Of a DNA stretch of 64,000 nt, positions 1 to 64,000 are shown piece after piece; positions within the stretch are counted from its first letter, which is position 1, and every line of letters begins with the position of its first letter. This DNA comes from an uncultured Gammaproteobacteria bacterium (GTDB lineage: Bacteria; Patescibacteriota; Patescibacteriia; UBA1558; GWA2-36-10). Below the pieces are notes generated by a model, which saw only the letters and a program-made list of their open reading frames with translations, was not told the DNA's origin and made no database searches. The DNA lies in assembly GCA_964633905.1 (NCBI GenBank), contig CAZWIT010000001.1, positions 65,535 through 129,534 of the forward strand, read 5' to 3'. Both the position numbers and the translations under genes were made by a program.

Positions 1-211
1 TAAAAAAGAAAAAACCGCAGTTTCAGAAGCCAGAAAGATGAAAGTGCCGGTCATTGCTTTGACTGATACCAATGTTAATCCCGAATTAGTAGATTATGCT
101 ATTCCGGCTAATGATGATGCCGTAAAATCAATTGAAGTTATTACTAATTTAGTAGCTGCTACTATCAAAGAAGCAAAAGCTGCTAGAACTCTTGCTACTC
201 CCACTAAATAA
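1..211 (+). CDS. rpsB: 30S ribosomal protein S2, C-terminal fragment (5' end lies outside the window)
   Basis: In-frame ORF ending at TAA 209-211 immediately upstream of tsf. Conserved rpsB-tsf gene order. C-terminal S2-like sequence (…LTDTNVNPELVDYAIPANDDAVKSIEVI…). Confidence 0.7.
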   Translation, partial: KKEKTAVSEARKMKVPVIALTDTNVNPELVDYAIPANDDAVKSIEVITNLVAATIKEAKAARTLATPTK

Positions 212-236
212 GATTAACAATCTCAAAAATAAAATT

Positions 237-1013
237 ATGCCAAATTTAGAATTAGTTAAAAAAATTAGAAATATTACCGGTGCCGGCATGTCGGACATTA
301 ACAAGGCTTTAACTGAAGCTGAAGGTGATGAAACTAAGGCGATTGAAATTTTAAGAAAAAGCGGACAAAAGATTGCTGCTAAAAAAGCTGATCGTGCTAT
401 TAATGAAGGAGCGATTGCTTTAGCGCAAGTTGCTAATAAGATTGCTGTAGTTGGGCTTGGTTGTGAAACTGATTTTGTTGCTCAAAACCAAGATTTTATT
501 GATACGGTAAATTCTTTAGCTCAAGAATTAATGCAAACTGGCAAAGAAGCTTTTGTGGAATCGGCTAATCACAAAATTCAAAATGAACTGATTGTTAAGA
601 TTGGTGAAAATTTACAACTGGCTAATTTTGATTTAATTGAAGGCAGTATTTTAGGCAGCTATCTGCACTCTAATAAAAAAGTGGCAGCCGTGGTAGTTTT
701 GGCCAGTGGCAGTGCAGAACTTGCTAAGGACATTGCTATGCATATTGCTGCTATGGCACCAAAATATTTACGTCCCGAAGATGTGCCAGCTGAAATTGTA
801 GCCAAAGAAAAAGAAATCTATACTGAGCAGTTAAAAACGGAAGGCAAGCCAGAAGCCATGTGGGATAAGATTTTGCCTGGAAAACTAGCTAAATTTTATA
901 GCGAAGTTTGTTTATTAAAACAGCCTTATATTAAAGAAGATAAACAAACGATTGAACAATTATTATCTGCTAATAAAGCAGTTCTAGAAAAATATTATTA
1001 TTTCTCATTATAA
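237..1013 (+). CDS. tsf: Elongation factor Ts
   Basis: The ORF-track ORF begins at 192; the likely true start is ATG 237 (MPNLELVKKIRNITGAGMSDINKALTEA…). UBA-like N-terminus and EF-Ts core motifs are present, and the gene follows rpsB. Confidence 0.9.
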   Translation: MPNLELVKKIRNITGAGMSDINKALTEAEGDETKAIEILRKSGQKIAAKKADRAINEGAIALAQVANKIAVVGLGCETDFVAQNQDFIDTVNSLAQELMQTGKEAFVESANHKIQNELIVKIGENLQLANFDLIEGSILGSYLHSNKKVAAVVVLASGSAELAKDIAMHIAAMAPKYLRPEDVPAEIVAKEKEIYTEQLKTEGKPEAMWDKILPGKLAKFYSEVCLLKQPYIKEDKQTIEQLLSANKAVLEKYYYFSL

Positions 1014-1116
1014 AATAAATTTAAAAAACCACTCTGTTTATTAGGGTGGTTTTTGTTTACCCTTGTTATTATCGATGTTATTTGCCATAATGTTAGTGCT
1101 AAATAACATATATATG

Positions 1117-1944
1117 CGCATTGCTAAAATACAATTACATAAACTAGATAAAGACTATTATTTTTTACCAGAATTTTCTACTAATAATGCCCAAGCTCAA
1201 GTTGGGCAGATGGTAGTAGTAAATACTCCTTTAGGTGAGGACATTGGTAAGATTATTTTTATTGGTGAAAATGATAATCAAGATTTAGATCCAAAAGAAG
1301 AATTGAGTTCTTTATTGCGCCCAGCTAGTAGTAAGGAATTGGAGCAGCTGAAAGAGAATGAAAAAAATTATCCTCATTATTTGAAGGTGTGCCGCCAGCT
1401 ACTCGAACAAAGTAAACTCAAAGAAATGAAGTTAATTGAAGTAGCTGAATCTTTTGATTCTAGTCGTTTAACTTTTTATTTTATTGCTAATACCAGAGTA
1501 GATTTTCGAGATTTGGTTAAAGGCTTGGTGTCTAATTTTCATAAAAAAATTAGATTACAGCAGATTGGTGTTAGAGATGCAGCTAAAGCCGAGGGCGATT
1601 TTGGTCCTTGTGGACTTAATCTTTGTTGTCGTTCTTGGTTGCATACCTTGGGCAATGTTAATCCTGACTTAATCAAGAATCAGTCTTTATCACATCGAGG
1701 TTCAGATCGTTTGACTGGTGTTTGTGGTCGCTTGAAGTGCTGCTTGCGCTTTGAAGATGAAAGTGATCGTTGGACAGATGGTAAGGTGCCACAAGTAGGT
1801 GATAATATGAAAATTAAAATTGGTAGTGGTAAAGTGGTAGCTGTTCATCCTGAAAAATTAACAGTTGATTTAGAGATTAATGGCGATATTGTGGAATATC
1901 CTTATACCGAAGGTAATCAATGTAAAGTAGCAAAAAGTAAATAA
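1117..1944 (+). CDS. PSP1 C-terminal domain protein (YaaT/RicT-like)
   Basis: Conserved PSP1 block: RLTFYFIANTRVDFRDLVKGLVSNFHKKIRLQQIGVRD…CGRLKCCLRFE with cysteine cluster. The likely start is Met MRIAKIQ (1117), not the track start 1063. Confidence 0.75.
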   Translation, partial: RIAKIQLHKLDKDYYFLPEFSTNNAQAQVGQMVVVNTPLGEDIGKIIFIGENDNQDLDPKEELSSLLRPASSKELEQLKENEKNYPHYLKVCRQLLEQSKLKEMKLIEVAESFDSSRLTFYFIANTRVDFRDLVKGLVSNFHKKIRLQQIGVRDAAKAEGDFGPCGLNLCCRSWLHTLGNVNPDLIKNQSLSHRGSDRLTGVCGRLKCCLRFEDESDRWTDGKVPQVGDNMKIKIGSGKVVAVHPEKLTVDLEINGDIVEYPYTEGNQCKVAKSK

Positions 1945-1977
1945 ATTTGTTATACTATTAGAGTAAAAATAAAAAAT

Positions 1978-2982
1978 ATGGCAAAAAAAACAATCAAAGT
2001 AGCAATTAATGGTTTTGGTCGCATTGGCCGAGCCGCTTTTAAAATAATGCAAGAATCACGTCGTTATCAGGTAGTAGCGATTAATGACTTAGCACCAGCA
2101 GATACCCTTGCTTATTTATTGAAATACGATACAGTTTATGGCCGTTATGATAAGAAAATTTCCGTAGTAGCAGGTAATATTATTGTTAATGGTAAAAAAT
2201 ATTTAGTAACAGCTATTCCTGAGCCAAAAAAATTACCTTGGAAAAAATTAGGCGTAGATGTAGTTTTAGAATGCACGGGTAGATTTGTCAAAGGCGATGA
2301 AGCCATTGACCATATTAAAGCTGGTGCTAAAAAAGTAATTTTATCTGCTCCAGCTAAAGGCGGTAGCACGGAAACTTTTTTATTGGGAGTTAATGAACAT
2401 AAGTATGCTGGCCAAAAAATAATTTCTAATGCTTCTTGTACTACTAATTGTATCGCACCAGTAGCGCAAATCATGGTTGATAAATTTGGGGTGGAAAAAG
2501 CCATGATGACCACAATTCACTCTTTTACAGCTGATCAAAAATTAGTTGACAGTCCTCACAAAGATGCTCGGCGTGGTCGGACAGCTAGTCAAAATATTGT
2601 GCCAACTTCAACGGGCGCGGCTATTTCTACTGGCCAAGTAATTCCGGAAATGGAAGGTTTATTTGATGGCTTATCAATTAGAGTCCCAACCCCAGTAGTA
2701 TCTTTAGCTGATTTTACTTTTGTTTTGAAAAAAAATGTGACAGCTGAAGAGGTTAACCGAGCTTTAAGTCGGGCGGCTAATATGCCTAGATTTAAAGGTA
2801 TTTTAGGAGTTACCGATGAAGCAGTGGTTTCCTCTGATTTTATTAAAGATTCAAGAAGTTCAATTGTTGATTTATCTCTGACTAAAGTAGTAGGTGGTAA
2901 TATGGTAAAAATTATTGCTTGGTATGATAATGAATGGGCTTATTCTAATCGTTTGGTGGAAATGATTGGGCAAATTCAATAA
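1978..2982 (+). CDS. gap: Glyceraldehyde-3-phosphate dehydrogenase
   Basis: NGFGRIGR Rossmann motif, active-site SCTTNC and the length (334 aa) are all diagnostic. Confidence 0.95.
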   Translation: MAKKTIKVAINGFGRIGRAAFKIMQESRRYQVVAINDLAPADTLAYLLKYDTVYGRYDKKISVVAGNIIVNGKKYLVTAIPEPKKLPWKKLGVDVVLECTGRFVKGDEAIDHIKAGAKKVILSAPAKGGSTETFLLGVNEHKYAGQKIISNASCTTNCIAPVAQIMVDKFGVEKAMMTTIHSFTADQKLVDSPHKDARRGRTASQNIVPTSTGAAISTGQVIPEMEGLFDGLSIRVPTPVVSLADFTFVLKKNVTAEEVNRALSRAANMPRFKGILGVTDEAVVSSDFIKDSRSSIVDLSLTKVVGGNMVKIIAWYDNEWAYSNRLVEMIGQIQ

Positions 2983-3057
2983 AATAAATAAAAATCGCCT
3001 ATTAGGCGATTTTTTGTTATAATTTATTGGTAAGTATTTATTTTAAAATTTTAAATT

Positions 3058-3744
3058 ATGGTAAAAGTTAAAAAAGTAGTGGCTTCTTTACGAGAAATTG
3101 TTTTTGGTTTGGAAGATGGTATGGTATCTACTCTGGGTGCAATCACCGGTATTGGTATTGGCAGTAATAATCATTATGTGATTATTTTGTCTGGCTTGGT
3201 AATTATTTCAGTAGAGTCTGTTTCTATGGCAGTTGGTGCATATCTAGCTAATCGTTCAGTAATCGAAGTAGAAAAAAGAGAAATCAAACAAGAAAAAGAA
3301 GAGGTGAACAGTAAGCCTAGACAGGAGCGTCATGAGCTAGAACATATTTATCGTCAGTTAGGTTGGCCAGCAAAACTAGCTACTGATATGGCGCAAGTGG
3401 CTAGTAAAAATAAGAAATTATTTTTAGAAGAGATGATTAGTCATGAATTGCGTTTGCCTTTGCGCCCTAAAGATCATTCTTTGCTTTCGGCTTTTTTTAT
3501 GTTTATTTCTTATATTTTAGGAGGACTAATACCACTATTTCCTTATTTTTTTTGGTCTAATTATCTAGCGATGTTTTTGTCTATTATTTTTACTATGCTC
3601 GGTTTATTTATGTTAGGAATTTGGACAACTAGAATTACTGGCCAGAGTTGGTGGAAAGTTGGTATGCGCATGATTTTATTAGGGGGAGTAGCCATAATTA
3701 TTGGTTGGTTAGTAGGGCGGTTGTCACCACTAGCCATTGGATGA
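3058..3744 (+). CDS. VIT1/CCC1-family membrane protein (putative iron/manganese transporter)
   Basis: N-terminal FGLEDGMVSTLGAITGIG motif typical of the VIT family. C-terminal TM helices. Confidence 0.7.
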   Translation: MVKVKKVVASLREIVFGLEDGMVSTLGAITGIGIGSNNHYVIILSGLVIISVESVSMAVGAYLANRSVIEVEKREIKQEKEEVNSKPRQERHELEHIYRQLGWPAKLATDMAQVASKNKKLFLEEMISHELRLPLRPKDHSLLSAFFMFISYILGGLIPLFPYFFWSNYLAMFLSIIFTMLGLFMLGIWTTRITGQSWWKVGMRMILLGGVAIIIGWLVGRLSPLAIG

Positions 3745-3756
3745 TAAGATAAGCCT

Positions 3757-5139
3757 ATGCCAATTTATTTTTATAATAGTTTAAGTAAGAAAAAAGAAGA
3801 GTTTAAGCCCATCAAAAAAGGGCAAGTTGGTTTGTATACTTGCGGACCAACGGTTTATAGTTATCCGCATATTGGTAATTTTGTGCCTTATATTTATTGG
3901 GATGTTTTAAAGCGTTTTTTAATATCACAAAAATATAAAGTTAAGCACATAATGAATATTACTGATGTTGGTCATTTAGTTTCGGATGGTGATGAGGGTG
4001 AAGATAAGATGGAAAAGGCCAAAAAAATAGAGAGTAAAACTGCTTGGGAAATTGCTGATTATTATCTTAATATTTTTGAAAGTGATGCTAATAAATTAAA
4101 TATTTTAGCACCAACTAAAACTTTACGTGCTACCAAAACTATCAAAGAGCAAATAGATTTTGTAAAAATTTTGGATAGTAAAGGATTTTTGTATAAGACT
4201 AGTGATGGTATGTATTTTGATACTAGTAAGATTGATGACTATGGCGTACTGGCTAATTTGCAAAATGTAGATTTACAAGAAGGGGCGCGGGTAGAAAAAA
4301 ATAAAGAGAAAAAAAATCCTACTGATTTTGCGGTATGGAAATTTTCGCCTAAAGACAGTCAACGTGATATGGAGTGGGATAGTCCTTGGGGCAATGGTTT
4401 TCCGGGTTGGCATCTAGAATGTTCGGTTATGAGTCGGATGACTTTGGGCGATACTTTTGATATTCATACGGGTGGTATGGATCATTTGACTGTGCACCAT
4501 CCTAATGAAATGGCGCAATCAGAAGCAGTGACAGGCAAATTGCAAGCCAATTTTTGGTTGCATAATGCTTTTATGAAATTTGATAATCAAAAGATGTCCA
4601 AATCTCTTGGTAATATTATGACTTTAACTAATTTAGAGGCTAAGCAGATTTCACCTTTAGCTTATCGTTTTTTACTTTTGCAAAATAACTATCGTACGCC
4701 TTTAAATTTTTCTTGGGAATCGCTTATGGCTGCTCAGACTGGCTTGATTAATATTATTAAGACAATTGCTTTTTTAGATAAGGCTACTAAGCCCAGTAAA
4801 AAAGTTATGGCCGATTTTTATGAAGCCTTAGCGGATGATTTAAATACTGCTAAAGCTTTAGCAGTATTACAAAGTTTATTAACAAGTTCCGAAAGCAGTG
4901 GTGTAAAATTGGCTACAGTTTTTAAGATGGATGAAGTCTTAGGCTTAGACCTAAAGGAATATCAAAAGCAAGCTTTGCAAATACCAGTACTAGCTAAAGC
5001 TTTGTTAAAGCAAAGAATTTTAGCTAGACAAAATAAAGATTATCAGCAAGCTGACCAGCTTAGAAAAGATTTACAGAGTTTGGGCGTAGAAGTGCAAGAT
5101 ACAAGTAAAGGGCAGCAAGCAATTAATATTAAATTTTAA
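3757..5139 (+). CDS. cysS: Cysteinyl-tRNA synthetase
   Basis: Class I HIGH-like (HIGNFVPY) and KMSKS (KMSKSLGN) motifs. Zn-binding CGPTVY. 460 aa. Confidence 0.95.
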   Translation: MPIYFYNSLSKKKEEFKPIKKGQVGLYTCGPTVYSYPHIGNFVPYIYWDVLKRFLISQKYKVKHIMNITDVGHLVSDGDEGEDKMEKAKKIESKTAWEIADYYLNIFESDANKLNILAPTKTLRATKTIKEQIDFVKILDSKGFLYKTSDGMYFDTSKIDDYGVLANLQNVDLQEGARVEKNKEKKNPTDFAVWKFSPKDSQRDMEWDSPWGNGFPGWHLECSVMSRMTLGDTFDIHTGGMDHLTVHHPNEMAQSEAVTGKLQANFWLHNAFMKFDNQKMSKSLGNIMTLTNLEAKQISPLAYRFLLLQNNYRTPLNFSWESLMAAQTGLINIIKTIAFLDKATKPSKKVMADFYEALADDLNTAKALAVLQSLLTSSESSGVKLATVFKMDEVLGLDLKEYQKQALQIPVLAKALLKQRILARQNKDYQQADQLRKDLQSLGVEVQDTSKGQQAINIKF

Positions 5140-5295
5140 ATAAAAAAAACAGCTCAGCTTTTCCTTAAAAACTGGGCTTTTTTGTGTACAATTTTTATAT
5201 TGACAAAAATTATAGGAGTGCTAGCATATAGGCTTATCTAGCATAAAGGATGCTAAGTTCTTCGGAAGTAGTATCAAGGGGGTATAGGCAATTTG

Positions 5296-5370
5296 CCGCG
5301 CGTAGCTCAGCTGGACAGAGCACTCTCATTACGAAGAGAGAGGTCGGAGGTTCAAGTCCTTCCGCGTGCC
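5296..5370 (+). tRNA. tRNA, probably Val (anticodon TAC)
   Basis: Cloverleaf: D-arm GCTCAGCTGGACAGAGC, T-arm GGAGGTTCAAGTCCTTC, anticodon region CTCTC-ATTACGA(A)-GAGAG resembling E. coli tRNA-Val(UAC). The anticodon loop appears to be 8 nt and the acceptor stem has a mismatch, so it needs a tRNAscan check. It overlaps a spurious ORF 5250..5876. Confidence 0.6.
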
Positions 5371-5372
5371 CC

Positions 5373-5420
5373 CGGGCTCGCTGGCGTAAAAAAACGTCAG
5401 CGAGCCCTTTATTTTTGACA
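5373..5420 (+). terminator. Rho-independent terminator after the tRNA
   Basis: GGGCTCGCTGGCG-taaaaaaa-CGTCAGCGAGCCC stem followed by TTTATTTTT. Confidence 0.7.
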
Positions 5421-5504
5421 AAAATTTTTAATTATGTTAATTTTGCTTGTCGATTGTTATTTGTAAATTCCTTACTATTAGTCTCAAAACAAGGGAGGGT
5501 AAGC

Positions 5505-5876
5505 ATGTCTTTTGAATTGAAGATGGGCTTGTTTACATTAGCCATACTACTATTTACCTTAGGTTTATTGGTAATTTTGCGTATTAAATATCGGCGCGAT
5601 CGGCGTCCTTTTCGGGCGCGCCAAAGAGCAATGACTTTTACTTCTGCAACTTGGAAAATCTATGAAATCAAGATTTCTAGGATTTTTATTACAGCGACGA
5701 TTCGCTTGGCACATAATCCTAGTTTGCGTTGTGAAGAGTTGGAGTTTGCTTTGGATCATCCTGATACTAAGCTTTTGCGGCAAAAGATGGCTTTAGAACT
5801 AATTAATTTTACACATACCGATGAGGCAGTAAGTAAGGATTTATCCAAGCGCAGTAGCTATCTGCGCGTAGCTTGA
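5505..5876 (+). CDS. Small membrane-anchored basic protein, unknown function (SD-bearing cassette)
   Basis: Strong SD AAGGGAGGG 6 nt before ATG 5505, which is unusual for this genome. One TM helix then an Arg-rich region. Own promoter-like TTGACA(5423)-17-TAATTT and terminator at 5898-5930. The ORF-track ORF 5250..5876 is an artefactual 5' extension through the tRNA. Confidence 0.5.
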   Translation: MSFELKMGLFTLAILLFTLGLLVILRIKYRRDRRPFRARQRAMTFTSATWKIYEIKISRIFITATIRLAHNPSLRCEELEFALDHPDTKLLRQKMALELINFTHTDEAVSKDLSKRSSYLRVA

Positions 5877-5895
5877 TTGTTACTCAATTTTTTGG

Positions 5896-5935
5896 ACCCT
5901 AGTGGTAGTGCTAGGGTTTTTTATTTTAGCTAATA
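5896..5935 (+). terminator. Intrinsic terminator
   Basis: GACCCTAGTGGTAGTGCTAGGGTTTTTTATTTT hairpin plus T-run. Confidence 0.6.
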
Positions 5936-6006
5936 TATTTTGACTGAAAAAATATTTTGTAGTATTATTCACATAATATCAAACAAAATCTTATTATCAA
6001 CAAGTT

Positions 6007-7050
6007 ATGTCAAAACAAGAAAATTCAGCAAAAAAGGAGCGTATTTTAACTGGCATGCGACCAACTGGCAGTCTGCACCTGGGACATTATGTTGGCGCTT
6101 TAGAAAATTGGATTAAATTGCAGAATGAGTATGACTGTCATTTTTTGATTGCTGATTATCAAGCCTTTGGTGATTATGCGGATAATATTTCTAAAATCAG
6201 AGATTCGGTTATCCAAGTAACAATAGATTGGTTGTCAGTTGGTTTGGATCCAAATAAAAATACTTTTGTTATTCAAAGCTATGTGCCAGAACACGCAGAG
6301 CTAGCCATGCTTTTGAGTATGATTACTCCTAGGGTATTAATTGATCGTAATCCAACTTTAAAAGACGAATCAGCTTTACAAAAAGATATTTCTTTAGGTT
6401 TTTATAATTATCCGGCTAGCCAAGCGGCTGATATACTTTTACCAAAAGCAAATTTAGTGCCAGTAGGCGAGGATCAGTTGCCTCACATTGAGCTTACTCG
6501 GGAAATTGCTAGAAGATTTAATCGTATGTACGGCGAAATTTTTCCTTTGCCCAAAGCTTTAGTAGGTAGGGTGCCGCGTTTAATAGGGATTGATGGTAAG
6601 GCTAAGATGAGTAAGAGTTTGGGTAATTGTATTTATTTGTCAGATAGTGCTGATTTGGTCGAGAAAAAAGTCAAAAAAATGTACACTGATCCAACTAGAC
6701 TTAAAGCCACTGATCCAGGTCATATTGAGGGTAATGTAGTTTTTACTTATTTAGACGCTTTTTATCATGACAAAACAGAGCTTGATAATTTAAAGAAAGA
6801 ATATCGGGCTGGTAAGCTAGGCGATGCTCAAGTAAAGAGTCTTTTGACAGGAATATTAAATAATTTTTTGGAGCCAATTAGAGAAAAAAGAGCTTTTTAT
6901 CAAGCTCATCCAGAAATGATTAAAGATGCCTTAATTGAAGGTACGCAAAAAAATAAAAAATTAGCAGCAACTACCATGGCCGAAGTTAAAGAAGCTATGA
7001 AAATAACAGCTTACGAAGACATTAAAAATATTAAAAAAATAATTTTATAA
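6007..7050 (+). CDS. trpS: Tryptophanyl-tRNA synthetase (housekeeping copy)
   Basis: TGSLHLGHYVGAL (HIGH-like) and KMSKSLGN motifs. AT-rich native codon usage. No SD. Confidence 0.95.
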   Translation: MSKQENSAKKERILTGMRPTGSLHLGHYVGALENWIKLQNEYDCHFLIADYQAFGDYADNISKIRDSVIQVTIDWLSVGLDPNKNTFVIQSYVPEHAELAMLLSMITPRVLIDRNPTLKDESALQKDISLGFYNYPASQAADILLPKANLVPVGEDQLPHIELTREIARRFNRMYGEIFPLPKALVGRVPRLIGIDGKAKMSKSLGNCIYLSDSADLVEKKVKKMYTDPTRLKATDPGHIEGNVVFTYLDAFYHDKTELDNLKKEYRAGKLGDAQVKSLLTGILNNFLEPIREKRAFYQAHPEMIKDALIEGTQKNKKLAATTMAEVKEAMKITAYEDIKNIKKIIL

Positions 7051-7059
7051 ATTATAAAA

Positions 7060-7106
7060 AGAGTCCACCTCCGCCGTTTGGCGGATGGCGGACTCTTTTT
7101 TGGTTG
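7060..7106 (+). terminator. Intrinsic terminator after trpS
   Basis: GAGTCCACCTCCGCC-GTTT-GGCGGATGGCGGACTC followed by TTTTTT. Confidence 0.7.
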
Positions 7107-7213
7107 ACATTATTGTCTATTTTTTATAATCTATATTTAGTTTTATATGATCTTTAACATATATATATTTTGTTTTTTGTGGGGCTGGCACAAAAGAGAA
7201 AGGTAGGTGCTCC

Positions 7214-8356
7214 ATGGTTGGTGTAGATAGAGAAAGGTTAATTAATTTATTTTTTGATCTAGTTAGGATAAAAAGTCCTTCTGGCGAAGAGAGGGAGTTA
7301 GCTGTATTTATTTCAAATCTGTTGGAGCAATTGGATTTTTCGGTTACCAGTGATGCTTATGGGAATATTGTAGCCAAGCTTGCAGGCATTGGCGAGTCAA
7401 TAGTATTGTGTAGTCACATGGATACTGTGCCTATTGGTGGTGATTTTATTAGGCCGCAGATTGTTGATGGAAATAAGATTACTAGTGATGGTAATACTAT
7501 TTTAGGTGCGGATAACAAAGACTCGATAGCTGCTATTTTTGAAAGTATTTTTTTGGCTAGAGAAAATAAGTTATCTCATAGGCCAATAGAGCTAGTTTTT
7601 ACTAGGCAGGAAGAGTTGATTTCTCTTGGTGCTAAACAGCTAGATATGTCACTTATTTCTGGAAAGAATTGTATTATTTCAGATAATGCCGCGCCCTATG
7701 GCTTGATTACTTTAGGTGCGCCATATAATTATAGATTTAATATTGTGATCAATGGTAAGCGTTCTCATGTTAAAGAGCCAGAGCGTGGGGTTGATGTTTT
7801 TAAGATTTTGGCTAGGGCGATCGCTGTAGAAGGGTTACCCTTGGGCAGAATTGATGATTGGACTACTTCTAATTTAGCTCAGGGCTTTCTTGGTTTGGAT
7901 GGAGAGATAACTAAGGCAGATTTGAAGGTAGAAAATTTGTCAGACTATCCTAGAAATACTGTGCCAGACATTTGTTGCCTATTTGGAGAATTAAGAAGTT
8001 TAAAAGTTGAATCTTTGAAATTAGCTACAGATAATATTCGTATAGCCTTAGAAAAAGCAACAGCTTTTTATGGTGGCACCATTGATTTCCAGATTAATTC
8101 CGTAGCTGACGGATATTTGTATGATAAAGAAGATCCTCTAGTTGTTGAGATTGTATCCATTTTTAAAGATCAAAATATCGAGCCTCGATTTTTTGAATCA
8201 GTTGGCGGATCTGATGCCAATGTTTTAATTCATAAAGGCCTTAAGACCGTAGTCATTAGTTCGGCACATAGAGATAACCACAAAAAGACAGAATTTGTTT
8301 TGATAGATGAACTTGTATTGTTAGCAGATTTTTATTTGCGCGTAATATGCTCTTAA
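7214..8356 (+). CDS. M20-family metallopeptidase (ArgE/DapE/PepT-like)
   Basis: N-terminal LVRIKSPSGEE…, HMDTVP metal-binding motif, overall M20 architecture. Upstream TTGACA(7104)-TATAAT promoter. Confidence 0.75.
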   Translation: MVGVDRERLINLFFDLVRIKSPSGEERELAVFISNLLEQLDFSVTSDAYGNIVAKLAGIGESIVLCSHMDTVPIGGDFIRPQIVDGNKITSDGNTILGADNKDSIAAIFESIFLARENKLSHRPIELVFTRQEELISLGAKQLDMSLISGKNCIISDNAAPYGLITLGAPYNYRFNIVINGKRSHVKEPERGVDVFKILARAIAVEGLPLGRIDDWTTSNLAQGFLGLDGEITKADLKVENLSDYPRNTVPDICCLFGELRSLKVESLKLATDNIRIALEKATAFYGGTIDFQINSVADGYLYDKEDPLVVEIVSIFKDQNIEPRFFESVGGSDANVLIHKGLKTVVISSAHRDNHKKTEFVLIDELVLLADFYLRVICS

Positions 8357-8413
8357 CAATATAATTAAGCTATTTTTTGAAAAACCGATGTGATATCACA
8401 TCGGTTATTATAT

Positions 8414-9226
8414 TTAAGTAATTTTATTAATTATTTTTTTTACTTTATTTTTGGAAATTCTTTGTTGCCAGCCTTTGACGTTGATTTCATTATTTTTATT
8501 ATTACCTTCTTTTAGAGAAGTGCTGACAATAACTCCATTAGCATATTGTAATAATGTTTTAATATTTTTATGGTCAGCTCCGCTACCGATAAATATTGGG
8601 AAATTACCAACGCTATTTCTTAATTTTTTTAACTCATCAAGATTAGGCGCTTGGCCAGTCCAATTGCCAGTAATAATTAAAGCATCAGAGCCGCTCTTAA
8701 TTGCCATTTTTGCAGATTGATATAAATTGTATTTTGATAATATTTTTGAGTGCTTAACGTGAATATCGGTAAAAAGTAAAATATTATTTGCTTTTAATTG
8801 TTGGCGGTATTTAACAGCTTGTTTATATACAGGCTCAACTAAACCGCAACTGGTACGAACTTTATCTACAAATACAGGTATTCTAATAAATTTTAAATCT
8901 AAAGTTTTGGCAATGCTTAAGCTTGTTTTATAGTCATTCCACAGGGTGCTAATGCCGATTGGTAATGTGCTTTGTTTTTTAATTTTTTCTCCTAAATAAG
9001 TCATGGCGACAATAGTTTCAGGGTTTACCATTATTTGGTGGGGGATATCGTAATTATTTTCAAAAATAACAGCATCAACTCCACCATCACTAAAGGCTTT
9101 AAGATCACTTAAGGCATTCTGGCTAGCGATTTTAAAACCAGGGAAATCAGGATAAGCTAAAAGTGGGGGAAAATGCAGAGCCCCAATGATAATATTTTTA
9201 TTTTTTTTGAATATTTTTTTTAACAT
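8414..9226 (-). CDS. BtpA/SgcQ-family TIM-barrel protein
   Basis: Start MLKKIFKKNKNIIIGALHFPPLLAYPDFPGFK… is typical of the BtpA family (PF03437). Native AT-rich composition. Confidence 0.75.
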   Translation of the reverse strand: MLKKIFKKNKNIIIGALHFPPLLAYPDFPGFKIASQNALSDLKAFSDGGVDAVIFENNYDIPHQIMVNPETIVAMTYLGEKIKKQSTLPIGISTLWNDYKTSLSIAKTLDLKFIRIPVFVDKVRTSCGLVEPVYKQAVKYRQQLKANNILLFTDIHVKHSKILSKYNLYQSAKMAIKSGSDALIITGNWTGQAPNLDELKKLRNSVGNFPIFIGSGADHKNIKTLLQYANGVIVSTSLKEGNNKNNEINVKGWQQRISKNKVKKIINKIT

Positions 9227-9278
9227 AATTTATTATTTATAATAATAGCATAAAATTTAAAATGTATATATATTTAAA

Positions 9279-9308
9279 TGCGCTAGGCAAGTGTGAACTT
9301 GCCTAGCG
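9279..9308. terminator. Perfect 12-bp stem hairpin between convergent/tandem minus-strand genes
   Basis: GCGCTAGGCAAG-TGTGAA-CTTGCCTAGCGC. Lies just downstream (on the minus strand) of the TrpD-like gene stop. Confidence 0.6.
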
Positions 9309-9323
9309 CATTGTATCACAATC

Positions 9324-10487
9324 TTAATTTGGTAACATCTTAGCTACCAATCTCATCGTTTCAAGGGCTTGGCCACTTTTGAGAGCAGCTTCAGCCATTT
9401 TGAAACCTTCGGCAAAAGATTTGCAATAACCAGCTAGGTAGTAGAGCAAGGAAGCGTTCGCATAGACAGTGCTCATGCGTTCGCCGTTAATTTCTCCAGA
9501 CAGGAGCTGGAGCGAATATTCGCCTTTATTGCCAATCGGGCGCACAGCTTCCAGTGGGATAGGGTGAATACCAAAATTTTCGGCACTAAGCTCGTATTCC
9601 AAAATTTCTTCATTACGCAATTCAGCAACTTGAGTACCACCATGGCACACAGAAGCTTCGTCCATACCAAAGATTCTTGATTCATCAGCAAAACCACGAA
9701 TAAATAGGCCGTGCTTGAGATGTGTTAAGCCTTTCTGATTAAGAATCAAATAAACTTCAGCTACGACGCGAGGCGGGATCAGTTGATTCACGCCCAGAAC
9801 ACGCCTGGTCATGAGTTTAGTGGATATAGGATTAGTGATGGGTCCGATGATGTCATTCATATGGGGTAGTTTAGCAAAGCTATGGGTTTGCAAATGAATC
9901 TTTTTGTAGCGAGTATCAAGTGCTTCCGTATACCCAAAATTATATTTTCTCAATGCTTCCATTACTTTGTCTTTGTCGGCAAAAGTATTAATGCGACAAA
10001 TTTTAGAAACAAAATCAGAACTACCATAAAGACCTTTATCAGCATTGGCAGGGGAACCGTGTTTGCACATCGGTATGCCATCAGAGGCAGCAATAAATGC
10101 TGACACCGTGCTAATATTAGCGGTAACGATCAGATCGCCACCCATGCCGCAATTATCCATTGCAAATTCCATTTCCGGGTTCAAGAATCCAAATTCGGAT
10201 TTAGCAATATCATGTTCAAAAATAGCAGCACAGATACCAGCAATTTGTTCAGCTGGACTCTTGGGCAGTGGATGACCGTGATGTTCTTCAAGACGCTTGT
10301 TCCATTGCCAGTTATAGGTAGCTTGGCTGTGCAGAGCGCAAAGGACAGCCACGCTTTGTATCTGCGCAAGGGCATTACCAGCGCATCCATCTAGCGTGTA
10401 GACACCCAAGGCGTAAGCTTCGTCATATGTCAAAGGAATATTCTGATAAGCATGATCTTTGAGTAGGTGCTTGACATCGATGGGCAT
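9324..10487 (-). CDS. Glycosyltransferase family 3 protein, anthranilate phosphoribosyltransferase (TrpD)-like paralog
   Basis: GMGGDL (the TrpD GTGGD PRPP motif) and CKHGSPANADKG (TrpD KHGNR region). SD AAGGAG 8 nt before ATG (MPIDVKHLL…). Elevated GC (~48%). The track ORF 9324..10532 includes a 5' extension. Confidence 0.7.
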   Translation of the reverse strand: MPIDVKHLLKDHAYQNIPLTYDEAYALGVYTLDGCAGNALAQIQSVAVLCALHSQATYNWQWNKRLEEHHGHPLPKSPAEQIAGICAAIFEHDIAKSEFGFLNPEMEFAMDNCGMGGDLIVTANISTVSAFIAASDGIPMCKHGSPANADKGLYGSSDFVSKICRINTFADKDKVMEALRKYNFGYTEALDTRYKKIHLQTHSFAKLPHMNDIIGPITNPISTKLMTRRVLGVNQLIPPRVVAEVYLILNQKGLTHLKHGLFIRGFADESRIFGMDEASVCHGGTQVAELRNEEILEYELSAENFGIHPIPLEAVRPIGNKGEYSLQLLSGEINGERMSTVYANASLLYYLAGYCKSFAEGFKMAEAALKSGQALETMRLVAKMLPN

Positions 10488-10519
10488 TGTTGGTGCTCCT
10501 TCTTTTAGGCTAGTTGCCT

Positions 10520-11023
10520 TTATCCCAACCACTCTATTAGCTTGTCCATTCCTAGTCTCACGGTATTGTGAATAGATATTATAACCATTTGATGAGATTC
10601 GGAATCTTTATTTCCATTAGGGTCTATTATGTCACTAACATCAGTGGATAATTCCCCGAATAATCTTATTTTATAAAAATATTGGGGGAATTGTTCTTTA
10701 AGTTTAGTCAGTATGTAAGAATCCATGGCCAATATTTGTTCAGCCTGGTGAATTATGTCGTTATCTATCGGAGTAGATTTTTTATCAATAGGTATTTCTA
10801 TACCTATATTATCCAGGTATGGTTTAGCCAAATTATATTCTTCTGAGTAATCACGAAGATTAAGATGTTTTGGTAAGGGTAGACCCATTGTGCCTTGTAA
10901 GCTTCTAGAAACTACACTTATAGTATCTTCTTTGCCTATTTTTTTTATTTCTTTTTGCATACATAATTCAGCAATCACTGAGCGATATATATTGCCTTTG
11001 CAGACTATTAAAATGGTTTTCAT
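10520..11023 (-). CDS. Low-molecular-weight protein tyrosine phosphatase / ArsC-like (CX5R P-loop)
   Basis: VCKGNIYRS P-loop near the N-terminus and a C-terminal DP motif. SD AAGGAGG 8 nt upstream. First gene of a minus-strand operon with the TrpD-like gene. Confidence 0.7.
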   Translation of the reverse strand: MKTILIVCKGNIYRSVIAELCMQKEIKKIGKEDTISVVSRSLQGTMGLPLPKHLNLRDYSEEYNLAKPYLDNIGIEIPIDKKSTPIDNDIIHQAEQILAMDSYILTKLKEQFPQYFYKIRLFGELSTDVSDIIDPNGNKDSESHQMVIISIHNTVRLGMDKLIEWLG

Positions 11024-11149
11024 TTCTTTAGCCTCCTTGTTTTGCGGGAAATTTGTAATATCGTTTTACAACCTAAGCTATAATGTTAAAGAGCAAGTCG
11101 ATAAATTAAACATAAATGTACGAAAAAGTCAATAAAAAAACTTCTTATC

Positions 11150-11425
11150 CTCTTGTTACAAATATAATATTTGTACTAAAAGGACGAGAAGCTTCCCGTG
11201 GTACCACCTTTATTATTTTGATTGTTATGACAAATTAAAAAATCTGTCAGTAAAACAGATCAAAATCACTTTTACCGACTCAAGCCCCATTAGCTTATGC
11301 TTATGGCGACATCAGTTAGCCCATGATTACGGAGGCTGCCGAGTTATCACTAACGCAATAACCATCTCTGCGTGCCCAACCCCGCAATTTGCGGGACACG
11401 CTTCATAGATTTTGTAATTTTCAAA
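11150..11425 (-). ncRNA. Candidate T-box riboswitch leader (minus strand) upstream of the phosphatase/TrpD-like operon
   Basis: The minus-strand RNA contains AAUAAAGGUGGUACCACGGG. This matches the T-box antiterminator consensus AAUUAGGGUGGUACCGCGG at 18/20 positions. It lies in a GC-richer, hairpin-dense ~270-nt leader between a candidate minus-strand promoter (TTGACA at plus 11460-11465 as complement) and the ATG at 11023. A terminator helix could not be folded convincingly by eye. Confidence 0.4.
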
Positions 11426-11480
11426 GTATTAATATTATCTTATATTTTATTATTATTTTTGTCAAGCTTGTTATTAATGC

Positions 11481-11515
11481 CTTGACATAAGCCTTTTTTT
11501 ATGTATAATACCATT
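11481..11515 (+). promoter_or_regulatory. Consensus sigma70 promoter for tRNA-Trp (TTGACA-16-TATAAT)
   Basis: cTTGACAtaagcctttttttatgTATAATacc, ~20 nt upstream of the tRNA 5' end. The minus-strand -35 TTGACA (complement of plus 11460-11465) lies just upstream, ~16 nt away (back-to-back, not overlapping). Confidence 0.6.
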
Positions 11516-11537
11516 ATATTTAGTTCATGTCATTGGT

Positions 11538-11612
11538 GGGCGCGTCGGTTAATTGGTAAACCACTGGTCTCCAAAACCAGGACTGGGGGTTCGAGTCCCT
11601 CCGCGCCTGCCA
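11538..11612 (+). tRNA. tRNA-Trp (anticodon CCA), CCA encoded
   Basis: Acceptor GGGCGCG/CGCGCCU, D-arm GGTTAATTGGTAAAACC, anticodon stem-loop CTGGT-CTCCAAA-ACCAG, T-loop TTCGAGT, discriminator G, 3' CCA. Confidence 0.85.
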
Positions 11613-11634
11613 CCCTAAAATATGGCTCAGATCT

Positions 11635-11660
11635 AGCTCAGATTTGAGCTTTTTATTTTT
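11635..11660 (+). terminator. Intrinsic terminator after tRNA-Trp
   Basis: AGCTCA-GATT-TGAGCT followed by TTTTATTTTT. Confidence 0.6.
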
Positions 11661-11827
11661 GACAATTATTTAGAATTATGGTAATTTCATAGGCAATTTA
11701 AGGTACATTGATAATATAAAGAAAGTACCATTTTCTATACAAAAACTGATATTTTTAGCGATTTTGGAAATATAGTTTTTACTTGTTAACTTCACCACAA
11801 CTAACACAGGAAAACGGAGGTGATGAC

Positions 11828-12862
11828 ATGCAAAATAAGCGTATCCTGACAGGTATGCGTACGACCGGCAGATTGCACCTTGGTCATTTTGTTGGCGCGT
11901 TGCATAGTTGGCTGGAATTGGAAAGAGAATATGAATGTTATTTTTTGTTAGCTGATGTTCAAGCTCTTACTACTCATTTTGATCGCGTGGCTGAGATTGA
12001 GGAATCAGTACGACAAGTGGTCATTGACTGGTTGTCGGTTGGCCTTGATCCCAAGCATTCTGCTTTTGTACTGCAATCAGCAGTGCGGGAATATCCGGAA
12101 CTTACTACCTATTTAGCCTTGCTAACCAGCATGGCTGAGCTAGAGAGAAATCCTACGCTAAAGGACGAGATCAAGCAACACGGCATGTCTTCAGTGAATT
12201 TGGGATTTATGATGTATCCTGTTTCACAGGCAGCTGATATTTTGCTATTCACTCCTGATCCCAGTGATCCGGAAGCTGAACTGCTAGTGCCAGTTGGCGA
12301 AGATCAGGTGCCTCATATTGAAATGAGTCGCGATTTGGCGCGGGCTTTTAATCGCCAATATGGCGATACTTTTGTTTTGCCTAAAGCTAAGGTTGGTTTT
12401 ATTCCGCGTTTGGGTGATTTGAGCGGTGGTCAGAAGAAGATGGGTAAAAGCTATGGTAATGCTATCTACCTATCTGATAATAGTAGCGATGTTTCAGAAA
12501 AAGTTCGTCTGGGTACCACTGATCCTAATAAGGCTAGAAAAAATGATCCGGGTAATCCTGACATTTGTCCAGTTTTTTCTTATCAGCAAATCTTTAATGA
12601 ATCAGAAGAGTTTCAGATTCGTAAGGATTGTATAGCTGGTAGTTTGGGTTGTGTTGATTGTAAGGCCCGCTTGGCTCAATCAATCAACACTTTTCTAGAG
12701 CCAATGCGTGATCGTAGATCAGATGTTGAACAAAAACCCGATATTGTTGCTGAAGCTGTTTGGTCCGGCACCAACCGTGCTTGTGAAATTGGTCAGAGGA
12801 CCATGGAGGAAGTGCGGCGGGTAATGCACCTGGACTACCCAAGTCTTCCCAAGCCGTCCTAA
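11828..12862 (+). CDS. Second tryptophanyl-tRNA synthetase paralog (TrpRS-II), higher GC, KMGKS variant
   Basis: TGRLHLGHFVGAL and KMGKSYGN (KMSKS→KMGKS). ~60% identity to the copy at 6007. RBS GGAGGTGA 5 nt before ATG 11828; the track ORF 11783 is a 5' extension. GC ~45% against ~35% background. Confidence 0.9.
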   Translation: MQNKRILTGMRTTGRLHLGHFVGALHSWLELEREYECYFLLADVQALTTHFDRVAEIEESVRQVVIDWLSVGLDPKHSAFVLQSAVREYPELTTYLALLTSMAELERNPTLKDEIKQHGMSSVNLGFMMYPVSQAADILLFTPDPSDPEAELLVPVGEDQVPHIEMSRDLARAFNRQYGDTFVLPKAKVGFIPRLGDLSGGQKKMGKSYGNAIYLSDNSSDVSEKVRLGTTDPNKARKNDPGNPDICPVFSYQQIFNESEEFQIRKDCIAGSLGCVDCKARLAQSINTFLEPMRDRRSDVEQKPDIVAEAVWSGTNRACEIGQRTMEEVRRVMHLDYPSLPKPS

Positions 12863-12877
12863 GGGAGGTTAGTGGTC

Positions 12878-14281
12878 ATGGAAGAAACCAAAATGTTTTC
12901 CGGTCGATGGCCCCTGGTGGGGGCCAAAGACGACACGATCCGAGCTTTCTTGGATCAGCAGTTTAAGGAAACTATTCGTTGGGGTGAAAGCGAAGTCCTG
13001 GGTTTTCCCAGTATGTCGCCACACCCTTTGGGTTTGGATATTTTGCAACAGGGTTTTCTGTTGCACGCTAACAATATTATGACCCTGACTCGTAGTAGGG
13101 GAGAAAAAGGTTTTGCTGGTTTTCAAAATATCGAGCGTGATTTGATTAATATGGTTGGCAACCTGTTGGGTGCCAAGCAAGTTGACGGCTACGTTACTTC
13201 TGGTGGAACTGAAGCTAATATGATGGGTTTGTGGGTTGGTCGTGAGAAGCTACGGCACACTGTTGTTGATCCGAGTGATAATCGGGTAGCGGTGTTAGCT
13301 TCGTCAGCTTCCCATTATAGTCTGCGTAAGGCTTGTAATCTTTTGGATTTGGGCGAGGGTATTTGGACTCCTTGTGCCAAGCCTTGCTTGGATCCTATTG
13401 GTAATAAGCCGATTAAGCATGTTTTTCATCCGTCAAACAATGGCGGTGGCCTGCATTTCATCAAGTGCGATGAAAGTGGTCGTATCGATGTTGTTGAATT
13501 GGAACGACGCATTTGTCATTTGCGTGAGCATTACGGCATTCGTCGTTTCCTGATTTTTTTGAATGAAGGTACGACTTTGACTGGCGCTATGGACAATGTC
13601 CAAAGCGTCGGCTCTCTAGTTTCTTGTTTGCGTAATGAAGTTTCGCAGCAGTGGGATTTTTATATTCATGTTGACGCTGCTTATGGTGGCTTTGTTTACC
13701 CCTTCTTGCGTGAAACGCAAGACATGAATTGGGGTTTTCGAGTGCCTCAAGTTGATTCTATGACAGTTGATCCGTATAAGATGGGGCAGTGCCCCTTGGC
13801 TGAAGGGATTTTCTTGTGTCGGCGTTCCGAACAAGGTGATGGTCCGCAATGCTATATCGAGCGTTCGGCTCATTATGTTGATGGTGCTCAAGATGATACT
13901 TTGATTGGTTCGCGTGCCGGCGCTTTTGCCGCAGCTTGCTGGGCTGTTTTCCAGCGAGAGGGTTCGAGCGGCTTTGCCGGTATGCATTCCGCATCTTTGC
14001 TGCAACGTGACTATTTGGCTGATCGTTTGGCCAAGTTGTCTTTGCAACCTCAGTGTCATTTGAATATGGTATCTTTCTATTTTCCTCAAGATCTGAATAG
14101 TGCTGTTTGGCGTCGGATGGCTGATTTGGTTACCGACTATCGTTTGATGTGGGATTGGTTTAGCCGTGATCCTGAGGATCCGGAAGATCATCCCCGCAAG
14201 ATCGTCAAGTTTAATATTACTCGTGACGTAAAAAGCGAGTGGATTGATAACTTCATTTCCGATTTGGAGAAGATTTTTTGA
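12878..14281 (+). CDS. PLP-dependent group II amino-acid decarboxylase (aromatic/tyrosine-decarboxylase-like)
   Basis: SGGTEANMMGL (S-G-G-T-E-[AS]-N signature) and TVDPYKMG (PLP-lysine region of MfnA/SPL-like decarboxylases). SD AGGGAGG 9 nt before ATG. GC ~52%. Translationally coupled to the upstream trpS paralog (16 nt gap). Confidence 0.8.
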   Translation: MEETKMFSGRWPLVGAKDDTIRAFLDQQFKETIRWGESEVLGFPSMSPHPLGLDILQQGFLLHANNIMTLTRSRGEKGFAGFQNIERDLINMVGNLLGAKQVDGYVTSGGTEANMMGLWVGREKLRHTVVDPSDNRVAVLASSASHYSLRKACNLLDLGEGIWTPCAKPCLDPIGNKPIKHVFHPSNNGGGLHFIKCDESGRIDVVELERRICHLREHYGIRRFLIFLNEGTTLTGAMDNVQSVGSLVSCLRNEVSQQWDFYIHVDAAYGGFVYPFLRETQDMNWGFRVPQVDSMTVDPYKMGQCPLAEGIFLCRRSEQGDGPQCYIERSAHYVDGAQDDTLIGSRAGAFAAACWAVFQREGSSGFAGMHSASLLQRDYLADRLAKLSLQPQCHLNMVSFYFPQDLNSAVWRRMADLVTDYRLMWDWFSRDPEDPEDHPRKIVKFNITRDVKSEWIDNFISDLEKIF

Positions 14282-14417
14282 TAATTCCTGATTTTACAAA
14301 GGAAATATGCAAAGGGGGCACTTAAAGTGCCCTCTATTTTTATTATTTTTTCTTGACAATCTTTATTCAAAATTGTATCTTTAAACAAGACGGCTTAATT
14401 ATTTAGACGGCTTAATT

Positions 14418-15803
14418 ATGTTGCTATCAACATTTATCTTACTGCTTGTTTGGCTAATAAATTTTTCCTTATTGATATTTATTTTAGTTCAAAAAAATCG
14501 TCCGCGGCGCTGGCCAATATTTACTATGGTAGCGCTGCTTTTTATTTGGCAAGCTTCAGAGTTAGCTAATATTTTTTTATTTTTGGACAGTCCTTATCTC
14601 TTGTTGTCTGTACGTTTTGGTCTGCTGCCAACTTTATATTTAGCGCCAACTTGGGTTTGGCTAACTTGGTCGCTATTTGATCACTGGTCGACAACTAAGC
14701 TATTTAAAAAAATATTATGGTTTGTGCCAGCTATTATTTTGTCGCCATTGGTTTTTACTGACTATAATTTGAGCAAAGTTATTTTTGATAAAGGAGAATT
14801 ATCTTATGTACCTGGTCCGATTTATATTTATTTTGTTTTATATTTTGCCTTATTGATGGCCTATGGTTTGTATTATTTAATTCGTAATCGCAAAACAGCA
14901 GCTAGTATTGTCAAAAGACAAATTGATTATATTTTTATTGCCACTGCCTTAGTAGCTCTTTCTGCTATTTTGTTAAACGTAGTTTTACCTTTATTAGGTG
15001 TTTCTAATTTATATTATATTGGTGTTAATGTTTCTATATTTTTCACAGCTATTGTTACTTATGCCTTATTTCATGAAAGATTTTATGATTTAAGGATAGC
15101 TAGTTATCGGACAGTAGTTGATTTGTGGCGTTTGTTTATTACTGGTGCTATTTTTTATTTATTATTTATACTGCTTAAGCAGGTAATAGTAGTAGACTTT
15201 AATCAAGGTGCCAATATTATTGTTGGCTTCATTGTTTTAGGACTATTAGCACCAATTGTGTTTGAGGGAGTGAGTCGTTCTTTGGATTATTTGATTGTGA
15301 ATCCAGCTTGGGACTACACGCAAGCCCTGGATAATATTGCTAAAATTTTACGTTCCAGCCAAGATTTAAATTTTTTACTAGCTAATCTTACTAAGGAAAT
15401 TAGTCATATTATTGATTATAATGATATTTATTTGTATTTATCTAAGCGCCATAAGCCTGATATTTTTTATCAAGTCTTTCCTAGCGGTGAAAGATTATTG
15501 GCTCTTAATGAAAATCTCTGGCTACAAAAATTAGCTCAAGATAAAGAAATTAAGCAAACTGCCGAATTGGTTTATTGGCAAGGGGATTCGCAAATCACGG
15601 CCGAGCTTTTAAATAGTCATATTGACATTGCTTTGCCAGTGTTTTATAATCAACAGCTTTTGGGAATATTGTTAATAGATAATAAACAAAAACTATTATC
15701 CATACAACAATTGGAATTTTTAATTGAAGTTAATAAATATCTAGATATTGCCATTGGCAGTTTATTATTGTATGAGCAGGCCTTAGTAGGAAAGCAATCG
15801 TAG
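14418..15803 (+). CDS. Membrane protein: histidine-kinase-type 7TM sensor domain + C-terminal GAF domain, no kinase output
   Basis: N-terminal ~7 TM helices homologous to the N-terminus of the HK at 23314, then a GAF-like region (…QQLLGILLIDNKQKLLSIQQLEFLIEVNKYLDIAIGSLLLYEQA). Confidence 0.65.
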   Translation: MLLSTFILLLVWLINFSLLIFILVQKNRPRRWPIFTMVALLFIWQASELANIFLFLDSPYLLLSVRFGLLPTLYLAPTWVWLTWSLFDHWSTTKLFKKILWFVPAIILSPLVFTDYNLSKVIFDKGELSYVPGPIYIYFVLYFALLMAYGLYYLIRNRKTAASIVKRQIDYIFIATALVALSAILLNVVLPLLGVSNLYYIGVNVSIFFTAIVTYALFHERFYDLRIASYRTVVDLWRLFITGAIFYLLFILLKQVIVVDFNQGANIIVGFIVLGLLAPIVFEGVSRSLDYLIVNPAWDYTQALDNIAKILRSSQDLNFLLANLTKEISHIIDYNDIYLYLSKRHKPDIFYQVFPSGERLLALNENLWLQKLAQDKEIKQTAELVYWQGDSQITAELLNSHIDIALPVFYNQQLLGILLIDNKQKLLSIQQLEFLIEVNKYLDIAIGSLLLYEQALVGKQS

Positions 15804-15833
15804 GAAGAAATAATATTATATTAATATAATAAA

Positions 15834-16532
15834 ATGGAAAAATTTTTAATACAACAAAATTTAGTTTTATTTATTGTTGGCCTAGTTAATTTATTAATGG
15901 GCGTGTTTATTTTTAGTCGCGGAGTAAAGAATAAAATAAATTTGTATTTTAGTTGCATGACTTTGGCTAATTTTTTTTGGTCTTTAAGTTTAATACTTTT
16001 TAATTTAAGTTCCAATCAAGAGACATTGAGATTTTTTGCTAGCCTGCCCTATGCCTTTGCTTTTTTAGTGGTGGTATTTTTGTTTTATTTTTCTATATAT
16101 TTTCCTTATAAAATTTTTAATTTACCAAAAATTTATAAATGGTTATTAAACTTTATTGTGGTTATTGTGTTAGTTTATACTACCGTTTTTTATAGATTGT
16201 TCGTTGTAGAAACAATAATCTGGCCTGGTAATATGGCAAATTTTAATTTATTATCTTATGTAATATACACTTTATTATTAGTTTTATTAATGTTGGCGGC
16301 TCTTATATTTTTATTTTATAAATATCGTTTGGCGGAGGGTTTATTTAAATGGCAATTAAAAGTTGTATTTTGGGGAGTATTTTTAGGTACTTTTTTTGGC
16401 AGTTATTTTAATTTATTCTCAATGTATAATGATGATTTTGATTATGTTCATTTAGGCCCTTTATTTACATTATTTATTAATTTTATAGTTTTAGGTTTTA
16501 TTATAATGCCAAAGGATAAAATAAATAATTAA
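15834..16532 (+). CDS. Stand-alone 7TM sensor-domain membrane protein (paralog 1)
   Basis: 232 aa, all TM. Shares the KYRLAEGLFKWQLK… motif with the HK N-terminus and with the adjacent paralog. Confidence 0.6.
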   Translation: MEKFLIQQNLVLFIVGLVNLLMGVFIFSRGVKNKINLYFSCMTLANFFWSLSLILFNLSSNQETLRFFASLPYAFAFLVVVFLFYFSIYFPYKIFNLPKIYKWLLNFIVVIVLVYTTVFYRLFVVETIIWPGNMANFNLLSYVIYTLLLVLLMLAALIFLFYKYRLAEGLFKWQLKVVFWGVFLGTFFGSYFNLFSMYNDDFDYVHLGPLFTLFINFIVLGFIIMPKDKINN

Positions 16533-16535
16533 TTT

Positions 16536-17237
16536 ATGAATATTTTTTTAACAGTACAAATTATAACATTAACCTTTGCAACTTTAATTAATTTGTTGAT
16601 GAGTATTTTAGTGGCTAAGCGTGGCTTAAAAAATAAAATAAATAGGTATTTTAGCATTGTAACATTTTTTAATTTTTTATGGAGCTTTACAGTAATATGT
16701 GCTTTTTCTGGAGTTGCAATAGAGTTAGTTAATTTTTTTGATAAAACCACTAATTTTCTTAGTATTGGTATTATTTTATCTTTGTTTTATTTTTCTTTAC
16801 ATTTTCCCTATCAAAGAGAAGAAATAGATAAAGTTAAAACTACTATAATTTGGTTATTTACTATTTTATTATCCAGTATAATTTATACTAAGTGGTTTAT
16901 TATTAGTACTGTTTGGAGAATGAGACCATTTGATTATATTTCGTATTTTAATAGATATGGCTATTTTATTTATGTTACTTATTTTTTTATGTTAGCAATT
17001 TGGTCAATTTATTTATTATTTGTTAAATATAAACATGCTGAGGGTTTAGCTAAAAAGCAATTAAAATGGTTAATTTTAAGCATTAGTATTGGCTTATTTG
17101 GTGGCGCCTATTTTAATATATTGTTAAATTACTTAGGAGAATTTAGTTTAGGTTGGCTTGGTCCAATTTTTACTTTATTTATGAACATTACTGTTTTCTA
17201 TTTTATTATATCCTCTAAAGATAAGATTAATGACTAG
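16536..17237 (+). CDS. Stand-alone 7TM sensor-domain membrane protein (paralog 2)
   Basis: 233 aa. KYKHAEGLAKKQLKWL… motif. Tandem to the paralog at 15834. Confidence 0.6.
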   Translation: MNIFLTVQIITLTFATLINLLMSILVAKRGLKNKINRYFSIVTFFNFLWSFTVICAFSGVAIELVNFFDKTTNFLSIGIILSLFYFSLHFPYQREEIDKVKTTIIWLFTILLSSIIYTKWFIISTVWRMRPFDYISYFNRYGYFIYVTYFFMLAIWSIYLLFVKYKHAEGLAKKQLKWLILSISIGLFGGAYFNILLNYLGEFSLGWLGPIFTLFMNITVFYFIISSKDKIND

Positions 17238-18219
17238 AGCCAGGAAAAAAATATTATTACTATTGGCTGGTGGCACTTGGATTTCAGATAAGAATCAACG
17301 CTTATTAAGCATCCAAGAAAAAACAGACGTCCTGCCTTGGCTTAGTGTTTTGCCGGAATTATCAATTATGGCTGACTTAGAGCCTGTTTTTATCAGCGGC
17401 GAAGCAGAAACTTTGAATCCTTTAATTTGGGAAAAAATGGCTAAAGTTATTTTAGCCAAACAAGCAGAAGCAGATGGCTTTATTATTGTGAGTCGCAATG
17501 AGCAACTAACTTACACGGCTAGTGCTTTAGCTTTTTCATTGCCTAATTTTTCTAAAAATATTATTTTAACTGCTAGTTATTTAAGTGGCTTAGAATGGCA
17601 ACGCAATAAAGAATATTTAGTCAAGATTAAGGCTAAATATAGTGGTTTGGGCTTAAAGGCTAATTTAATTAATGCAATTCAGGCCTTAGATTATAAGTTG
17701 CCGCAGCCAGCTATTATGTTTGGCACGCGTTTGTTGCCTGGCTTGCGGGCTAATTTTGAGCCTAATAGTGATTTAAATTTATTTAGCAGTCTTGATAATA
17801 ATTATTGGGGTAGAGTTGATTTTGGTGTTAATATAAAAACAAATTTGCCGAATTATAAAACAAATTTGCCGAATTATAATAAATTACAAGCTGAAATTTT
17901 AATTTTAAATAATGTTAGTGGCTTGCCCTGCTTATTTTCCAAAACAGAAATAAAAAAGTATAAAGCTATAATCATCAAGGGTGAAGATGGGGCAATTTTA
18001 GAGCCCAGTAAATTAAAACAAATAAAAGATTGGACTAGACCAGTGGTTTTATATAATTTTGTTAATCACAATAATCAGGCTGGTATATTTTTTATTAATA
18101 ATTGCACTTGGCCAGCTGCTGTAATTAAAACTATGTGGCTGGCAGCTAATGTAAAATCAAATTTAGAGTTTGGTAAATTATTAAATAAAAATTTGATGGG
18201 TGAATATTTATTATATTAA
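17230..18219 (+). CDS. L-asparaginase family protein (type I asparaginase/GatD-like)
   Basis: N-terminal ILLLLAGGTWIS (asparaginase GGT motif). Confidence 0.75.
   Translation: MTRARKKILLLLAGGTWISDKNQRLLSIQEKTDVLPWLSVLPELSIMADLEPVFISGEAETLNPLIWEKMAKVILAKQAEADGFIIVSRNEQLTYTASALAFSLPNFSKNIILTASYLSGLEWQRNKEYLVKIKAKYSGLGLKANLINAIQALDYKLPQPAIMFGTRLLPGLRANFEPNSDLNLFSSLDNNYWGRVDFGVNIKTNLPNYKTNLPNYNKLQAEILILNNVSGLPCLFSKTEIKKYKAIIIKGEDGAILEPSKLKQIKDWTRPVVLYNFVNHNNQAGIFFINNCTWPAAVIKTMWLAANVKSNLEFGKLLNKNLMGEYLLY
17836..17877 (+). repeat. Perfect 21-nt tandem duplication inside the asparaginase CDS
   Basis: aaaacaaatttgccgaattat ×2, giving the TNLPNYK-TNLPNYN peptide repeat. Confidence 0.9.
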
Positions 18220-18263
18220 TTGAAGATCCGCCCAGTTAAATAAATTTAAATTTTTATAATATT

Positions 18264-18521
18264 ATGTCATTCTACACTTATGTATTGTTGAGTAAAGAGG
18301 ATAATAAATTTTATATAGGTTATACTAAAAATTTAAATTTAAGATTTAAGCAACACTTAGCAGGTCAAGTAGAATCAACTAAAAATAGGAGGCCATTAAA
18401 GATAATTTATTACGAAGTATGCTTAAATCAACAAGATGCAATAAAAAGAGAAAAATATTTAAAAACTTATTTAGGTAAATTATTTATATATAAGAGGCTT
18501 AAATCTTATTTAACGGGGTAA
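18264..18521 (+). CDS. GIY-YIG nuclease-domain small protein (UPF0213-like)
   Basis: FYTYVLLS…KFYIGYTKNLNLRFKQH GIY-YIG motif. Confidence 0.7.
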   Translation: MSFYTYVLLSKEDNKFYIGYTKNLNLRFKQHLAGQVESTKNRRPLKIIYYEVCLNQQDAIKREKYLKTYLGKLFIYKRLKSYLTG

Positions 18522-18523
18522 AT

Positions 18524-19096
18524 ATGAAAATATATTTTTACAGTCCACAAGCAAGTAGCGAGGCTAGTTTAGTGAGTAATTATTTAAAGCAGGCAGGTGT
18601 TTCATTACTTAGTAATTTAGCGCCGGTTTTGAAAAAAAACAAAGATAATAGCGAAGGCGCGTTGAAAGTAGATGCTTTGTTGATTTTAGCTAAAAATTTA
18701 GATACACAAGCAGCCTATCTATTGGCTTTAGTTTTGGCCCAAAATCGTCCAGTTTTATGTTTGTTGCCCAAAGGATCTAAATTAGATAGCACTTTGGAAA
18801 ACCTGAATCAACAAGCCAATTTTGCTAAAAAATTGCAAATTAGCTTTTATCAAGACAGCGATTTAAAACAACAAGTTATTGCCTGGTTGCAAACTTTAGA
18901 TCAGGGTAAATTGCGCAATTTATTTAATATTAAATATACTTTGCGTTTGTCAGGAAAAATTTCTGATTATTTAAATTGGAAAGCAAGTGATGCTAATATG
19001 TCAGGAGCAGATTGGTTGCGGCAGTTGATCCAAGATAATATGGATAACGACACTGCTTATCAAACAGTTTTAAAAAATAAATATAAGCTTAATTAA
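18524..19096 (+). CDS. Hypothetical protein, possibly nucleoside 2-deoxyribosyltransferase-like fold
   Basis: N-terminal KIYFYSP… and VDALLILAKN…NRPVLCLL resemble the NDT/DUF4406 pattern. This is a weak call. Confidence 0.35.
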   Translation: MKIYFYSPQASSEASLVSNYLKQAGVSLLSNLAPVLKKNKDNSEGALKVDALLILAKNLDTQAAYLLALVLAQNRPVLCLLPKGSKLDSTLENLNQQANFAKKLQISFYQDSDLKQQVIAWLQTLDQGKLRNLFNIKYTLRLSGKISDYLNWKASDANMSGADWLRQLIQDNMDNDTAYQTVLKNKYKLN

Positions 19097-19099
19097 ATT

Positions 19100-19918
19100 A
19101 TGATGGAAAATCAGCATCCGGTTAAGAATTTTTATGATTTGGATTATCAAGTTTCACTAAAGGCTAAACCTTTTTTTATCAAAGCCAAGGAAAATAATAA
19201 TACTTTAATTATTTTAGTGCATGGTTTTTCTAGTTCGCCTTATGGTTTGCATAAGCTAGCTGATAATTTGGCCAACTTAGGTTGGGACGTAGAAGCGATA
19301 TTATTAAAGGGTCATGGCGGCAGCTTTGAAGCTTTGAGGGATAGTAACAGTTTGCAGTGGTATCATTCTTTAGAACAGGTCTATTTTAAATATGCTAATA
19401 TTTATGAAAATATTTTTATAATTGGTGATTCTTTTGGGGCTAACATGTGTATGCAGTTAGCTTATCATCATCCTCGTATCAAGGGTATTGTAGCGATTAA
19501 TCCAGCTATTTTTATTAATAAAGAGCGCTATATTCGTTTAGCATTGCCACTGGCACGAATATTTATGAAGCGCTATAAAAAAAATTGGCATCAAGTTGCG
19601 GATTTAAAAAATGTTCGCGAAGCTGGTCGCCATGTTTATTTGCCAATTAAAAGCATTGTTCAGTTTTATCATTTTATTGACCATTTTACTAAAAAGACAG
19701 TAGCTCAAATATCAGTGCCGATTTTGATTATTCATTCTCGGCAAGACTCTGTTTCTAGTCCGCGTAGTTCGCAATGGATTTATGATAATTGGGCCAATGC
19801 TGATCGGCAATTATTTATTTTACAAAAAAGCAAACATGGTTTTGGCATGATTAATTCCAGTCGGCATGATTTTATTATGAATAAGATTGATAATTTTATT
19901 AGTAGGCGTTGTGTTTAA
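19100..19918 (+). CDS. Alpha/beta-hydrolase (esterase/lipase)
   Basis: LIILVHGF, nucleophile elbow GDSFG. Confidence 0.75.
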   Translation: MMENQHPVKNFYDLDYQVSLKAKPFFIKAKENNNTLIILVHGFSSSPYGLHKLADNLANLGWDVEAILLKGHGGSFEALRDSNSLQWYHSLEQVYFKYANIYENIFIIGDSFGANMCMQLAYHHPRIKGIVAINPAIFINKERYIRLALPLARIFMKRYKKNWHQVADLKNVREAGRHVYLPIKSIVQFYHFIDHFTKKTVAQISVPILIIHSRQDSVSSPRSSQWIYDNWANADRQLFILQKSKHGFGMINSSRHDFIMNKIDNFISRRCV

Positions 19919-19921
19919 ATT

Positions 19922-20227
19922 ATGTTAGCTAAAAAATTTCAACGTCATATTGAGGATTTTATTTGTGAGCATTGTGGTATTAAAGTACAAGGAAATGGCT
20001 ATACCAATCATTGTCCCAAGTGTTTATGGAGCAAGCATGTAGATATTAATCCTGGAGATAGAGCTTCGGCTTGTCAGGCCTTGATGAAGCCTATTGATTT
20101 AGAATCAAAAGGTGATGGACAAGTTATTACTTACCATTGCCTTAAGTGTGGTTTTGAAAGAAAAAATAAGGTAGCAGAGACTGATGATTTAGAAGAATTA
20201 ATCAAACTAAGTACTATTAAATTATAA
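19922..20227 (+). CDS. RNHCP-domain zinc-ribbon protein
   Basis: CEHCG…YTNHCPKCL…HCLKCG: paired CxxC motifs and an NHCP signature. Confidence 0.55.
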   Translation: MLAKKFQRHIEDFICEHCGIKVQGNGYTNHCPKCLWSKHVDINPGDRASACQALMKPIDLESKGDGQVITYHCLKCGFERKNKVAETDDLEELIKLSTIKL

Positions 20228-20319
20228 TAAAGAATTGCCCCGAAGTATAAAACAGCGGGGCAATTTTACTATTGTGGTAAAAAGTAAAATTATGGTAAAA
20301 TAATATTGAAAAAATAGAC

Positions 20320-22032
20320 ATGTCACAGACAATTACGGATGTTTTTAAGGAAAGCGTGGAAAAGTATGGTAAGCGAAATGCTTTGGCTTTTTTAAGTAAC
20401 AAAAAATACCAAACTATTACTTATCAAGCTTTAGATAATTATCGTTTGCAGATAGCTAAATGGTGGCAAGAATTGGGCCTACAAAAAGGGGAAAAAATAG
20501 CTATTATGTTACCTAATTCTCCAGAGTGGATTATTGCTGATTTAGCTGCTGCTAGTCTTGGTCTAGTAATTGTGCCAGTGCATAGTACTTTTAGTGGTAG
20601 TTATTTAGCCAATTTAGTTAAACATGCTCAGGCTGATTATTTATTGATTGATGGTACTAACTTTGCTAAACATAAAGATACAGTTAAAAATTTGTCTTTT
20701 AAAAAAATATTTTTAGTGAATAAAGAAGGTGAATCGCAGCATTTGTCCTGGCCAGTTTTAGACGCTGGGCTTTGTCCAGAAATCAAAAAGCCTAATATTA
20801 AGGCAAACGATTTACATATTATTATTTATACTTCTGGCACTACCGGTGATCCCAAAGGTGTGATGTTATCGCATCATAATATAGTGACTGATGCCTTGTC
20901 TGCTATTCGGCGCGTGCCGATCAATTGTCAGGATAGATTTTTTTCTTTTTTGCCTTTATCACATGCTTTTGAGCGTATGGCTGGCTACTATTGTCCGATT
21001 TTTGTTGGTGCTAGTATTTATTTTGCTCAAAGTCCTAAAACCATGGTTGCTGATATTAAGTTAGCCAAGCCTACGGTTTTGCCTAGCGTGCCTAGAATTT
21101 TTGAAAAGATTTACGATAAGATTTACGATAAGATTAGGAGTTCAGGGCAAATGCGCAAACAATTGTTTTATCAGGCAATTGATTTAGCGAGAGCTAGACG
21201 ACATGGTCGTTTGCCTTGGTCACAATTAATAAAATACAAAATTTTAAATATTTTGGTTTTAAAAAAGTTGCGTCAAATTTTTGGTGGTAGTTTACGTTTA
21301 GCAATTTCTGGCGGATCTTCATTAAATCCTATGATTGGTAAATTTTTTGAAAATCTTGGCATTAAAAATATCGAAGGTTATGGTTTGACTGAAACCAGTC
21401 CGATTGCGGCTATTAATAAATTGGATTTTTATAAGTACGGCACGGTTGGTCCAGCTATAGATTGTAATCGCATTAAGATTGCGGAGGATAAAGAGATATT
21501 AATAAAAGGCGATAATGTGATGTTAGGGTATTATAATAACCCTGAGGCTACAGCTGATGTGATGGTAGATGACGGCTGGTTTAAAACTGGTGACCTTGGT
21601 TTTATAGACAATGATGGTTTTCTGACCATTATTGGTAGGGCTAAAGATATGATAGTACTGTCTACTGGTAAAAAAGTATTTCCAGAACCAATTGAAAATG
21701 TTTTAAATGCTAATAAATATATTAGCCAAAGCATGGTTTATGGTAGTAACAGCAAACATATTTCTGCCTTGATTGTGCCGGATAAAGAGGAATTATCCAA
21801 GTGGTGCCAAAAGTCTGATTTGCAGTTTGCTTGGCCTGAAATTTTAGAAAAAACAGAGTTAAAAGAGTTTTATCAACAGCAAATAACTAAAGCTTTAGAG
21901 CACTTGGCAAATATTGAACAAATTAATCATTTTCAATTGTTAAATGAAGAATTTAGTCAGGAGAATGGCATGTTGACATTAACATTGAAATTGAGACGGC
22001 CTCATATTATGTCCAAATATATAATTAAGTGA
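20320..22032 (+). CDS. Long-chain-fatty-acid--CoA ligase (AMP-binding family)
   Basis: YTSGTTGDPKGV AMP-binding signature. 570 aa. Confidence 0.9.
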   Translation: MSQTITDVFKESVEKYGKRNALAFLSNKKYQTITYQALDNYRLQIAKWWQELGLQKGEKIAIMLPNSPEWIIADLAAASLGLVIVPVHSTFSGSYLANLVKHAQADYLLIDGTNFAKHKDTVKNLSFKKIFLVNKEGESQHLSWPVLDAGLCPEIKKPNIKANDLHIIIYTSGTTGDPKGVMLSHHNIVTDALSAIRRVPINCQDRFFSFLPLSHAFERMAGYYCPIFVGASIYFAQSPKTMVADIKLAKPTVLPSVPRIFEKIYDKIYDKIRSSGQMRKQLFYQAIDLARARRHGRLPWSQLIKYKILNILVLKKLRQIFGGSLRLAISGGSSLNPMIGKFFENLGIKNIEGYGLTETSPIAAINKLDFYKYGTVGPAIDCNRIKIAEDKEILIKGDNVMLGYYNNPEATADVMVDDGWFKTGDLGFIDNDGFLTIIGRAKDMIVLSTGKKVFPEPIENVLNANKYISQSMVYGSNSKHISALIVPDKEELSKWCQKSDLQFAWPEILEKTELKEFYQQQITKALEHLANIEQINHFQLLNEEFSQENGMLTLTLKLRRPHIMSKYIIK

Positions 22033-22041
22033 TTTAAAAAT

Positions 22042-23304
22042 ATGTTTTTTTCAAAATATAATTATATTAAAAATATTTTATTATCTAGAATTAAAAAAAA
22101 TGTTAAATCTGATTTAGAAATCATTAATATATTAAATTTATTAAAAAATAGTGTAGGCTATCCTGATATTAAGGTTTTAGAGTCTGCTACTGGTTCAGAG
22201 GTATTTGTTGATAATAAAAAAATATTAATGTTTGGGTCTTATAATTATTTAGGCTTAGCTAATAGAAAAGAGGTTATTGATAGTGCCGTTAATTATGTAA
22301 AAAAATTTGGCATTGGTACGGGCGGTGTGAGATTGTTGACTGGTAGTATGGTTATTCATGAAGAAATGGAAAATTTAGTTGCTAATTTTACAGGTCACAA
22401 TAACTGCGTTTCTATAGCTTCTGGTTTTGGCACTAATGCAGGTATTATTCCAGCTGTTTCTAACCTTCTAGGGTTTGGTAAATTAATATCAGCTAGAAAG
22501 TTGGTAATTTTTAGTGATGAATATAATCATGCAAGTATAGTTGATGGTTGTAGATTAAGTAAGGCTAAAGTATTAGTATATAAACATAATAATATCATTG
22601 ATTTGGAGGAAAAATTATCTAGGTATAAATATAATAGAAAGTTAATTATAACGGATGGCGTTTTTAGTATGGATGGTGATATAGCTAAGCTTGATAAAAT
22701 TCTAGATTTAGCAAAAGAATATAATGCTTTAACCATGGTAGATGATGCTCATTCAATTGGTGTTTTTGGAAAAACTGGTTCCGGAACAGCGGAACATTTT
22801 AATAGAATAGGAGAGGTTGATATTAATATGGGAACGTTTAGTAAGGGCTTGGGTGTATCAGGCGGCTTTGTTTCTTGTAGTAAGGATTTAGCAGATTATT
22901 TTAGAGTAGCTTGTAGAACATATATGTTTTCAGATTCATTATCGCCAGCCATTGTTGGTGGTGTTATTGGCTCTATTAATTATATAAAAGAGCATCCTGA
23001 AATTAGAGAAAAACTTCGAACTAATTATGAATATTTTAATAGTAATTTAAAAAAAATGGGTTTTGACACTTTTAATAGTAATACGCAAGTGGTGCCACTT
23101 TTAGTAGGTAGTGATTATAATACAATGTTATTTTTTAAAAAATTATTTGATTATGGTTTATTTGCGCCAGCTGTAAGATGGCCAGCTGTTCCAAAGAATA
23201 CTGGTAGGATAAGATTTTCAATAATGTCATCTCATAACAAAACACAGATAGACACAGCTTTAAATATGATAGAAACGGTTGGTAGACAATTACATATTAT
23301 TTAA
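22042..23304 (+). CDS. Alpha-oxoamine synthase family PLP enzyme (AONS/serine palmitoyltransferase/CqsA-like)
   Basis: Class-II aminotransferase fold. GTFSKGLGVSGGF PLP-lysine motif. 9-nt gap to neighbours on both sides. Confidence 0.85.
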   Translation: MFFSKYNYIKNILLSRIKKNVKSDLEIINILNLLKNSVGYPDIKVLESATGSEVFVDNKKILMFGSYNYLGLANRKEVIDSAVNYVKKFGIGTGGVRLLTGSMVIHEEMENLVANFTGHNNCVSIASGFGTNAGIIPAVSNLLGFGKLISARKLVIFSDEYNHASIVDGCRLSKAKVLVYKHNNIIDLEEKLSRYKYNRKLIITDGVFSMDGDIAKLDKILDLAKEYNALTMVDDAHSIGVFGKTGSGTAEHFNRIGEVDINMGTFSKGLGVSGGFVSCSKDLADYFRVACRTYMFSDSLSPAIVGGVIGSINYIKEHPEIREKLRTNYEYFNSNLKKMGFDTFNSNTQVVPLLVGSDYNTMLFFKKLFDYGLFAPAVRWPAVPKNTGRIRFSIMSSHNKTQIDTALNMIETVGRQLHII

Positions 23305-23313
23305 AAATTTTTT

Positions 23314-26121
23314 ATGTTTGGTTTGATTTTAGTTAGTTTTATAGTGATTGCTAGTTTTATTTTACCGTTTTTTGTTTTAAAGCAAAATACTAAGAGTAGA
23401 CTGCATCAATTATTTTTTATATTTGCTCAAACAAATACAGTATGGGCTATTGATAATTTGCTTACAGGGATTTATCCATTAGAGATATGGGTAAGAGGAA
23501 TGTATGGCATAGGAGCCCTTTTAGTTTCTAGTGGATTGGCTTGGTTTTTTTATCTATTAGAAGGTAAAATTAATATATTTAAATATTGTTTTGTTTATTT
23601 TTTTGGTTTTTTATTCTTTTTTCTATCCTTATTTACAGACTATGTTGTAAAAAGTGTCGATAAAATTTATTTTGGTTATTTTGATGGTCAGTTTGGGTCA
23701 CTTTTTTATATTTATAGTATTTTTTTATCTGGATCTTTAATATATATAGTCTTTAGACTTTTTAGAGCAGCTCATAGGAGTATTGGTATAAAAAAATTGC
23801 AGATGATGTATGTAGCAACAGGAGCTTTTATATTTGCATTTTTTGCAATAATATTAAGTTTTATTTTTCCAATTATATTTACTAACTTCTTTAGTCAGTT
23901 TGATTTGACTGGTTCTTTTATATTTTTACTTTTTATATCTTATTCCATAGTAAAGTATAGGCTAATGGATATAAGAGTAGTTTTAATTAGGAGTATTTTA
24001 TATACTTTTCTTGTTGCTATGGTTGCCAGTTTTTTTGCATTATCAGTTTTTTTATCTACTACTTATTTAGGTGAAGAAAATAAATCTAGTAACATTATTG
24101 TTTACATAATTACTTCTTTTATTATAGTTATTTTTTTAGATCCTTTAAAAAGAGCTTTTGCTAAAATTACAGACAGAATTTTTTATAAAGACCGCATTGA
24201 TTACCAAAAAGTTTCACAAAAAGCCAGTGCTGTTGTTGCTAAAGAAATTGATTTAGATAAACTTTCTTATGCCATATCTCATCTGCTAGCAACAGAATTA
24301 AAAATTAAAGAAGTTTCAACTTTAATTGCTAAAGATAAAAATTTCGTTTTACTTTCCAGTTCTCAAATCAGTAAGTCAGACTTTAAATTGAGCCCTAGTT
24401 TTATTAATTTTATCCAAGAGCATAGGGAATTTATTATTGTTGAAGAATTAATTAGAGAGCAGGGTGATATAAATAATGAGTCCCCATATTATCAGACTTT
24501 GGATATTTTTATCAGAGAAGCCGAAAGTTTTAATGTAGAAATGGTAGTACCAATTGCCGATGATAATAATATTGTAACAGCCATATTGTTATTTTCTGCT
24601 AAAAGTTCTGGCGATTTATATAATCAAGATGATATTAACTTTTTAAAAGTCTTAGTGCCACAAATTGGTACGGCTATCACTAAGTCTAAATTGTATGAAG
24701 AAGTTCAGATCTTTAATCGTGAATTACAGGCTAAGGTAGAGGACAGAACCAAGAGTTTACGCGAGGCCAATATTGGTTTAGAAGAGCGTAATAAATTTTT
24801 GACTACTATGCAGGTGGTGACTAATATGGTTAGTCGCACCCTAGATTTAAAGCAAGTTAATCAAAATATCGCCAATAGTATTGCTTTGGAATTAGGTTAT
24901 GTGGGTGGTATTTTAAGTTTTATTGATGAATCTAAGCATACTCTAAAAATAGGCGCTATTACTGATAATGAAAAAACGAAAGATGTTATTAGTATTTTGG
25001 GTCGTGATCCTAAAACTTTTGAAGCTCAACTTAATCCGGAATTTTCTTTGGGCGCGCAAACTGTTTTGTCTGGTAAAATAAATTTTTCCGATAAAATGTC
25101 TGATTTTTTCTCACCGCCGGTTGAAGTTGCGGCGATTGATAAAATACAGAAATTTTTAGGAGTTAAAACAGTGGTGGGTTTGCCAATTTTTTCAGAAAAC
25201 AAAATTATCGGTGTGATACATTTTTTGATGGCAGTAGAACGCCATCATATTTCGGCTTTGGATATTGAGACTATGACCGCTTTGACTAATCAAGTTGGAA
25301 TCGTGTCTCGTAATTTATATTTATACAATAATTTACAATCAGCCAATGCCGAATTACAAGAAGCTAATTTGCGTTTACGCGAGCTTGATCGGGCTAAATC
25401 TGAATTTTTATCAATTGCTTCGCATCAATTGCGCACTCCAATCTCGGCTCTCAAGGGCTATTTATCCATGATGATTGACGGAGATTTTGGTCCAGTGCCG
25501 GATAAAATTAAAGTAGTTATTAAAGATTTATTTGAGAGCGCTTCGCGTTTAGCACGTTTAATCAATGTCTTTTTAAATGTTTCCCGGATTGAGTCAGGTC
25601 GATTAAAATTAGACAAACATGAAGTTCAAGTAAATGATTTGATAGTTAGTGTTGTTAAGGAATTAAATAACCAGGCTTTACAGAAAAAATTAGAGTTGCT
25701 TTATGAAGAGCCTAAAAAAACCTTGCCTTTGATTAATGCTGATAGTGATAAATTAAGAGAAGTGATTTTGAATTTGATTGATAATTCTATTAAATACACC
25801 TTGACTGGCTCGGTAAAAATTTCAGTCAGTGTTGAGGCTAATGATTTTCATTTTGTGGTCAAGGATACTGGTATTGGCATTGATCCAGAAGAAGCCAAAA
25901 CTTTATTTAGAAAATTTGTCCGTGGCTCGGGTGTGGCGCAAATTCATACTGGCGGCTCTGGTTTAGGTTTATTTATTGCCCAAAAGATTATCAAAGAGCA
26001 TGGTGGTAAAGTTTGGGCGGAAAGCGAAGGCAAAGGTAAGGGTAGTACTTTTCAATTTGTTATACCAATCGATGGTAATGGTGAGATGGTAAAGATCGCT
26101 AGCGCTGAAGAATTTAAGTAA
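23314..26121 (+). CDS. Sensor histidine kinase: 7TM N-terminal sensor + GAF domains + HisKA + HATPase_c
   Basis: Multi-TM N-terminus. H-box ELDRAKSEFLSIASHQLRTPISALKGY. N/G-box region DNSIKYT…DTGIGI…GGSGLGL. No receiver domain. Confidence 0.9.
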   Translation: MFGLILVSFIVIASFILPFFVLKQNTKSRLHQLFFIFAQTNTVWAIDNLLTGIYPLEIWVRGMYGIGALLVSSGLAWFFYLLEGKINIFKYCFVYFFGFLFFFLSLFTDYVVKSVDKIYFGYFDGQFGSLFYIYSIFLSGSLIYIVFRLFRAAHRSIGIKKLQMMYVATGAFIFAFFAIILSFIFPIIFTNFFSQFDLTGSFIFLLFISYSIVKYRLMDIRVVLIRSILYTFLVAMVASFFALSVFLSTTYLGEENKSSNIIVYIITSFIIVIFLDPLKRAFAKITDRIFYKDRIDYQKVSQKASAVVAKEIDLDKLSYAISHLLATELKIKEVSTLIAKDKNFVLLSSSQISKSDFKLSPSFINFIQEHREFIIVEELIREQGDINNESPYYQTLDIFIREAESFNVEMVVPIADDNNIVTAILLFSAKSSGDLYNQDDINFLKVLVPQIGTAITKSKLYEEVQIFNRELQAKVEDRTKSLREANIGLEERNKFLTTMQVVTNMVSRTLDLKQVNQNIANSIALELGYVGGILSFIDESKHTLKIGAITDNEKTKDVISILGRDPKTFEAQLNPEFSLGAQTVLSGKINFSDKMSDFFSPPVEVAAIDKIQKFLGVKTVVGLPIFSENKIIGVIHFLMAVERHHISALDIETMTALTNQVGIVSRNLYLYNNLQSANAELQEANLRLRELDRAKSEFLSIASHQLRTPISALKGYLSMMIDGDFGPVPDKIKVVIKDLFESASRLARLINVFLNVSRIESGRLKLDKHEVQVNDLIVSVVKELNNQALQKKLELLYEEPKKTLPLINADSDKLREVILNLIDNSIKYTLTGSVKISVSVEANDFHFVVKDTGIGIDPEEAKTLFRKFVRGSGVAQIHTGGSGLGLFIAQKIIKEHGGKVWAESEGKGKGSTFQFVIPIDGNGEMVKIASAEEFK

Positions 26122-26287
26122 AGCTTGACGGTTATTTTTTCTTAGGTATATAATAAGTTTAGCTTAAGAAAAGCGACAAGATGGCAATTGTCAGATTTAA
26201 TTTAGGATATTTTACAGGCAATTATTTTAGATTGTTTTTTTAATATAAACAAAAACACAGGCAAGCTTTAATTATTAATTTAAAGTT

Positions 26288-27460
26288 ATGCCTCAAAAGA
26301 AAAGCGATTTTAATTATTTATTTTTAGTATCGATCTTTTTATTTATTTTTTTGCCGCAACTTTCTTTGGCTCTTGGGTCAAAGCAAAAAATAATACAGGA
26401 CAGTACCAAATACGTAGATAAATATTTTAGTAGTAATTTAAAAACAGGCGATCAGGATTTTATCTATTTAGGCGAACAAAAAATAGCCACCGTAGATGCT
26501 CAAGGCAATGTTTTTTACAATTTAGATGACCATTTGGCTTCGCCGACTTTGATAACTGATTCAGTTGGTCAAATTGTCTCTAGTCTTGATTATCAGCCTT
26601 TTGGCAAATTAAATTCGGCTGTTTCTAGTACTAATGATCATTATCAATTTAGTGACAAAGAGTTTGATGCTGAAAATAATTGGCAGTATTTTGGCGCTCG
26701 TTATTATGATAATATTTTGGGTCGTTTTAGCTCGCTTGACCCCGTTTATCTACAAAATGTTGGGCAATATTTGGCTGATCCGCAGCAGCTCAATAGCTAT
26801 GCTTATGCTCGTAATAATCCAATTAAGTTAATAGACAAGTCTGGAGAGAAAGTTTCGGAATACCAGCCATATAAGGCTAAAAATAATTTTTATAATGTAG
26901 GCGAAGCTTTTGGCGTATATCGTGGCTTAACATTAAAAAGCGGGGGAGAATTTACCGGCAGTGATAAGCACGAGTATCAATGTGTTGCTCTGGCTAAGGA
27001 CTTTGTCAAGCAACAATTTGATGTTACTATTGGCAGGATAGGGAGCGGTAGTAATTTTGGTAAGCAAGAAATACTTAATAGTTTTAAAAATGCAGGTAAT
27101 TTTGAGGTTTATAAAAATGGTGCTACAGTTATGCCGCAAGAAAATGATATTATTTCTTGGCAGGGCGGTGGCTATGGTCATGTAGGTGTTATTGCGGAAA
27201 TAAGTTTTGATCCAAAATCAGGCAGTGGTTATGTGTATACGCTAGAACAAAATGCTAGTAAAAATAGCGCTTTGTTTGCCCAAACACTGCAAAGAAATTA
27301 CAATAAAGCTGGTCAGGCTACTTATACTATTGGTGACCGATGGCAGAGTTATCAGGTGCAGGCCTGGGCTCGCTATGGAAACCAAAGCCAATTACCAGCT
27401 GAAAATTATTCACCAATTTTATATACGCCAGCTCCTAATTTATCAAAATATTATGAATAA
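26288..27460 (+). CDS. Secreted mini-RHS protein: signal peptide + terminal YD repeats/RHS core tip + C-terminal CHAP (amidase/peptidase) domain
   Basis: Signal peptide MPQKKSDFNYLFLVSIFLFIFLPQLSLALG. RHS core tail YFGARYYDNILGRFSSLDPV…NSYAYARNNPIKLIDKSGE. CHAP-like Cys (HEYQCVALAKDF) and His (GHVGVIAEI). Confidence 0.7.
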   Translation: MPQKKSDFNYLFLVSIFLFIFLPQLSLALGSKQKIIQDSTKYVDKYFSSNLKTGDQDFIYLGEQKIATVDAQGNVFYNLDDHLASPTLITDSVGQIVSSLDYQPFGKLNSAVSSTNDHYQFSDKEFDAENNWQYFGARYYDNILGRFSSLDPVYLQNVGQYLADPQQLNSYAYARNNPIKLIDKSGEKVSEYQPYKAKNNFYNVGEAFGVYRGLTLKSGGEFTGSDKHEYQCVALAKDFVKQQFDVTIGRIGSGSNFGKQEILNSFKNAGNFEVYKNGATVMPQENDIISWQGGGYGHVGVIAEISFDPKSGSGYVYTLEQNASKNSALFAQTLQRNYNKAGQATYTIGDRWQSYQVQAWARYGNQSQLPAENYSPILYTPAPNLSKYYE

Positions 27461-28151
27461 AAAATTATTATTTTTTTTAAGCCTAGTTTTTTTGTTAGCG
27501 ATTACTGTGGCTTTGTTAGTATATTATTTAAATAAATCAACGAATTCACATTTAACAAATCAAGTAAATAATATTTCTTGGTTAACATATAAAAATGAAT
27601 CTTTAGGTTTTCAGATTAATTATCCACAACAGATGGAGTTGTGGAATGGTAATTGTATCTTAGAAGATGGTCAGGCAAAAATTACCAATGGCTTAGTACC
27701 TACCAAAATGTTCGTTGATACTGCGGCGGTTTGGATTTCCTATGAATATTTTTATGAAAATGTTAATGGAGCTTGCAAAAGAATTGATAACTCAATAGCT
27801 CTCCTAAAGGAACAAAGTGCTTGGAAAATTGTTATAGCTGATAATATTAATAATGATAAAGATCTAGATATTTTTATTAAAAAATTCTATAAAAATTTTG
27901 GTAATTGTCAATTAGAAGAAAAGCGTCCTGCTATACAAAATGGCGTTTATGATGTTTTTACAGCTTATGATGGTAAGGACTTAGGAGAGTCAGAATGTTT
28001 TATTAATACTTGGTCAGTTATTAAATATTATCCAGCTAATAAAAAAGTGATTGCTTGGACAATTGGGCAAGAGCCATACTTTTGGTCTGACAATAGGGGA
28101 GCGATTACATTTGATCAAGCTATGGCTGATAGTTTTATGTTTTTACAATAA
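27453..28151 (+). CDS. Candidate immunity protein for the CHAP toxin (N-terminal TM/signal anchor)
   Basis: ATG 27453 overlaps the upstream stop (ATGAATAA). MNKKLLFFLSLVFLLAITVALLVYY… The track ORF 27252 is a 5' extension inside the upstream gene. Confidence 0.45.
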   Translation: MNKKLLFFLSLVFLLAITVALLVYYLNKSTNSHLTNQVNNISWLTYKNESLGFQINYPQQMELWNGNCILEDGQAKITNGLVPTKMFVDTAAVWISYEYFYENVNGACKRIDNSIALLKEQSAWKIVIADNINNDKDLDIFIKKFYKNFGNCQLEEKRPAIQNGVYDVFTAYDGKDLGESECFINTWSVIKYYPANKKVIAWTIGQEPYFWSDNRGAITFDQAMADSFMFLQ

Positions 28152-28314
28152 TATTCCAAATTTAAAAATCAGAAAAACTAAAAGCCTCTAGTATTAATTA
28201 GGGGCTTTTAATATTTGACAAGTTTTTTGCTTAAGCGTATATTTAATGTAGCTAGTATAGACGGCTTAAATTCTTGCGACGGCTATACAAATTGTCCGCT
28301 AAATTTAAATATTT

Positions 28315-28512
28315 ATGTTAAGAATAGCAAAAAGTAATTTATTATCAAAAATATATTGGCCTTTTGTCTTTATTTTGATAATTTTAATTTCTTTATTATT
28401 TTTAATATTTGGCTGGATTTTTTATTTAGCTGATTGTTTATTTTTTCAAAAATCTTTAGAGCGTAAAATCAAGAAAAGCGTTTTGGAGGATAAAATTATT
28501 TTAAACAATTAA
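28315..28512 (+). CDS. Small hydrophobic protein (65 aa)
   Basis: Single long TM segment. Its 3' end is part of the 64-bp direct repeat DR1. Confidence 0.35.
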   Translation: MLRIAKSNLLSKIYWPFVFILIILISLLFLIFGWIFYLADCLFFQKSLERKIKKSVLEDKIILNN

Positions 28513-28537
28513 TCAAAATTATATGTCGAGGTTAAAA
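28474..28537 (+). repeat. Direct repeat DR1 (64 bp)
   Basis: aaaagcgttttggaggataaaattattttaaacaattaatcaaaattatatgtcgaggttaaaa, 62/64 identical to 31140..31203. Confidence 0.9.
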
Positions 28538-28551
28538 TTATTTAATACCTT

Positions 28552-31068
28552 ATGTCTTTAAATAAAGAATCATCATTTAGTTTTGATAACGTTTTTAATG
28601 AAAAAACGGAGTTTGTGCAATATACTCTGGATACTTATAACCGTATTTATAATTTACCTACAATCAAATACGAGGGGGATGTTTCGGATGAATTATTTGC
28701 TTATGTGCAAAAAAGGAATTTTTTTGTACTTTTAGTTATCTATGATGGGAGTGGTCGTATATTTCTGGAAAGAAATTTACAAGAACAACTTTACTGGTCT
28801 TTGCCTGGTGGTAGCATTTTAAAAAATGAAGATATTCATACGGCGGTTAGAAGAATTTCTGAGAGAATACAAACAGATGGTAATAAAATGATTTTAGGTG
28901 AGATTGAACCAATTGCTTTTATCAAGAATAAATTTAATTGTCAGGATAATAGTTTTGTGCATCATGGTATAGCCTTTACTGCTAGGATTAGAAATTTTAA
29001 AGAGATTAATTGTGACGAATCTTTGGGGGCATTTATTCATCCAACTGATCAAGAGATTGATAAAATTAATAGGTATGCTAATCAGCAGGTGGTAAAATTA
29101 GTCTTGAGCAGATTAAAGTTTTTTGATACGCCTTTTCCAGAAATAGAGGTTGCTACTAATGAAAATTGTGCTTGGCGATATTTTATTCATAATAAGTTCG
29201 TTAAAAAATTTATTTTAACTTCAAGAATCAAGAAAAGATCAGAATTTTTAGATAAAATAAAAAATCTAATCGGTGAAGCTGGTAGTTTCATAGATGTCTC
29301 TTGTGGTGATAGTGATATTATTAATAGTGTTAATAATGAAAAGTTTAATTATTTGGTGGCTAATGATATTAGTTGGAGTCAAATAAAGTCTATTCAGAGT
29401 AACGATAAGAAAATTATTTTTACTAATCATAATGCGACTTATTTACCATTTAAGGAAAATTCTTTTGCTGTAGCATATTGCGCTAATACCTTGCACCACA
29501 TGTCTTCTAAAAAAGAGTTGTTAAAATTATTGGATAGTATTTTTAGAGTTGCTGAAAAATTGATTATTGTAGAGATAGAAAAACCAAATAATTCAGGCCT
29601 TATTCCATATTTTTTACATAAATATTGGTATGCCGGTTTTTTAAAAGATGTTGGTGGCGCTTATCTATCACGTCAAGATTTTTATAGTATCATTTCTTCA
29701 CATTTTGAAAAAAATGCTAGTATAAAATTTGATAATTTTTCCAATATTCAAGGAAATTATTTGATAGCCGAAATATCAAAAAAGAAAAAATCAGACTTAT
29801 CAACTCGAAAAATTATTGAGGTAGAGGCTAAATATATTTGTAAGGATATTTTAGCATTAATTAAAGAGTGCCAAAAAAAAGGTTTTATTTTACAAAAAGA
29901 CTTGTTGGAAAAAGATGAATATTTTACTGATATTAATGGGCAATTTGTTAAAGATAGAACTTGTTTAAGATTGCGTAGTAATAATGATAAACTGGAGTTG
30001 ACTTTTAAGGGCAAGTCCCAAGTGCCATCTAATTTTTATTTGAAAGAAGAGCATAATATTATTTTAGACATTAGACAATATAATGATTATCAAGAGATGA
30101 TTAATTCTTTAGGTTATCATAATTATGTTGAGGTCAAGAAAAAGCGTCGGGTATACCTTAAACAAGAAGTAGACTTTGCTATAGCTGTAGTTTTAGATGA
30201 GTTGCAAAATATTGGTTCATTTGTAGAATTTGAGATTAGTTATATTCGCGGCCAAAATTCACATTCAGAGGATGATTTTGTCAATATTTTTGATAAAATA
30301 GTAGATGAATTTAAGGTTTGTGGTTTAACGCCAGCGGACGAACCTTATCGGGATTATGTCGCGAAATTTTATGCTAATAATATTTTAAATAAAGATAAAT
30401 TAAGCACTATTTTATTTGATTTTGATGGCACAATCGCTCCATCTGAACAGATTTTTTTTGATGCTTACAAAAAAACAGCGACAGAGTTTTTTGGGCAACA
30501 AATCTCAATAGATGATTATCGTAAATTTGAGTTGGATCAAGAAGGCTGGTTATTTGATCATCTTTCAGCTGGTTCCATAAATGGCAATAGGATTTTTGGC
30601 AAAGAAACATTTATGGAGGCAGTTTATCTTGAATACGAAAATTTATTAGTTAAAATATTTAATAATAATAGTTTATTTTTAAATTTACATGGCATAGAGA
30701 TGCTAAAAAAGAAAGGCTATAAATTAGGGTTGGTTTCTTCCTCTAAAAGAAAATATATTGATTTAATATTAAATAATCTAAATCAAAATGGATTATTTGA
30801 TGTTATTATAGCCAGAGAAGATGTTGATAATTTGAAGCCTACACCTGATCCTTATTTGTTAGCTATGGATAAATTAGCAGTTAAAGCAGATGAGTGTCTG
30901 GCTGTAGAAGATTCTAACAAAGGTATTATGGCAGCAACCCAAGCTAAAATTAATTGTGTATCAGTTCGTAAAGATTCTATTTATGAAGAATATAATAATA
31001 GTAAATACGGTGATAGATCATTTGCTAGCGTTTTGCAAATTTGTTTGATTTTGTTATATGCAGATTAA
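28552..31068 (+). CDS. Multidomain protein: Nudix-like + class I SAM-methyltransferase-like + CYTH (triphosphate tunnel) + HAD hydrolase
   Basis: Nudix-like LPGGSILKNEDIHTAVRRISERI. CYTH start IEVEAKYICK. C-terminal HAD motifs ILFDFDGTIA … LGLVSSS … VEDSNKG. Confidence 0.7.
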   Translation: MSLNKESSFSFDNVFNEKTEFVQYTLDTYNRIYNLPTIKYEGDVSDELFAYVQKRNFFVLLVIYDGSGRIFLERNLQEQLYWSLPGGSILKNEDIHTAVRRISERIQTDGNKMILGEIEPIAFIKNKFNCQDNSFVHHGIAFTARIRNFKEINCDESLGAFIHPTDQEIDKINRYANQQVVKLVLSRLKFFDTPFPEIEVATNENCAWRYFIHNKFVKKFILTSRIKKRSEFLDKIKNLIGEAGSFIDVSCGDSDIINSVNNEKFNYLVANDISWSQIKSIQSNDKKIIFTNHNATYLPFKENSFAVAYCANTLHHMSSKKELLKLLDSIFRVAEKLIIVEIEKPNNSGLIPYFLHKYWYAGFLKDVGGAYLSRQDFYSIISSHFEKNASIKFDNFSNIQGNYLIAEISKKKKSDLSTRKIIEVEAKYICKDILALIKECQKKGFILQKDLLEKDEYFTDINGQFVKDRTCLRLRSNNDKLELTFKGKSQVPSNFYLKEEHNIILDIRQYNDYQEMINSLGYHNYVEVKKKRRVYLKQEVDFAIAVVLDELQNIGSFVEFEISYIRGQNSHSEDDFVNIFDKIVDEFKVCGLTPADEPYRDYVAKFYANNILNKDKLSTILFDFDGTIAPSEQIFFDAYKKTATEFFGQQISIDDYRKFELDQEGWLFDHLSAGSINGNRIFGKETFMEAVYLEYENLLVKIFNNNSLFLNLHGIEMLKKKGYKLGLVSSSKRKYIDLILNNLNQNGLFDVIIAREDVDNLKPTPDPYLLAMDKLAVKADECLAVEDSNKGIMAATQAKINCVSVRKDSIYEEYNNSKYGDRSFASVLQICLILLYAD

Positions 31069-31139
31069 TTATTGATAAGTACATAAAAGTAGTCATTTTT
31101 TAAAAAATATATATTTATTAAAGTAACTTTATAAATAAT

Positions 31140-31203
31140 AAAAGCGTTTTGGAGGATAAAATTATTTTAAACAATTAATCAAAATTATATGCTGAGGTTA
31201 AAA
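31140..31203 (+). repeat. Direct repeat DR2 (64 bp), contains the start codon of the giant RHS gene
   Basis: Same 64-mer as DR1 with tc→ct at the ATG(c/t)(t/c)GAGG position. ATG 31189 of the RHS ORF lies inside it. Confidence 0.9.
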
Positions 31204-34200
31204 GCAAAATTTAAAATGAAAATAAAAATTTTTAGTTTGGCTATTTTATTGCTGCTCAATAATTTTGCTTATTTACCAAAAGTAAGCGCGCAGGCAAAAA
31301 TAGTTGAGCCAGTAATGCCAGCGGATTTAAATATAGACGAATCAGTTTTGTCTTTGCCAATACCAGAAGAAGTAAAGCCAATTTTGATTGATCCTGATTT
31401 AAAACCGGATTTATTGCCAATAGAAGAGCCTGGTGATATTTTGGCAATAGAGCCAAAGCCAGGCAATCTAGAAATAGAGACTTTGACCGAAGAAGATCCT
31501 GAACCAAATTTTGATAAAGGCGAAAACAAAATTTCTTTAGAAAAATTAAATTTAAAAACCGAAGGCAATTCTGGGGCTTTGGTTTATGATTTTCCTTTAG
31601 CTATTCCTCAAGGCAGAAATGGTTTGCAGCCCAATCTTGCCTTAAGCTACAATAATCAAGATACAGAAAAATTAAATCAGTTTGGCTATGGGTGGTCTTT
31701 AAATCTTCCCAGTATCAAAAGAATTAATAAAAAAGGTTCGGATAATCTCTATGCTGAATCTTTTTTTAGTTCTTCCTTATCGGGTGAATTAAAATTAGTA
31801 AATTCCCTTGATGGTCTGCATGGTGAATATCAAGCTGAAGTAGAATCTGGTGATTTTATTAAATATGAATTAACTGAAAGTAATTATTGGCAAGCAACTG
31901 ATAAAACAGGTAATATCTATACTTTTGGTGTTGCTACCAGTTCTCGTCAAGATAATCCTAGTGATCAAGCTCAGATTTACCAGTGGTTTTTAAGTGAAAC
32001 TCGGGACACTAATGATAATTATATAAAATATGAATATTTTAAGGATGCTGGTCAGATTTATCCTGATACCATAACTTATACTGGTAATGATACAACAGAT
32101 GGTATTTTTACTATTGAGTTTTTAAGAGAAACAAGAGCTGATAATTTAGACTCTAATAACACTGGTTTTAATGTTATTAATAATTATCGTATTTCGGAAA
32201 TAGATATTAGTATTAATGATAATTGGGTTAAAAAATATGAACTGGATTATATTACTAGTAATAACGGTCAAAGCTCATATTTAGATACTATTTTAGAAAG
32301 TGCTAAAGATGAAAGTAATAATATAGTTAGTTTACCAATAAATGACTTTGATTATCAGGAAACTGTTAAAAGTTTTACCTTAGAAGAAAATTATGAGTTT
32401 CCTTTAATTTTTCATTATGATTACGGTAACACTGAGAAAGACCAGGGTGTAAGATTGGCTGATGTTAACGGCGATGGATATATAGACGCAGTCCATGCTT
32501 ATTATCGTGAATATTATCAGGAAGAGCAGCACTACGTTCTTGATTATAAAGATGTATATATAAATGACGGCAATGGTCATTGGAATTTAGATGAAACTTA
32601 CAATTTCCCAGAGTATTTTTTATTTTATGATGGTGATCAGGGTGTTAGATTAGATGATGTTAATGGCGATGGCCTGGCTGATGTGGTCAGGGCTTATTAT
32701 CGTGAGTATGACCAAGAGGGACAACATTATATTAATGACTATAAATATGTTTACATTAATAATGGTCATGGTTGGGATTTAGATGAAAACTATGAACTAC
32801 CAACTTATTTTATTTCATATTACAAAGAAAGAGGCGTGAGATTAACGGATGTAAATGGGGATGGCTTAGTAGATTTTGCTAAATCTTACTATGTTTGGAA
32901 CGGTAGTACAGAGTATATATATAAAGAGGTCTATATAAATGACGGCAATGGTAATTGGAATTTAGATGAAAGTTATGATATTCCTGTATATTTTAATTAT
33001 ATGAGCTGGGGTACAGACAGCAATCAAGGTGTGGAATTAGCTGATGTAAACGGAGATAATTTAGTCGATATTTTAAGATCATCCCATATTGTAAATAGTA
33101 ATGAATATATTATTAAAGAGGTCTATATAAATGACGGCAATGGTAATTGGAATTTAGATGAAAGTTATGATATACCAGTGTATTTCTACTATATTAGTTG
33201 GAGTACTGTAGTTGATGAGGGTGTAAAGTTAATGGATATCAATAAAGATAATTTAGTTGATTTTGTAAAATCTTATGGAGTATCTAGTAACGAATATCAA
33301 GAAGTATATATTAACAATGGTCATGGTTGGGATTTAGATGAAAGTTATACTTTACCAATAGATTTTTCTAGAAGTGGAGATAGAGGTGTACGAATAGGAG
33401 ATGCTGATGGAGATGATATAGGGGGTTTGATTCAGGGTTTGCGTTGGTGGAATTCACAAGGGTCTCATGATGAACAAAAGGTTTATCTTAACAACGCCAA
33501 AATCGAATCTCTCTCTACTATTAAAAACAGTCAAGGCTCAGAAATAAATATTAGTTATCAGCCATCTACACAATATAAAGATCAAAGTGGCAATCTACTT
33601 AATCCTAACCTGCCTTTTGTAGTGCAAACAGTTAAACAAATCACTATTAATGATGGTTTAGATAATGAATCAACTATCGATTATCAATATAGTGATGGTC
33701 AGTATTATTATAATAATCCCGAGCAAAGAAAAGTAGCTGGCTTTGGTCAAGTAGAAAAAATTATTGATGATACTAAAACCATTACTTATTATCACCAAGG
33801 CAATGAATCAAATTCTAGCCAAGGCGAATATCAAGATAGCTATTATAAAATCGGCAAACCATATCGTAGTGAAACTTATGATAATAATAGTAATAATTTG
33901 CTTTCTCAAGAATTATATAAATGGGAAGAAACTGATTTAGGTCATAATAATAAATTTGTTTATAACACTTTAAAATCTAGCACTGACTTTACTGGAGCTA
34001 CTAAGTCAACAGCTATCCAATATAATTATGATTTAACTTCAGGAAATTTGTTAACGGAAAATAATCTGGGTGAAGTAGTTGTTAATACTGATACTGGTGA
34101 AATCACTAGTCAACTAACTGGTGATGAAAAAGATACAGCTTATGCTTATGCTGAAAATATAGAGGATCATATTTTAGCAGCACCAATGACTAAAGTAATT

Positions 34201-37200
34201 AGTGATAACTCGGATAGTAAAGAGCAAAATCTTTATTATGATAACTCTTTGGTTTTAGGACAAGTAGAAAAAGTAAATTTAACCAAAGAGGATTATCTTG
34301 AGCAAGATGTTGAAGTTAATAGAAATTTTAACAATCTTGGCTTAGTAACTGAAGAAATATCGCCTGAAAATGCTACTACCACTATTGCTTACGATAGTAA
34401 TAATTTATATCCAGCTTCTTCTACTAATGCTTTAAACCAAGTTAGTTATACAGAGTATAATTTACTCAATGGTCAAGTAGCAACTACAACTGCTTCTAAT
34501 GGACTGACAACAGTTAATAAATATGATGCTTTTGGTAGGTTAAAAGAAGTATGGATTTCTAATCCTGATAGTCCTTCAAATTTAATTAAAAAACAAGAAA
34601 TCAGCTATCAGGATATTACTTTACCAAGATATAAAGAAAGCAAAGATTATTTTGATAATAATCTCTACACTACTACGCGCGAGTATTACGACGGTTTAGA
34701 CAGAGTTATTCAGAAAAAAAGCAGCTTAGCTAGCACAAATGAGTTTACTACCCTTGATATTAGTTATGATTCACAAGGCAGGGTAGCTAGACAATCTTTG
34801 CCGTATATTACTAGTAGTATTGTCTACAGTAGTGCTGATTTATCAAAGCCTGCCAAAACTTATACCTATGACGCTTTAGGCAGAGTTTTGACAGAAGTAA
34901 CACCAGTGGGGGCTACTAACTATGATTATAATGGTTTTACTACTCAAATTACTGATGCTAATAATAATCGTAAGGATTTGACTAAAGATGCCTACGGTAA
35001 TTTAGTGCAAGTCAAAGAATACAATGGCGCCAGTGTCTATACTACAAATTACGAATATACTTTGACTAATAAGCTGAAAAAGATTACTGACTCGTCTGGT
35101 AATATTAGAAACTTTAGCTATGACGCTCTAGATAATCTAGCTTGGCAAGATATGGTGCACAAAACATCGGTTAGCAATCCGGCTAAGATTCAATACACCT
35201 ATGATAAAAATGGCAACGTCTTAACGGAAACATCTTTTAAGAATGATGCTATATCTTACACTTACGATGATATTAATCGACCCTTATTAGAAAAATTAAG
35301 TGGCAATACTAAAATTAGTTATACTTATGATCAACATGGCGATATTGGCCAGCTAAGTTTTGCCGATTATGGCAATGGCAATTCTAAGGCCTATGATTAT
35401 GATATTTTGGGTAGAGTCAAAACAGCTACTACCACCATTGCCAATGAAGTATTTGTCATGGAGTTTGACTATAATTTAGCTGGCGCTTTAAAGATAATAA
35501 AGTATCCAGACAATAAGACAGTTAGCTACAACTTTAATGCTATTGGTCAAGTAAGCGGTGTGAATTTAGCTACTTCTACTTTGGCTACAAATATCACTTA
35601 TAATCAAAACGGCCAGATGACGCATGTAGAAAGGGCTAGTGGCGTGACTACTGATTATACTTATGATCCAGCGCAAGCTTTTCGCTTAACTAGAATTTTA
35701 TCTACCCAAGCTACTTCCACTTTGCAAGATCTTAATTATACTTATGATAACGTAGGTAATATTTTGACTTTAGTTGATAATGCTAATATGGATCTTAAAA
35801 AATCAGCTACTTATGCCTATGATGATTTAAATAGGCTACTCACAGCCACGGTCAGTTATCCTAATCATCCTGATAAAAATTATACGCAAAGCTTCACTTA
35901 CGACAGTATTGGTAATATGACCAGTAATTCTGACTTAGGCACTTTAAACTATAACAATGGTCAGCCACATCAATTATCTAGCTATGGTTCTAGAAACTTC
36001 CAATATGATGCAGCTGGTAATATGACTAGAAACGGCGGTATTAATAAATTCTCTTGGGACTATCGTAATCGTTTAAGTCTGTCTAACGACATTGTCTCAA
36101 ATAATAATACTTATTACCAATATGATCATAATAACCAAAGATTCTTAAAATATACTGAAGACTATGTCTTTATCCCTCCAGATATTGAAGAAACACCAAC
36201 GGTACAAGGCAGTATGATGCAGGCAGAAGGTTTGGATGGTGGTGAAGAACAGCTAGATGGAGTCGGTCATTGGGAATGGCAGAGGATAAAAGAGGATAAG
36301 TATATTGAAAATTATTTTGAAAAAAATGAGACTGATCAGACTAAAGCACATATTTATTTAAACTCTATCAAGATAGCAACTATTAATAATAATGATAATC
36401 CATATTATATTTTAGGAGATCATCTGAATTCTAGTTCAATATTAACAGATGGCTCTGGTGCTACGGCTCAATTGTCAGATTACAAGCCATTTGGTAGTAT
36501 TAACTATGATAACAAGCTCGTTGATTTGAAAAATGATTATAGTTTTACTGGACAGGAGTATGACGAAGAGTCTAGTTTGCAGTATTATGGGGCTCGGTAT
36601 ATGGATAATGAGATAGGGAGGTTTACTAGTGTAGATCCAGTAATAATTCAAGTAGAGTCTTTATCTAAAATATTAGCAGATCCTCAATCCCTAAATAGCT
36701 ATGTTTATAGCAGAAATAACCCAATAATATTAGTAGATAAAGATGGTAATTTTTGGCAAATATTTACAGCCGGAGTTGGGGCAGTAGGTGGTGCTATTTG
36801 GGGCGCCAAAGATAGCTATAACATGGTTAAGAATACTTTTCAGGGTAATTTTGACGCCGCTGCATATTATAGTGAAAGATCATTAAATAAATTAGGTACA
36901 GGTTTTATGGTAGGTCTTGGAGTTGGTGAGTTGGCCAAGCCATTTGTACAGACTTATGCGCCTAATACTTATAATGCTATAAATGGCAGTAAGTCTTTGC
37001 CTGTGTTAACTGATAAAGTTGGCGATCCTGGTCAAGGGTATTATCCTGGAAGAAATACGGGATTTAAATTAGATTCACAAGGGAGAATCTTAGACGGTAA
37101 AAATTTAGCTAATGGTAATTATAAAGTAGTAGTAAAAAATAACAATGTTATATTTGGCAAGGAAAAAAGCATTCCGGGCGGTGGTGATGACTTTAGTCAT

Positions 37201-37386
37201 GCAGATTTAGTAAATGGAGGAGATGTTAATTTTGCTGGTACTATGAGATTTAAAAATGGTCAACTACAATCATATAACGAATGGTCTGGGCATTATCAAG
37301 GAAAAGGTAATCAATGGGTGTTAGAGCAACAATTTGAAAAGTCCGGAATAAATTATAGAAATAAATTTGTAGATGTTTCGTATTAA
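31189..37386 (+). CDS. Giant RHS/YD-repeat polymorphic toxin (SpvB/TcB-like N-domain + FG-GAP propeller + YD repeats + RHS core + variable C-terminal toxin domain)
   Basis: Signal peptide. SpvB-like GNSGALVYDFPLAIPQGRNGLQPNLALSYNNQ…GYGWSL. Repeated DVNGDG FG-GAP blades. Many YD repeats. RHS core QYYGARYMDNEIGRFTSVDPV…NSYVYSRNNPIILVDKDGN. ~270-aa C-terminal domain of unknown type. Confidence 0.9.
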   Translation: MLRLKAKFKMKIKIFSLAILLLLNNFAYLPKVSAQAKIVEPVMPADLNIDESVLSLPIPEEVKPILIDPDLKPDLLPIEEPGDILAIEPKPGNLEIETLTEEDPEPNFDKGENKISLEKLNLKTEGNSGALVYDFPLAIPQGRNGLQPNLALSYNNQDTEKLNQFGYGWSLNLPSIKRINKKGSDNLYAESFFSSSLSGELKLVNSLDGLHGEYQAEVESGDFIKYELTESNYWQATDKTGNIYTFGVATSSRQDNPSDQAQIYQWFLSETRDTNDNYIKYEYFKDAGQIYPDTITYTGNDTTDGIFTIEFLRETRADNLDSNNTGFNVINNYRISEIDISINDNWVKKYELDYITSNNGQSSYLDTILESAKDESNNIVSLPINDFDYQETVKSFTLEENYEFPLIFHYDYGNTEKDQGVRLADVNGDGYIDAVHAYYREYYQEEQHYVLDYKDVYINDGNGHWNLDETYNFPEYFLFYDGDQGVRLDDVNGDGLADVVRAYYREYDQEGQHYINDYKYVYINNGHGWDLDENYELPTYFISYYKERGVRLTDVNGDGLVDFAKSYYVWNGSTEYIYKEVYINDGNGNWNLDESYDIPVYFNYMSWGTDSNQGVELADVNGDNLVDILRSSHIVNSNEYIIKEVYINDGNGNWNLDESYDIPVYFYYISWSTVVDEGVKLMDINKDNLVDFVKSYGVSSNEYQEVYINNGHGWDLDESYTLPIDFSRSGDRGVRIGDADGDDIGGLIQGLRWWNSQGSHDEQKVYLNNAKIESLSTIKNSQGSEINISYQPSTQYKDQSGNLLNPNLPFVVQTVKQITINDGLDNESTIDYQYSDGQYYYNNPEQRKVAGFGQVEKIIDDTKTITYYHQGNESNSSQGEYQDSYYKIGKPYRSETYDNNSNNLLSQELYKWEETDLGHNNKFVYNTLKSSTDFTGATKSTAIQYNYDLTSGNLLTENNLGEVVVNTDTGEITSQLTGDEKDTAYAYAENIEDHILAAPMTKVISDNSDSKEQNLYYDNSLVLGQVEKVNLTKEDYLEQDVEVNRNFNNLGLVTEEISPENATTTIAYDSNNLYPASSTNALNQVSYTEYNLLNGQVATTTASNGLTTVNKYDAFGRLKEVWISNPDSPSNLIKKQEISYQDITLPRYKESKDYFDNNLYTTTREYYDGLDRVIQKKSSLASTNEFTTLDISYDSQGRVARQSLPYITSSIVYSSADLSKPAKTYTYDALGRVLTEVTPVGATNYDYNGFTTQITDANNNRKDLTKDAYGNLVQVKEYNGASVYTTNYEYTLTNKLKKITDSSGNIRNFSYDALDNLAWQDMVHKTSVSNPAKIQYTYDKNGNVLTETSFKNDAISYTYDDINRPLLEKLSGNTKISYTYDQHGDIGQLSFADYGNGNSKAYDYDILGRVKTATTTIANEVFVMEFDYNLAGALKIIKYPDNKTVSYNFNAIGQVSGVNLATSTLATNITYNQNGQMTHVERASGVTTDYTYDPAQAFRLTRILSTQATSTLQDLNYTYDNVGNILTLVDNANMDLKKSATYAYDDLNRLLTATVSYPNHPDKNYTQSFTYDSIGNMTSNSDLGTLNYNNGQPHQLSSYGSRNFQYDAAGNMTRNGGINKFSWDYRNRLSLSNDIVSNNNTYYQYDHNNQRFLKYTEDYVFIPPDIEETPTVQGSMMQAEGLDGGEEQLDGVGHWEWQRIKEDKYIENYFEKNETDQTKAHIYLNSIKIATINNNDNPYYILGDHLNSSSILTDGSGATAQLSDYKPFGSINYDNKLVDLKNDYSFTGQEYDEESSLQYYGARYMDNEIGRFTSVDPVIIQVESLSKILADPQSLNSYVYSRNNPIILVDKDGNFWQIFTAGVGAVGGAIWGAKDSYNMVKNTFQGNFDAAAYYSERSLNKLGTGFMVGLGVGELAKPFVQTYAPNTYNAINGSKSLPVLTDKVGDPGQGYYPGRNTGFKLDSQGRILDGKNLANGNYKVVVKNNNVIFGKEKSIPGGGDDFSHADLVNGGDVNFAGTMRFKNGQLQSYNEWSGHYQGKGNQWVLEQQFEKSGINYRNKFVDVSY
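32923..33171 (+). repeat. Intragenic duplication inside the RHS propeller region
   Basis: A 57-nt identical stretch, aaagaggtctatataaatgacggcaatggtaattggaatttagatgaaagttatgata, occurs at 32923-32979 and 33115-33171, 192 nt (one blade) apart. Confidence 0.85.
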
Positions 37387-37408
37387 TTTAGATAAATAAT
37401 ATTAAATT

Positions 37409-37948
37409 ATGGACATAAAAGAAATTTATAAAAAAATTATTGAACTATCATCGCAGATTTTTAATAATGATGAAGAGCAACATAAGATTGATAATAAGAT
37501 AGAAAGATTGATTGAAGAGGTTAATATAAAACTAAGATCTTTAACTGATGAGGAAAAGGATAGATTGTTATTGCCATTTTTAAATGACTTCCATAGGTTT
37601 AAATATAGAACTTATATATTAAGGACTTTGGAAAATGTTTCCACATTTAATATTAACAATTTTTTATTAGGTGAGATTTTGTTGGAAAATGATGTGTCAG
37701 GGGTAATCCCATATTTACGTATTGTTTCTTTATCAACCGGTAAAGATATTATTAAGAATCAAATAAATGATATTTATATTTCTAACAAAGTTATTCCCGA
37801 AACAAAAGAATTTAATAATCTTTGTGTGTTACTATTTTATATTGGTATTAGACAAGATGTTGCTAATAAAATGAAGCAAGATATTAATAAATTAGGTCCG
37901 AATTCAAAGAAATTCATAACTCATATATTAGAGAACTATAAGTCATAA
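37409..37948 (+). CDS. Candidate RHS immunity protein 1 (hypothetical, 179 aa)
   Basis: Small AT-rich cytoplasmic ORF 22 nt downstream of the RHS toxin gene. Confidence 0.45.
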   Translation: MDIKEIYKKIIELSSQIFNNDEEQHKIDNKIERLIEEVNIKLRSLTDEEKDRLLLPFLNDFHRFKYRTYILRTLENVSTFNINNFLLGEILLENDVSGVIPYLRIVSLSTGKDIIKNQINDIYISNKVIPETKEFNNLCVLLFYIGIRQDVANKMKQDINKLGPNSKKFITHILENYKS

Positions 37949-37963
37949 TTTAAAATAGATATT

Positions 37964-38386
37964 ATGTTAAATTATGAAAATGTTTTAGAAAAATTATTAG
38001 ATTATGTCCCTAAATTGAATAATTATAATGATTATAAGTATATTTCTGACAATGGAAATAGGAATAATCAGTATGTAGTTTTTGGTGTATTGCAGAATTT
38101 TTTTAAAGAAGTCTTTAAGGAAAAGAAGATTAAGATTTTAGAAAGTATATCAAAATTTTTAGAAGAAGCCTGTTCATCTGACGATCTTAAACTTAAAGAA
38201 TTAGGGATGTTCGGATTTATGGAGAATCTTTACGGAAATCCTGAAGATTTTGATAAAGATATGTTGGATTACTTTGGTAAAAATACTAAACAAGTATTAA
38301 TTGATACAGTAGAACACAACTCCAAAATAGGCATGGAAGATAAGGAAAAAATTTATAAACTATTCGGTGATAAATTGAATAAATAA
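37964..38386 (+). CDS. Candidate RHS immunity protein 2 (hypothetical, 140 aa)
   Basis: Second small ORF immediately downstream, the typical toxin-immunity arrangement. Confidence 0.4.
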   Translation: MLNYENVLEKLLDYVPKLNNYNDYKYISDNGNRNNQYVVFGVLQNFFKEVFKEKKIKILESISKFLEEACSSDDLKLKELGMFGFMENLYGNPEDFDKDMLDYFGKNTKQVLIDTVEHNSKIGMEDKEKIYKLFGDKLNK

Positions 38387-38513
38387 ATATTAGATAATTG
38401 CTCAAAGAAGTAGTTAAATCAAAAATCTTTTCCCTTTAAAAATAATCTCAAAAATGTTATAATACCTCTGCCTCTAGTAGAGGTATTAGCCTTTAATTTT
38501 AAAGAAAAATACT

Positions 38514-38885
38514 ATGAAAATAAGCCAATCGGCTTCTTATTTTCTGATTATTTTGATCAGCTTGGCTTTGATTTTTACTTTTGTTAGTAATAAAAGTAAA
38601 AAAGAAGATAAAATATTATTACAGACATTGAGTTGTCAATCTGATAAAATTGATCAATCTATTTTAAGTTTAAACGCCAAAACTACTTTGATTGGCGCTT
38701 ATATTAATTTTAAAAAAGTGCCAATTACTCAAGCAGAAAAAGATCAGCTTAATAAATTAAAAGTTATGATTGATGAAAAAAGCTGGATTTTTGAAAGAGC
38801 GCAAGCACAAATTCCGACTGCTAGTTTATGCGAATTAATTCAATCGGAAAACATTGATTATATTTTTATTCCTCAATTCAACTAA
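38514..38885 (+). CDS. Hypothetical small membrane-anchored protein
   Basis: N-terminal TM (SYFLIILISLALIFTFV). Ends 1 nt before pgk. Confidence 0.4.
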   Translation: MKISQSASYFLIILISLALIFTFVSNKSKKEDKILLQTLSCQSDKIDQSILSLNAKTTLIGAYINFKKVPITQAEKDQLNKLKVMIDEKSWIFERAQAQIPTASLCELIQSENIDYIFIPQFN

Positions 38886-38886
38886 T

Positions 38887-40050
38887 ATGCAATTAAAAAC
38901 AGTTCAATCAATTGAAAAGCTAGAAGGGCAAAGAGTTTTGTTGCGCTTAGATTTAAATGTGCCTTTAAAAGATGGCCAAGTTGCCAAAGATGGTCAAGAG
39001 AGGATTATTAGATCTTTAGCAACTATCAAATATCTGCAAGACAAGGGTGCTAAAGTTATTATCGTAGCTCATTTAGGGCGTCCAGAGGGTAAGGCTGTCA
39101 AAAAATATTCTCTAAAGCCAGTGGCTTTAAGCTTGTCTAAGTTTTTGAAAACTCCAGTAGCTTTGTGGGATAAAGATATTGTTAGTTATCGTAAGGCCAG
39201 CGAGGAACTCGAGCCTGGTCAGGTTGTATTATTGGAAAATATTCGTTTTCAAGAACGTGAGCAAAAAAATTGTAAAAGATTAGCTAAAAAATTAAGCTCT
39301 TTAGCTGATGTCTATGTTAATGATGCTTTTGCTAATATTCATCGCCAAGATACTTCCATGTATACTATTACTTATTTTTTACCTAGTTATGCCGGCTTGC
39401 TTTTACAAGAAGAAATAAAATATTTAAGCAAAGCACAAGCCGAAGAAGCTGGTTTAGTAGTATTACTAGGCGGGGCTAAAGTTTCTACTAAAATTAAATT
39501 AATTAAAAAATTTATTTTATCAGCTGAAAACATCATGATTGGTGGCGCTATTGCTAATACTATGCTAGCGGCCAAGGGTTTGAGTGTAGGTAAATCAGTC
39601 AAAGATAAAGATTATTTAGATGTGGCTCGGCAATTATTGTATCGCAAAGTGCTGTTGCCAGTTGATGTGGTAGTTGCTTCTTCTTTAGACGGTCGTAGCA
39701 CTAGGATAGTGCCAGTTGATAAAATAGCAGCCAGTGATGTGATTATTGATATTGGACCGCAGACTGTCAGGCAGTATTTGAAAATACTAGCCAAAGCAAA
39801 GCTTATAGTTTGGAATGGTCCTTTGGGTTATTTTGAAAACAGTCAGGGCAGGCAGGGCTCTAGCACTATTATGAAAGTAATTTCCAAATATCGGGCCCAG
39901 ACTATTATTGGCGGCGGTGAAACAGTGGAACTAGTTAATTTATTAAAATTAAAAAATAATTTTTCTTTTATTTCTACTGGTGGTGGTGCTATGTTGTCTT
40001 TTTTGCAGGGTGACGTTTTACCGTCTTTAAATAGGTTAAAGAAAACTTAA
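38887..40050 (+). CDS. pgk: Phosphoglycerate kinase
   Basis: MQLKTVQSIEKLEGQRVLLRLDLNVPLKDGQ… The likely true start is ATG 38887; the track ORF 38854 is a 5' extension. Confidence 0.9.
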   Translation: MQLKTVQSIEKLEGQRVLLRLDLNVPLKDGQVAKDGQERIIRSLATIKYLQDKGAKVIIVAHLGRPEGKAVKKYSLKPVALSLSKFLKTPVALWDKDIVSYRKASEELEPGQVVLLENIRFQEREQKNCKRLAKKLSSLADVYVNDAFANIHRQDTSMYTITYFLPSYAGLLLQEEIKYLSKAQAEEAGLVVLLGGAKVSTKIKLIKKFILSAENIMIGGAIANTMLAAKGLSVGKSVKDKDYLDVARQLLYRKVLLPVDVVVASSLDGRSTRIVPVDKIAASDVIIDIGPQTVRQYLKILAKAKLIVWNGPLGYFENSQGRQGSSTIMKVISKYRAQTIIGGGETVELVNLLKLKNNFSFISTGGGAMLSFLQGDVLPSLNRLKKT

Positions 40051-40088
40051 AATGTAATTCTTGAGATTATAATTTAATAAGAAAAGCG

Positions 40089-40313
40089 ATGGATAAACAA
40101 TATTTTGTTTATATTTTGAGTAATCAGAATAATAATGTGCTATATGTAGGAATTACTAATGATTTAGAACGTAGGATTTTTGAACATAAACATAAATTAA
40201 TAGCCAGTTTTACAAAAAAATATTATGTTAATAAATTAGTCTACTATGAAGAATATGATAATGCTTATGATGCTATAGTTCGTGAGAAACAGTTGAAAAA
40301 TTGGCATAGGTAA
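40089..40313 (+). CDS. GIY-YIG nuclease-domain small protein (second copy)
   Basis: YFVYILSNQNNNVLYVGITNDLERRIFEH. Confidence 0.65.
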   Translation: MDKQYFVYILSNQNNNVLYVGITNDLERRIFEHKHKLIASFTKKYYVNKLVYYEEYDNAYDAIVREKQLKNWHR

Positions 40314-40387
40314 TGGAAAATTAATTTAGTAGAATCGGTTAATAAAAATTGGGAAGATTTAAGTAAAGAATTTATATAAATATCAAT

Positions 40388-40465
40388 TAGTCATCCTGAA
40401 CTTGTTTCAGGATCTCCAATTAACTATAGTAACTTGGAGATGCCGAAATAAATTCGGCATGACAA
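40388..40465 (+). repeat. Structured hairpin repeat element, copy 3 (GTCATCC-stem-ACTTGnT-stem-GGAT family)
   Basis: GTCATCCTGAACTTGTTTCAGGAT plus two further interlocked hairpins (ATCTCCAA…TTGGAGAT; ATGCCGAA-ATAAA-TTCGGCAT). 19/24 match to the copies at 48821 and 60790, with compensatory stem changes. Confidence 0.6.
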
Positions 40466-40483
40466 AAATAAATAATTAAACTA

Positions 40484-41755
40484 ATGCCGCTTAAAATAAA
40501 AAAAATAAGTGCTCAAGAAATTTTAGACTCACGGGGCAATCCAACCCTCGAGGTTAGTGTTGAGTTGGCTAATGGTTTTGTGGCTAGCGCTGGCGTGCCT
40601 TCTGGGGCTTCCACGGGCCGTTGGGAAGCTTTTGAATTAAGGGATGCAGATCAACATCGCTATGATGGTCTCGGTGTTTTAAAAGCGCTTAAAAACGTTA
40701 ATACTATTTTAAATGAAGAATTAAGTGGTTTGCAAGTTACTGAGCAAGCTCAAATTGACCAACTAATGATTGAGCTGGATGGTACTAAAAATAAAAGTAA
40801 CTTAGGGGCCAATGCTATTCTAGGTGTTTCTTTGGCAGTAGCCAAAGTTGCGGCTAAGGCTAATAATCTGCAACTCTATCAGTACTTGCGTCAATTGTAT
40901 AATAATAAATTAACTAAATATACAATGCCTACGCCAGTAGTCAATGTGATTAATGGTGGTAAGCACGGCAGTACTAATATTGATTTGCAAGAATTTTGGC
41001 TAGTGCCACATCAAGCTCATACTTTTGCTGATAAGCTAAGGCAAGCTAGTGAAATATTCCATGAGCTAGCAAATGTATTACATAATGTTGGTATGGATAT
41101 TGATCTGGGTAATGAAGGCGGTTATTCACCGGAAGCTAAAAGTCATCATCAAATTTTTGATTTATTGATGCAAGCAATCCATAAGAGTGGTTTTTCGGCA
41201 CCCGATGATATTGTTTTAGGTATTGATGCGGGGGCATCAGTATTTTATGATGAGATGGCAAGTACTTATCAATTAAAATTAGAAAAGAAAAAATATAGTT
41301 CGGATGAGCTAGCTGATTTTTATACTGAATTAATGCAAGCTTATCCTTTGCGTTTTTTAGAAGATCCTTTTGATCAAGAAGATTGGTCTGCTTGGCAGCA
41401 TTTTACTAAAGATGATTTTGTGACTAACCATAAAGTAAAAATTATCGGCGATGATTTATTTGTGACTAATGTTAGTCGTTTGCAAAAAGGTATTAAATTA
41501 AAAGCTGCTAATACAATTTTGATAAAACCAAACCAGATTGGAACGCTGACAGAAACTTTAGCAGCGATCAGTTTAGCACAAGCAAGTAACTACCAAATAA
41601 TGATTTCTCATCGTAGCGGTGAAACTACAGATACTACTATTGCCGATCTTGCAGTAGCTGTAAATGCTGAGTATATCAAAACTGGCTCTACTGCAAGGGG
41701 TGAGCGGATTGCTAAATATAATCGTTTATTAAGTATTGAAACTAGACTCAAGTAA
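40484..41755 (+). CDS. eno: Enolase
   Basis: EILDSRGNPTLEVSVEL…, 423 aa. Confidence 0.95.
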   Translation: MPLKIKKISAQEILDSRGNPTLEVSVELANGFVASAGVPSGASTGRWEAFELRDADQHRYDGLGVLKALKNVNTILNEELSGLQVTEQAQIDQLMIELDGTKNKSNLGANAILGVSLAVAKVAAKANNLQLYQYLRQLYNNKLTKYTMPTPVVNVINGGKHGSTNIDLQEFWLVPHQAHTFADKLRQASEIFHELANVLHNVGMDIDLGNEGGYSPEAKSHHQIFDLLMQAIHKSGFSAPDDIVLGIDAGASVFYDEMASTYQLKLEKKKYSSDELADFYTELMQAYPLRFLEDPFDQEDWSAWQHFTKDDFVTNHKVKIIGDDLFVTNVSRLQKGIKLKAANTILIKPNQIGTLTETLAAISLAQASNYQIMISHRSGETTDTTIADLAVAVNAEYIKTGSTARGERIAKYNRLLSIETRLK

Positions 41756-41762
41756 ATAATTT

Positions 41763-43346
41763 ATGCCAAGAATAAATTTTCATCGCAATGATAAAACAAG
41801 TGGGCCGGTAGTTTTGGCTATTTTAGATGGCTGGGGTATTAGTAAGGAAAATACAGGTAATGCTTTTGTTTTAGCTAAAAAACCAACTTTTGATAATTTA
41901 TTTAAAAAGTATCCACATGCAAAACTAGCCGCGTCTGGTGTCGAGGTTGGTTTGCCTGCTGGTCAGCCCGGAAATTCAGAGGCTGGTCATATGAATATTG
42001 GTGCTGGTCGGGTAGTTGAGCAGGATGCTGTTACTGTTTCCCGTTCTATTAATAATGGTACTTTTTTTAAGAACCCAGCTTTTTTGCAAGCCATCAAGCA
42101 TGTGAATAAACATAAATCTAGTATTCATCTGATGGGTTTGATTTCCAATGTTTCTAGCCCGCATTCTGATACTGATCATCTTTTATCTTTGTTAAGCTTG
42201 TTTCAACAAAAAACTAAACAACCGATTTATTTGCATTTATTTACTGATGGCCGTGATAGTCCAATTTTTGCTTCAGCTAAAATTTTAGCTCACTATCGTC
42301 ATATTTTTGATTCAGAGCGCGTGCATATTGCTACTATCATGGGTCGTTTTTATGCTATGGATAGAAAAAAGGCTTGGGATAGGACAAGGGCTGCTTATGA
42401 GGCTATGACTTTAGCCAAAGCCGAATTTTTTGCAGCTAATGCCGAGTCTGCTGTATCAGCGGCTTATGCTAGAGGTGAGAGTGATGAGTTTATCAAACCC
42501 ACAGTTATTTTAAATGGTAAAAAACCAGTAGCTACTATTGGTAATAATGACTCGGTAGTATTTTTTAATTTGCGTTCTGATCGAGCGCGACAGTTGAGCA
42601 AAGTTTTTGTTCAAGCTGATTTTGTCAAAAAAAATCCAGGTGCTTTTAAACCCAGTAAAGTTTTAAATAATTTAGTGTTTGTGGCTTTGACTGACTTTGG
42701 GCCAGATTTAGATAGTATTTTGACTGCTTATCCAGGTATAGATTTAGCTGATACTTTAGTGGCCAGTCTAAAAGATAAACGTCAGCTTTATATTGCTGAA
42801 ACCGAAAAATATGCCCATGTTACTTATTTTTTTAATGGCGGTTATGATCATGCGATTGTTGGTGAGACTAGAGTCAATATTCCTAGTCAAGAAGTAGATT
42901 CTTATGATATGTCTCCAGCTATGTCAGCATCACAAATTAGCAAATATATTGTTGATGTCTTACAAAATAAGCAATTTGATTTTGTAACTGTTAATTTTGC
43001 TAATCTTGATATGGTTGGACATACTGGCAATCTCCAGGCTGCTATTAAAGCCATTGAAGCAGTAGATTTGGCTTTAACTGATATTTTAAAAGCAGTTTTT
43101 GATCATAATGGTACTTTAATAGTTACAGCTGATCATGGTAATATAGAAGAGATGATAAATTTAAAAACTGGCGAAATTGATACCGAACATTCTATTAATC
43201 CAGTGCCATTTATTGTTGCTCAAAAAAATATAAAATATAAAATAAAAAGTAATGGCAGTTTGAGTAATATTGCTCCAACTATTTTAGAAATTATGAATGT
43301 TGATAAACCACTGGCCATGACTGCTAAATCTTTAATTATAAAATAA
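41763..43346 (+). CDS. gpmI: 2,3-bisphosphoglycerate-independent phosphoglycerate mutase (copy 1)
   Basis: ILDGWG, GNSEAGH (catalytic Ser), YAHVTYFFNGG, ADHGN. Confidence 0.9.
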   Translation: MPRINFHRNDKTSGPVVLAILDGWGISKENTGNAFVLAKKPTFDNLFKKYPHAKLAASGVEVGLPAGQPGNSEAGHMNIGAGRVVEQDAVTVSRSINNGTFFKNPAFLQAIKHVNKHKSSIHLMGLISNVSSPHSDTDHLLSLLSLFQQKTKQPIYLHLFTDGRDSPIFASAKILAHYRHIFDSERVHIATIMGRFYAMDRKKAWDRTRAAYEAMTLAKAEFFAANAESAVSAAYARGESDEFIKPTVILNGKKPVATIGNNDSVVFFNLRSDRARQLSKVFVQADFVKKNPGAFKPSKVLNNLVFVALTDFGPDLDSILTAYPGIDLADTLVASLKDKRQLYIAETEKYAHVTYFFNGGYDHAIVGETRVNIPSQEVDSYDMSPAMSASQISKYIVDVLQNKQFDFVTVNFANLDMVGHTGNLQAAIKAIEAVDLALTDILKAVFDHNGTLIVTADHGNIEEMINLKTGEIDTEHSINPVPFIVAQKNIKYKIKSNGSLSNIAPTILEIMNVDKPLAMTAKSLIIK

Positions 43347-43347
43347 A

Positions 43348-44925
43348 ATGAAAAGACCTCGCCCAGTAGTTTTGCTTATTCTTGATGGTTTTGGTATTGC
43401 GCCACCTTCGCGCGCTAATGCTATTTCTTTAGCTAAAACCCCAAATTTTGATAAATATTCGGTGCATTATCCAATCATGCCCATTGCTGCTTCGGGTGAA
43501 GCGGTAGGCTTGTCTTGGGGCGAGATGGGTAATAGCCAAGTCGGACACTTATCTTTGGGCTCAGGTTTAATTCCTTATCAAAATTTACCTAGGATTAATA
43601 AATCAATTACCGACGGCAGTTTTTTTAATAACGAAGCATTTTTAGCAGCCATCAAGCACACTCAAGACCATAATAGTGCTTTGCATATTTTAGGTTTAGT
43701 AAGTTCTGGTGGTGTGCATAGCTATAATGAACATCTTTATGCTTTGTTAGAATTAGCGCGTAAGCATAAAGTCAATCAGGTTTATGTGCATGCTTTTTTG
43801 GATGGTCGCGATACGCTCTATAATAGCGGTGTTAATTTTATTTCTAAATTACAAGAAAAATTAAGAAGTATTGGCGTCGGAGTTATCGCAACTGTGGGAG
43901 GGCGTTTTTATAGCATGGATAGGGATAATCGTTGGGATCGGGTTGCTAAAGCTTATGAGGCTATGGTTTTGGGTCAATCTCAAGATAAATATGACGATCC
44001 TATTACTGCTATTCAAGAGTCTTACAAAAAAAATATTTTCGATGAAGAAATGGTGCCCAGTGTTATTATTGATGACTTGGGGCAAGCTAAAGGTAAGATT
44101 AAAGACGGTGATGCAGTAATATTTTTTAATTTTCGTTCAGATCGGGCCAGACAAATGACAGAAGCTTTGACTGTTCCGGGTTTTGAAAAATTCCCTCGTG
44201 AATATTTTAAAGATTTATTCTTGGTGACCATGACCGAATATGAAAAGGATTTGCCAGTTAAAGTTGCTTTCCCACCATTGATAATCGATACGCCACTAGC
44301 TAAAGTAATTTCAGATGCTGGCTTAAAACAATTGCATATTGCTGAAACCGAAAAATATGCACACGTTACTTACTTTTTTAATGGCGGGCAAGAGCAAATT
44401 TATGCAGGTGAAGATAGGATTTTGGTGCCTTCTCCCCAGGTTGTGTCTTATGATCAAAAACCAGCTATGTCAGCACGGGAAATTACTAATAAGATTAATC
44501 AGGCTATTAAAGAAGGTAAATATGATTTTATTGTTGCTAATTTTGCTAATCCTGATATGGTGGCTCATACCGGTAATTTGCAGGCGACAATTGAAGCTAT
44601 TGAATTATTAGATCAATTAATTAATGAAATTGTAGAGGTTACTTTGTCTTATGAGGGCGTTGTTTTAATTACCGCCGATCATGGCAATGCTGAAGGTTTA
44701 TTTGATTTACAAACTGGTGAAATCGAAAAAGAGCATAGTAATAGTCCGGTGCCTTTATTTATCATTGGTTCGGAATTTGCTGGTAAAAGCGTTTTAACTG
44801 GTCTTACAAGCTCGGATCTTAGTCGCATTACGCCAGTTGGTGTTTTGGCTGATGTGGCCCCCACAATTTTAAAAATTATGGGTATTAAAAAACCACCAGC
44901 TATGACTGGCAGTTCCTTAATTTAA
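43348..44925 (+). CDS. 2,3-bisphosphoglycerate-independent phosphoglycerate mutase (tandem paralog, copy 2)
   Basis: ILDGFG, GNSQVGH, YAHVTYFFNGG, ADHGN. ~40% identity to copy 1. 1-nt intergenic gap. Confidence 0.85.
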   Translation: MKRPRPVVLLILDGFGIAPPSRANAISLAKTPNFDKYSVHYPIMPIAASGEAVGLSWGEMGNSQVGHLSLGSGLIPYQNLPRINKSITDGSFFNNEAFLAAIKHTQDHNSALHILGLVSSGGVHSYNEHLYALLELARKHKVNQVYVHAFLDGRDTLYNSGVNFISKLQEKLRSIGVGVIATVGGRFYSMDRDNRWDRVAKAYEAMVLGQSQDKYDDPITAIQESYKKNIFDEEMVPSVIIDDLGQAKGKIKDGDAVIFFNFRSDRARQMTEALTVPGFEKFPREYFKDLFLVTMTEYEKDLPVKVAFPPLIIDTPLAKVISDAGLKQLHIAETEKYAHVTYFFNGGQEQIYAGEDRILVPSPQVVSYDQKPAMSAREITNKINQAIKEGKYDFIVANFANPDMVAHTGNLQATIEAIELLDQLINEIVEVTLSYEGVVLITADHGNAEGLFDLQTGEIEKEHSNSPVPLFIIGSEFAGKSVLTGLTSSDLSRITPVGVLADVAPTILKIMGIKKPPAMTGSSLI

Positions 44926-44929
44926 AAAA

Positions 44930-45361
44930 TTAGTTAGGCCAAATATTGATTAGTAAAAAAGTAGTTACTAGACCCAAGATAATACCGACTAGTACTTCGC
45001 TGTTTTTGTGGCCAAAACGTTCTTCTAAAACCGGATAGTGATATTCCTTATTATCAGGTAGCTCTTTGATCAATTGGTTTATTAATTTGCTGTTTTTACC
45101 AATTTGCCAGCGGATACCAGTAGCATCACGGATAGTCAGCAGGGCTAAAATTAAAGCTAAAGCAAAGCTAGGCGAATCAAAGCCTTGAAATTTAGCCATT
45201 AGATAAACTAGGGAAGTAACAACTGCAGCGTGAGAAGAGGGCATGCCGCCGTAGCTAAGTATTGAAAACCAAGTAAATTTGCCTTGAAACATTTCAATGA
45301 CAACCTTGATTAATTGGTTTAAAATCATTACTATAAGGGGGATAAGAAATAGTTGATACAT
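44930..45361 (-). CDS. Divergent PAP2/DUF212-family membrane protein
   Basis: YGGMPSSHAA signature. Confidence 0.7.
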   Translation of the reverse strand: MYQLFLIPLIVMILNQLIKVVIEMFQGKFTWFSILSYGGMPSSHAAVVTSLVYLMAKFQGFDSPSFALALILALLTIRDATGIRWQIGKNSKLINQLIKELPDNKEYHYPVLEERFGHKNSEVLVGIILGLVTTFLLINIWPN

Positions 45362-45410
45362 AAGTTTTTATTATAATATAATCATTATAACAAATAATTA
45401 CTAAAATACA

Positions 45411-46166
45411 ATGAATTGGTGGCAGAGTATAATTTTGGGTATTAGTCAGGGCATTACTGAATGGCTACCCATTTCTAGTGACGGACATTTGGTTTTGCTA
45501 GAAAAAATAATGGCTGTGCAAGTTAATATTGCTTTTGATATTTTTTTACATCTAGGTAGTTTACTAGTAATCATTATTTTTTTCCGAGAGCAACTTAAAA
45601 ATTTCGTAAAAGATTTTTTTAAAAAACCAAGTAACTGGCCTGAGGACAGAAAAAAATGGTGGCAGTATTTTTTGATAAGTACTTTGCTTACTGGGATAAT
45701 TGGTTTGAGCATTTATCCTTTTATCGAAAATTTACGCACCTTAGAAATAGCTGCTTATGGTTTTTTATTAACTAGTTTATTTGTAGGGGCTAGCTTTTGG
45801 TCTAAAGAAAAAAGAGATTTTGGCTATATAATTGCTATTTTAATTGGCATTGTCCAAGGTTTGGCAGTCTTACCAGGTGTTTCTCGTAGCGGTTTAAGTT
45901 TGTCAGTAGCTTTACTATATGGCTTGAAGCGCCAAGCCGCCTTTGATTACGTTTTTATACTAGCGATTCCAGCGATCATTGCTTCTTTTATTTTATCAGT
46001 CAAAGATTTAGCTTGGCAGCCGGTTTATTTATTGGGATTTTTTACCACAATTATCGTTGGTCTACTAGCTTTAAATTTACTTAGGAAAATTGTCCAGCAT
46101 AATAAATTTTATCAATTTTGTTTTTATACTTTAGTATTAGGTATAGTAATTTTAGTTTTAAATTAA
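45411..46166 (+). CDS. uppP: Undecaprenyl-diphosphatase
   Basis: GISQGITEWLPISSDGHL motif. Confidence 0.85.
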   Translation: MNWWQSIILGISQGITEWLPISSDGHLVLLEKIMAVQVNIAFDIFLHLGSLLVIIIFFREQLKNFVKDFFKKPSNWPEDRKKWWQYFLISTLLTGIIGLSIYPFIENLRTLEIAAYGFLLTSLFVGASFWSKEKRDFGYIIAILIGIVQGLAVLPGVSRSGLSLSVALLYGLKRQAAFDYVFILAIPAIIASFILSVKDLAWQPVYLLGFFTTIIVGLLALNLLRKIVQHNKFYQFCFYTLVLGIVILVLN

Positions 46167-46167
46167 T

Positions 46168-47169
46168 ATGAAGATTTTTAAGAAGATATTATCACTCATT
46201 TTTTTAGGAGTATTAGTTTTTGCGCTTTGGTTTGCTTATAATCTATTTTTCAATAATGCTTTAAGTAAAGATCAGAGTTTTAGTATTGAAACTGGTCAGG
46301 GCGTTAATCAAATAAGCGCCAATTTATTTGATCAAGGTATTATTAGAAATAAATTTGTTTTTGAAACTTGGCTATGGTTAAAAAGGGAAGAAAATAAAGT
46401 AGTGGCCGGAGTTTATGATCTGCCGAGGGGGATTAGTATTTATCGTTTAAGTAATACGATCACTAAATTACCAGCCAATAGTCAACGTTCAGTTTTGCTG
46501 CCCGAAGGTTTAGACCGTAGGAGTGTTGCTGAAATTTTAAAAAATAAAGGTTTTGATGCCGATAAATTTTTATTAATTAGTGGTGATAAAGGGGAGTGGC
46601 AGACAGAATTTACTTTTTTGCGGGATGCTCCACGCATTGCTAGCTTAGAAGGTTATATTTTTCCAGACACTTATTTTGTTGATAAATATACAACAGTTGA
46701 GGATTTTATTAAGAAGACTTTAGCTAATTTTGATCGGAAATTAAGTGATAAATTAAGAGCGGAAATTGTTACTCAAAATCAAACCATCTTTGAAGTAGTC
46801 ACTTTGGCTTCTATTATTGAGCGTGAAGTGCCTAATGACTCTGACAAAAAAATGATTGCTGATATTTTTTTAAAGCGCTTAAAGATTAATATGGCTTTGC
46901 AGTCGGATGCCACTGTTAATTTTGTGACTGGCAAGGGTTTAGCTCAGCCGACCTATGCAGATTTGGAAGTTGATTCACCTTATAATACTTATAAAAACCC
47001 AGGCTTGCCTCCGGGCCCTATTTCTAGTCCAGGTATTAGTAGCATTGAAGCTGTTTTATATCCAACTCCTAATGATTATTATTATTTCCTAACTGATAAA
47101 GAAGGTAAAGTTTATTACGCCAAAACTTATGACGAACATTTAGCTAATAAGGCAAAATATTTAGACTAG
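46168..47169 (+). CDS. mltG: Endolytic murein transglycosylase MltG/YceG-like
   Basis: N-terminal TM plus YceG-like domain (…VTLASIIEREV…). Confidence 0.75.
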   Translation: MKIFKKILSLIFLGVLVFALWFAYNLFFNNALSKDQSFSIETGQGVNQISANLFDQGIIRNKFVFETWLWLKREENKVVAGVYDLPRGISIYRLSNTITKLPANSQRSVLLPEGLDRRSVAEILKNKGFDADKFLLISGDKGEWQTEFTFLRDAPRIASLEGYIFPDTYFVDKYTTVEDFIKKTLANFDRKLSDKLRAEIVTQNQTIFEVVTLASIIEREVPNDSDKKMIADIFLKRLKINMALQSDATVNFVTGKGLAQPTYADLEVDSPYNTYKNPGLPPGPISSPGISSIEAVLYPTPNDYYYFLTDKEGKVYYAKTYDEHLANKAKYLD

Positions 47170-47192
47170 GTTTTATTTATAATCTAAAATTA

Positions 47193-47225
47193 AAAAAAGA
47201 AGCCCGTCGCGTGTGCAACGGGCAA
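47193..47225 (-). terminator. Intrinsic terminator for the GC-rich cassette gene (minus strand)
   Basis: Minus-strand GCCCGTTGCACACGCGACGGGC followed by TTCTTTTTTT. Confidence 0.65.
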
Positions 47226-47257
47226 TCATTGAGACTTGCTCGGGGCCAGAGACTCTC

Positions 47258-47491
47258 TTAGTACTCGTCATCGATAGGAGTCAATTTTCCTTCGATGTGG
47301 TGGAAGTCCCCCACGCCGAGGTATTTTGCATCGTCCCAGTTGCTGGAGGGGGTTGCTTGGCCTTCCTCCACGGTCTTAGCCTCGGTAATCTCGACCACTT
47401 TACCTTCGATCTGGTAGAAGACTTTGTGATCCTGGTACGTCGCTACGACCTCGGCCTGTTTGGCCGAATAGAAGAGGTGAGTTTTCTTCAC
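47258..47491 (-). CDS. Hypothetical 77-aa protein, GC-rich (~55%) foreign-looking cassette gene 'A'
   Basis: SD AGGAGG upstream of GTG 47491. Codon usage and GC are unlike the host. Own promoter and terminator. The plus-strand ORF 47213..47548 is its shadow. Confidence 0.55.
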   Translation of the reverse strand: MKKTHLFYSAKQAEVVATYQDHKVFYQIEGKVVEITEAKTVEEGQATPSSNWDDAKYLGVGDFHHIEGKLTPIDDEY

Positions 47492-47548
47492 GGCCTTAGC
47501 CTCCTAGTTGGGGAACAAACTAACTTGACCAGTTTAGTTTTAAACTAA

Positions 47549-47577
47549 ACTATATCATATTATATTTATTTTGTCAA
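47549..47577 (-). promoter_or_regulatory. Promoter P1 (minus strand): TTGACA-17-(TG)-TATAGT
   Basis: Minus-strand TTGACAaaataaatataatatgaTATAGT. Extended -10 TGaTATAGT. Confidence 0.6.
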
Positions 47578-47603
47578 TAGTATAGTTATTACAATAATTT
47601 TTC

Positions 47604-47632
47604 TTGACAAATATTATTTTTTGCCTTATAAT
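47604..47632 (+). promoter_or_regulatory. rplJ operon promoter (TTGACA-17-TATAAT)
   Basis: TTGACAaatattattttttgcctTATAAT, perfect consensus. Confidence 0.7.
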
Positions 47633-47730
47633 ATTGCTACAATTTAGTAAATAGCCGCAGATAGTGGGTTTTTAGCTAATATTAGCTAGATATAAATCCT
47701 GCCGAGGTAAAAATTTCTTAGTTTTTATTG

Positions 47731-47754
47731 TCTGCGCTATGACGCAGATTTTTT
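47731..47754 (+). promoter_or_regulatory. L10-leader-like attenuator hairpin immediately upstream of rplJ
   Basis: TCTGCG-CTATGA-CGCAGA + TTTTTT, ending 16 nt before the rplJ ATG inside a ~140-nt 5' UTR. Confidence 0.5.
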
Positions 47755-47769
47755 AATAACAACAATAAT

Positions 47770-48294
47770 ATGCCCCAGAATAAACAACAAAAAGGCGAGG
47801 TTTTACAAAAAATTCAGGAAAAGATTGCTAAAAGCAAAACTATTTTGTTTTCGGCTGATCAGGGTTTAAATGTAAAAACCGTTGAAGATTTACGTAAAGC
47901 TTTAAAAGCAGAAGGCGCTGAGTATTTGGTAGCTAAAAAAACTTTAATTAAAATGGCCACCAAAGAATTAATGCCTAACGAAGAGTTAGATAAAATTGAT
48001 GGTTCAGTTGGTATGACTTTGTCTTATGAAGATGAAGTTAGTGGTGCTAAAATTTTACACAAGTTTGCCAAAGCTAACGAAAAATTAAATATTAGCGGTG
48101 GTATTTTAGAAAACAAGTACATTGATACCAGTGTGGTTCAACGTTTAGCTAGCTTGCCTTCCAAGCATGAACTACTTGCTAAATTAGTTGGTACTATTCA
48201 AGCTCCAGTTTCAGGTTTGGTAAATGTCTTAAGTGGCAATTTACGTAACTTGGTAGGAGTTTTGGGAGCTATTAAAGATAAAAAAGCAAATTAA
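47770..48294 (+). CDS. rplJ: 50S ribosomal protein L10
   Basis: MPQNKQQKGEVLQKIQEKIAKSKTILFSADQGLNVKTVEDLRKAL…. Confidence 0.9.
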   Translation: MPQNKQQKGEVLQKIQEKIAKSKTILFSADQGLNVKTVEDLRKALKAEGAEYLVAKKTLIKMATKELMPNEELDKIDGSVGMTLSYEDEVSGAKILHKFAKANEKLNISGGILENKYIDTSVVQRLASLPSKHELLAKLVGTIQAPVSGLVNVLSGNLRNLVGVLGAIKDKKAN

Positions 48295-48330
48295 TTAAAT
48301 ATTTTAATCAATAATTAAAAAATTAATATT

Positions 48331-48732
48331 ATGTCAGAAGAAAAGAAAGAAATAACAGTGCCAGCTAAATTTAAAGGCATTGTTGAAGAGATTGAAAAAA
48401 TGTCAGTTTTGGATTTATCTGAACTAGTTTCTATTCTAGAAGATAAATTTGGTGTTTCAGCTGCTGCCCCAATGATGATGGGTGCTATGGCTGCTGCTCC
48501 AGCCGCTGCTGCTGAAGAAAAAACTTCTTTTAGCGTTGAGTTAACAAACGCTGGTAGCAACAAAATTGGCGTTATCAAAGTAGTACGTGAACTTACTCAA
48601 TTAGGCTTAAAAGAAGCCAAAGATCTAGTTGATGCTGCTCCTAAGATGGTTAAAGAAGGTGTCTCTAAAGAAGATGCTGAAAAAATCAAAGCCCAATTAG
48701 TAGAAGCTGGTGCTACTGTCAATTTAAAATAA
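48331..48732 (+). CDS. rplL: 50S ribosomal protein L7/L12
   Basis: Ala-rich hinge [11 protein letters not shown] and C-terminal [25 protein letters not shown]…EAGATVNLK. Confidence 0.95.
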
Positions 48733-48745
48733 ATTTTTCTATTCA

Positions 48746-48860
48746 AAAACTGACCCATCTACGTCATTCCCGCGAAAGCGGGAATCCCATTGTTCTGGCA
48801 TATAGTCAAATTAATGGTAGATCCCGCATCAAGTGCGGGATGACACAAGGGTCAGTTTTT
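48746..48860. repeat. Structured hairpin repeat element, copy 1 (nested inverted repeats)
   Basis: Outer IR AAAAACTGACCC…GGGTCAGTTTTT. Inner hairpins GTCATTCCCGC-GAAA-GCGGGAAT and ATCCCGCA-TCAAG-TGCGGGATGAC (48821-48844). Sits between convergent rplL and the 694-aa gene. Confidence 0.65.
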
Positions 48861-48872
48861 ATTTGTTTAAAT

Positions 48873-50957
48873 TTATTGATTAACGGCTAGTAAATAGAGA
48901 TGTTGACCATTGAGTAAATAAATTGCTTGTTCGTTAGGGTCAATGGTTAGATCAAGTAATTGATCAAATTTTAGGGAAGTATATTGGTCTTTAATATTAC
49001 CGTCTTTATTTAAAATAACTACGCGTTGGTTACTGGGATCAATAATATAGAGATATTTAGAATCACGGAAAGTTTGGATAGTAGCCTGAGCGCCAATTTT
49101 TGGATTGGGTGTTTGGTAGTTAAATTCTTCTGTTTTTCCTTTGGTAAATTTTTTGATCTGACCTTGGTTATCAATAGTATAAATACTGCCATCAACTGTA
49201 AAACTAGAAACATCTTGTAGATTTACCGTTTCTTTTAACCAAGCTTGACCATTGCTAAAGCTATTTGCATTTTCTGGGTATTTAAAAAATTGATTGCCTT
49301 TAGCGTCTAAAACATAGAGATTGTTGCTATAGATGTTTAAATCTTGGACGCTAGTATTGCCGGAAGATTGGGATAAGGGGAAGTTAGCTTGTTTATTTTC
49401 GGTAATATCATAAATAAAAAATTGTTCACTATTACCAACTACTAGGCGTTGACTTTGGGGCCAGTCCGCTAAAAATTTGCCTTGATTAAAGTCAGAAACA
49501 GCGTTTAAGTTTCGGTCTTTTAGTAAATAAATTTTTTGACTATCCAAGATATAAAAATTGCCATCTTTTTGAACAATTTGTTGGGGGTTTACTAAAGTAC
49601 TTAAACTACTTAATTCTAATGGCTCGGGAACATCGTGAATGCGTCGCACTTCATTTAATTGTTTGCGAGTCTTTTCTTTAAAGGTAGCAATTTCTTCTTC
49701 TTGTTGTTTGCTAGTGAGTTTTAAGTTTTCTAAGGTTGTTTGGATTTCTAGTAGGATGGTTTCAGCGGCTATTTGGTCATTGTAAATCAGTTTACTATCA
49801 GCTTCAGCAAATTTACCATCAATTGAACTTATTAATTCTTGATAAACTTTATCTTTTTGACTAACTGATTTTTTTTGAGTTAAAAAAACTAAACTTTGAA
49901 TAAATATTAAGACTGTAGCCAGTAAACCGACTAAAGCAATTTTTTGGGCAGACTTTAATCTTTGCCACCAATTATATTTTTTATCAAAGGTATTTTTTAC
50001 TTCTGATAATACTTGCTCTTCCTTTTGTTTGCGCCAGTGTGGTGAAAAAATAAACAAAATACTATTTTTTATTTGGCGGTATAAAAATCTTAATACTTTA
50101 TAGACACTGATAAAAAATAAAGCTATTAAGGCAAAAAATCTTTTTATTTTTTGTAAAGGATTATTATTGTGTTTATGCTCAAAGTCTAAGCTAGCTTGGT
50201 GATGACTAGGTGTTTTAGGTCGATGATAACTAATAAGATCTGACTTTTTCTTTATTTCATCATTTGCTTCAATAGTAGTATTTGCTGAGGCTACTTGATC
50301 ATAATCTCCAGGACCACTATTTTTTATTACCACAGCGTTAAAGCTAACAAAATCAGGCACAGTAGCCAGGAGTGAATTAAGTTTGATTACTGTAGCTTGT
50401 GGGGTATAGCGTTTGGCTATTTGTCTAATTTTTTCTTGGGCAATATAGTCAAGGAGTGAGTTGGTAGAAATAATAAAAACATCGCCTTCTTCAAGTAAAC
50501 CGCTGTGAATGTCAGTAAAAGCTTTGCTGGGGCTAAAGTTTTGTTTTTTATGTAAAACAGCTTCTAGGCGGTGGCGTGATAGAGCAAGTCCGTTGATCTG
50601 ACCAATGTTTGATAAATGAATAGCTTCATTATTAAAAATGCCAATAGCCATATCTAAACCATATAACCAGTTGCGAATTTTGCTAGCGGCGCTTAATTCT
50701 GGTAATAGGCTGTTTATTTTTTGCAAGATATCTTCTAAAACAATCTCTGGATTAGAATTTTTGCTAGAACTAAGGATATTACTAGCTTCGCTGATAATTT
50801 GTTCTAAAAGTGCTTGCTGGTCTATTTTATTTTTTTGGACTTCTAGTACGATAAAAAGACGACCACAGGCCGCAGCATCGCTAATATAGTTGACAGATAA
50901 TTCACGAGCACTAAAGGCGTCGTGGCGGAATAATCTGTGATATCTTAAGTCCGGCAT
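48873..50957 (-). CDS. Large membrane protein: degenerate PPM/SpoIIE-like N-domain, 2 TM, coiled coil, C-terminal beta-propeller-like repeats
   Basis: …EEGDVFIISTNSLLDYI… (PP2C-like GDxxxxxSDGL pattern). TM helices FFALIALFFISVY / IALVGLLATVLIF. Repeated [FY]x[IL]D…N units in the last 250 aa. Confidence 0.5.
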   Translation of the reverse strand: MPDLRYHRLFRHDAFSARELSVNYISDAAACGRLFIVLEVQKNKIDQQALLEQIISEASNILSSSKNSNPEIVLEDILQKINSLLPELSAASKIRNWLYGLDMAIGIFNNEAIHLSNIGQINGLALSRHRLEAVLHKKQNFSPSKAFTDIHSGLLEEGDVFIISTNSLLDYIAQEKIRQIAKRYTPQATVIKLNSLLATVPDFVSFNAVVIKNSGPGDYDQVASANTTIEANDEIKKKSDLISYHRPKTPSHHQASLDFEHKHNNNPLQKIKRFFALIALFFISVYKVLRFLYRQIKNSILFIFSPHWRKQKEEQVLSEVKNTFDKKYNWWQRLKSAQKIALVGLLATVLIFIQSLVFLTQKKSVSQKDKVYQELISSIDGKFAEADSKLIYNDQIAAETILLEIQTTLENLKLTSKQQEEEIATFKEKTRKQLNEVRRIHDVPEPLELSSLSTLVNPQQIVQKDGNFYILDSQKIYLLKDRNLNAVSDFNQGKFLADWPQSQRLVVGNSEQFFIYDITENKQANFPLSQSSGNTSVQDLNIYSNNLYVLDAKGNQFFKYPENANSFSNGQAWLKETVNLQDVSSFTVDGSIYTIDNQGQIKKFTKGKTEEFNYQTPNPKIGAQATIQTFRDSKYLYIIDPSNQRVVILNKDGNIKDQYTSLKFDQLLDLTIDPNEQAIYLLNGQHLYLLAVNQ

Positions 50958-51128
50958 TTTACATTTGTTACGAATAATATTATACTATATTCAGCCGTTT
51001 TAGTAAATCACGTTTAAAAATTCACCTTTGAAATTTTGACCACAATTAGTAGTGGTAAGTAATAAATAATAGCTTATTTATTATTAAAAGATTTTATAGT
51101 AATTTTTTTACGTGATAAATATTTTTTT

Positions 51129-51749
51129 ATGCTTGAACAAATTTTTGGTTCAACAGCCAGAACAGAAATTTTAAAATTTTTTTGTGTGCATGCCCAGGAT
51201 AAAGTTTTTATGCGAGAGCTAGCACGGCTTTTAAATTTACAACTAAATTCCATTAGAAGAGAGTTGGATAATCTAGAAAATTTTGGTTTTTTGCATTCAG
51301 CAGAGGAAGGTGGCAAGAAATTTTATTATACTAATCAAGATTTCCCCTTATTTTTGGAAATAAAAAATTTAGTGCTTAAGGCTATTACTTTGGATGATAT
51401 GTATTTAGCTGATAAGATGTCTAAAATTTCTGGTTTAAAGCTTTTGGTTTTTACTGGTATGTTGACCAAGGCTCCGACTTTGACTGATGTTTTGATTGTT
51501 GGTAAAGTGAAAAAACAAGATTTTGAAAAGTATTTAAAGAAAATTTCGGAAGGCTTAGCTCATGATTTAAGATTTACTTATCTTAGCACCGAGGACTATC
51601 TTTATCGTTTGGCGGTAGTAGATAAATTTTTGTATGATATTTGGGCACATAATAAGATAGTGGTAGTTGATAAGCTTTCCAAAGAACCAAAACTAAGCAC
51701 TATTTCCGATTATAATTTTAAGCATTTTAAGGAGAATGAACAAAAATGA
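51129..51749 (+). CDS. Winged-helix transcriptional regulator
   Basis: N-terminal HTH ARTEILKFFCVHAQDKVFMRELARLLNLQLNSIRRELDNLENFGFL. Confidence 0.55.
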   Translation: MLEQIFGSTARTEILKFFCVHAQDKVFMRELARLLNLQLNSIRRELDNLENFGFLHSAEEGGKKFYYTNQDFPLFLEIKNLVLKAITLDDMYLADKMSKISGLKLLVFTGMLTKAPTLTDVLIVGKVKKQDFEKYLKKISEGLAHDLRFTYLSTEDYLYRLAVVDKFLYDIWAHNKIVVVDKLSKEPKLSTISDYNFKHFKENEQK

Positions 51750-52174
51750 TTTTAGTTTTAAATATCAAAGTTAAAGAACAGGCGCTTTGGCAGCTTTATC
51801 AAGATGATAAGTTGATAGCCAGTCAATTAGTTGCTAAATTTGAGCAGAATGATAGTTTTTTAGCTTCTTTAGACAAGCTTTTTGAAAAAACTGGCAAAAA
51901 TTTAAAATTAGTTAAATCTTTTATTTTATTAGTAAAAGAAGCTAGTCTAACACAGCTAAAATTAGCGACGGCTATTATCAATGCCTTGGCTTGGCTAGAG
52001 GCAAAACCAATAGCAGGTGAGTTTTTTTATCATTTAACTGAAGCTGAAGTTTTAAGTCAGCAGTTTGTTAAAATATCAAAGATAAAAGAGTTTACACCTT
52101 TAAAAGTTGAGTATTTACGGCCAGTTGATATTACCATTAGTAAAAAAGTTAATAAATTTAAGTTAACTAATTGA
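51746..52174 (+). CDS. Hypothetical protein (142 aa), 4-nt overlap with upstream regulator
   Basis: ATGA overlap. No recognisable motif. Confidence 0.4.
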   Translation: MILVLNIKVKEQALWQLYQDDKLIASQLVAKFEQNDSFLASLDKLFEKTGKNLKLVKSFILLVKEASLTQLKLATAIINALAWLEAKPIAGEFFYHLTEAEVLSQQFVKISKIKEFTPLKVEYLRPVDITISKKVNKFKLTN

Positions 52175-52377
52175 TCCGGGTATAAATTGGTAATAAGAAT
52201 ATATAAAAACAGTCATTATTGTCTGTTTTTTTATTTAAAATGGTTTACTAGACTGCTTGCGCCGTAAGGAGCTTAGTGGCTATATGGTGTGGATAAGTTA
52301 TTTTTTTTGATTTGGCAAAAAAGTTAAAAAATTGTTTAACATAAGCATTATTGTGGATAAGTAAAGCCTTTATTTTA

Positions 52378-52407
52378 TTGACATTTGCTTAGTCAGTGGG
52401 GTATAAT
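52378..52407 (+). promoter_or_regulatory. mraZ/dcw promoter TTGACA-17-TATAAT
   Basis: TTGACAtttgcttagtcagtgggGTATAAT. Confidence 0.65.
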
Positions 52408-52423
52408 GTATTAAGAAAGTAGA

Positions 52424-52440
52424 AAAGTGGTAAAAAGTGG
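52424..52440 (+). promoter_or_regulatory. MraZ-type operator repeats (AAAGTGG ×2, 10-bp periodicity) in the mraZ 5' UTR
   Basis: AAAGTGGtaaAAAGTGG between -10 and the start codon. This matches the Firmicutes/Mollicutes MraZ box AAAGTG[TG] with 3-nt spacers. Confidence 0.5.
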
Positions 52441-52472
52441 GGAATAACTAGTTTGAGCTGTGGATAAGTTTT

Positions 52473-52904
52473 ATGTTTATTGGCGAATACAAATACAACT
52501 TAGATGAAAAAAATCGCTTGGCTATACCTAGTAAGTTTCGCCAGCAATTTTCTGATGGCTTAGTTATTACCAAAGGTTTGGATAACTGTTTGTTTATTTA
52601 CACTGCTAAAGAATGGCAAAAATTAGTTGATAAATTAACCAATTTGCCGATCAGCCAAGCTAAATCCAGAGCTTTTTCTCGTATGATGTTAGCTGGTGCT
52701 ATGGATGTAATGCTTGATAAACAAGGTAGAGTAGTCTTGCCGGATTATTTAAAGGAGTTTGCTTCTTTAAATAAACAAATAGTTATAGCTGGTCTTTATA
52801 ATCGTTTAGAAGTTTGGGATGATAAATTATGGGCTAGGTATCAAAGAGTGGCTGATAAAGACAGTAATAATATAGCTGAGAGCTTGATTGATTTGGGTAT
52901 TTAG
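52473..52904 (+). CDS. mraZ: Transcriptional regulator MraZ
   Basis: MFIGEYKYNLDEKNRLAIPSKFR… with two SpoVT/AbrB-like halves (DKQGRVVLP). Confidence 0.9.
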   Translation: MFIGEYKYNLDEKNRLAIPSKFRQQFSDGLVITKGLDNCLFIYTAKEWQKLVDKLTNLPISQAKSRAFSRMMLAGAMDVMLDKQGRVVLPDYLKEFASLNKQIVIAGLYNRLEVWDDKLWARYQRVADKDSNNIAESLIDLGI

Positions 52905-52905
52905 T

Positions 52906-53874
52906 ATGCCGCCATTTAAACACCAGAGTGTTTTAAGTAAGGAGTTGATAGCTTATTTAAAACCACTTAGTAATCAGAATTTTATTGATGGTACCTTGGG
53001 TGGTGGCGGGCATAGTAAAGCAATTTTGCAAAAGACTGGGCCCAGTGGCAAAGTTTTAGCTTTTGAACTTGATGTAAGGGCATTGACGGCAGCTAAGCAG
53101 TATTTGAGTGAATATAAAAATCGTTTAATAGTTGTTCACGATAGTTACGCTCATTTAAAAAAGAATTATCAGGAACATAAAAATTTTGGTGCCGTTTCCG
53201 GCATTATTGTAGATTTAGGTTTATCCTCTGATCAATTGGATCAAGCGCAGCGTGGTTTTTCTTTTAAAGATCAAGGCAAGCTTGATATGCGTTTTGATGC
53301 TACTCAAGATAGTTTGACTGCTAGCGATATTATTCTGAACTGGTCGGAAGCAAATTTATTTAAAATATTCAAGGAGTATGGCGAAGAATTGCAGGCTAAG
53401 CGCCTGGCTAAAGGTTTAGTCCTTTGGCGAGAAGCTATATCAAAACAAAAACAAAAGTATATAGAGACTCCCATGCTTGTCTCCGCCATACTTCGAATAT
53501 TAAATATAAAAGAAAGTGATTTAAAAAAATTCCGTCGCCATCCCGCTACTAAAGTTTTTCAGGCTTTGCGGATAGCGGTTAATCAAGAATTAACAAATTT
53601 ACAAGCTTTTTTGCCACAAGCAGTTGAAATCTTGGCCCCAGGCGGACAGCTGGCTGTAATCAGTTTTCACTCCCTTGAGGATAGGATAGTGAAACAATTT
53701 TTTCAGAAATCAGCTCGTCCTTGCATCTGTCCGCCTGCTTCACCTCAATGTGTTTGCGGCTTAAAACCCAGTTTAAAAATAATTAGCAAAAAGGCAGTCA
53801 AGCCCAGTGAAGAGGAGATTTCCTTAAATCCTCGTAGTCGTAGTGCAATCTTAAGGCTTGCACAGAAAATATAA
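52906..53874 (+). CDS. rsmH: 16S rRNA (cytosine1402-N4)-methyltransferase RsmH
   Basis: HQSVLSKE…DGTLGGGGHS SAM motif. The likely start is ATG 52906 (MPPFKHQ); the track start is 52888. Confidence 0.9.
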   Translation: MPPFKHQSVLSKELIAYLKPLSNQNFIDGTLGGGGHSKAILQKTGPSGKVLAFELDVRALTAAKQYLSEYKNRLIVVHDSYAHLKKNYQEHKNFGAVSGIIVDLGLSSDQLDQAQRGFSFKDQGKLDMRFDATQDSLTASDIILNWSEANLFKIFKEYGEELQAKRLAKGLVLWREAISKQKQKYIETPMLVSAILRILNIKESDLKKFRRHPATKVFQALRIAVNQELTNLQAFLPQAVEILAPGGQLAVISFHSLEDRIVKQFFQKSARPCICPPASPQCVCGLKPSLKIISKKAVKPSEEEISLNPRSRSAILRLAQKI

Positions 53875-53897
53875 AAATAAAAACAAAAATAAAAAAT

Positions 53898-54218
53898 ATG
53901 TTAAAATCACAAACTTTATCAAAAATGTTGACAATTTTAAAAAAACGTAATGGTTTATGGTTGGCAATGATAGTCTTGTTGTGGATGTTTGGCTTAGTAG
54001 CTTCTAATCTTTCTACTAGTCAAAATTTAGAGCGTAATGAGTTAAGCAAGAATATTAGAAAATTAGAAGACGAGCAACGTATTTTGGATGCGGCCGTTAG
54101 TCAATTACAGGCTTTAGACCGTATTGAAAATGCCAGTCAGCGTTTAAATTTAGTGAAAGTTGATAATAAAAATGTAGCATATTTGACAGTGTCTGATGAT
54201 AAAGTGGCTTTAAAATAA
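53898..54218 (+). CDS. ftsL: Cell division protein FtsL-like
   Basis: Small bitopic protein with a coiled-coil between rsmH and ftsI. Assigned by position and topology. Confidence 0.55.
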   Translation: MLKSQTLSKMLTILKKRNGLWLAMIVLLWMFGLVASNLSTSQNLERNELSKNIRKLEDEQRILDAAVSQLQALDRIENASQRLNLVKVDNKNVAYLTVSDDKVALK

Positions 54219-54242
54219 ACTAAAAATTAGTTTTGGTAATCT

Positions 54243-56051
54243 ATGAATTGGGGACGCAACAGCTTTAATCAAACTATTATTACCAGAACTAATATTTTAC
54301 AGAGTATTATTTTTTTATTTATACTAGCGGTCATTGGCCGCTTGTTTTATTTGCAAATTATTAAAAATAAATATTATTTTGACTTAGGTTTATCACAACG
54401 TGGTGTTGAACAAGAAGTAAAACCTGAGAGAGGGAGAATATTAGCTTTAAGTTCTGAAACAGAAGCAGAACAGTTTTATCCTTTGGCAGTCAATAAAGTT
54501 TATTATGAGGTCATTTTAAATCCTAGTAAAATTACTCGACCTCAGAATATGGCGGATATTTTAGCTGAGACTTTAGAAATGGATAAAAATCTTGTTTTAG
54601 AAAAGGTGAAATTAGTTGATAAACGTTATGAATTGCTTGCTAAAAATATCAGTGAAGATAAAATTATCACTATTAAATCAAAACTAGAAGAGATTTTAAC
54701 TGATGTTAATCAGGGTAAATCAAGTAAAGATAAATTAAGGACAATTGAAGAATTAGGCATTAGTTTTAATAAAAGTGTTTTGCGTTATTATCCCGACAAG
54801 GAAGTAGGTGCTCATATTTTGGGTTTTTTAGGTTTTGCTGAAGATGGAGTAAGTCGCGTTGGTAAATATGGTTTAGAAGCCTATTTTGAAAAAGATTTAT
54901 CAGGCCAAACTGGTTGGGTTTTAGGTGAAAAAGATGTAGCTGGAGTACTACTTGCTGATAGCCAAGCCGAAGCAGCGGTTAATGGGGCTGATTTAGTTTT
55001 GACCATTGATCACACTGTTCAATACAAAGCTTGTAAGATGTTAGAAAAATCAGTAATAAAACACAGTGCTGATAGGGGTTCTTTGATTATTTTAGATAGT
55101 AGCACAGGAGCTATTCGGGCTATGTGTAATTATCCTAGTTTTGATCCTAATGAATACAATAAGGTAAGTGATGCTAATGTTTATAATAACTTAGCTGTTT
55201 ATCAAGCCTATGAGCCTGGTTCAGTTATGAAAGCTCTTGCTATGGCTATTGCTATTGACCAGGGTAAGGTCAATCCAACTACCATGTATGAAGACAAGGG
55301 TGAAATTAAATTCGCTAGCGGTCAAGTTATTCGTAATGCTGGTAATAAGACCTATGGTTTTGTTGATATGAAAAAAGTCTTAGCTTATTCTATTAACACT
55401 GGTATTGTTCGTGCTACTTCAGATGTGCCTAACAAAGTATTTCATGATTATATGAAAAATTTTGGTTTTGGCGAAGCAACTAATATTTATTTAAGTCAGG
55501 AAGTCAAAGGCGATATAGATGAATTAGAAAAAAAAGGTGATATTTATAAAGCTACTGCTTCTTATGGTCATGGTATTACAGTTACGCCTTTGCAAATGGT
55601 TAATGCTTTTAATGTTATTGCTAATCGTGGTAATCTGATGCAGCCTTATATTATTAACTCAGTTCGCTATAATGATAAAGTAATTGCTCAATATGAGCCT
55701 AAAATTTTACGTCGAGAAGTAATTTCTACGCAAACAGCCTCAACTCTATCTGCAATGTTGGTACACGTAGTAGATAGCGAACACGCTGTTGGCGCTCGCG
55801 TGCCAGGATATTTTGTTGCTGGTAAATCAGGCACAGCTCAAGTTGCTAGTATTGGAGCTAAAAAATATGATAGCAGTGTTACTATTCATAGTTTTATTGG
55901 TTTTGCTCCTAATGAAAATCCTAAATTCACCATGTTAGTAAAATTAGATAACCCTAAGACTGCTCAATACTCTGAAGCCACGGCTATTCCTTTATTTGGC
56001 GAAATTGCTAAATTTCTGTTAGAATACTATCGCATTCCACCCAGTCGTTAA
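54243..56051 (+). CDS. ftsI: Penicillin-binding protein (FtsI/PBP2-type transpeptidase)
   Basis: N-terminal TM, dimerisation domain, transpeptidase motifs (SVMK…, SIN, KSGT). Confidence 0.85.
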   Translation: MNWGRNSFNQTIITRTNILQSIIFLFILAVIGRLFYLQIIKNKYYFDLGLSQRGVEQEVKPERGRILALSSETEAEQFYPLAVNKVYYEVILNPSKITRPQNMADILAETLEMDKNLVLEKVKLVDKRYELLAKNISEDKIITIKSKLEEILTDVNQGKSSKDKLRTIEELGISFNKSVLRYYPDKEVGAHILGFLGFAEDGVSRVGKYGLEAYFEKDLSGQTGWVLGEKDVAGVLLADSQAEAAVNGADLVLTIDHTVQYKACKMLEKSVIKHSADRGSLIILDSSTGAIRAMCNYPSFDPNEYNKVSDANVYNNLAVYQAYEPGSVMKALAMAIAIDQGKVNPTTMYEDKGEIKFASGQVIRNAGNKTYGFVDMKKVLAYSINTGIVRATSDVPNKVFHDYMKNFGFGEATNIYLSQEVKGDIDELEKKGDIYKATASYGHGITVTPLQMVNAFNVIANRGNLMQPYIINSVRYNDKVIAQYEPKILRREVISTQTASTLSAMLVHVVDSEHAVGARVPGYFVAGKSGTAQVASIGAKKYDSSVTIHSFIGFAPNENPKFTMLVKLDNPKTAQYSEATAIPLFGEIAKFLLEYYRIPPSR

Positions 56052-56062
56052 ATATTAGTAAA

Positions 56063-57340
56063 ATGAGTAAAATTTTGAGAAAACCATTGTTTTGGCTATT
56101 AAAGTTACTGGCTAAGGCAACTATCAAAAAATACCAACCAAAAGTGATTGGCATTACTGGTTCAGTTGGTAAAACATCGGCAAAATTTGCAACTGCTGTT
56201 GTTTTGGCATCAAAATTTTCTATTCGTTATGGTAAAAAGAATTATAATAACGAAATTGGTTTACCGCTCACTATTTTAGGAGATGATCTTACTGCTGGAA
56301 AAAATATTTTTGTTTGGTTTAGGATTTTTTTAAGGGCTTTAAAAAATTTATTATTTACAGATAAAAAATATCCTCAAGTTTTAATTTTAGAAATGGGTGC
56401 AGATCGTCCAGGTAATATTGATTATTTGGTTGATATTGCGTCACCACATATAGCAGTAATTACAGCAATTGGTGCTAGTCATTTAGAGTTTTTTGGCAGC
56501 ATTGATAAAGTATTAATTGAAAAATCTAAGATTTTTAAAAAATTAAAATCAGGCGATTGGGCCGTTTTAAATAGTGATGATGTTTATTTACAAAAAATTA
56601 TTCCTCAGATTAAAAATAATATTCACACCTTTGGCACTAGTGCGGATAGTAGTTTGCAGATTGAACAAGTGCATTTAAGTAAAAAGAATGACAGTTATGG
56701 TACTAGTTTTAAATTAAAGTTTAAAGGTGCTGAAGCGCCAGTATTTTTGCCTAATGTCTTGGGTAAACAGCAGGCCGCAGCTAGCGCTGCCGCTGCCTCT
56801 GTTGGTTTGCTTATGGGTTTAAATTTAGTAGAGATTAGTCAATCTTTGATTAATTATAAATCAGCTTTAGGCCGCACTAATTTAATTAAAGGCATAAAAA
56901 ATACTTGGATTATTGATGATACTTATAATGCTTCACCGCAATCTTGTTTGGCAGCTTTAGAAATTTTAACAAATTTTCCGCTAGCTGGTAGAAAAATAGC
57001 AGTTTTTGGTGACATGAGAGAATTGGGTAATTTTAGCGAAGAAGGGCATAGGCAAGTAGGTGAGGCAGTAGTTAAATTTAAAATAGATTATTTATTTGTT
57101 ATTGGTGAAAAATCACGCGATATTGCTCGTAGTGCGCAAGACCAGGGCATGCCCGAAGATCATATTTATCATTTTCCGCAGACAATAGAAGCAGGTATTT
57201 TTTTACAAGAGAGGTTAAAAGACAATGATATAATTTTGGTTAAGGGTTCTAGGGGTAGTAAGATGGAGCAGGTGGTGTATGAGATTATGGCTAGACCATG
57301 GGATGCGGATGAATTATTAGTTGCTAAAGTTAGTCGTTAG
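56063..57340 (+). CDS. murF: Mur ligase (UDP-MurNAc-pentapeptide synthetase MurF-like)
   Basis: GITGSVGKTS P-loop, Mur ligase middle/C domains, position after ftsI. Could alternatively be MurE. Confidence 0.7.
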   Translation: MSKILRKPLFWLLKLLAKATIKKYQPKVIGITGSVGKTSAKFATAVVLASKFSIRYGKKNYNNEIGLPLTILGDDLTAGKNIFVWFRIFLRALKNLLFTDKKYPQVLILEMGADRPGNIDYLVDIASPHIAVITAIGASHLEFFGSIDKVLIEKSKIFKKLKSGDWAVLNSDDVYLQKIIPQIKNNIHTFGTSADSSLQIEQVHLSKKNDSYGTSFKLKFKGAEAPVFLPNVLGKQQAAASAAAASVGLLMGLNLVEISQSLINYKSALGRTNLIKGIKNTWIIDDTYNASPQSCLAALEILTNFPLAGRKIAVFGDMRELGNFSEEGHRQVGEAVVKFKIDYLFVIGEKSRDIARSAQDQGMPEDHIYHFPQTIEAGIFLQERLKDNDIILVKGSRGSKMEQVVYEIMARPWDADELLVAKVSR

Positions 57341-57397
57341 TAAGTTAGTTTTGATTGACAAAGATTTATTTTTTTGTTAGAAATATTAAAGTTTTTT

Positions 57398-57472
57398 GGC
57401 CCTATCGTCTAACGGTTAGGACGCGTGGTTCTCAACCATGCAATCAGGGTTCGATTCCCTGTAGGGTCACCA
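57398..57472 (+). tRNA. tRNA-Glu (anticodon CTC), CCA encoded
   Basis: GGCCCTATCGTCTAACGGTTAGGACGCGTGG-TTCTCAA-CCATG…GGTTCGATTCCCTG-TAGGGTC-A-CCA. Similar to E. coli tRNA-Glu. Confidence 0.85.
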
Positions 57473-57473
57473 A

Positions 57474-57550
57474 GGTCGCATGGCTCAGCTGGTTAGAGCG
57501 TCGCATTCACATTGCGAAGGTCCCTGGTTCGAATCCAGGTGCGACCACCA
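57474..57550 (+). tRNA. tRNA-Val (anticodon CAC), CCA encoded
   Basis: Acceptor GGTCGCA/TGCGACC, D-arm GCTCAGCTGGTTAGAGC, anticodon stem-loop TCGCA-TTCACAT-TGCGA, T-loop TTCGAAT. 1-nt spacer from tRNA-Glu. Confidence 0.85.
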
Positions 57551-57565
57551 TTATTGAGTAATTAA

Positions 57566-57592
57566 AAAAATCAACCGATCTGGTTGTTTTTT
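57566..57592. terminator. Bidirectional terminator between the tRNAs and the GC-rich cassette
   Basis: Palindromic CAACCGATCTGGTTG flanked by A-run and T-run. A further hairpin AAGACCC…GGGTCTT (57606-57634) and GC-rich hairpin (57652-57685) serve the minus strand. Confidence 0.6.
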
Positions 57593-57700
57593 GGTATAAA
57601 AAACAAGACCCTTATTTATACTCCTTGGGTCTTAGGTAGGAGTTGGTGGTAGGCGGGCCCGAAGCTTGCAGCTTCGAACCCGCCGTACCGGTCGGAGGTG

Positions 57701-58525
57701 CTAGCCGCGCCGCGCCTTGGCAGCCGCGAGCAGCTGGTTGGCGATGACACGGGCCTCGCCGTTCACGGGCTTCAGCGGCTCGTGATCCAGCTTGGCAATG
57801 GCTTCATCCTGCACCGTGAGGTCACGGATGACCTCGTCGATGCTCTCGACGTCCGGGATCGCGATCGCGATCCCCATGCCGCCGTGGTCTCTCATGCAGA
57901 CCAGGCAGAGCCTCCAGACCTTGTCGCCGAGCGGAACCTGGGGCACGCCGTTCTTCCCGAACACGGGAATCCCGGCCTTGCCATCGATGCCGGTGCCCAG
58001 CTTGGTGACCATCTGCAGGGTGTCGGCCTCGTCTTCGCTGCGCTTCGTCTTCATCTGTGAGACGAACTCGCAGACACGGATGAAGACGCGGTCGGACGGG
58101 TAGTCCGGGTTGGTGGCGTAGAAGGCCAGCGCCGCGTTGATGTCCTTGGCGTACTGGTCGTTCTCCATCGCCATCGCCGACTTCTGCTGCTGCAGAGCCT
58201 CGATGCAATCGCGGACCCGGTCGTGGTCATGGTTCATCATGCCCACGGCCTCGTCCTGGTCGGGCCAGATCCGCATGACGAGCATGCGGTAGCCGTCGCC
58301 CGGAACCTGCAGGCCGCGCCGACGGTCGTCGATGACGACCGACAGGGGCTTGGCGGTGCCGATGCCGTGTTCGGCCGCGCCGTCTTGGACGTACACGACG
58401 CCGTAGGCGTTGCGGTACTCGCTGCGGGTGTTGCCGGTGGCGGTGGTCGGAGCGGTGGCGGTGGTCGGAGCGGTGGCGGCGGGAGCAGCGGCCTTGGGGG
58501 CCTTGGTGTTGGTCTTACGAGCCAT
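57701..58525 (-). CDS. Hypothetical 274-aa protein, ~65% GC foreign cassette gene 'B' (Ala/Pro/Thr-rich N-terminal tail)
   Basis: Coherent high-GC3 codon usage on the minus strand. SD AGGAGG 8 nt before ATG. Own consensus promoter P2 and downstream hairpins. The N-terminus MARKTNTKAPKAAAPAATAPTTATAPTTATG… is low-complexity. No motif recognised. Confidence 0.6.
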   Translation of the reverse strand: MARKTNTKAPKAAAPAATAPTTATAPTTATGNTRSEYRNAYGVVYVQDGAAEHGIGTAKPLSVVIDDRRRGLQVPGDGYRMLVMRIWPDQDEAVGMMNHDHDRVRDCIEALQQQKSAMAMENDQYAKDINAALAFYATNPDYPSDRVFIRVCEFVSQMKTKRSEDEADTLQMVTKLGTGIDGKAGIPVFGKNGVPQVPLGDKVWRLCLVCMRDHGGMGIAIAIPDVESIDEVIRDLTVQDEAIAKLDHEPLKPVNGEARVIANQLLAAAKARRG

Positions 58526-58623
58526 CTTGCTTACCTCCTGAAAATTAGAATGTGCACATCCCCTAAAGTGACAACAGTACCAACAGTCAGTACGTTTATT
58601 AGGGGATTTTTCATTATATCATA

Positions 58624-58652
58624 TATACAAATATTTGTCAAGGGTATTGAAA
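58624..58652 (-). promoter_or_regulatory. Promoter P2 (minus): TTGACA-17-TG-n-TATAAT
   Basis: Minus strand TTGACAaatatttgtatatatgaTATAAT. Confidence 0.65.
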
Positions 58653-58713
58653 AGCCCCGGCACTAGGTGCGTCGGGGCTTGGGGCGAAGTGGTACAACAC
58701 AGTCGGCTTGCTA

Positions 58714-59091
58714 CTAGATGTAGCAATTGATCTTGACCCTGGAAATGACTTCTCCAGAGACGCGATCACGAAGTAGTACTTCGTAATTGCCCACCACCAA
58801 GGTGGCTTTGGGATCGTTCATGACTTTAGCCAACAAGCGGCCATTCTTATAGATTTCCATGTAGGCCAGCTTCCTGGCCTGGTTGGATACCATGCAGATG
58901 GGCTTTTCATCAGCCAAGCGGAGGCGGATCGAATCGCCATCGACACAGACGTAGCTAGTATCGATATAGCGCGGGTTGGGCCGAACCAGGATGGTCGCTT
59001 CCCCAGGCTTGGTGATCGGCTGCGAATTGCAGGCGGCAAGCAGAGTCAGCGAAAGAAACAGCAGGCTGGCGATCAGGAAGAACTTACGCAT
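58714..59091 (-). CDS. Putative lipoprotein, GC ~55%, foreign cassette gene 'C'
   Basis: Signal peptide plus lipobox LLAAC. SD AAGGAGG 6 nt before ATG. Own promoter P3. Confidence 0.55.
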   Translation of the reverse strand: MRKFFLIASLLFLSLTLLAACNSQPITKPGEATILVRPNPRYIDTSYVCVDGDSIRLRLADEKPICMVSNQARKLAYMEIYKNGRLLAKVMNDPKATLVVGNYEVLLRDRVSGEVISRVKINCYI

Positions 59092-59143
59092 CTTAACCCT
59101 CCTTGGTTTTTTGCCACTTCAATTGTCCTTAAAGAGCTTATAT

Positions 59144-59172
59144 ATTATATCATATATATTGATTATTGTCAA
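59144..59172 (-). promoter_or_regulatory. Promoter P3 (minus): TTGACA-17-TG-n-TATAAT
   Basis: Minus strand TTGACAataatcaatatatatgaTATAAT. Shares the 14-mer ATATATGATATAAT with P2. Confidence 0.65.
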
Positions 59173-59303
59173 ATATAATATATTAATCTTTTATAGCATT
59201 GACCCGCCTATGCTAAAGCTTCGGCGGGCGAGATGTGGTTTTTAAGAATAAATAGAAGTAGAGATGAGGTGTATTTTCTTATTAATGATTAGTTCTATTA
59301 ACC

Positions 59304-59397
59304 TTGACAATTAGCTTATTTTTTGTTAACATTTACCCCGTTAAATGCCGCGTGCGGCAATCGCGTTAAACGCGATTATTTAACGGGGTGAACCCCG
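59304..59397 (+). promoter_or_regulatory. rplU promoter + L21-leader-like structured 5' UTR
   Basis: TTGACA(59304)-17-TAACAT. Then CCCCGTTAAAT[GCCGCGTGCGGC][AATCGCGTTAAACGCGATT]ATTTAACGGGG. The GGGG can alternatively pair with the downstream CCCC (GGGG-TGAA-CCCC), giving mutually exclusive structures. Confidence 0.5.
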
Positions 59398-59420
59398 TAT
59401 TTATAAATTATTATATTATT

Positions 59421-59738
59421 ATGTTAGCAGTAATAAAAACTGGTGGTAAACAATACCCAGTCAAAGTTGGCGACAAATTATCAGTCGAAAAATTAGCAGT
59501 TACTGAAAATGGTGCTAAAGTTATTTTTGATGAAGTTTTACTTGTGATTGATGATAAAGATCAGGTAACTGTTGGTAAACCATTACTTGATAAAGTTAAA
59601 GTAGAAGCTAGTTTAGTTAAAAACTATAAAACTAAAAAAGTGGATGTCTTAAAATATAAAAATAAGACTCGTTATCGTAAACGTTTTGGACATCGTCAGC
59701 AACAAGCTGAAGTCAAAATTGAAAAAATTATCTTATAA
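59421..59738 (+). CDS. rplU: 50S ribosomal protein L21
   Basis: MLAVIKTGGKQYPVKVGDKL… The true start is 59421; the track ORF 59388 is an extension. Confidence 0.9.
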   Translation: MLAVIKTGGKQYPVKVGDKLSVEKLAVTENGAKVIFDEVLLVIDDKDQVTVGKPLLDKVKVEASLVKNYKTKKVDVLKYKNKTRYRKRFGHRQQQAEVKIEKIIL

Positions 59739-59741
59739 TAA

Positions 59742-59782
59742 AAAAGCCGTCCATTCGACTATGCTCAGGACGGTTTTTTTAT
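59742..59782. terminator. Bidirectional terminator between rplU (+) and recR (-)
   Basis: AAAAAAGCCGTCC-…-GGACGGTTTTTTT. Confidence 0.65.
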
Positions 59783-59786
59783 TTGT

Positions 59787-60383
59787 TTATAATTCTTTTC
59801 TATTCTGTAGAGCGGAACTTAAGGTAGCCTCATCGGTGTATTCAATATTTGCCCCCATAGGTATACCACGGGCTAGTTGGCTAATTTTGATGGGATATTT
59901 TTTAAGGAGCTTGCTCAAGTATAAAGTAGTAGCTTCTCCTTCTAGGCTTTGATCTAAAGCTAAAATTATTTCTTGGATATTATTTTTACTTAAACGAATT
60001 TCTAATTCTTTGATTTTGAGTTTATCAGGGGTTACTCCTTCTAAAGGGCTTAAGTAGCCGCTAAGTAAGTGGTAGGTGCCATTAAATTCTCCAGTTTTTT
60101 CAATAGCTTCTACATCCTGATTATGAGCTACAATACAAATTAGATTTTGATTCCTTTTAGGATCAGCGCAGATATTGCACAAACCTTGATCGCTTAGATT
60201 AAAGCATTGAGGGCAAAAACTGACTTGTGAATAGGCATCATCTAGAGCTCGAGCTAATTCTTTCATATCGGCTTTGCGGTGCAATAAATCAAAAGCTAGC
60301 CGGGTGGAAGTTTTAGGTCCAATACCCGGCAGTTTATCAAATTCGTTTATTATTTTTTGGATAAAGTCTGGTAAGTAAGCCAC
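59787..60383 (-). CDS. recR: Recombination protein RecR
   Basis: HhH N-terminus (LPGIGPKTSTRLAF), C4 zinc finger (CPQC…CNIC), Toprim. Confidence 0.9.
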   Translation of the reverse strand: MAYLPDFIQKIINEFDKLPGIGPKTSTRLAFDLLHRKADMKELARALDDAYSQVSFCPQCFNLSDQGLCNICADPKRNQNLICIVAHNQDVEAIEKTGEFNGTYHLLSGYLSPLEGVTPDKLKIKELEIRLSKNNIQEIILALDQSLEGEATTLYLSKLLKKYPIKISQLARGIPMGANIEYTDEATLSSALQNRKEL

Positions 60384-60394
60384 TTGCTTATAGA

Positions 60395-60688
60395 TTATTT
60401 TAAGCCAGACAAATCAAAGCCACCGTTTTGTTGCATAACAGTAGCCATTTTTCTCTGGATTTTTTTAATGCATTCAGCCAAGCCATCTTTGATAGCTTTT
60501 TCTAATTCAGCTTTTTTGTCAGGTGATAAAAATTCTTTTTTAATATCAATAGATTTTAATTCTTGATTGCCATCCATGACAATTTTGACAGCACTATTTT
60601 CGACTTCGACTATTTCTTTAGCTAAAATTGATTTTAAATCATTTGCTTGTTTGCGTAAGTCGTTAAATTGTTTTAATTTGTTGAACAT
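60395..60688 (-). CDS. ybaB: Nucleoid-associated protein YbaB/EbfC
   Basis: 97 aa, characteristic MQQNGGFDLSGL C-terminus. Lies upstream of recR. Confidence 0.85.
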   Translation of the reverse strand: MFNKLKQFNDLRKQANDLKSILAKEIVEVENSAVKIVMDGNQELKSIDIKKEFLSPDKKAELEKAIKDGLAECIKKIQRKMATVMQQNGGFDLSGLK

Positions 60689-60711
60689 ATTTTTATTAAT
60701 TATCCTTTCTT

Positions 60712-60815
60712 GTCATTCCCGTTCCGTATCAAGTACGGGATAAACTCCAGCGGGAATCTAAATTTTTATTTTTTAATTATTTTTTTGGGATCCAGCATCA
60801 AGTGCGGGATGACAG
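60712..60815. repeat. Structured hairpin repeat element, copy 2
   Basis: GTCATTCCCG…CGGGAATC and ATCCAGCATCAAGTGCGGGATGAC (60790-60813). Same two-module order as copy 1. Lies between dnaB and ybaB. Confidence 0.65.
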
Positions 60816-60820
60816 CGGGA

Positions 60821-62275
60821 CTAAGGGATATTTTGCCAGCCTAAGGTGGTTGGTAATTCTTCGCTACTTAAAGTTAAATCTATTTCACCGTGATTGGCTG
60901 GAGGCGGAGGAGTGTTTTGATTTTGTCCTTCACGCTCAGTATCTAAATTTTTGAAGCTGACTTTGTTTTCATCAAAGAATAAACGGACAACGCCAGTAGG
61001 GCCATTACGGTGTTTATCAACATGAATTTCGGCTAAATGTTTTTCTTCTTCTGGGCAGTCACCTCTAGTTTTATCTTTGGCGCGTCTATAAATAAACATT
61101 ACCACATCGGCATCTTGCTCAATTGATCCAGATTCACGTAAATCAGCCAGTTTTGGTATAGCCGGGGATCTATTCTCAACAGCACGGGATAGCTGAGAAA
61201 GCGCAAGTACAGGAATATCAAGTTCTCTAGCAATTTGTTTTAAGGCTCTGGAAATTTCTGATATTTCTTGCACTCTATTTTCTTGACGACCACCGCCATC
61301 CATTAATTGTAAATAGTCAACCACTAAAAAGCCAAGATTGTGTTCCATTTTTAAGCGTCTAGCTTTAGTGCGGATTTCCATGATATTAGCATTAGCAGAA
61401 TCATCTATAAAAATTGGTGCTTCTGAAAGTACCCCCATAGCCCTACCAATGCGAGGGAAGTCGTCGTCATCTTCTTTATCAGATAGTCTGCCGGTGCGCA
61501 TTTTCCATAAATCAACTTGAGCTTCTGAAGCAAGCAAACGATCGACTAGCTGTTCTTTTGACATTTCTAAAGAAAAGATGCCGACCGCTACTTTGGAATT
61601 TACGGCAATATGTCTTACCATATCTAGGGCAAAGGTGGTTTTACCCAAAGAAGGTCGAGCAGCTAAAATTACTAGATCGGAATTTTGTAAACCAGATAAA
61701 AGTTTGTCTAAAGCTGTGTAACCAGTGGGAATACCACGGGTACCTAAGCCACCCATTTTGTGTAGTTCGTCAATACGAGTAAAGGCTTCGCCCAAGACGG
61801 TTTTAATAGGTATAAAATTCTTTTTCAAAGATTCTTGAGAAATGGAAAATAGCTTTTGTTCGGCTCTATCTAATAGTTTTTCTACATCTTCAGATTCACT
61901 AAAGCTAAATTCGCTAATTTCTGAAGCAGCTTGTTCTAATTTTCTTAAAGTAGATTTTTTGCGAATAATATTAGCATAGGTCAAGACATGAGAAGCATTG
62001 GGCACAGCTGCAGTTAGATCAGCTAAGTAGGCTTTGCCACCAACCATTTCTAATTGTTTTTTTTCATTTAAGCGATTAGCTAGAGATAAAATATCAATTG
62101 GCTCGTGTTTTTCAAACAAATCTAAGATAGTTTGGTAAATAATACCATTAATATCTTTGTAGAAATCGCTAGGTTTTAAAGTATCACCAATTTTAATAAC
62201 AGCATCTTTATCGATGAGTAGAGCGCCTAAGATACTAGCCTCGGCTTCTAAATTTTGGGGAGGAATTTTTGGCAT
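60821..62275 (-). CDS. dnaB: Replicative DNA helicase DnaB
   Basis: N-terminal DnaB domain, Walker A ARPSLGKT, 484 aa. Confidence 0.9.
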   Translation of the reverse strand: MPKIPPQNLEAEASILGALLIDKDAVIKIGDTLKPSDFYKDINGIIYQTILDLFEKHEPIDILSLANRLNEKKQLEMVGGKAYLADLTAAVPNASHVLTYANIIRKKSTLRKLEQAASEISEFSFSESEDVEKLLDRAEQKLFSISQESLKKNFIPIKTVLGEAFTRIDELHKMGGLGTRGIPTGYTALDKLLSGLQNSDLVILAARPSLGKTTFALDMVRHIAVNSKVAVGIFSLEMSKEQLVDRLLASEAQVDLWKMRTGRLSDKEDDDDFPRIGRAMGVLSEAPIFIDDSANANIMEIRTKARRLKMEHNLGFLVVDYLQLMDGGGRQENRVQEISEISRALKQIARELDIPVLALSQLSRAVENRSPAIPKLADLRESGSIEQDADVVMFIYRRAKDKTRGDCPEEEKHLAEIHVDKHRNGPTGVVRLFFDENKVSFKNLDTEREGQNQNTPPPPANHGEIDLTLSSEELPTTLGWQNIP

Positions 62276-62377
62276 GGGAAATATTGTAGTCTTAGCTTAA
62301 CCTATTTTGTTTATTTTTTCAAGCTAAAATATAGACAGTTTATACTCATTTTAAATACAGCTTAAATAAATTTACCT

Positions 62378-62406
62378 TGACAATTGTCAAAAAATAATTT
62401 ATAATA
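62378..62406 (+). promoter_or_regulatory. Consensus promoter TTGACA-17-TATAAT upstream of the tRNA-Lys region (overlapping palindromic TTGACAATTGTCAA)
   Basis: TTGACAattgtcaaaaaataattTATAAT. The palindrome also gives a minus-strand TTGACA for divergent dnaB. Confidence 0.6.
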
Positions 62407-62429
62407 TTTCCGTATTTTTTAATTTTTTT

Positions 62430-62490
62430 GCGCCTAAGCTTAAGTCGGTAGATCCGCCAGCTGGCGGACTATTAAGCAAACGGTCGTAGG
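62430..62490 (+). pseudogene. tRNA-Lys 5' fragment / degenerate duplicate with a palindromic insertion
   Basis: GCGCCTAAGCTTAAGTCGGTAGATCCGCCAGCTGGCGGACTATTAAGCAAACGGTCGTAGG aligns to the first two-thirds of the intact tRNA-Lys 98 nt downstream. The D-stem is disrupted, and the palindrome CCGCCAGCTGGCGG replaces the anticodon-stem 5' side. No T-arm or acceptor 3' strand. Confidence 0.6.
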
Positions 62491-62527
62491 CGTGCATTGA
62501 ACATCAAAATTTATACTTTATTTATAT

Positions 62528-62603
62528 GCGCCTATAGCTCAGTCGGTAGAGCAGTTGCCTTTTAAGCAAACGGTCGTAGGTTCGATTCCTACTGGGCGCA
62601 CCA
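62528..62603 (+). tRNA. tRNA-Lys (anticodon TTT), CCA encoded
   Basis: GCGCCTA-TA-GCTCAGTCGGTAGAGC-A-GTTGC-CTTTTAA-GCAAA-CGGTC-GTAGG-TTCGATT-CCTAC-TGGGCGC-A-CCA. Confidence 0.85.
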
Positions 62604-62731
62604 TTCTTACAGCTTCATGGCTGTTTTTTTATTTATTAAAAATCCTTGACTAAGTATCTTTTTTATTTTATAGTATTTACCTATTTTGTTCCCCCCAGAA
62701 AGTAAAACCCAAAACGAAGGAGCGGATTGCT

Positions 62732-63118
62732 ATGCCAACTGACCTGCTGGATATTTTTCATATTATTAGTAACGGTTGTAAAGTAAAAGTTACTGAAGAA
62801 AAGACTAAAGAGATTAGGAAAAAAATTCGCACACTGGATGATCCAGAACAAATCAGGTCTTGCCTGCGTATTCTCTTGAGCTATTATCCAGAAGAAAGTT
62901 TGATCGAATTTTGTTTGGATAGCTTGTTTATGAATGCTCGTCCTAATTACTTGAGTGGTCCTAAGCATGATATTTGGATCAGAGAAGTGTGTAAATTAGC
63001 TGAAGCCATCAAAGATCTTCGTGTCCCATATTGGGAATTTGTTATGTATAGAAAGGTTAATTTCTATTGTCCGCAATTGGTAGATAAAATCTGGAAAGAT
63101 GGGGTGCCTGCTGGTTAG
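62732..63118 (+). CDS. Hypothetical 128-aa protein (SD-bearing, ~43% GC)
   Basis: Promoter TTGACT-17-TATAGT at ~62647-62675. SD GAAGGAG 9 nt before ATG. No motif recognised. Confidence 0.5.
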   Translation: MPTDLLDIFHIISNGCKVKVTEEKTKEIRKKIRTLDDPEQIRSCLRILLSYYPEESLIEFCLDSLFMNARPNYLSGPKHDIWIREVCKLAEAIKDLRVPYWEFVMYRKVNFYCPQLVDKIWKDGVPAG

Positions 63119-63253
63119 TAGCGCCTAAGGATATGACCCTGTTGTGTTTGAAGCGACAGGGTTTTTATTTGCCTAATTTTTTTTTAGCTTTAAAATTATG
63201 GCGAGTCTTTGTTTCTTTGTCAGCACATCTCTAGACAAGCAGGAGGTTGATCA

Positions 63254-63850
63254 ATGTTTTCCAGTGAAGTACTCAACACCAAGTGGTTGTTTACAAATAT
63301 TTTTGAGTGTTTGCAAATCAAGTTTGATGCACAAGAGATTAGCCTAGATAGGCCGATTCGGGCAGTTATTACTGCTAATAACACAGAACAAAGGCTTGAA
63401 AATCAACGTATGCAATATAATCGTTTTTTGTATCTACGTTTGGCTAAAAAAATATGGATTTTGTGTTTGGGTGCTAATGAAACCGATGATGGTGTTAATT
63501 ATATAGCAGATTTATCTGCTTTGCGTATTTTTGATACCAAATTGCAAGCTATGGAAACTATTGCTGAAATTAAGGCTAGACTTAGGTCTAGTCGCACTTT
63601 TCATTATTCCTTGCTTTGTGCTCGGGCTAGTAATGATTTACTTTTTCCTTTAGAAAGTATGCATTATGAAATGATGCAGGTTTTTTCTGATGTTGATCCA
63701 AATATTTTTTGGGTAGAAGCTCGTCATCGTGATCTTAGTTTTGGTGATAATCAATTTCGTGATCCTCATTTACAAGCTGGTTTTTATAAAGAAAATGCTT
63801 TGACACATTTTGTCAATTTAATGGCTAATGTTTTGGTAACGCCTGACTAA
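63254..63850 (+). CDS. Hypothetical 198-aa protein (SD-bearing)
   Basis: SD AGGAGG 7 nt before ATG. No motif recognised. Confidence 0.5.
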   Translation: MFSSEVLNTKWLFTNIFECLQIKFDAQEISLDRPIRAVITANNTEQRLENQRMQYNRFLYLRLAKKIWILCLGANETDDGVNYIADLSALRIFDTKLQAMETIAEIKARLRSSRTFHYSLLCARASNDLLFPLESMHYEMMQVFSDVDPNIFWVEARHRDLSFGDNQFRDPHLQAGFYKENALTHFVNLMANVLVTPD

Positions 63851-64000
63851 ATTTTGTGTAGAGATAAAATTTTGATAAAGTCTAGCCACTCTGGCTAGAC
63901 TTTTTATTTAAAATAAGCATTGACTTTGTTTATTTTTTATGTTATAAAATTTTATGCATTTTATCAGTCCCTTTCACTTGTTGGTCAAGCAAAACACGGA

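Follow-up and report, generated by a model that had tools for sequence, protein, structure and literature searches.

The stretch of DNA analysed here (the window, 64 kb) carries an RHS gene followed on the same strand by two short ORFs. The preliminary description placed the start of this region at 31140, a position that is intergenic and lies upstream of the RHS gene. The reading frame 31189..37386 (+) is uninterrupted over 2065 codons, and the gene was delineated from the ORF list with its translation, from Pfam and NCBIfam domains and from matches to PDB sequences. The features of the locus are the following.

31189..37386, + strand: RHS polymorphic toxin gene, 2065 aa plus stop
31189..31290, + strand: predicted Sec-type signal peptide (aa 1-34, cleavage after VSA), read from sequence and hydropathy
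31564..32067, + strand: SpvB/TcB-like N-terminal domain (aa 126-293; Pfam PF03534, E 1.4e-15)
32386..33468, + strand: FG-GAP beta-propeller of six blades (about aa 400-760; Pfam FG-GAP_3/FG-GAP, E 4e-13)
33586..36480, + strand: YD/RHS repeat shell (about aa 800-1764, boundaries approximate), from Pfam, NCBIfam and alignment with Rhs structures
36481..36750, + strand: RHS-associated core (aa 1765-1854; Rhs_assc_core TIGR03696, E 8.2e-18 at aa 1765-1853)
36751..36981, + strand: linker ahead of the toxin, containing two hydrophobic segments of the glycine-zipper kind (aa 1855-1931; FWQIFTAGVGAVGGAIWGA ... LGTGFMVGLGVGELA)
36982..37383, + strand: toxin domain of an unnamed family, 134 aa (aa 1932-2065)
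37409..37948, + strand: candidate for the cognate immunity gene, 179 aa, starting 22 nt behind the toxin stop, with neither signal peptide nor TM segment
37964..38386, + strand: DUF7674 protein, 140 aa, 15 nt after the 179-aa ORF and followed by a gap of 127 nt

The N-terminus of the RHS protein (MLRLKAKFKMKIKIFSLAILLLLNNFAYLPKVSA, with QA following the predicted cleavage point) is its sole strongly hydrophobic 19-mer region: Kyte-Doolittle windows of 19 residues exceed 1.2 only at aa 4-16. The next following part resembles the head of the Tc toxins, as residues 122-284 match residues 28-211 of TcdB1 (6l7i_F, E 9.7e-6, phmmer against PDB sequences). The propeller is marked by six blade motifs of the DxNGD type (D-x-N/D-G/K-D) starting at aa 425, 490, 554, 619, 683 and 738, with a spacing of ~64 aa. 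The shell is recognized by Pfam RHS_repeat (E 2.3e-19) as well as by NCBIfam RHS_core (E 1.4e-20) and YD_repeat_2x (E 1.2e-13), and phmmer matches it with the Rhs proteins 7q97 (E 1.2e-22), 8qja and Tse5 (8cp6). The Rhs core harbors at its end the putative autoproteolysis motif NNPIILVDKDGN (aa 1843-1854), which reads as a variant of the DPxGL type and closes with DKDGN (aa 1850-1854). The build proposed in the preliminary description, a 2065-aa chain with signal peptide, SpvB domain, FG-GAP blades, YD repeats, RHS core and DKDGN, is thus borne out by the ORF, Pfam, NCBIfam and PDB sequences, and its assignment as an RHS polymorphic toxin of TcB/TcC-like build is supported by the SpvB, FG-GAP and RHS matches together with that to TcdB1.

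The part of the chain behind DKDGN is shorter than the ~270 aa previously given for the C-terminal domain. It comprises 211 aa, and the formerly assigned residues ~1795-2065 reach into the Rhs core by about 60 aa. The tail is composed of a 77-aa hydrophobic glycine-zipper linker and a 134-aa globular domain (aa 1932-2065), the limits of the latter being set by comparison with its relatives P0001 and L002, to which the toxin domain is 75–81% identical. Two hydrophobic stretches rich in Gly, GVGAVGGAIWG and GTGFMVGLGVG, occur in the linker directly behind the cleavage motif. Linkers of this type stand ahead of a different toxin in the main RHS protein of locus L001 and, in P0001 and L002, ahead of the toxin found here. 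The linker is therefore a generic module outside the toxin fold.

Comparison with the closest genome found, L004 (PGK 93% identical), demonstrates the exchange of tails directly. The syntenic RHS protein is 65–67% identical over aa 1-1853, and the homology ends exactly at aa 1853. Beyond this point L004 has an unrelated 179-aa tail, with another Gly-rich linker before it, and then an unrelated 106-aa ORF, while in the flank the 123-aa ORF and pgk remain conserved. The shell is therefore kept while both the tail and the immunity gene are replaced. Conversely, the toxin domain of the window is 85% identical to that of L002, their shells being 41–70% identical, and in L001 and L054 the same toxin is found as an orphan cassette behind a main RHS gene with another toxin. 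A search for orphan modules, suggested in the preliminary description, reveals one in the window, the mini-RHS/CHAP gene at 26288..27460.

Two immunity genes had been proposed downstream of the toxin; the proposal is supported for the 179-aa ORF, which accompanies the toxin at L001 and L002, and is not supported for the 140-aa ORF, which is absent from both. In L001 (52% identity, E 2e-57) and L002 (54% identity) a homologue of the 179-aa ORF lies directly behind the same toxin, so that an ORF of 177-179 aa and the toxin are kept together at three distinct loci (the window, L001/L054 and L002) with 48–54% identity among the three. Only 4 homologues of the protein are present among 5.8 billion proteins, and it has no match in Pfam, NCBIfam or PADLOC. 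Its maximum hydropathy in 19-residue Kyte-Doolittle windows is 1.13, i.e. it lacks a hydrophobic segment. The 179-aa protein, co-varying with the toxin, is the candidate for the cognate immunity protein, and it is predicted to confer protection.

The second ORF belongs to Pfam PF24722 (DUF7674), with E 3.1e-8 and a score of 34.1 bits where 27 are required; the match spans positions 2-106 of a profile 111 positions long. One could suppose that both downstream ORFs are needed and that the DUF7674 protein is a second cognate immunity protein or an adaptor. Such a role would agree with its position on the same strand, close behind the first immunity gene and ahead of the intergenic gap, with the acidic (pI 5.1) and soluble character of the protein and with its retention in the near-identical contig L003; moreover, toxins with two immunity proteins are reported (PMC11699363). 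It is nevertheless improbable, as the ORF is missing at both other loci that keep the toxin with its immunity gene of 177-178 aa: an unrelated 131-aa ORF (BLASTP E 24) takes its place behind the pair in L001 and L054, and in L002 the next gene lies on the opposite strand. The membership in an independent Pfam family argues in the same direction. In view of this absence, an orphan immunity gene or an accessory gene is the likelier identity of the 140-aa ORF, ahead of a second immunity gene cognate to the toxin. A tblastn search of plasmids with the DUF7674 protein returned no match, and no report on DUF7674 was found in the literature.

The 123-aa ORF at 38514..38885 was considered as a third immunity gene and rejected: it is kept beside pgk in L004 and L035 and contains a TM or signal segment.

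The toxin domain is not a singleton; its family has few members but a wide phylogenetic spread. At E<=1e-3 the family counts 40 proteins among 1.84 billion searched, 39 of them distant relatives, and a leave-out profile detects the window tail with 92.5 bits (E 1e-30), the best of 1000 shuffled sequences reaching 5.7 bits. The contigs carrying the family range from low-GC ones of Patescibacteria type through high-GC ones. The distant members have only the globular domain in common. Their carriers are PT-HINT, filamentous-haemagglutinin and eCIS_core proteins, and relatives are also found in alternating toxin/immunity arrays that adjoin EndoU_bacteria and AHH nuclease cassettes as well as PT-HINT and RHS toxins. 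These carriers and arrays speak for a role of the whole family as toxins. At least one relative, P0011, is devoid of a same-strand downstream ORF, which counts against the reading as a toxin with its immunity gene. None of the immunity families of the distant relatives is typed in Pfam; consequently, they give no clue to the activity of the toxin.

The hallmarks of the family are an invariant histidine (His2004), an A-G turn, an N-G turn and a nearly invariant S-G-H-Y loop (residues 2033–2036). In the alignment of 38 members the histidine is found throughout, and Ser, Gly, His and Tyr of the loop each occur in 35-37 of the 38 sequences. The conserved residues of the window protein (alignment A2) are His2004, Gly2010, Ala2016, Gly2017, Gly2024, Ser2033, Gly2034, His2035 and Tyr2036. 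The AlphaFold model of the domain built with the 38-sequence alignment (pLDDT 82.9, pTM 0.77) was used instead of that built with a 2-sequence alignment (pLDDT 41). It predicts the following order of elements: a hairpin, a short helix starting at the invariant histidine, a second hairpin, a loop and a long helix. The conservation of the histidine and of the SGHY loop is enzyme-like, and the domain is predicted to fold with confidence.

The earlier statement that no named toxin family accommodates the C-terminal domain is upheld, and the match to a well-known family that would have refuted it is not found. The 211-aa tail has no Pfam match even at E<=10, no relevant Pfam or NCBIfam model is found for the 38 family members at E<=0.01, and PADLOC and PHROGs yield no match for the toxin domain. 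PDB sequences (phmmer and profile) give only insignificant bulb-lectin-like matches to the N-terminal hairpin (E 0.3-1.5). Applied to the tail, the 134-aa domain, the 38 members and both small ORFs, the curated libraries gave DUF7674 for the 140-aa ORF as their sole match. Foldseek of the model against PDB returned nothing at E<=1e-3, and the fold search in BFVD found two unnamed viral proteins (G8DGH9 and E5EQ39). There is no relative of the toxin subfamily in the GTDB species genomes, and a duplicate of L001 was all that the JGI metagenomes yielded. In the literature nothing relevant was found on toxins with SGHY or GHY motifs, on phosphohistidine phosphatase as a polymorphic toxin or on RHS proteins of Patescibacteria. 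The preprint on PT1-PT9 provides text without sequences.

The locus represents a textbook RHS polymorphic toxin system in which only the cargo family is new. That the system consists of an RHS toxin, a cargo of this unnamed family and the 179-aa protein as its cognate immunity is in our opinion quite probable. The cocoons of Rhs and TcB-TcC proteins are the established model for shell closure and tail release, and the corresponding steps are modelled on them here. The toxin would be exported via Sec by a bacterium of Patescibacteria type. The SpvB-like head, the six-bladed propeller and the YD shell would form a closed cocoon around the last 211 residues, and the aspartyl autoprotease of the Rhs core would free the tail at the ...VDKDGN motif. 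The glycine-zipper linker may then carry the cargo across the membrane of the target cell, with the 134-aa globular domain acting as the killing domain in the cytoplasm. The location is suggested by the immunity candidate: being soluble, free of a signal peptide and co-varying with the toxin, it should protect the producer in its own cytoplasm, so the toxin is probably cytoplasmic in the target as well. The 64-kb window contains no TcA-like or other delivery partner, and the route of entry into the target is therefore inferred. According to Pfam, the large neighbouring ORFs encode an AMP-binding enzyme, an aminotransferase, a histidine kinase, a CHAP protein, a NUDIX/methyltransferase/CYTH/HAD fusion, PGK, enolase and iPGM.

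Concerning the chemistry, our guess is that the domain hydrolyses a phosphate ester by a His-dependent mechanism that needs no metal. The likeliest single option, put forward tentatively, is an RNase with His2004 and His2035 as the acid/base pair. It derives only from the general expectation that a polymorphic toxin acting in the cytoplasm is in most cases a nuclease, and from the set of His, His, Ser and Tyr (possibly with Glu) residues.

Several properties of the family count against our explanation. The pI of its members is mixed (4.9-10.6, median 8.2), in contrast to the uniformly basic character of many nucleases. The domain occurs in 2-4 tandem copies in 14 of the 39 relatives, P0004 and P0013 being examples, an uncommon arrangement for a toxin tail that acts by catalysis; in P0008 and P0011 the second copy is degenerate. 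The Glu often conserved after the A-G turn is replaced by Thr in the window protein and in 6 other members.

An alternative to the RNase is a divergent PHPT1/Janus fold, which would kill by hydrolysing the bonds of phosphohistidine or other phosphoramidates in the target, with two-component kinases, the PTS and nucleoside-diphosphate kinase as conceivable examples. The structure of PHPT1 (14-kDa phosphohistidine phosphatase, PF05005, 2nmm, 2ai6), a eukaryotic housekeeping enzyme and no toxin, follows the order hairpin, short helix, hairpin, loop, long helix, and the order predicted in our model would be the same. By eye, the PHPT1 segments FKYVLIRV, YH53ADIY, LGGGRI and YGYS94MAYG can be aligned with YKVVVKNN, SH2004ADLV, FAGTMRF and NEWS2033GHYQG of the toxin, which would put the catalytic His53 on His2004 and Ser94 of the phosphate loop on Ser2033. 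However, no sequence or profile similarity to PHPT1 is detected. Pfam Ocnus (PF05005) matches none of the 38 members. With hhalign, A2 reaches a probability of 0.05% against PHPT1 alone and 0.2% against a 97-sequence PHPT1 alignment, with 8-10 columns aligned, a weak test given that the PHPT1 profile is vertebrate-only (Neff 2.9); the global mode produces a nonsense alignment. In hmmsearch --max the scores are <=0.3 bits, and PHPT1 is absent both from the PDB matches even at E<=10 and from the Foldseek PDB list. The basic phosphate-binding residues of PHPT1 are not conserved either: Arg78 would fall on a Glu or Thr of the toxin family, and neither Lys21 nor Arg45 is matched by a conserved residue. 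We therefore hold this fold to be unlikely. Also quite unlikely is the more specific scenario of a bacterial PHPT1/Janus offshoot turned weapon that would strip phosphohistidine or phosphoramidate marks, or else perform an undescribed His-dependent reaction, in the target cytoplasm. To our knowledge, such a toxic activity is so far unreported among polymorphic toxins. Were the domain such an offshoot, the second copies frequent in relatives, whether tandem or degenerate, would point to an enzyme that is obligately (pseudo)dimeric.

Immunity proteins against membrane toxins are usually membrane proteins, and the C-terminal fragment of Tse5 reportedly inserts into and depolarises membranes. That the lethal element is likewise the glycine-zipper segment (aa 1855-1931), depolarising the target membrane with the 134-aa domain as an accessory, is suggested by its two Gly-rich stretches directly after the cleavage motif and by the kinship of the shell with Tse5, but is very unlikely: linkers of this kind also precede the other toxin in L001 and the unrelated tail in L004, as expected for a generic translocation module, conservation between loci is highest in the globular domain (85%) and lower in the linker (67%), distant members share the globular domain alone, the 179-aa immunity protein is soluble without a TM segment, and neither segment exceeds 1.2 in a 19-residue window, which is below the hydropathy of a typical TM helix.

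Since the delivery system is standard, the value of the locus lies in the cargo of the preferred reading, a compact 134-aa domain that travels on RHS, haemagglutinin-type, PT-HINT and eCIS carriers and has neither a curated family nor a solved relative. The locus supplies a clean toxin/immunity pair for experiments, with the L004 sister locus and its different tail as a natural control. Its characterisation would bring a further toxin family and perhaps also a novel kind of toxic chemistry. Patescibacteria are ultra-small and dependent on other cells, and such work would be among the first functional handles on how they attack neighbours or hosts without machinery of the T6SS type.

Among known toxins, the family resembles Tox-REHH in having no Pfam or global fold match, many carriers and several unrelated immunity families. 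Tox-REHH is an orphan polymorphic-toxin domain in which R46, H52-E53, H102 and H121 coordinate a metal; it is carried by RHS, T5SS, T7SS, eCIS/PVC and Tc proteins and is paired with several unrelated immunity families (bioRxiv 10.64898/2026.09.22.753552). Identity with this divergent HNH DNase was rejected by motif only, as the family described here lacks an H-E pair and contains only two conserved histidines (H...SGHY).

With the Rhs/YD toxins (Photorhabdus laumondii Rhs1, 7q97; Pseudomonas aeruginosa Tse5, 8cp6; VgrG-Rhs, 8qja) the window protein shares the YD/RHS shell and the Rhs-associated core ending in a motif of the DPxGL type (here DKDGN). Common to both are also the C-terminal toxin swapped between close relatives, the immunity gene immediately downstream and the orphan tail/immunity cassettes. 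Unlike these toxins, the window locus has no PAAR, VgrG or T6SS context; its protein combines a Sec signal peptide with an SpvB head and an FG-GAP propeller in a genome of Patescibacteria type, and its cargo domain belongs to an unnamed family.

The SpvB-like N-domain, the beta-propeller and the RHS shell are shared with the TcB-TcC part of Tc toxins (TcdB1, 6l7i; TcdB2-TccC3, YenB-YenC2). The window protein unites the TcB- and TcC-like parts in one chain; by analogy, its hypervariable tail would be encapsulated and auto-cleaved. It differs from the Tc toxins in that Pfam scans of the large neighbouring ORFs reveal no TcA/VRP1 domain within the 64-kb window, and its propeller has six FG-GAP blades. 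Unlike in the Tc toxins, the presence of an immunity gene points to a bacterial target rather than to an insect.

The RHS toxin gene is read through 2065 codons without interruption, and its product carries the SpvB, FG-GAP, RHS/YD repeat and RHS-associated core domains of the preliminary description, as curated models concur. The elements of the protein and of its tail are as follows:

31189..37386, + strand: RHS toxin gene, 2065 codons
aa 126-293: SpvB N-domain (curated model, E 1.4e-15)
aa 425, 490, 554, 619, 683 and 738: starts of six D-x-N-G-D blades
FG-GAP repeats (curated model, E 4e-13)
RHS repeats and YD_repeat_2x (curated models; RHS repeats E 2.3e-19)
aa 1765-1853: RHS-associated core (TIGR03696, E 8e-18)
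aa 1850-1854: DKDGN motif
aa 1855-1931: Gly-rich hydrophobic linker, FWQIFTAGVGAVGGAIWGA ... LGTGFMVGLGVGELA
aa 1932-2065: globular domain of 134 aa

The only strongly hydrophobic segment of the RHS protein is its N-terminus, which reads as a Sec signal peptide. Among solved structures the shell matches those of Rhs proteins 7q97 (E 1e-22), 8qja and Tse5, and residues 122-284 match TcdB1; the architecture is of the cocoon type. No TcA partner is found within the 64-kb window.

The region following DKDGN is 211 aa long, not ~270 aa as initially estimated. Comparison with its only close relatives (P0001 in the comparison contig L001 and the RHS protein of the contig L002) reveals that the tail is bipartite and delimits the 134-aa domain, which is 75-81% identical among the three loci. 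The main RHS protein of L001 has a linker of the same type ahead of a different toxin, and the linker is therefore regarded as a generic pre-toxin module with the 134-aa domain as the specific cargo.

The modularity of the tail is also seen from comparison of the loci. The shell of the L002 protein is just 41-70% identical to that of the window while its toxin domain is 85% identical, and in L001 (with its duplicate L054) the toxin is an orphan cassette downstream of another RHS tail. The nearest relative found for the window is the MAG contig CAZHLU010000003.1 (L004), with 93% identity between the PGK proteins; among the next PGK relatives, at 51-65%, are MAGs that bear the label Patescibacteria or Parcubacteria and several that, like L004, are called 'uncultured Gammaproteobacteria'. 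On the strength of these PGK matches, rather than of a taxonomic classification, the window is taken to come from a Patescibacteria-type genome. The syntenic RHS protein of L004 (2263 aa, 1349..8467 of that contig) is longer in the propeller region and is 65-67% identical to the window protein as far as window residue 1853, where it has the motif IDPDGE. Hence the cleavage-type motif sits exactly where the homology between the two alleles stops. Behind it follow a helical-looking tail of 179 aa, unrelated to that of the window, and an ORF of 106 aa, unrelated to the window downstream ORFs; Pfam gives no type for either. The 123-aa ORF and pgk further downstream are again conserved between the two contigs. 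Taken together, the locus comparisons are a textbook signature of tail/immunity swapping.

The RHS gene is followed by these features:

37409..37948, + strand: ORF of 179 aa, 22 nt after the RHS gene
37964..38386, + strand: ORF of 140 aa, 15 nt after the former (Pfam DUF7674, E 3e-8)
after a gap of 127 nt: ORF of 123 aa, then pgk

Both small ORFs were originally proposed as immunity genes. The first one travels with the toxin: in L001 and L002, the two other distinct loci, a homologue (52% and 54% identity, respectively; E between 1e-56 and 7e-63) lies directly 3' of the toxin, and just four homologues exist among 5.8 billion proteins. The protein is soluble, having no hydrophobic segment, and Pfam, NCBIfam and PADLOC assign it to no family. 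The 140-aa ORF is missing from L001, where an unrelated 131-aa ORF takes its place, and from L002, where the gene that follows is encoded on the other strand. Since only the 179-aa protein is retained with the toxin in L001 and L002, it is assigned as the candidate cognate immunity protein, and the DUF7674 gene is treated as an orphan or accessory gene; that its product is a second cognate immunity protein is unlikely. The 123-aa ORF was ruled out as a part of the module, being a conserved membrane-anchored neighbour of pgk.

A word-indexed search with the toxin domain yielded one homologue; when 1.84 billion representatives were scanned exhaustively with HMMER, 40 proteins came up at E<=1e-3, namely P0001 and 39 distant relatives (E 3e-8 to 1e-3). 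The membership of the window tail in this family is solid, because a profile built from 36 distant members alone scores it at 92.5 bits versus 5.7 bits for the best of 1000 shuffles. In the alignment of 38 sequences His2004 (H73 of the domain) and Gly2024 are invariant and G2010, V2013, A2016, G2017, S2033, G2034, H2035 and Y2036 nearly so; the consensus is (Y/F)VV..dG...H.(D/S)L..G..V..AG(E/T)..f.NG.(L/I)...NN.SGHY.P, after which comes a helix. The earlier view that the domain matches no nameable toxin family holds for the whole family: none of the 38 members matches a relevant Pfam or NCBIfam model, and the family profile finds no PDB sequence.

The relatives occupy toxin-type positions. Their carriers place them behind PT-HINT, filamentous-haemagglutinin repeats or an eCIS_core domain. 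In the contigs L052 and L053 the relative forms a single cassette of a toxin array, whose short toxins share an N-terminus and alternate with small acidic ORFs, with EndoU_bacteria and AHH cassettes on the flanks; in L051 the relative adjoins PT-HINT and RHS toxins. From one subclade to another the downstream ORFs are unrelated, and they have no type. Tandem copies of the domain, 2-4 per protein and spaced ~220-315 aa apart, are present in 14 of the 39 relatives (among them P0003, P0004, P0008, P0011, P0013, P0014, P0015, P0031 and P0040), which is unusual for polymorphic-toxin tails. In two-copy proteins SGHY is often lost from the second copy and replaced by ATDY, STDY, SINY or APDY. The tandem and degenerate copies hint at a (pseudo)dimeric enzyme.

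The AlphaFold model of the domain, made with the 38-sequence alignment, is confident (pLDDT 82.9, pTM 0.77) and predicts a β-hairpin, a short helix starting from the invariant His, a second hairpin, the SGHY loop and a long helix. Only two Foldseek matches of this model reach a probability of 0.99 or more, both of them unnamed viral proteins in BFVD: G8DGH9 (E 2.8e-4, query-normalised TM-score 0.54) and E5EQ39 (E 3.4e-3, query-normalised TM-score 0.49).

By analogy with what is established for Rhs and TcB/TcC proteins, the tail would be enclosed in the cocoon, auto-cleaved and released into the target cell, and the hydrophobic linker may assist its crossing of the membrane. The candidate immunity protein would reside in the cytoplasm, and the domain therefore probably acts there as well. 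The conserved His, the Ser-Gly-His-Tyr motif, a frequent Glu and a basic residue that is semi-conserved point to acid/base catalysis with a phosphate ester as the substrate. Nucleases predominate among cytoplasmic polymorphic toxins, and for this reason a metal-independent RNase is tentatively proposed as the likeliest single activity. However, the Glu position is Thr in the window protein, and pI values are mixed across the family.

Several other features of the window were recorded:

26288..27460, + strand: miniature RHS module, 390-aa protein, ~4 kb upstream of the big RHS
about 27453..28151, + strand: membrane-anchored ORF next to it, start probably MNKKLLFF
28552..31068, + strand: 838-aa fusion gene immediately upstream of the RHS gene
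41763..43346 and 43348..44925, + strand: two tandem cofactor-independent phosphoglycerate mutase paralogues directly after enolase and pgk
57701..58525, - strand: ORF of 274 aa with an AGGAGG ribosome-binding site
58714..59091, - strand: lipoprotein-like ORF of 125 aa

The miniature protein has its own signal peptide, then the last YD repeat with an Rhs core, a part that is 47% identical to residues 1701-1854 of the big RHS protein (tblastn E 3e-39). Its core has LIDKSGE at the end and is joined to a peptidoglycan-hydrolase domain of the CHAP type (Pfam E 5e-9); the neighbouring ORF is a candidate for an extracytoplasmic immunity protein. The 838-aa fusion unites NUDIX (a weak match), SAM-methyltransferase, CYTH and HAD-phosphatase domains, which makes it an unusual multi-domain protein of nucleotide metabolism. 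The phosphoglycerate mutase pair occurs in L004 too. The last two ORFs belong to a sharp GC island (57,700..59,100; 64-73% GC over 57,700-58,500, the genome having ~33%), coding on the minus strand and located between two tRNAs and rplU. An AT-rich TATATCATATATA element bounds each of its genes. No Rfam family matches the island, and the 274-aa ORF has no match in Pfam, PHROG or PDB. Either foreign DNA of high GC content has been inserted here, or the assembly is chimeric at this point.

New toxin tails turn up regularly. The cargo family described here is named in no curated resource or searchable paper, and an RHS toxin in a Patescibacteria-type genome has little coverage in the searched literature. 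Compared with known systems, the locus belongs to an established type, the RHS polymorphic toxins with an immunity gene, and has a TcB/TcC-like build; what is new here is the cargo family.

Follow-up and report, generated by a model that had tools for sequence, protein, structure and literature searches.

The three dispersed hairpin loci of the window, by which we mean the whole 64,000-nucleotide stretch of DNA analysed here, are very probably heads-outward doublets of SRM/NTS-like hairpins, elements of the DNA level and not RNAs. The hairpins are real, they resemble inserted DNA in their behaviour, and they belong to a kind of repeat that has already been published (NTS/SRM, 2025). The host is a member of the Patescibacteria (CPR) with a tiny genome, and its SRM hairpins are this known kind of repeat in a further group.

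In the published system, small single-domain GIY-YIG nucleases designated Ssn recognise NTS/SRM hairpins (Chenal et al., Nat Commun 2025; PMC11893778). Ssn, of which four homologues were assayed, acts on ssDNA only: having bound the hairpin, it cuts a few nucleotides away on the 5′ side; neither RNA nor duplex DNA is bound, and only the hairpin-bearing strand is cut (PMC11893778). For binding, no base matters more than the C after the palindrome; for cutting, the three bases upstream are critical (PMC11893778). Family members are recognised as single-domain GIY-YIG proteins of ~94-95 aa that fall in CDD cd10448 and have a BLAST E value <1e-10 to Neisseria meningitidis SsnA (PMC11893778). SRMs are present in many copies per genome and enriched over shuffled sequence, with few ssn genes, the flanks of which carry SRMs (PMC11893778).

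Hairpin modules, doublet architecture and stem covariation

The dispersed hairpin repeat of the original prediction was present at all three loci, at the positions given there (Table 1). Its first module, GTCATCC-stem-ACTTG(A/T)T-stem′-GGAT, was a minus-strand feature of copies 1 and 2 and a plus-strand feature of copy 3. Its second module, GTCATTCCCG...CGGGAAT, was present in copies 1 and 2. Copy 3 was also a doublet, with GTCATGCCGAATTTATTTCGGCATC as its second module on the minus strand. As copy 3 likewise carried a second module, each 'copy' is an inverted pair of modules whose GTC heads face outward, spanning 40390-40463 (copy 3), 48763-48844 (copy 1) and 60712-60813 (copy 2). The window held six full hairpin modules, one of which enclosed a further, degenerate one. 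A module is built of a GTC head, an 8-bp stem opening AT, a loop of 4-5 nt, the return stem and a C; all six full modules had (Y/A)GTC, the AT-stem and a C directly after the palindrome.

Table 1. Positions of the ssn homologue, the hairpin modules and the rplL terminator in the window
Feature	Position	Strand	Basis or remark
Predicted ssn homologue, single-domain GIY-YIG nuclease gene, 96 codons, interrupted	40089..40379	+	Pfam PF01541, E 7.6e-18
Copy 3 left SRM module: GTC-ATCCTGAA-cttgt-TTCAGGAT-C	40390..40414	+	
Copy 3 right SRM module: GTC-ATGCCGAA-tttat-TTCGGCAT-C	40439..40463	-	
Bidirectional intrinsic terminator, outer stem AAAAACTGACCC / GGGTCAGTTTTT	48745..48860	.	Relatives' orthologous sites
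Copy 1 left SRM module: GTC-ATTCCCGC-gaaa-GCGGGAAT-C	48763..48786	+	NTS 26/28
Copy 1 right SRM module: GTC-ATCCCGCA-cttga-TGCGGGAT-C	48820..48844	-	Exact SRM pattern
Copy 2 left SRM module: GTC-ATTCCCG...CGGGAAT-C, split by 28-29-nt loop	60712..60758	+	
Nested degenerate SRM-like hairpin: GTTT-ATCCCGTA-cttga-TACGGAA	60722..60745	-	In loop of copy 2 left module
Copy 2 right SRM module: GTC-ATCCCGCA-cttga-TGCTGGAT-C, one stem mismatch	60789..60813	-	

The modules were compared with the published definitions, the SRM pattern HGTCWY-N0-2-YYVSBRH-N0-5-WNVSBRG-N0-2-RNCYNB and the NTS CGTCATTCCCGCGMAVGCGGGAATCYRG (PMC11893778). The SRM pattern matched one module only, the copy 1 right module (48817-48845, minus strand; 0.025 matches in shuffles), and when fitted by hand the copy 1 left module failed at the last position alone; the remaining modules escaped the pattern, probably through one position or the length of the loop. 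The latter aligned with the NTS at 26 of 28 positions (48762-48789; 2 mismatches) and was an exact fit to dRS3 (ATTCCC-N8-GGGAAT). Copies 1 and 2 shared an identical 18-mer, CATCAAGTGCGGGATGAC, with a chance expectation of 0. Copies 1 and 2 on the one side and copy 3 on the other are distinct SRM subfamilies, not one element that has diverged.

Scanned with strict settings (GTCAT, a stem with 6 internal pairs, a loop of 4-5 and ATC), the window, which covers 64 kb of a 211-kb contig, gave 6 hairpins, while 500 dinucleotide shuffles averaged 0.02; one of the 6, an AT-rich match within a coding region at 49776, is probably due to chance. Among 224 unique modules from other genomes the 3′ C was present in 94%, and the stem started with A and T in 98% and 92%, respectively. 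The proposal that compensatory stem changes keep the pairing was borne out. In a set of 71 GTCAT-N17-ATC sequences, which were chosen without regard to pairing and with anchor type set aside, all six internal pairs were formed in 36. In the covariation test, 78% of cells were paired compared to 51% in shuffles, and the covariation score was 0.622 against 0.195 in shuffles, with 0/500 shuffles as high and slid controls at ≤0.16.

Pairing covariation of this kind, together with strong predicted folds (z -6.5), could also be expected of a small structured RNA or cis-regulatory RNA motif, and a small RNA was among the candidates of the original prediction. The folds were calculated for DNA, at -17.7 kcal/mol (z -6.5) for the copy 3 doublet and -28.3 kcal/mol (z -6.5) for the whole copy 1 element. 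We consider the RNA reading highly improbable: the stem pairs were nearly all Watson-Crick with few G-U pairs, and the elements are near-palindromic, so that both strands fold equally. The sole Rfam match at E values up to 10 was FtrB, far below threshold (20 bits compared to a gathering score of 66; E 0.55). The published Ssn binds ssDNA and not RNA (PMC11893778), and presence or absence at one locus among close relatives speaks against a conserved regulatory role.

A stem at 11378-11394, in a putative T-box region, had been likened to the stem of the repeat. There is indeed such a stem, but neither the AT stem start nor the 3′ C is present and it does not belong to the family; on the minus strand it is preceded by no more than a GTC. 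The T-box model RF00230 matched 11177-11415 (minus strand) at 58 bits compared to a gathering score of 93 (full-length model, local search; E 6e-12), and an Rfam search at the gathering threshold gave no T-box match.

The probable ssn homologue beside copy 3

The original prediction passed over two things: the GIY-YIG gene beside copy 3 as a partner family, and the NTS/SRM identity of the motif. This gene was called as an open reading frame of 74 aa (40089-40313) that ends at an in-frame TAA (40311-40313); when read through the TAA it encodes WKINLVESVNKNWEDLSKEFI, followed by the stop codon. More than 6000 homologues were found, and the nearest (85, 81 and 77% identity, the window's own 74-aa product excluded) were all 96 aa in length. 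In the four homologues for which the DNA was read, the codon at the position of the TAA encodes Gln (CAA or CAG) or Asp (GAT). The nonsense codon is recently acquired. The product showed 53% identity (6e-36) to the GIY-YIG protein of an SRM-flanked locus, L113, and 41% identity (5e-26) to the SRM-adjacent GIY-YIG protein of a Sphingomonadaceae genome (L115). Residues Y8, Y19 and E66 have a spacing equal to that of the catalytic Y6, Y17 and E64 of N. meningitidis SsnA. The gene beside copy 3 is a probable ssn homologue and a predicted member of the partner protein family of SRM hairpins.

The copy 3 doublet (74 nt, heads outward, central stem TCTCCAA/TTGGAGA) begins 10 nt past the reconstructed ssn stop. 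There was no SRM upstream of ssn, where the gap to pgk is only 38 nt. The same order of ssn followed by a doublet was found at L124, L123, L127 and L113, with SRMs on either side of the gene at L127, and a hairpin identical to the copy 3 left hairpin adjoins the ssn homologues of L124 and L127. The two copy 3 hairpins are putatively cognate to the ssn gene next to them. At L123 the ssn relative and the end of a ComEC-type competence gene overlap. No cognate ssn gene for copies 1 and 2 was present in the 64-kb window, where the interrupted gene was the sole ssn.

Two inverted hairpins, dispersed, intergenic and tied to a small repeat-flanked nuclease gene, have a REPIN-like layout, and a REP/MITE-like element was the closest of the three candidates offered in the original prediction. 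A classical REP/REPIN moved by a RAYT transposase (Y1 HUH, IS200/IS605 type) is nevertheless extremely unlikely, as the head is GTC(A/T) and not of the GTAG type, and the repeat-adjacent gene is a GIY-YIG gene and not a Y1 transposase. A tblastn search of the window with an IS200 TnpA query, a weak test, revealed no TnpA-like ORF (best E value 4.8).

Insertion, inversion and distribution of the doublets

The predicted outer 12-bp inverted repeat of copy 1 was found at 48745-48756 and 48849-48860. It forms the stem of a bidirectional terminator that serves the convergent pair rplL and a 694-aa ORF, and the copy 1 doublet lies in its loop. The orthologous rplL sites of L134 and L135 (flanking protein 93% identical) and of L137 (77%) had a plain terminator only, with a 7-10-nt loop, and the intergenic spacer was 53 and 49 nt in relatives compared to 140 nt in the window. 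The copy 1 doublet was inserted into the loop of a pre-existing rplL terminator, and the outer stem is the original terminator. Terminator-like stems were no general feature of the flanks of doublets elsewhere.

These sites bear on the proposal that the repeats form a family of terminators or attenuators of transcription. In its favour, every copy is intergenic and copy 1 follows rplL with a T-run behind its outer stem. It is the stem around the doublet, however, that is the true terminator, and relatives end rplL with a plain hairpin and without a doublet. None of the modules has a T-run after it, a terminator scan gave 0 sites at the three loci, and both strands carry modules in every doublet. 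Copies 2 and 3 lie between co-directional genes, near the downstream start codon. We therefore regard a terminator family as very unlikely.

The copy 3 locus also differed among relatives. In a more distant relative, L136, pgk is directly beside eno, and at the syntenic site of L124 the copy 3 doublet is the reverse complement relative to the flanking genes. As orthologous loci differ in this way (empty rplL-terminator sites, pgk-eno adjacency), the doublets are insertions; both the doublets and the ssn-plus-doublet cassette arrived by insertion. The module nested within copy 2 also speaks for mobility. Copy 2 lies between dnaB and ybaB and was kept, one SNP aside, in near-identical strains from separate sequencing runs; a SNP in L133 improves the stem of its nested hairpin to TACGGGA.

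Module pairs were heads-outward in 79 cases, heads-inward in 19 and tandem in 17. The 18-mer of copies 1 and 2 was found exactly in >120 genome stretches from many phyla, which included Rickettsia and Rickettsiales contigs, and a 25-mer of the copy 3 right module exactly in >120 metagenome stretches; among 120 of these 25-mer loci, an ssn ORF was present in only 8. Near modules, ssn genes were no more than modestly enriched: 6 genes were counted in 821 kb and 8 in 757 kb. Short-read contigs ended at SRM elements.

Relation to known systems and a possible mode of movement

The window resembles the published NTS/SRM-Ssn system in its motif (GTC head, hairpin and C), in a small GIY-YIG partner with flanking SRMs, and in having many dispersed copies and few genes (PMC11893778). 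It differs in its Patescibacteria (CPR) host, a group unmentioned in that paper, in the in-frame stop of its ssn, and in the copy 3 stems (ATGCCGAA and ATCCTGAA), which are of another specificity class than NTS. The heads-outward doublet as a unit, the insertion polymorphism and the inversion described above are not part of the main text of that paper, the authors of which only hypothesised IS-like behaviour of SRMs (PMC11893778). The dRS3 repeats of Neisseria, which the copy 1 left module fits, flank RS segments in NIME mosaics and are associated with a phage integration site (PMC11893778), whereas the window gave no hint of RS segments or of use in phage integration.

Like REP/REPIN-RAYT systems and BIMEs, the doublets are paired inverted hairpins that are intergenic and outnumber a cognate nuclease gene flanked by repeats; recognition as ssDNA is also common to REP/REPIN-RAYT and, from the published Ssn work, to SRM. 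Besides the different conserved head, the SRM enzyme is a GIY-YIG hydrolase and not an HUH Y1 transposase, and no transposition chemistry is known for SRM.

In common with Rickettsia palindromic elements (RPEs) and other bacterial MITE-like palindromes, the doublets are short palindromic inserts of which small genomes of host-dependent bacteria hold many copies. RPEs are known for inserting in-frame within genes. All three doublets of the window were, in contrast, intergenic, and neither a terminal-inverted-repeat transposase nor a target-site duplication was seen with them. Rickettsia and Wolbachia are among the SRM-rich genomes (PMC11893778).

In the scheme proposed here, binding and cutting of ssDNA are taken from the literature; motif identity, covariation, gene adjacency, insertion polymorphism, inversion and distribution come from the present analysis. 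When DNA becomes single-stranded during replication, repair or DNA uptake, a module would fold into its hairpin, and Ssn would bind the folded hairpin and nick that strand on the 5′ side of the GTC head, a few nucleotides away. With one module per strand and the heads outward, nicks are predicted just beyond both ends of the doublet. Copies 1 and 2 would be dispersed, gene-less copies of a second, NTS-type subfamily, the cognate ssn of which is probably the one beside a like doublet at L113. Ssn itself or nick-induced repair may move the doublets, which may still act on ssDNA in the host organism.

Because GIY-YIG enzymes cleave DNA by hydrolysis without a covalent intermediate, they are incapable of strand transfer on their own. 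A tentative reading treats the SRM doublet with its outward heads as a mobile but non-autonomous analogue of the REPIN, moved in trans by a GIY-YIG single-strand nuclease. Nicks outside both GTC heads, one per strand, would then free or flip the doublet, and exposed hairpin loops, for instance that of the rplL terminator or of another SRM, would take up new copies.

Alternatively, and with similarly limited confidence, the hairpins might be kept by the host chiefly as control sites on incoming or exposed ssDNA that tune natural transformation and recombination, and not be mobile at present. This overlaps with the SRM-doublet explanation, and function is the sole difference. Cutting of NTS-bearing transforming DNA by the Neisseria Ssn is the only function of the family demonstrated in vivo (PMC11893778), and the ComEC overlap at L123 and the conservation of copy 2 across separately sequenced strains point the same way. 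Against it, the insertion polymorphism and inversion among relatives show recent movement, and the local ssn has a nonsense codon. If instead the doublets are REPIN analogues moved by Ssn, they would represent a class of transposable element run by a hydrolytic GIY-YIG enzyme instead of a transposase, and such a class would be common, almost base-for-base, to more than 10 phyla including CPR bacteria.

Paired hairpin modules at three intergenic loci

Direct reading of the three repeat loci showed that each consists of two short hairpin modules facing opposite ways, every module comprising a GTC head, an 8-bp stem starting AT, a loop of 4-5 nt, the return stem and a final C. The GTC heads pointed outward in all three doublets, and 3/3 copies were intergenic. 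The original prediction of a dispersed hairpin repeat was borne out, as a strict scan of the window (GTCAT, at least 5/6 internal pairs, a loop of 4-5, ATC) returned six matches, whereas 500 dinucleotide shuffles averaged 0.02. Intact modules accounted for five of the six; the other, an AT-rich match at 49776 within a coding region, is probably due to chance. The sequence said to be shared by copies 1 and 2 was also found, the 18-mer CATCAAGTGCGGGATGAC being exact in both (0 expected). Copy 3 had been described as a single module; it is a hairpin module, but a second one on the minus strand makes it a doublet. As ssDNA, each doublet was predicted to fold into a three-way junction made up of a closing GTCAT/ATGAC stem, the two module hairpins and a central stem, with energies of -28.3, -14.2 and -17.7 kcal/mol (z -6.5, -2.8 and -6.5) for copies 1, 2 and 3.

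Coordinates of the hairpin modules and GIY-YIG ORFs
Feature	Position	Strand	Description
Copy 1 doublet	48763-48844		between convergent rplL and a 694-aa ORF
Copy 1 left module	48763-48786	+	GTC-ATTCCCGC-gaaa-GCGGGAAT-C
Copy 1 right module	48820-48844	-	GTC-ATCCCGCA-cttga-TGCGGGAT-C
Copy 2 doublet	60712-60813		between dnaB and ybaB
Copy 2 left module	60712-60758	+	as copy 1 left; stem split by a 28-29-nt loop
Copy 2 nested third hairpin	60722-60745	-	degenerate; inside the loop of the left module
Copy 2 right module	60789-60813	-	as copy 1 right; one stem mismatch
Copy 3 doublet	40390-40463		between GIY-YIG ORF and eno
Copy 3 left module	40390-40414	+	GTC-ATCCTGAA-cttgt-TTCAGGAT-C
Copy 3 right module	40439-40463	-	GTC-ATGCCGAA-tttat-TTCGGCAT-C
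ssn homologue ORF	40089-40313	+	single-domain GIY-YIG, Pfam PF01541, E 7.6e-18
Second GIY-YIG ORF	18264-18521	+	85 aa, PF01541 E 2e-17, 37% identical to the ssn homologue

Two of the classes suggested for the repeat did not hold. The modules are not a terminator family, as they carry no T-runs, show no terminator-like sites at the three loci, and the true terminator of copy 1 is an outer stem that encloses the doublet. For a small RNA, the single Rfam match (FtrB, 20 bits, with copy 1 in E-value mode) was far below threshold, and the whole window at the gathering threshold gave tRNAs only. The elements are moreover symmetric on both strands, their pairs are almost all Watson-Crick and their partner protein does not bind RNA (PMC11893778), all of which speak against a small RNA. 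CRISPR, integron attC and hammerhead-like ribozymes were rejected in the absence of regular spacing and of an Rfam match at the gathering threshold, the attC R'/R'' boxes and the ribozyme core being judged by eye only.

The outer end of copy 2 (ATGACA) and AAAAAT form a sigma-70-like -35/-10 pair directly upstream of ybaB (60689-60716, minus strand); a real promoter here is unlikely because the -10 abuts the start codon.

The CCCGCA/TGCGGG stem proposed as a relative of the repeat proved unrelated, as it lies inside a sub-threshold T-box and has neither the AT stem start nor the 3′ C. This full-length T-box match (11177-11415, minus strand; Rfam local search in E-value mode) reached 58 bits (E 6e-12), short of the gathering score of 93. 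It adjoins a tRNA-Trp(CCA) at 11538-11612 and is upstream of two minus-strand ORFs, the first of 167 aa and the second a 402-aa PF00591 protein (TrpD-like, glycosyl transferase family 3), and it may represent a divergent T-box that responds to Trp, here in a CPR genome. At 5295-5373 (+), ARAGORN called a tRNA with a four-base anticodon (tacg) and no assigned identity, which the Rfam tRNA model scored at just 42 bits; it may be a pseudogene, or else a tRNA of an unusual or frameshift type. A 42-nt repeat (5402-5443 and 11646-11687; 83% identical; GAGCCCTTTATTTTTGACAAAAATTTTTAATTATGTTAATTT) was found ~30 nt after each of two tRNA genes. Its -35-like hexamer, TTGACA, suggests a possible repeated promoter. 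The 74-nt direct repeat at 28464-28537 and 31130-31203 (92% identical), which ends GGAGG...ATG, resembles a 5′ leader and its ribosome-binding site, duplicated before two genes 2.7 kb apart. The G+C content was 0.40-0.46 at 12001-14000 and 56001-60000 compared to ~0.33 elsewhere, and these segments may have been laterally acquired.

Relation to the NTS/SRM repeats and their nuclease gene

A full-text literature search with GTCATTCCCGC led to Chenal et al. 2025 (PMC11893778), in which a repeat family and its nuclease were described, mainly from Proteobacteria and other Pseudomonadati. The Neisseria Transformation Sequence (NTS) is defined there as CGTCATTCCCGCGMAVGCGGGAATCYRG, alongside a degenerate Ssn-related motif (SRM), and the NTS includes ATTCCC-N8-GGGAAT, the dRS3 repeat of earlier work (PMC11893778). 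The nuclease SsnA is a small single-domain GIY-YIG protein (94 aa, CDD cd10448) with which the repeats are spatially associated across phyla; it binds the hairpin as ssDNA only and cuts a few nucleotides upstream, and it does not act on RNA, duplex DNA or the reverse strand (PMC11893778). Binding depends most on the C that follows the palindrome, three upstream bases matter for cutting, and activity was abolished when the stem sequence was changed with the hairpin kept (PMC11893778). The role demonstrated for Ssn in Neisseria is the limiting of transformation by NTS-bearing DNA (PMC11893778).

The window sequence at 48762-48789 agreed with the NTS at 26/28 positions and fitted dRS3 exactly, and 48817-48845 (minus strand) was an exact match to the SRM pattern, for which shuffles give 0.025. 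The published SRM pattern had no match in the window's other modules; hand-fitting showed that the copy 1 left module fails it at the last position only, and the loop of the split copy 2 module is too long for it. Pattern-matched or not, all of the window modules have the GTC head, A-T first pairs and the 3′ C. Among 224 unique modules from other genomes, which had 48 different stems, the 3′ C was present in 94% and the A and T of the stem start in 98% and 92%, respectively. The repeats of the window belong to the SRM/NTS-Ssn system of 2025, here in Patescibacteria. For two proteins of the organism, every named best hit was to Patescibacteria/Parcubacteria, which places it in that group.

CTTGA-type nick sites of HUH Rep proteins are found in phiX174 and pC194. 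The CTTGA loop was rejected as such a site, as the loops vary (GAAA, TTTAT, CCCCGA) and loop identity is dispensable (PMC11893778). REP/RAYT elements were another reading of dispersed hairpins; the conserved head and the enzyme are both of the wrong type, and no TnpA-like ORF was found in the window by tblastn, although this was a weak test.

The ssn homologue is ended by an in-frame TAA at codon 75 (40311-40313), giving a called product of 74 aa, and past this TAA a further 22 codons (WKINLVESVNKNWEDLSKEFI), ending at 40379, are intact and conserved. The reconstructed stop lies 10 nt before the start of the copy 3 doublet. Both an NCBI 211-kb contig and a separately made Logan assembly of run SRR13355620 have the 74-aa product. 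There were >6000 homologues, the nearest of which (85, 81 and 77% identity), besides the window's own product, were all 96 aa; in four homologues whose DNA was read, the interrupted codon was Gln (CAA or CAG) or Asp (GAT). Judged from these sequences, the TAA looks like a recent single-base CAA-to-TAA nonsense change, and the interrupted gene would be either a recent pseudogene or one encoding a truncated protein without the C-terminal helix. Residues Y8, Y19 and E66 of the product have the spacing of the catalytic Y6, Y17 and E64 of Neisseria meningitidis SsnA, and the product matched the SRM-adjacent GIY-YIG protein of a Sphingomonadaceae genome with an E of 5e-26. It is a putative member of the Ssn family, placed there on indirect evidence that includes this match to an SRM-adjacent protein.

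The order of ssn followed by a doublet recurred, with copy-3-type stems, at loci L124, L123 and L127 of other genomes (proteins 77, 71 and 68% identical). At a further locus, L113 (protein 53% identical, E 6e-36), the doublet found with ssn was NTS-type (ATTCCTGC/ATCCCGCA), like copies 1 and 2. Proteins and hairpins thus pair up in at least two classes, of which only the copy 3 class has its gene in the window. The ssn start at L123 (1501-1794) and the end of a competence gene of ComEC type (PF03772) overlap; given this overlap and by analogy with Neisseria, transformation may be limited in this organism too. No SRM module was detected anywhere near the second GIY-YIG ORF, which probably belongs to a different GIY-YIG subfamily (UPF0213-like).

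Distribution and stem covariation in other genomes

A scan of one genome per species revealed the 18-mer in at least 120 stretches, the carriers listed being Patescibacteria, Coxiellaceae, Rickettsiales, Bacteroidota, Chloroflexota, Campylobacterota, Spirochaetota, Alpha- and Gammaproteobacteria, and others. In most of the matches listed it formed the right half of a doublet of this kind. The right module of copy 3, a 25-mer, was also dispersed (at least 120 metagenome stretches), with an ssn ORF at 8/120 loci listed, and a profile search found six ssn ORFs near the 18-mer in 821 kb. All-against-all clustering of the ORFs within 1.5 kb of the 18-mer at the 120 loci listed revealed no dominant neighbour-gene family but did give a small GIY-YIG cluster. 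Phages are not an obvious carrier because the 18-mer was present in only four viral stretches. Over all loci, neighbouring modules were heads-outward in 79 cases compared to 19 heads-inward and 17 tandem.

To avoid circularity in assessing the predicted covariation of the stems, every GTCAT-N17-ATC was taken from ~0.94 Mb of fetched DNA with pairing not required, which gave 72 unique sequences compared to ~29 expected by chance. With the search anchor sequence set aside, internal pairing in the remaining 71 was bimodal, 36 having 6/6 Watson-Crick pairs (~0.02 expected) and ~25 looking random. The six internal pairs of the 72-sequence alignment were 78% paired compared to 51% in shuffles, and the covariation score was 0.622 compared to 0.195, with 0/500 shuffles as high and slid controls at ≤0.16. 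Selection on pairing, as had been proposed, is supported by these scores; the contrast between copies 1 and 2 and copy 3 is instead a subfamily difference. Compensatory changes within the copy 3 class were seen between ATCCTGAA/TTCAGGAT in the window and ATTCTGAA/TTCAGAAT and ACCCTGAA/TTCAGGGT at L127.

Insertion, inversion and predicted movement

That the repeats behave as mobile DNA was put forward in PMC11893778 only as a hypothesis. Orthologous sites were reached via protein-database homologues of the lineage-specific 694-aa ORF and contig look-ups; a metagenome scan with this protein gave no match. The spacer between rplL and this ORF was 53 and 49 nt in the relatives L134/L135 (protein 93% identical) and L137 (77%), where it is a plain bidirectional terminator (AAAAAACCGCT-caagatt-AGCGGTTTTTT), compared to 140 nt in the window, where the 82-nt doublet is inside the loop of the terminator stem CTGACCC/GGGTCAG, with its A-run and T-run. 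No target duplication was visible at the copy 1 insertion, and L134 had no SRM module in 18.7 kb. In another relative, L136 (protein 55% identical), pgk and eno are separated by ~30-40 nt with neither ssn nor a doublet; as these genes are nearly adjacent there, the ~430-bp cassette of ssn and doublet is therefore an insertion. The stretch 12092-12284 of L136 has an intact rplL terminator followed by a GTCAT-headed palindrome of another kind (GTCATTGCGAG...CTCGCAATGAC), flanked by an outer inverted repeat of its own (GCCGCCCGCTGGCC/GGCCAGCGGGCGG); the rplL spacer was thus struck independently by another hairpin family.

L124 shares the order pgk-ssn-doublet-eno with the window, and its doublet is the reverse complement of copy 3: the modules show a one-base difference from those of the window and have swapped sides relative to the genes. 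Since the two modules of copy 3 differ from each other, only a flip of the whole doublet or its re-insertion explains this arrangement. Copy 2 was kept, bar one SNP, in near-identical strains from other runs. Empty and filled sites, an inverted doublet, a nested insertion and a decaying ssn provide concrete comparative evidence that the repeats behave like mobile DNA. The evidence of insertion and inversion exceeds the main text of PMC11893778 and does not in itself establish the mechanism.

Once a module has folded in ssDNA, it is bound by Ssn, which nicks the same strand 5′ of the GTC head (PMC11893778). From its geometry, a heads-outward doublet would have two predicted nicks just outside the element, one per strand. 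Such nicks would be compatible with the doublet being excised, flipped or copied through repair as one unit. Because GIY-YIG enzymes act by hydrolysis, movement would need an added repair or annealing step. The two readable insertions, into a terminator loop and into the loop of another SRM, hint that exposed hairpin loops are targets; a preference for terminator loops was not general, as flanking inverted repeats around 77 doublets were only slightly above control.

At loci in Coxiellaceae (L028, L006, L089), Bacteroides (L017) and Pseudoalteromonas (L032), the 3′ half of the module (AGTGCGGGATGAC plus 8-15 nt) was repeated alone in tandem after a full hairpin, with a period of 20-28 nt. Whole doublets also formed tandem arrays, e.g. 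8 x 136 nt in L032. Such reiteration points to rounds of nick-and-copy, or to slippage, at the cut site.

In several samples, short-read contigs stopped within an element or immediately next to one. Short-read assemblies are broken by these hairpins, which also give rise to spurious small ORFs, and recognising the hairpins improves CPR genome annotation. The SRM/NTS-Ssn system is extended here to a streamlined Patescibacteria genome, and the new Ssn-hairpin pairs are candidate site-specific ssDNA cutters.

Follow-up and report, generated by a model that had tools for sequence, protein, structure and literature searches.

Does a small GC-rich gene wedged into an AT-rich chromosome, between mltG and a ribosomal-protein operon, represent a moron-like cassette, and does it share its origin with two other genes that have the same promoter design? 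The question is raised by a 64-kb stretch of bacterial DNA (hereafter the window), in which the initial annotation had described gene A as the third of three such cassettes, the other two being represented here by genes B and C. The window carries tsf, gap, cysS, trpS, uppP, mltG, rplJ-rplL, mraZ-rsmH-ftsL-PBP-murF, rplU and recR, a gene set of the type found in genome-reduced bacteria. Among species representatives, Candidatus Nomurabacteria and other Patescibacteria MAGs come nearest, at an RsmH identity of only 61-63%, and about 20 kb of gene order is common to the window and five relatives (L007-L011). Our analysis indicates that gene A is probably a self-contained single-gene unit inserted at a variable mltG-rplJ spot in the chromosome of an ultra-small member of the Patescibacteria (Candidate Phyla Radiation, Nomurabacteria-like), moron-like, of phage-related ancestry, and driven by a promoter that follows the consensus of the lineage.

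Anatomy of the unit and its insertion site

Table 1. Positions of the features of the gene A locus and of the comparison promoters P2 and P3, numbered along the window.
Feature	Position	Strand	Remarks
Whole inserted unit, ~425 nt	47173..47596	minus	Lacking at the orthologous mltG/rplJ junction of L007, L008 and L010
mltG, left flank	46168..47169	plus	Convergent with gene A; 56-62% identity to syntenic mltG of L007-L011
Predicted intrinsic terminator GCCCGTTGCACACGCGACGGGC then TTCTTTTTTT	47223..47192	minus	9-bp stem (7 GC), 4-nt loop, U-tract
3'UTR block CCCGAGCAAGTCT	47232..47244	minus	Kept in A-family cassettes of L087 and L101/L102
Gene A	47258..47491	minus	77 aa; GTG to TAA; unnamed small-protein family
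SD AGGAGG of gene A	47505..47500	minus	8 nt 5' of GTG
Predicted 5' leader of gene A, ~50 nt	47492..47542	minus	Start inferred from the -10 position
5'-proximal 9-bp stem-loop in the leader	transcript nt 3-26	minus	Fold prediction
Perfect 10+1+10 DNA palindrome	47531-47551		Overlaps the P1 -10 box and the predicted start site
Promoter P1 TTGACAAAATAAATATAATATGATATAGT	47577..47549	minus	Sequence match
P1, -35 TTGACA	47577-47572	minus	Followed by a 17-nt spacer
P1, TRTGn = TATGA	47559-47555	minus	
P1, -10 TATAGT	47554-47549	minus	
rplJ promoter TTGACAAATATTATTTTTTGCCTTATAAT	47604..47632	plus	Orthologous in L007, L008 and L010
Ribosomal protein L10 leader	47637..47763	plus	Rfam RF00557, full length
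rplJ	47770-48294	plus	3' of the L10 leader
P2	58641-58613	minus	With a long leader; predicted to drive C (58525-57701; 274 aa, GC3 0.90)
P3	59172-59144	minus	Predicted to drive B (59091-58714; 125 aa, lipoprotein-like, GC3 0.70)

Gene A is present on the minus strand as the initial annotation had it, with its 77 codons, GTG start, AGGAGG Shine-Dalgarno (SD) sequence and GC-rich composition (Table 1). The GC content is 51.7% for the ORF and 55.5% for the peak 200-nt interval, compared with 34.1% for the whole window. GC3 of gene A is 0.68, compared with a median of 0.25 for the 59 ORFs in the window. The promoter P1, previously recognized by its TTGACA box, 17-nt spacing and extended -10, was recovered, and it scores 11/12 as a sigma-70-type promoter by sequence prediction, in addition to a TG at -15/-14. 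The palindrome over its -10 box could serve as an operator, by which expression of gene A would be regulated instead of constitutive. A GC-rich intrinsic terminator, also claimed before, is predicted with a hairpin of -23.7 kcal/mol (z = -2.6). Taken whole, the leader of gene A is no more stably folded than its shuffled versions (z = -0.2 to -0.3), and a riboswitch-like element is therefore not claimed. In the gene A locus and the B/C locus, an Rfam E-value scan gave the L10 leader as sole match, at 40 bits (just below the gathering score of 44) and E = 6e-5; this leader is strongly conserved in the relatives. A 111-aa antisense ORF at 47213-47548 (+) was dismissed as a GC-rich shadow, because conservation, SD sequence, promoter and terminator all suit the minus strand.

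As read from these signals, the housekeeping sigma factor would start transcription of gene A at ~47542 from a near-consensus promoter with the Gram-positive-type TRTGn "-16" extension. A leader of ~50 nt, with its 5'-proximal hairpin (possibly stabilising) and an AGGAGG-N8-GTG start, would then permit efficient translation of the 77-residue protein, and the GC-rich hairpin with U-tract would halt transcription before it could run antisense into mltG. The predicted product is a strong, sigma-A-dependent monocistronic transcript from ~47542 to ~47195.

The location between mltG and the rplJ leader was confirmed, and the borders of the unit were obtained, by empty-site alignment with three relatives. 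In L007, L008 and L010 the -35 box of rplJ is found 0-10 nt past the mltG stop codon in the alignment, the rplJ promoter and L10 leader align position by position with those of the window, and the mltG-to-rplJ gap measures 158-185 nt versus 600 nt in the window. The unit of ~425 bp has therefore been inserted, and the spot is a variable one. The same gap is filled in L009 with a gene for a 405-aa pilin-like protein and in L011 with ORFs of 55 and 346 aa. Insertion here is favoured over loss elsewhere by parsimony, over relatives that are ~60% identical in protein. P1 and the rplJ promoter stand back to back, with 26 bp separating their -35 boxes. A search for direct or inverted repeats at the ends of the insert gave weak AT-rich matches only, and no recombinase, repeat or target duplication was found there. 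On account of this end-repeat search, a transposon or MITE was rejected for the unit.

A small-protein family of phages and Patescibacteria

A word-index search with protein A among 5.8 billion proteins gave no match, and its exact sequence is not on record. Exhaustive HMMER (phmmer) searching of 1.8 billion representative proteins retrieved 20 matches, the best with E = 1e-16 and 67% identity, one of them, a PKD-repeat protein, being spurious; a profile search retrieved 35 matches, every one unnamed. Proteins of this rare family have sizes of 60-140 aa and share the motifs HLFYSxKQ, G.IVEhTE and WDDAxYLGxGxFHH. All three are carried by protein A, in the forms [HF]-h-[FW]-[YF]-S-x-[KR]-Q, G-x-h-V-E-h-T-E and W-D-D-A-x-Y-L-G-x-G-x-[FY]-H-H of family alignments A2 and A5. 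Across 45 family members, D54, L58 and G59 never vary, and S9, E37 and Y57 are found in at least 90%. Between gene A and its closest homologue pN is 0.28 and pS 0.87 (saturated), and therefore a real protein under purifying selection is encoded. The AlphaFold (AF2) model is compact and confident (pLDDT 90.8, pTM 0.75), with the order strand, helix, three strands, long loop and long strand, that is, one short helix and five strands. Gene A is a real coding gene by its conserved motifs, its pN/pS and the pLDDT of its product.

Scans of A, B and C against Pfam, PHROGs, NCBIfam and PADLOC yielded no significant match. When all 45 members of the A family were scanned, the only matches were to three PHROGs without assigned function and, in a single fusion protein, to a pilin N-methyl motif. 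No fold match to the model was found among solved structures (PDB), and the weak structural matches (BFVD, E = 0.004-0.1, TM 0.45-0.61) are only to uncharacterised viral proteins. Protein A is acidic and alpha+beta, has neither signal peptide nor membrane segment, and is presumably cytoplasmic; two homologues carry an additional pilin-type or transmembrane segment at the N terminus, as a fusion.

A regulator, toxin or antitoxin had been suggested as the product. Its small size and strong predicted promoter would suit this, and the palindrome over the promoter could mean autoregulation, but the A family is solitary in all chromosomal contexts with no conserved partner gene, has no match in Pfam, NCBIfam, PADLOC or PHROGs, and has a confident model that matches no solved fold. 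With no family or fold match, nothing points to a DNA-binding domain, and the suggestion was dropped as very unlikely. A phage-related accessory role, in phage-host conflict by exclusion or interference, is a guess that we offer with low confidence.

Members of the family occur in phage contexts. In L091 the gene adjoins a portal gene (E = 9.5e-116), and in L098 it is near a DUF4055 portal and a Mu-F head protein; in L090, L091 and L098 it lies between a DegT-type aminotransferase and an NAD-epimerase. L099 and L100 carry members within arrays of small one-directional phage-type ORFs. These phage members are distant, with 30-40% identity, and a tblastn search of A against 50,697 deposited phage genomes gave no match. 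The presence of the family in phage genomes and the moron architecture of the unit could suggest that a prophage decayed here and left a moron, in the strict sense of the word, behind. This is extremely improbable: the insert is only ~425 nt long and occupies exactly the space from the mltG stop to the rplJ promoter, its neighbours are housekeeping genes in synteny across the ~20 kb compared with relatives, and A, B and C have no phage-family match.

Cellular members were found in Parcubacteria (L001-L004), a Patescibacteria contig (L005) and a Melioribacteraceae MAG (L006), and the four closest homologues of A are on short contigs (L087, L101/L102, L103 and L104). Each of L087, L101/L102, L103, L104, L001 and L005 has a solitary copy, in neighbourhoods that are different or only partly common. 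A terminator hairpin stands 3' of the copy in all six cassettes, and a TTGACA(A)AAAT-type promoter precedes it in five, being degraded to TTGATA in L103; the cassette of L001 has a weaker -10 (TAAAAT-like) without the TG extension. Four of five leaders are predicted to form a stem-loop near their 5' end; L101 and L103 differ in it by one compensatory pair. A 13-nt 3'UTR block (CCYGAGCAWGTCT) is common to the window, L087 and L101/L102, and absent elsewhere in the window and from the other loci compared. The sites differ: mltG/rplJ in the window, a cyclophilin terminator and/or typA in L103, L104 and L101, and a membrane protein upstream in L087. Since promoter class, hairpin, ORF and, in part, 3'UTR block are common to cassettes at different sites, the unit seems to travel or persist whole, from promoter to terminator. 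Gene A would thus come from a cassette family whose members combine one promoter class with a hairpin at the 5' end, a GC-rich reading frame and, in part, a common 3'UTR block, and may move, or be exchanged, as a whole like a moron-type accessory gene. The description as moron-like is upheld in that the unit is an autonomous promoter-gene-terminator arrangement of deviating composition, placed between genes that are adjacent in relatives, and its family occurs in phages.

Shared promoter design and GC-rich reading frames

P2 and P3 stand 11.1 and 11.6 kb from P1, in line with the 10-12 kb reported, and have the same spacing and extended -10. In the 64-kb window TTGACA-N17-TATART has 6 matches versus 0.03 expected, and the full form TTGACA-N12-TRTGn-TATART has exactly 3 versus 0 expected; the shared pattern is therefore not due to chance. 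These three precede only the GC3-outlier ORFs A, B and C, and the ribosomal-protein promoters in the window are without TG. The element previously written as ATGATATA(A/G)T is composed of the -16 TRTGn element and the -10 box. Three promoter units do exist as had been stated, but they are not all unlinked: B and C are adjacent, and therefore two loci instead of three have to be considered. The B/C locus is paired with the rplU promoter as gene A is with the rplJ promoter.

From the one design the initial annotation had proposed a common donor, a common integration mechanism or the duplication of a promoter module. The restriction of the full pattern to A, B and C in 64 kb, their common status as GC3 outliers, and the 24/29 identical positions of P2 and P3 would favour such a mobile origin. 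To scale these identities, 446 between-genome pairs of the same class were used, namely TTGACA-17-TGnTAnnnT promoters from low-GC loci of other genomes; their mean is 17.9 of 29, and the 75th, 90th and 99th percentiles are 19, 21 and 24. P2 and P3 thus reach the 99th percentile, but P1 is in the bulk of the class with both P2 (19/29) and P3 (20/29), and the alignment of P1, P2 and P3 with their flanks, by which a mobile promoter module was to be sought, displays no homology beyond the 29-nt promoters. P1 is closer, with 26/29, to its best match, 20208(-) of L007, which is divergent from rplU and belongs to an unrelated GC-rich gene for a secreted protein. Promoters in the position of P3, likewise divergent from rplU, are present in L007, L008, L009 and L010.

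The histories of B and C also argue against a joint origin. In L009 and L010 the interval from the tRNA genes to rplU holds a syntenic homologue of B (34% identity over 95 aa and 27%, respectively), and in L009 a GC-rich 225-aa ORF, also syntenic, is homologous to C (pairwise E = 1e-7; 22% over 200 aa). The arrangement B tail, terminator, P2, leader, C, terminator and tRNA recurs in a closer strain, L088. B and C are therefore resident genes and not recent inserts. In a search of 5.8 billion proteins, C has two relatives only, both close. Among the loci compared, no A homologue was found in the flanks of B or C homologues, and no B or C homologue in those of A homologues. For P1, a mobile module or common donor is largely refuted, and for the three genes together we consider it highly improbable.

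By comparison of sequences, the likeness of P1 to P2 and P3 is better read as a reflection of the lineage's standard strong-promoter consensus than of common origin. The consensus of the class is TTGACAAAAT...(A/T)TRTG(A/C)TATAAT, and the design TTGACAAAAT...TRTGnTATAAT is found at orthologous positions in relatives only ~60% identical in protein.

The composition of gene A could alternatively be the transient scar of a recent import from a GC-richer donor, either a host bacterium or its phage, with the AT-rich promoter captured or evolved afterwards. The GC3 of 0.68 versus 0.25, the empty site in relatives and an A-family member on a contig of 55% GC (L093) are in accordance with this, as is codon usage: NNC:NNT is 19:5 in A, 23:15 in B and 64:7 in C, versus 9:32, 5:25 and 12:65 in the native highly expressed genes rplJ, rplU and tsf. 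By this opposite bias, host translational selection is not the cause of the GC-richness. Against an import, the four closest homologues are all in AT-rich Patescibacteria-type flanks, three of them with the TTGACAAAAT-type promoter and L103 with TTGATA, and a search of 1.8 billion representative proteins brought up no GC-rich donor lineage. Three of the four are equally GC-rich (GC3 0.62-0.71) though synonymous sites between all of them are saturated (pS 0.66-0.92). The A-subfamily ORFs (window, L087, L101 and L104) have pairwise amino acid identities of 0.42-0.57, pS of 0.50-0.87 and GC3 of 0.62-0.71, and lie in flanks of 0.34-0.45 GC. In the syntenic pair L101 and L104 the cassette ORF (identity 0.53, pS 0.50) has GC3 of 0.70 and 0.71, beside a typA neighbour (identity 0.63, saturated pS of 0.83) with GC3 of 0.33. 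A recent import is accordingly unlikely. Because GC3 persists within AT-rich native signals despite saturated synonymous sites, the GC-richness of A-type ORFs looks maintained and not like a scar of transfer.

Similar GC-rich ORFs behind the same promoter class are present in L007, L009, L010 and L049. No description of such a pattern was found in the literature on GC-rich genes in Patescibacteria. It is conceivable, if on balance rather doubtful, that Patescibacteria keep small "expression slots" for fast-evolving, lineage-specific ORFs whose GC-rich codons are actively maintained. Conserved AT-rich promoters, leaders and terminators would frame these slots, often back to back with ribosomal-protein promoters, which we propose just as tentatively. 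A, B and C and the ORFs of L007, L009, L010, L049, L087, L101 and L104 would then be instances of one rule of genome organisation and not unrelated imports, a generalization put forward with the same reserve. The persistence of GC3 at 0.62-0.90 despite saturated synonymous sites fits the idea. So does C, whose non-coding flanks are 89-93% identical between the window and L088, while the gene itself differs at 34% of synonymous (pS 0.34) and 15% of non-synonymous sites. Candidate causes for the kept GC are GC-biased gene conversion during frequent cassette exchange via conserved flanks, or selection on the mRNA.

Gene A and its unit among known systems

As an accessory gene inserted into a chromosome, gene A seems rather ordinary except in one puzzling respect, its persistently GC-rich ORF. 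Its analysis defines a confidently folding small-protein family that has no Pfam entry and no PDB fold match and is common to phages and Candidate Phyla Radiation bacteria. It also sets out how promoters of strongly signalled accessory genes are built, as TTGACAAAAT...TRTGnTATAAT; to our knowledge, no promoters have been mapped in the lineage of gene A. The compositional puzzle consists of GC-rich ORFs stably embedded in AT-rich native signals beside ribosomal-protein promoters. If these are kept by biased gene conversion or cassette exchange, they would show how genome-reduced symbionts hold a small, fast-changing accessory repertoire.

Extended -10 promoters of the sigma-A TRTGn type comprise a -35 box TTGACA, a spacer of 17 +/- 1 bp, TRTG at -17 to -14 and a TATAAT-like -10 box, all of which are seen in P1 as TTGACA-N12-TATG-A-TATAGT. 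Initiation at such promoters takes place ~7 nt downstream of the -10 box. TRTG is named as the -16 consensus of Gram-positive sigma-A promoters in the passage of PMC6570832 that cites Voskuil & Chambliss 2002. Set beside that outline, P1 is alike in its TTGACA, 17-bp spacer and TATG one base before a consensus-like -10, whereas the predicted promoters here belong to Patescibacteria and have an A-rich extension after the -35 box (TTGACAAAAT).

Several classes of small genes can be compared with the unit. Integron cassettes are normally promoterless ORFs that end in an attC imperfect inverted repeat. They are likewise small single-gene units in variable arrays or hot spots, often ORFans, but the gene A unit brings a promoter and a terminator with it, and a search near it gave no attC-like repeat, the sole downstream inverted repeat being the terminator; it is therefore not an integron cassette. 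A type II toxin-antitoxin module needs two adjacent co-transcribed small genes, whereas gene A is monocistronic by prediction and its homologues are solitary in all chromosomal loci, and with no partner gene it is not such a pair. Hot-spot "islets" consist of accessory genes at conserved intergenic sites in bacterial core genomes, and similarly the mltG-rplJ gap, across five related genomes, is either empty or occupied by gene A, a pilin-like gene or another ORF. The gap differs from such sites in being unusually small and directly upstream of a ribosomal-protein promoter.

Phage morons are expressed from the repressed prophage and bring a benefit to the host. Gene A resembles them as a single gene that has a predicted promoter and terminator to itself, separates two genes that adjoin each other in relatives (empty site in L007, L008 and L010), deviates in composition from its flanks (GC 52% vs 34%; GC3 0.68 vs 0.25), and encodes a protein whose family is also phage-borne. 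Morons are further known as independent transcription units that horizontal transfer has distributed over phage genomes (PMC3594210, "The moron comes of age"). Gene A differs in that it resides in a cellular chromosome, where its flanks uppP-mltG and rplJ-rplL are syntenic with five relatives and PHROG scans gave no significant match; related A copies appear to have resided in Patescibacteria chromosomes for a long time, and the deviating composition seems maintained and not transient. Since it does not reside in a phage or prophage, the gene A unit is filed as a chromosomal variant of the phage moron.

Sequence elements of the gene A cassette

Gene A, the 77-aa ORF between mltG and rplJ, is driven by promoter P1. 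A perfect palindrome, AGTTTAGTTT-T-AAACTAAACT, which occurs once in the window, overlaps with both the -10 box and the start site predicted for this gene. The palindrome could serve as an operator, and its distal arm also pairs with positions 47515-47524 in a predicted 5' hairpin of the RNA. Directly past the stop codon lies a 13-nt block, CCYGAGCAWGTCT, which is kept in three A-family cassettes (the window and contigs L087 and L101), all with saturated synonymous sites; it was not found elsewhere in the window or in the remaining fetched loci. Two short direct DNA repeats, with a spacing of 114-120 nt and an identity of 84-86%, are present in gene A. One of them makes the untranslated SD/start region similar to codons 37-43, and the other mirrors the peptide repeat FYQIEGKV/FHHIEGKL.

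Promoter pairs at ribosomal-protein genes

In all five genomes compared (the window and four relatives), the rplU promoter and a TRTG-type promoter, a member of the strong, extended -10 class of this lineage, form a back-to-back pair. The gene driven by the TRTG-type partner is small and fast-evolving in these genomes, and it often has a high GC content and a secreted or lipoprotein-like product. A pair of the same type is made up by P1 and rplJ. The cargo of the gap between mltG and rplJ varies between the window and the relatives represented by L009 and L011. The L10 leader in the window scores 40 bits, slightly below the Rfam gathering score of 44, and is nearly invariant among four Patescibacteria genomes; the Rfam model may under-detect L10 leaders in this lineage.

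Genes B and C, located beside rplU, were compared with the locus of a close strain (L088). The non-coding parts, namely the B terminator, the C promoter P2 with its leader of 87 nt, and the double terminator that follows C, display 89-93% identity, while 34% of the synonymous sites differ in C and 48% in the tail of B. Thus, the reading frames change faster than their own expression signals.

A GC-raised island and a tRNA-like gene

An island of moderately raised GC (GC3 0.37-0.43) contains a second tryptophanyl-tRNA synthetase gene in addition to the native copy outside it, as well as a TG-extended promoter at 11659. Two further ORFs of the island are read from sequence as putative PLP-decarboxylase-like (469 aa) and anthranilate-phosphoribosyltransferase-like (402 aa) proteins. 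A tRNA-like gene with an irregular anticodon loop scores 42 bits as tRNA in Rfam; ARAGORN gives the anticodon 'tacg', with the amino acid not assignable.

Coordinates of the features in the window and in the compared loci
Feature	Locus	Position (strand)	Remark
Palindrome	window	47531-47551	
CCYGAGCAWGTCT	window	47232-47244 (-)	
CCYGAGCAWGTCT	L087	830-842	
CCYGAGCAWGTCT	L101	822-834	
Gene A direct repeat	window	47282-47306 / 47396-47420	
Gene A direct repeat	window	47363-47383 / 47483-47503	
rplU/TRTG-type promoter pair	window	59144-59332	
rplU/TRTG-type promoter pair	L007	20208/20256	
rplU/TRTG-type promoter pair	L008	20803/20850	
rplU/TRTG-type promoter pair	L009	16228/16248	
rplU/TRTG-type promoter pair	L010	16483/16503	
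mltG-rplJ gap cargo	L009	3703-4920	405-aa protein, type IV pilin-like N-terminus
mltG-rplJ gap cargo	L011	3086-4454	55-aa and 346-aa hypothetical ORFs
L10 leader	window	47637-47763 (+)	
B/C locus	window	57701-59172 (-)	
B/C locus	L088	1-1390	
GC-raised island	window	9324-14281	
Tryptophanyl-tRNA synthetase	window	11783-12862	second copy
Tryptophanyl-tRNA synthetase	window	6007-7050	native copy
469-aa ORF	window	12872-14281	
402-aa ORF	window	9324-10532 (-)	
tRNA-like gene	window	5295-5373 (+)	
Aminotransferase/A-family gene/epimerase	L090	3599-6145	phage contig
Aminotransferase/A-family gene/epimerase	L091	1635-4303	phage contig
Aminotransferase/A-family gene/epimerase	L098	3871-6293	phage contig

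A-family genes in phage contigs

In each of the three phage contigs, the A-family gene lies near the portal gene, with a DegT-type aminotransferase gene on one side and a gene for an NAD-dependent sugar epimerase on the other. This constant place between aminotransferase and epimerase hints at a tie between the phage-contig subfamily and a sugar-modification module.
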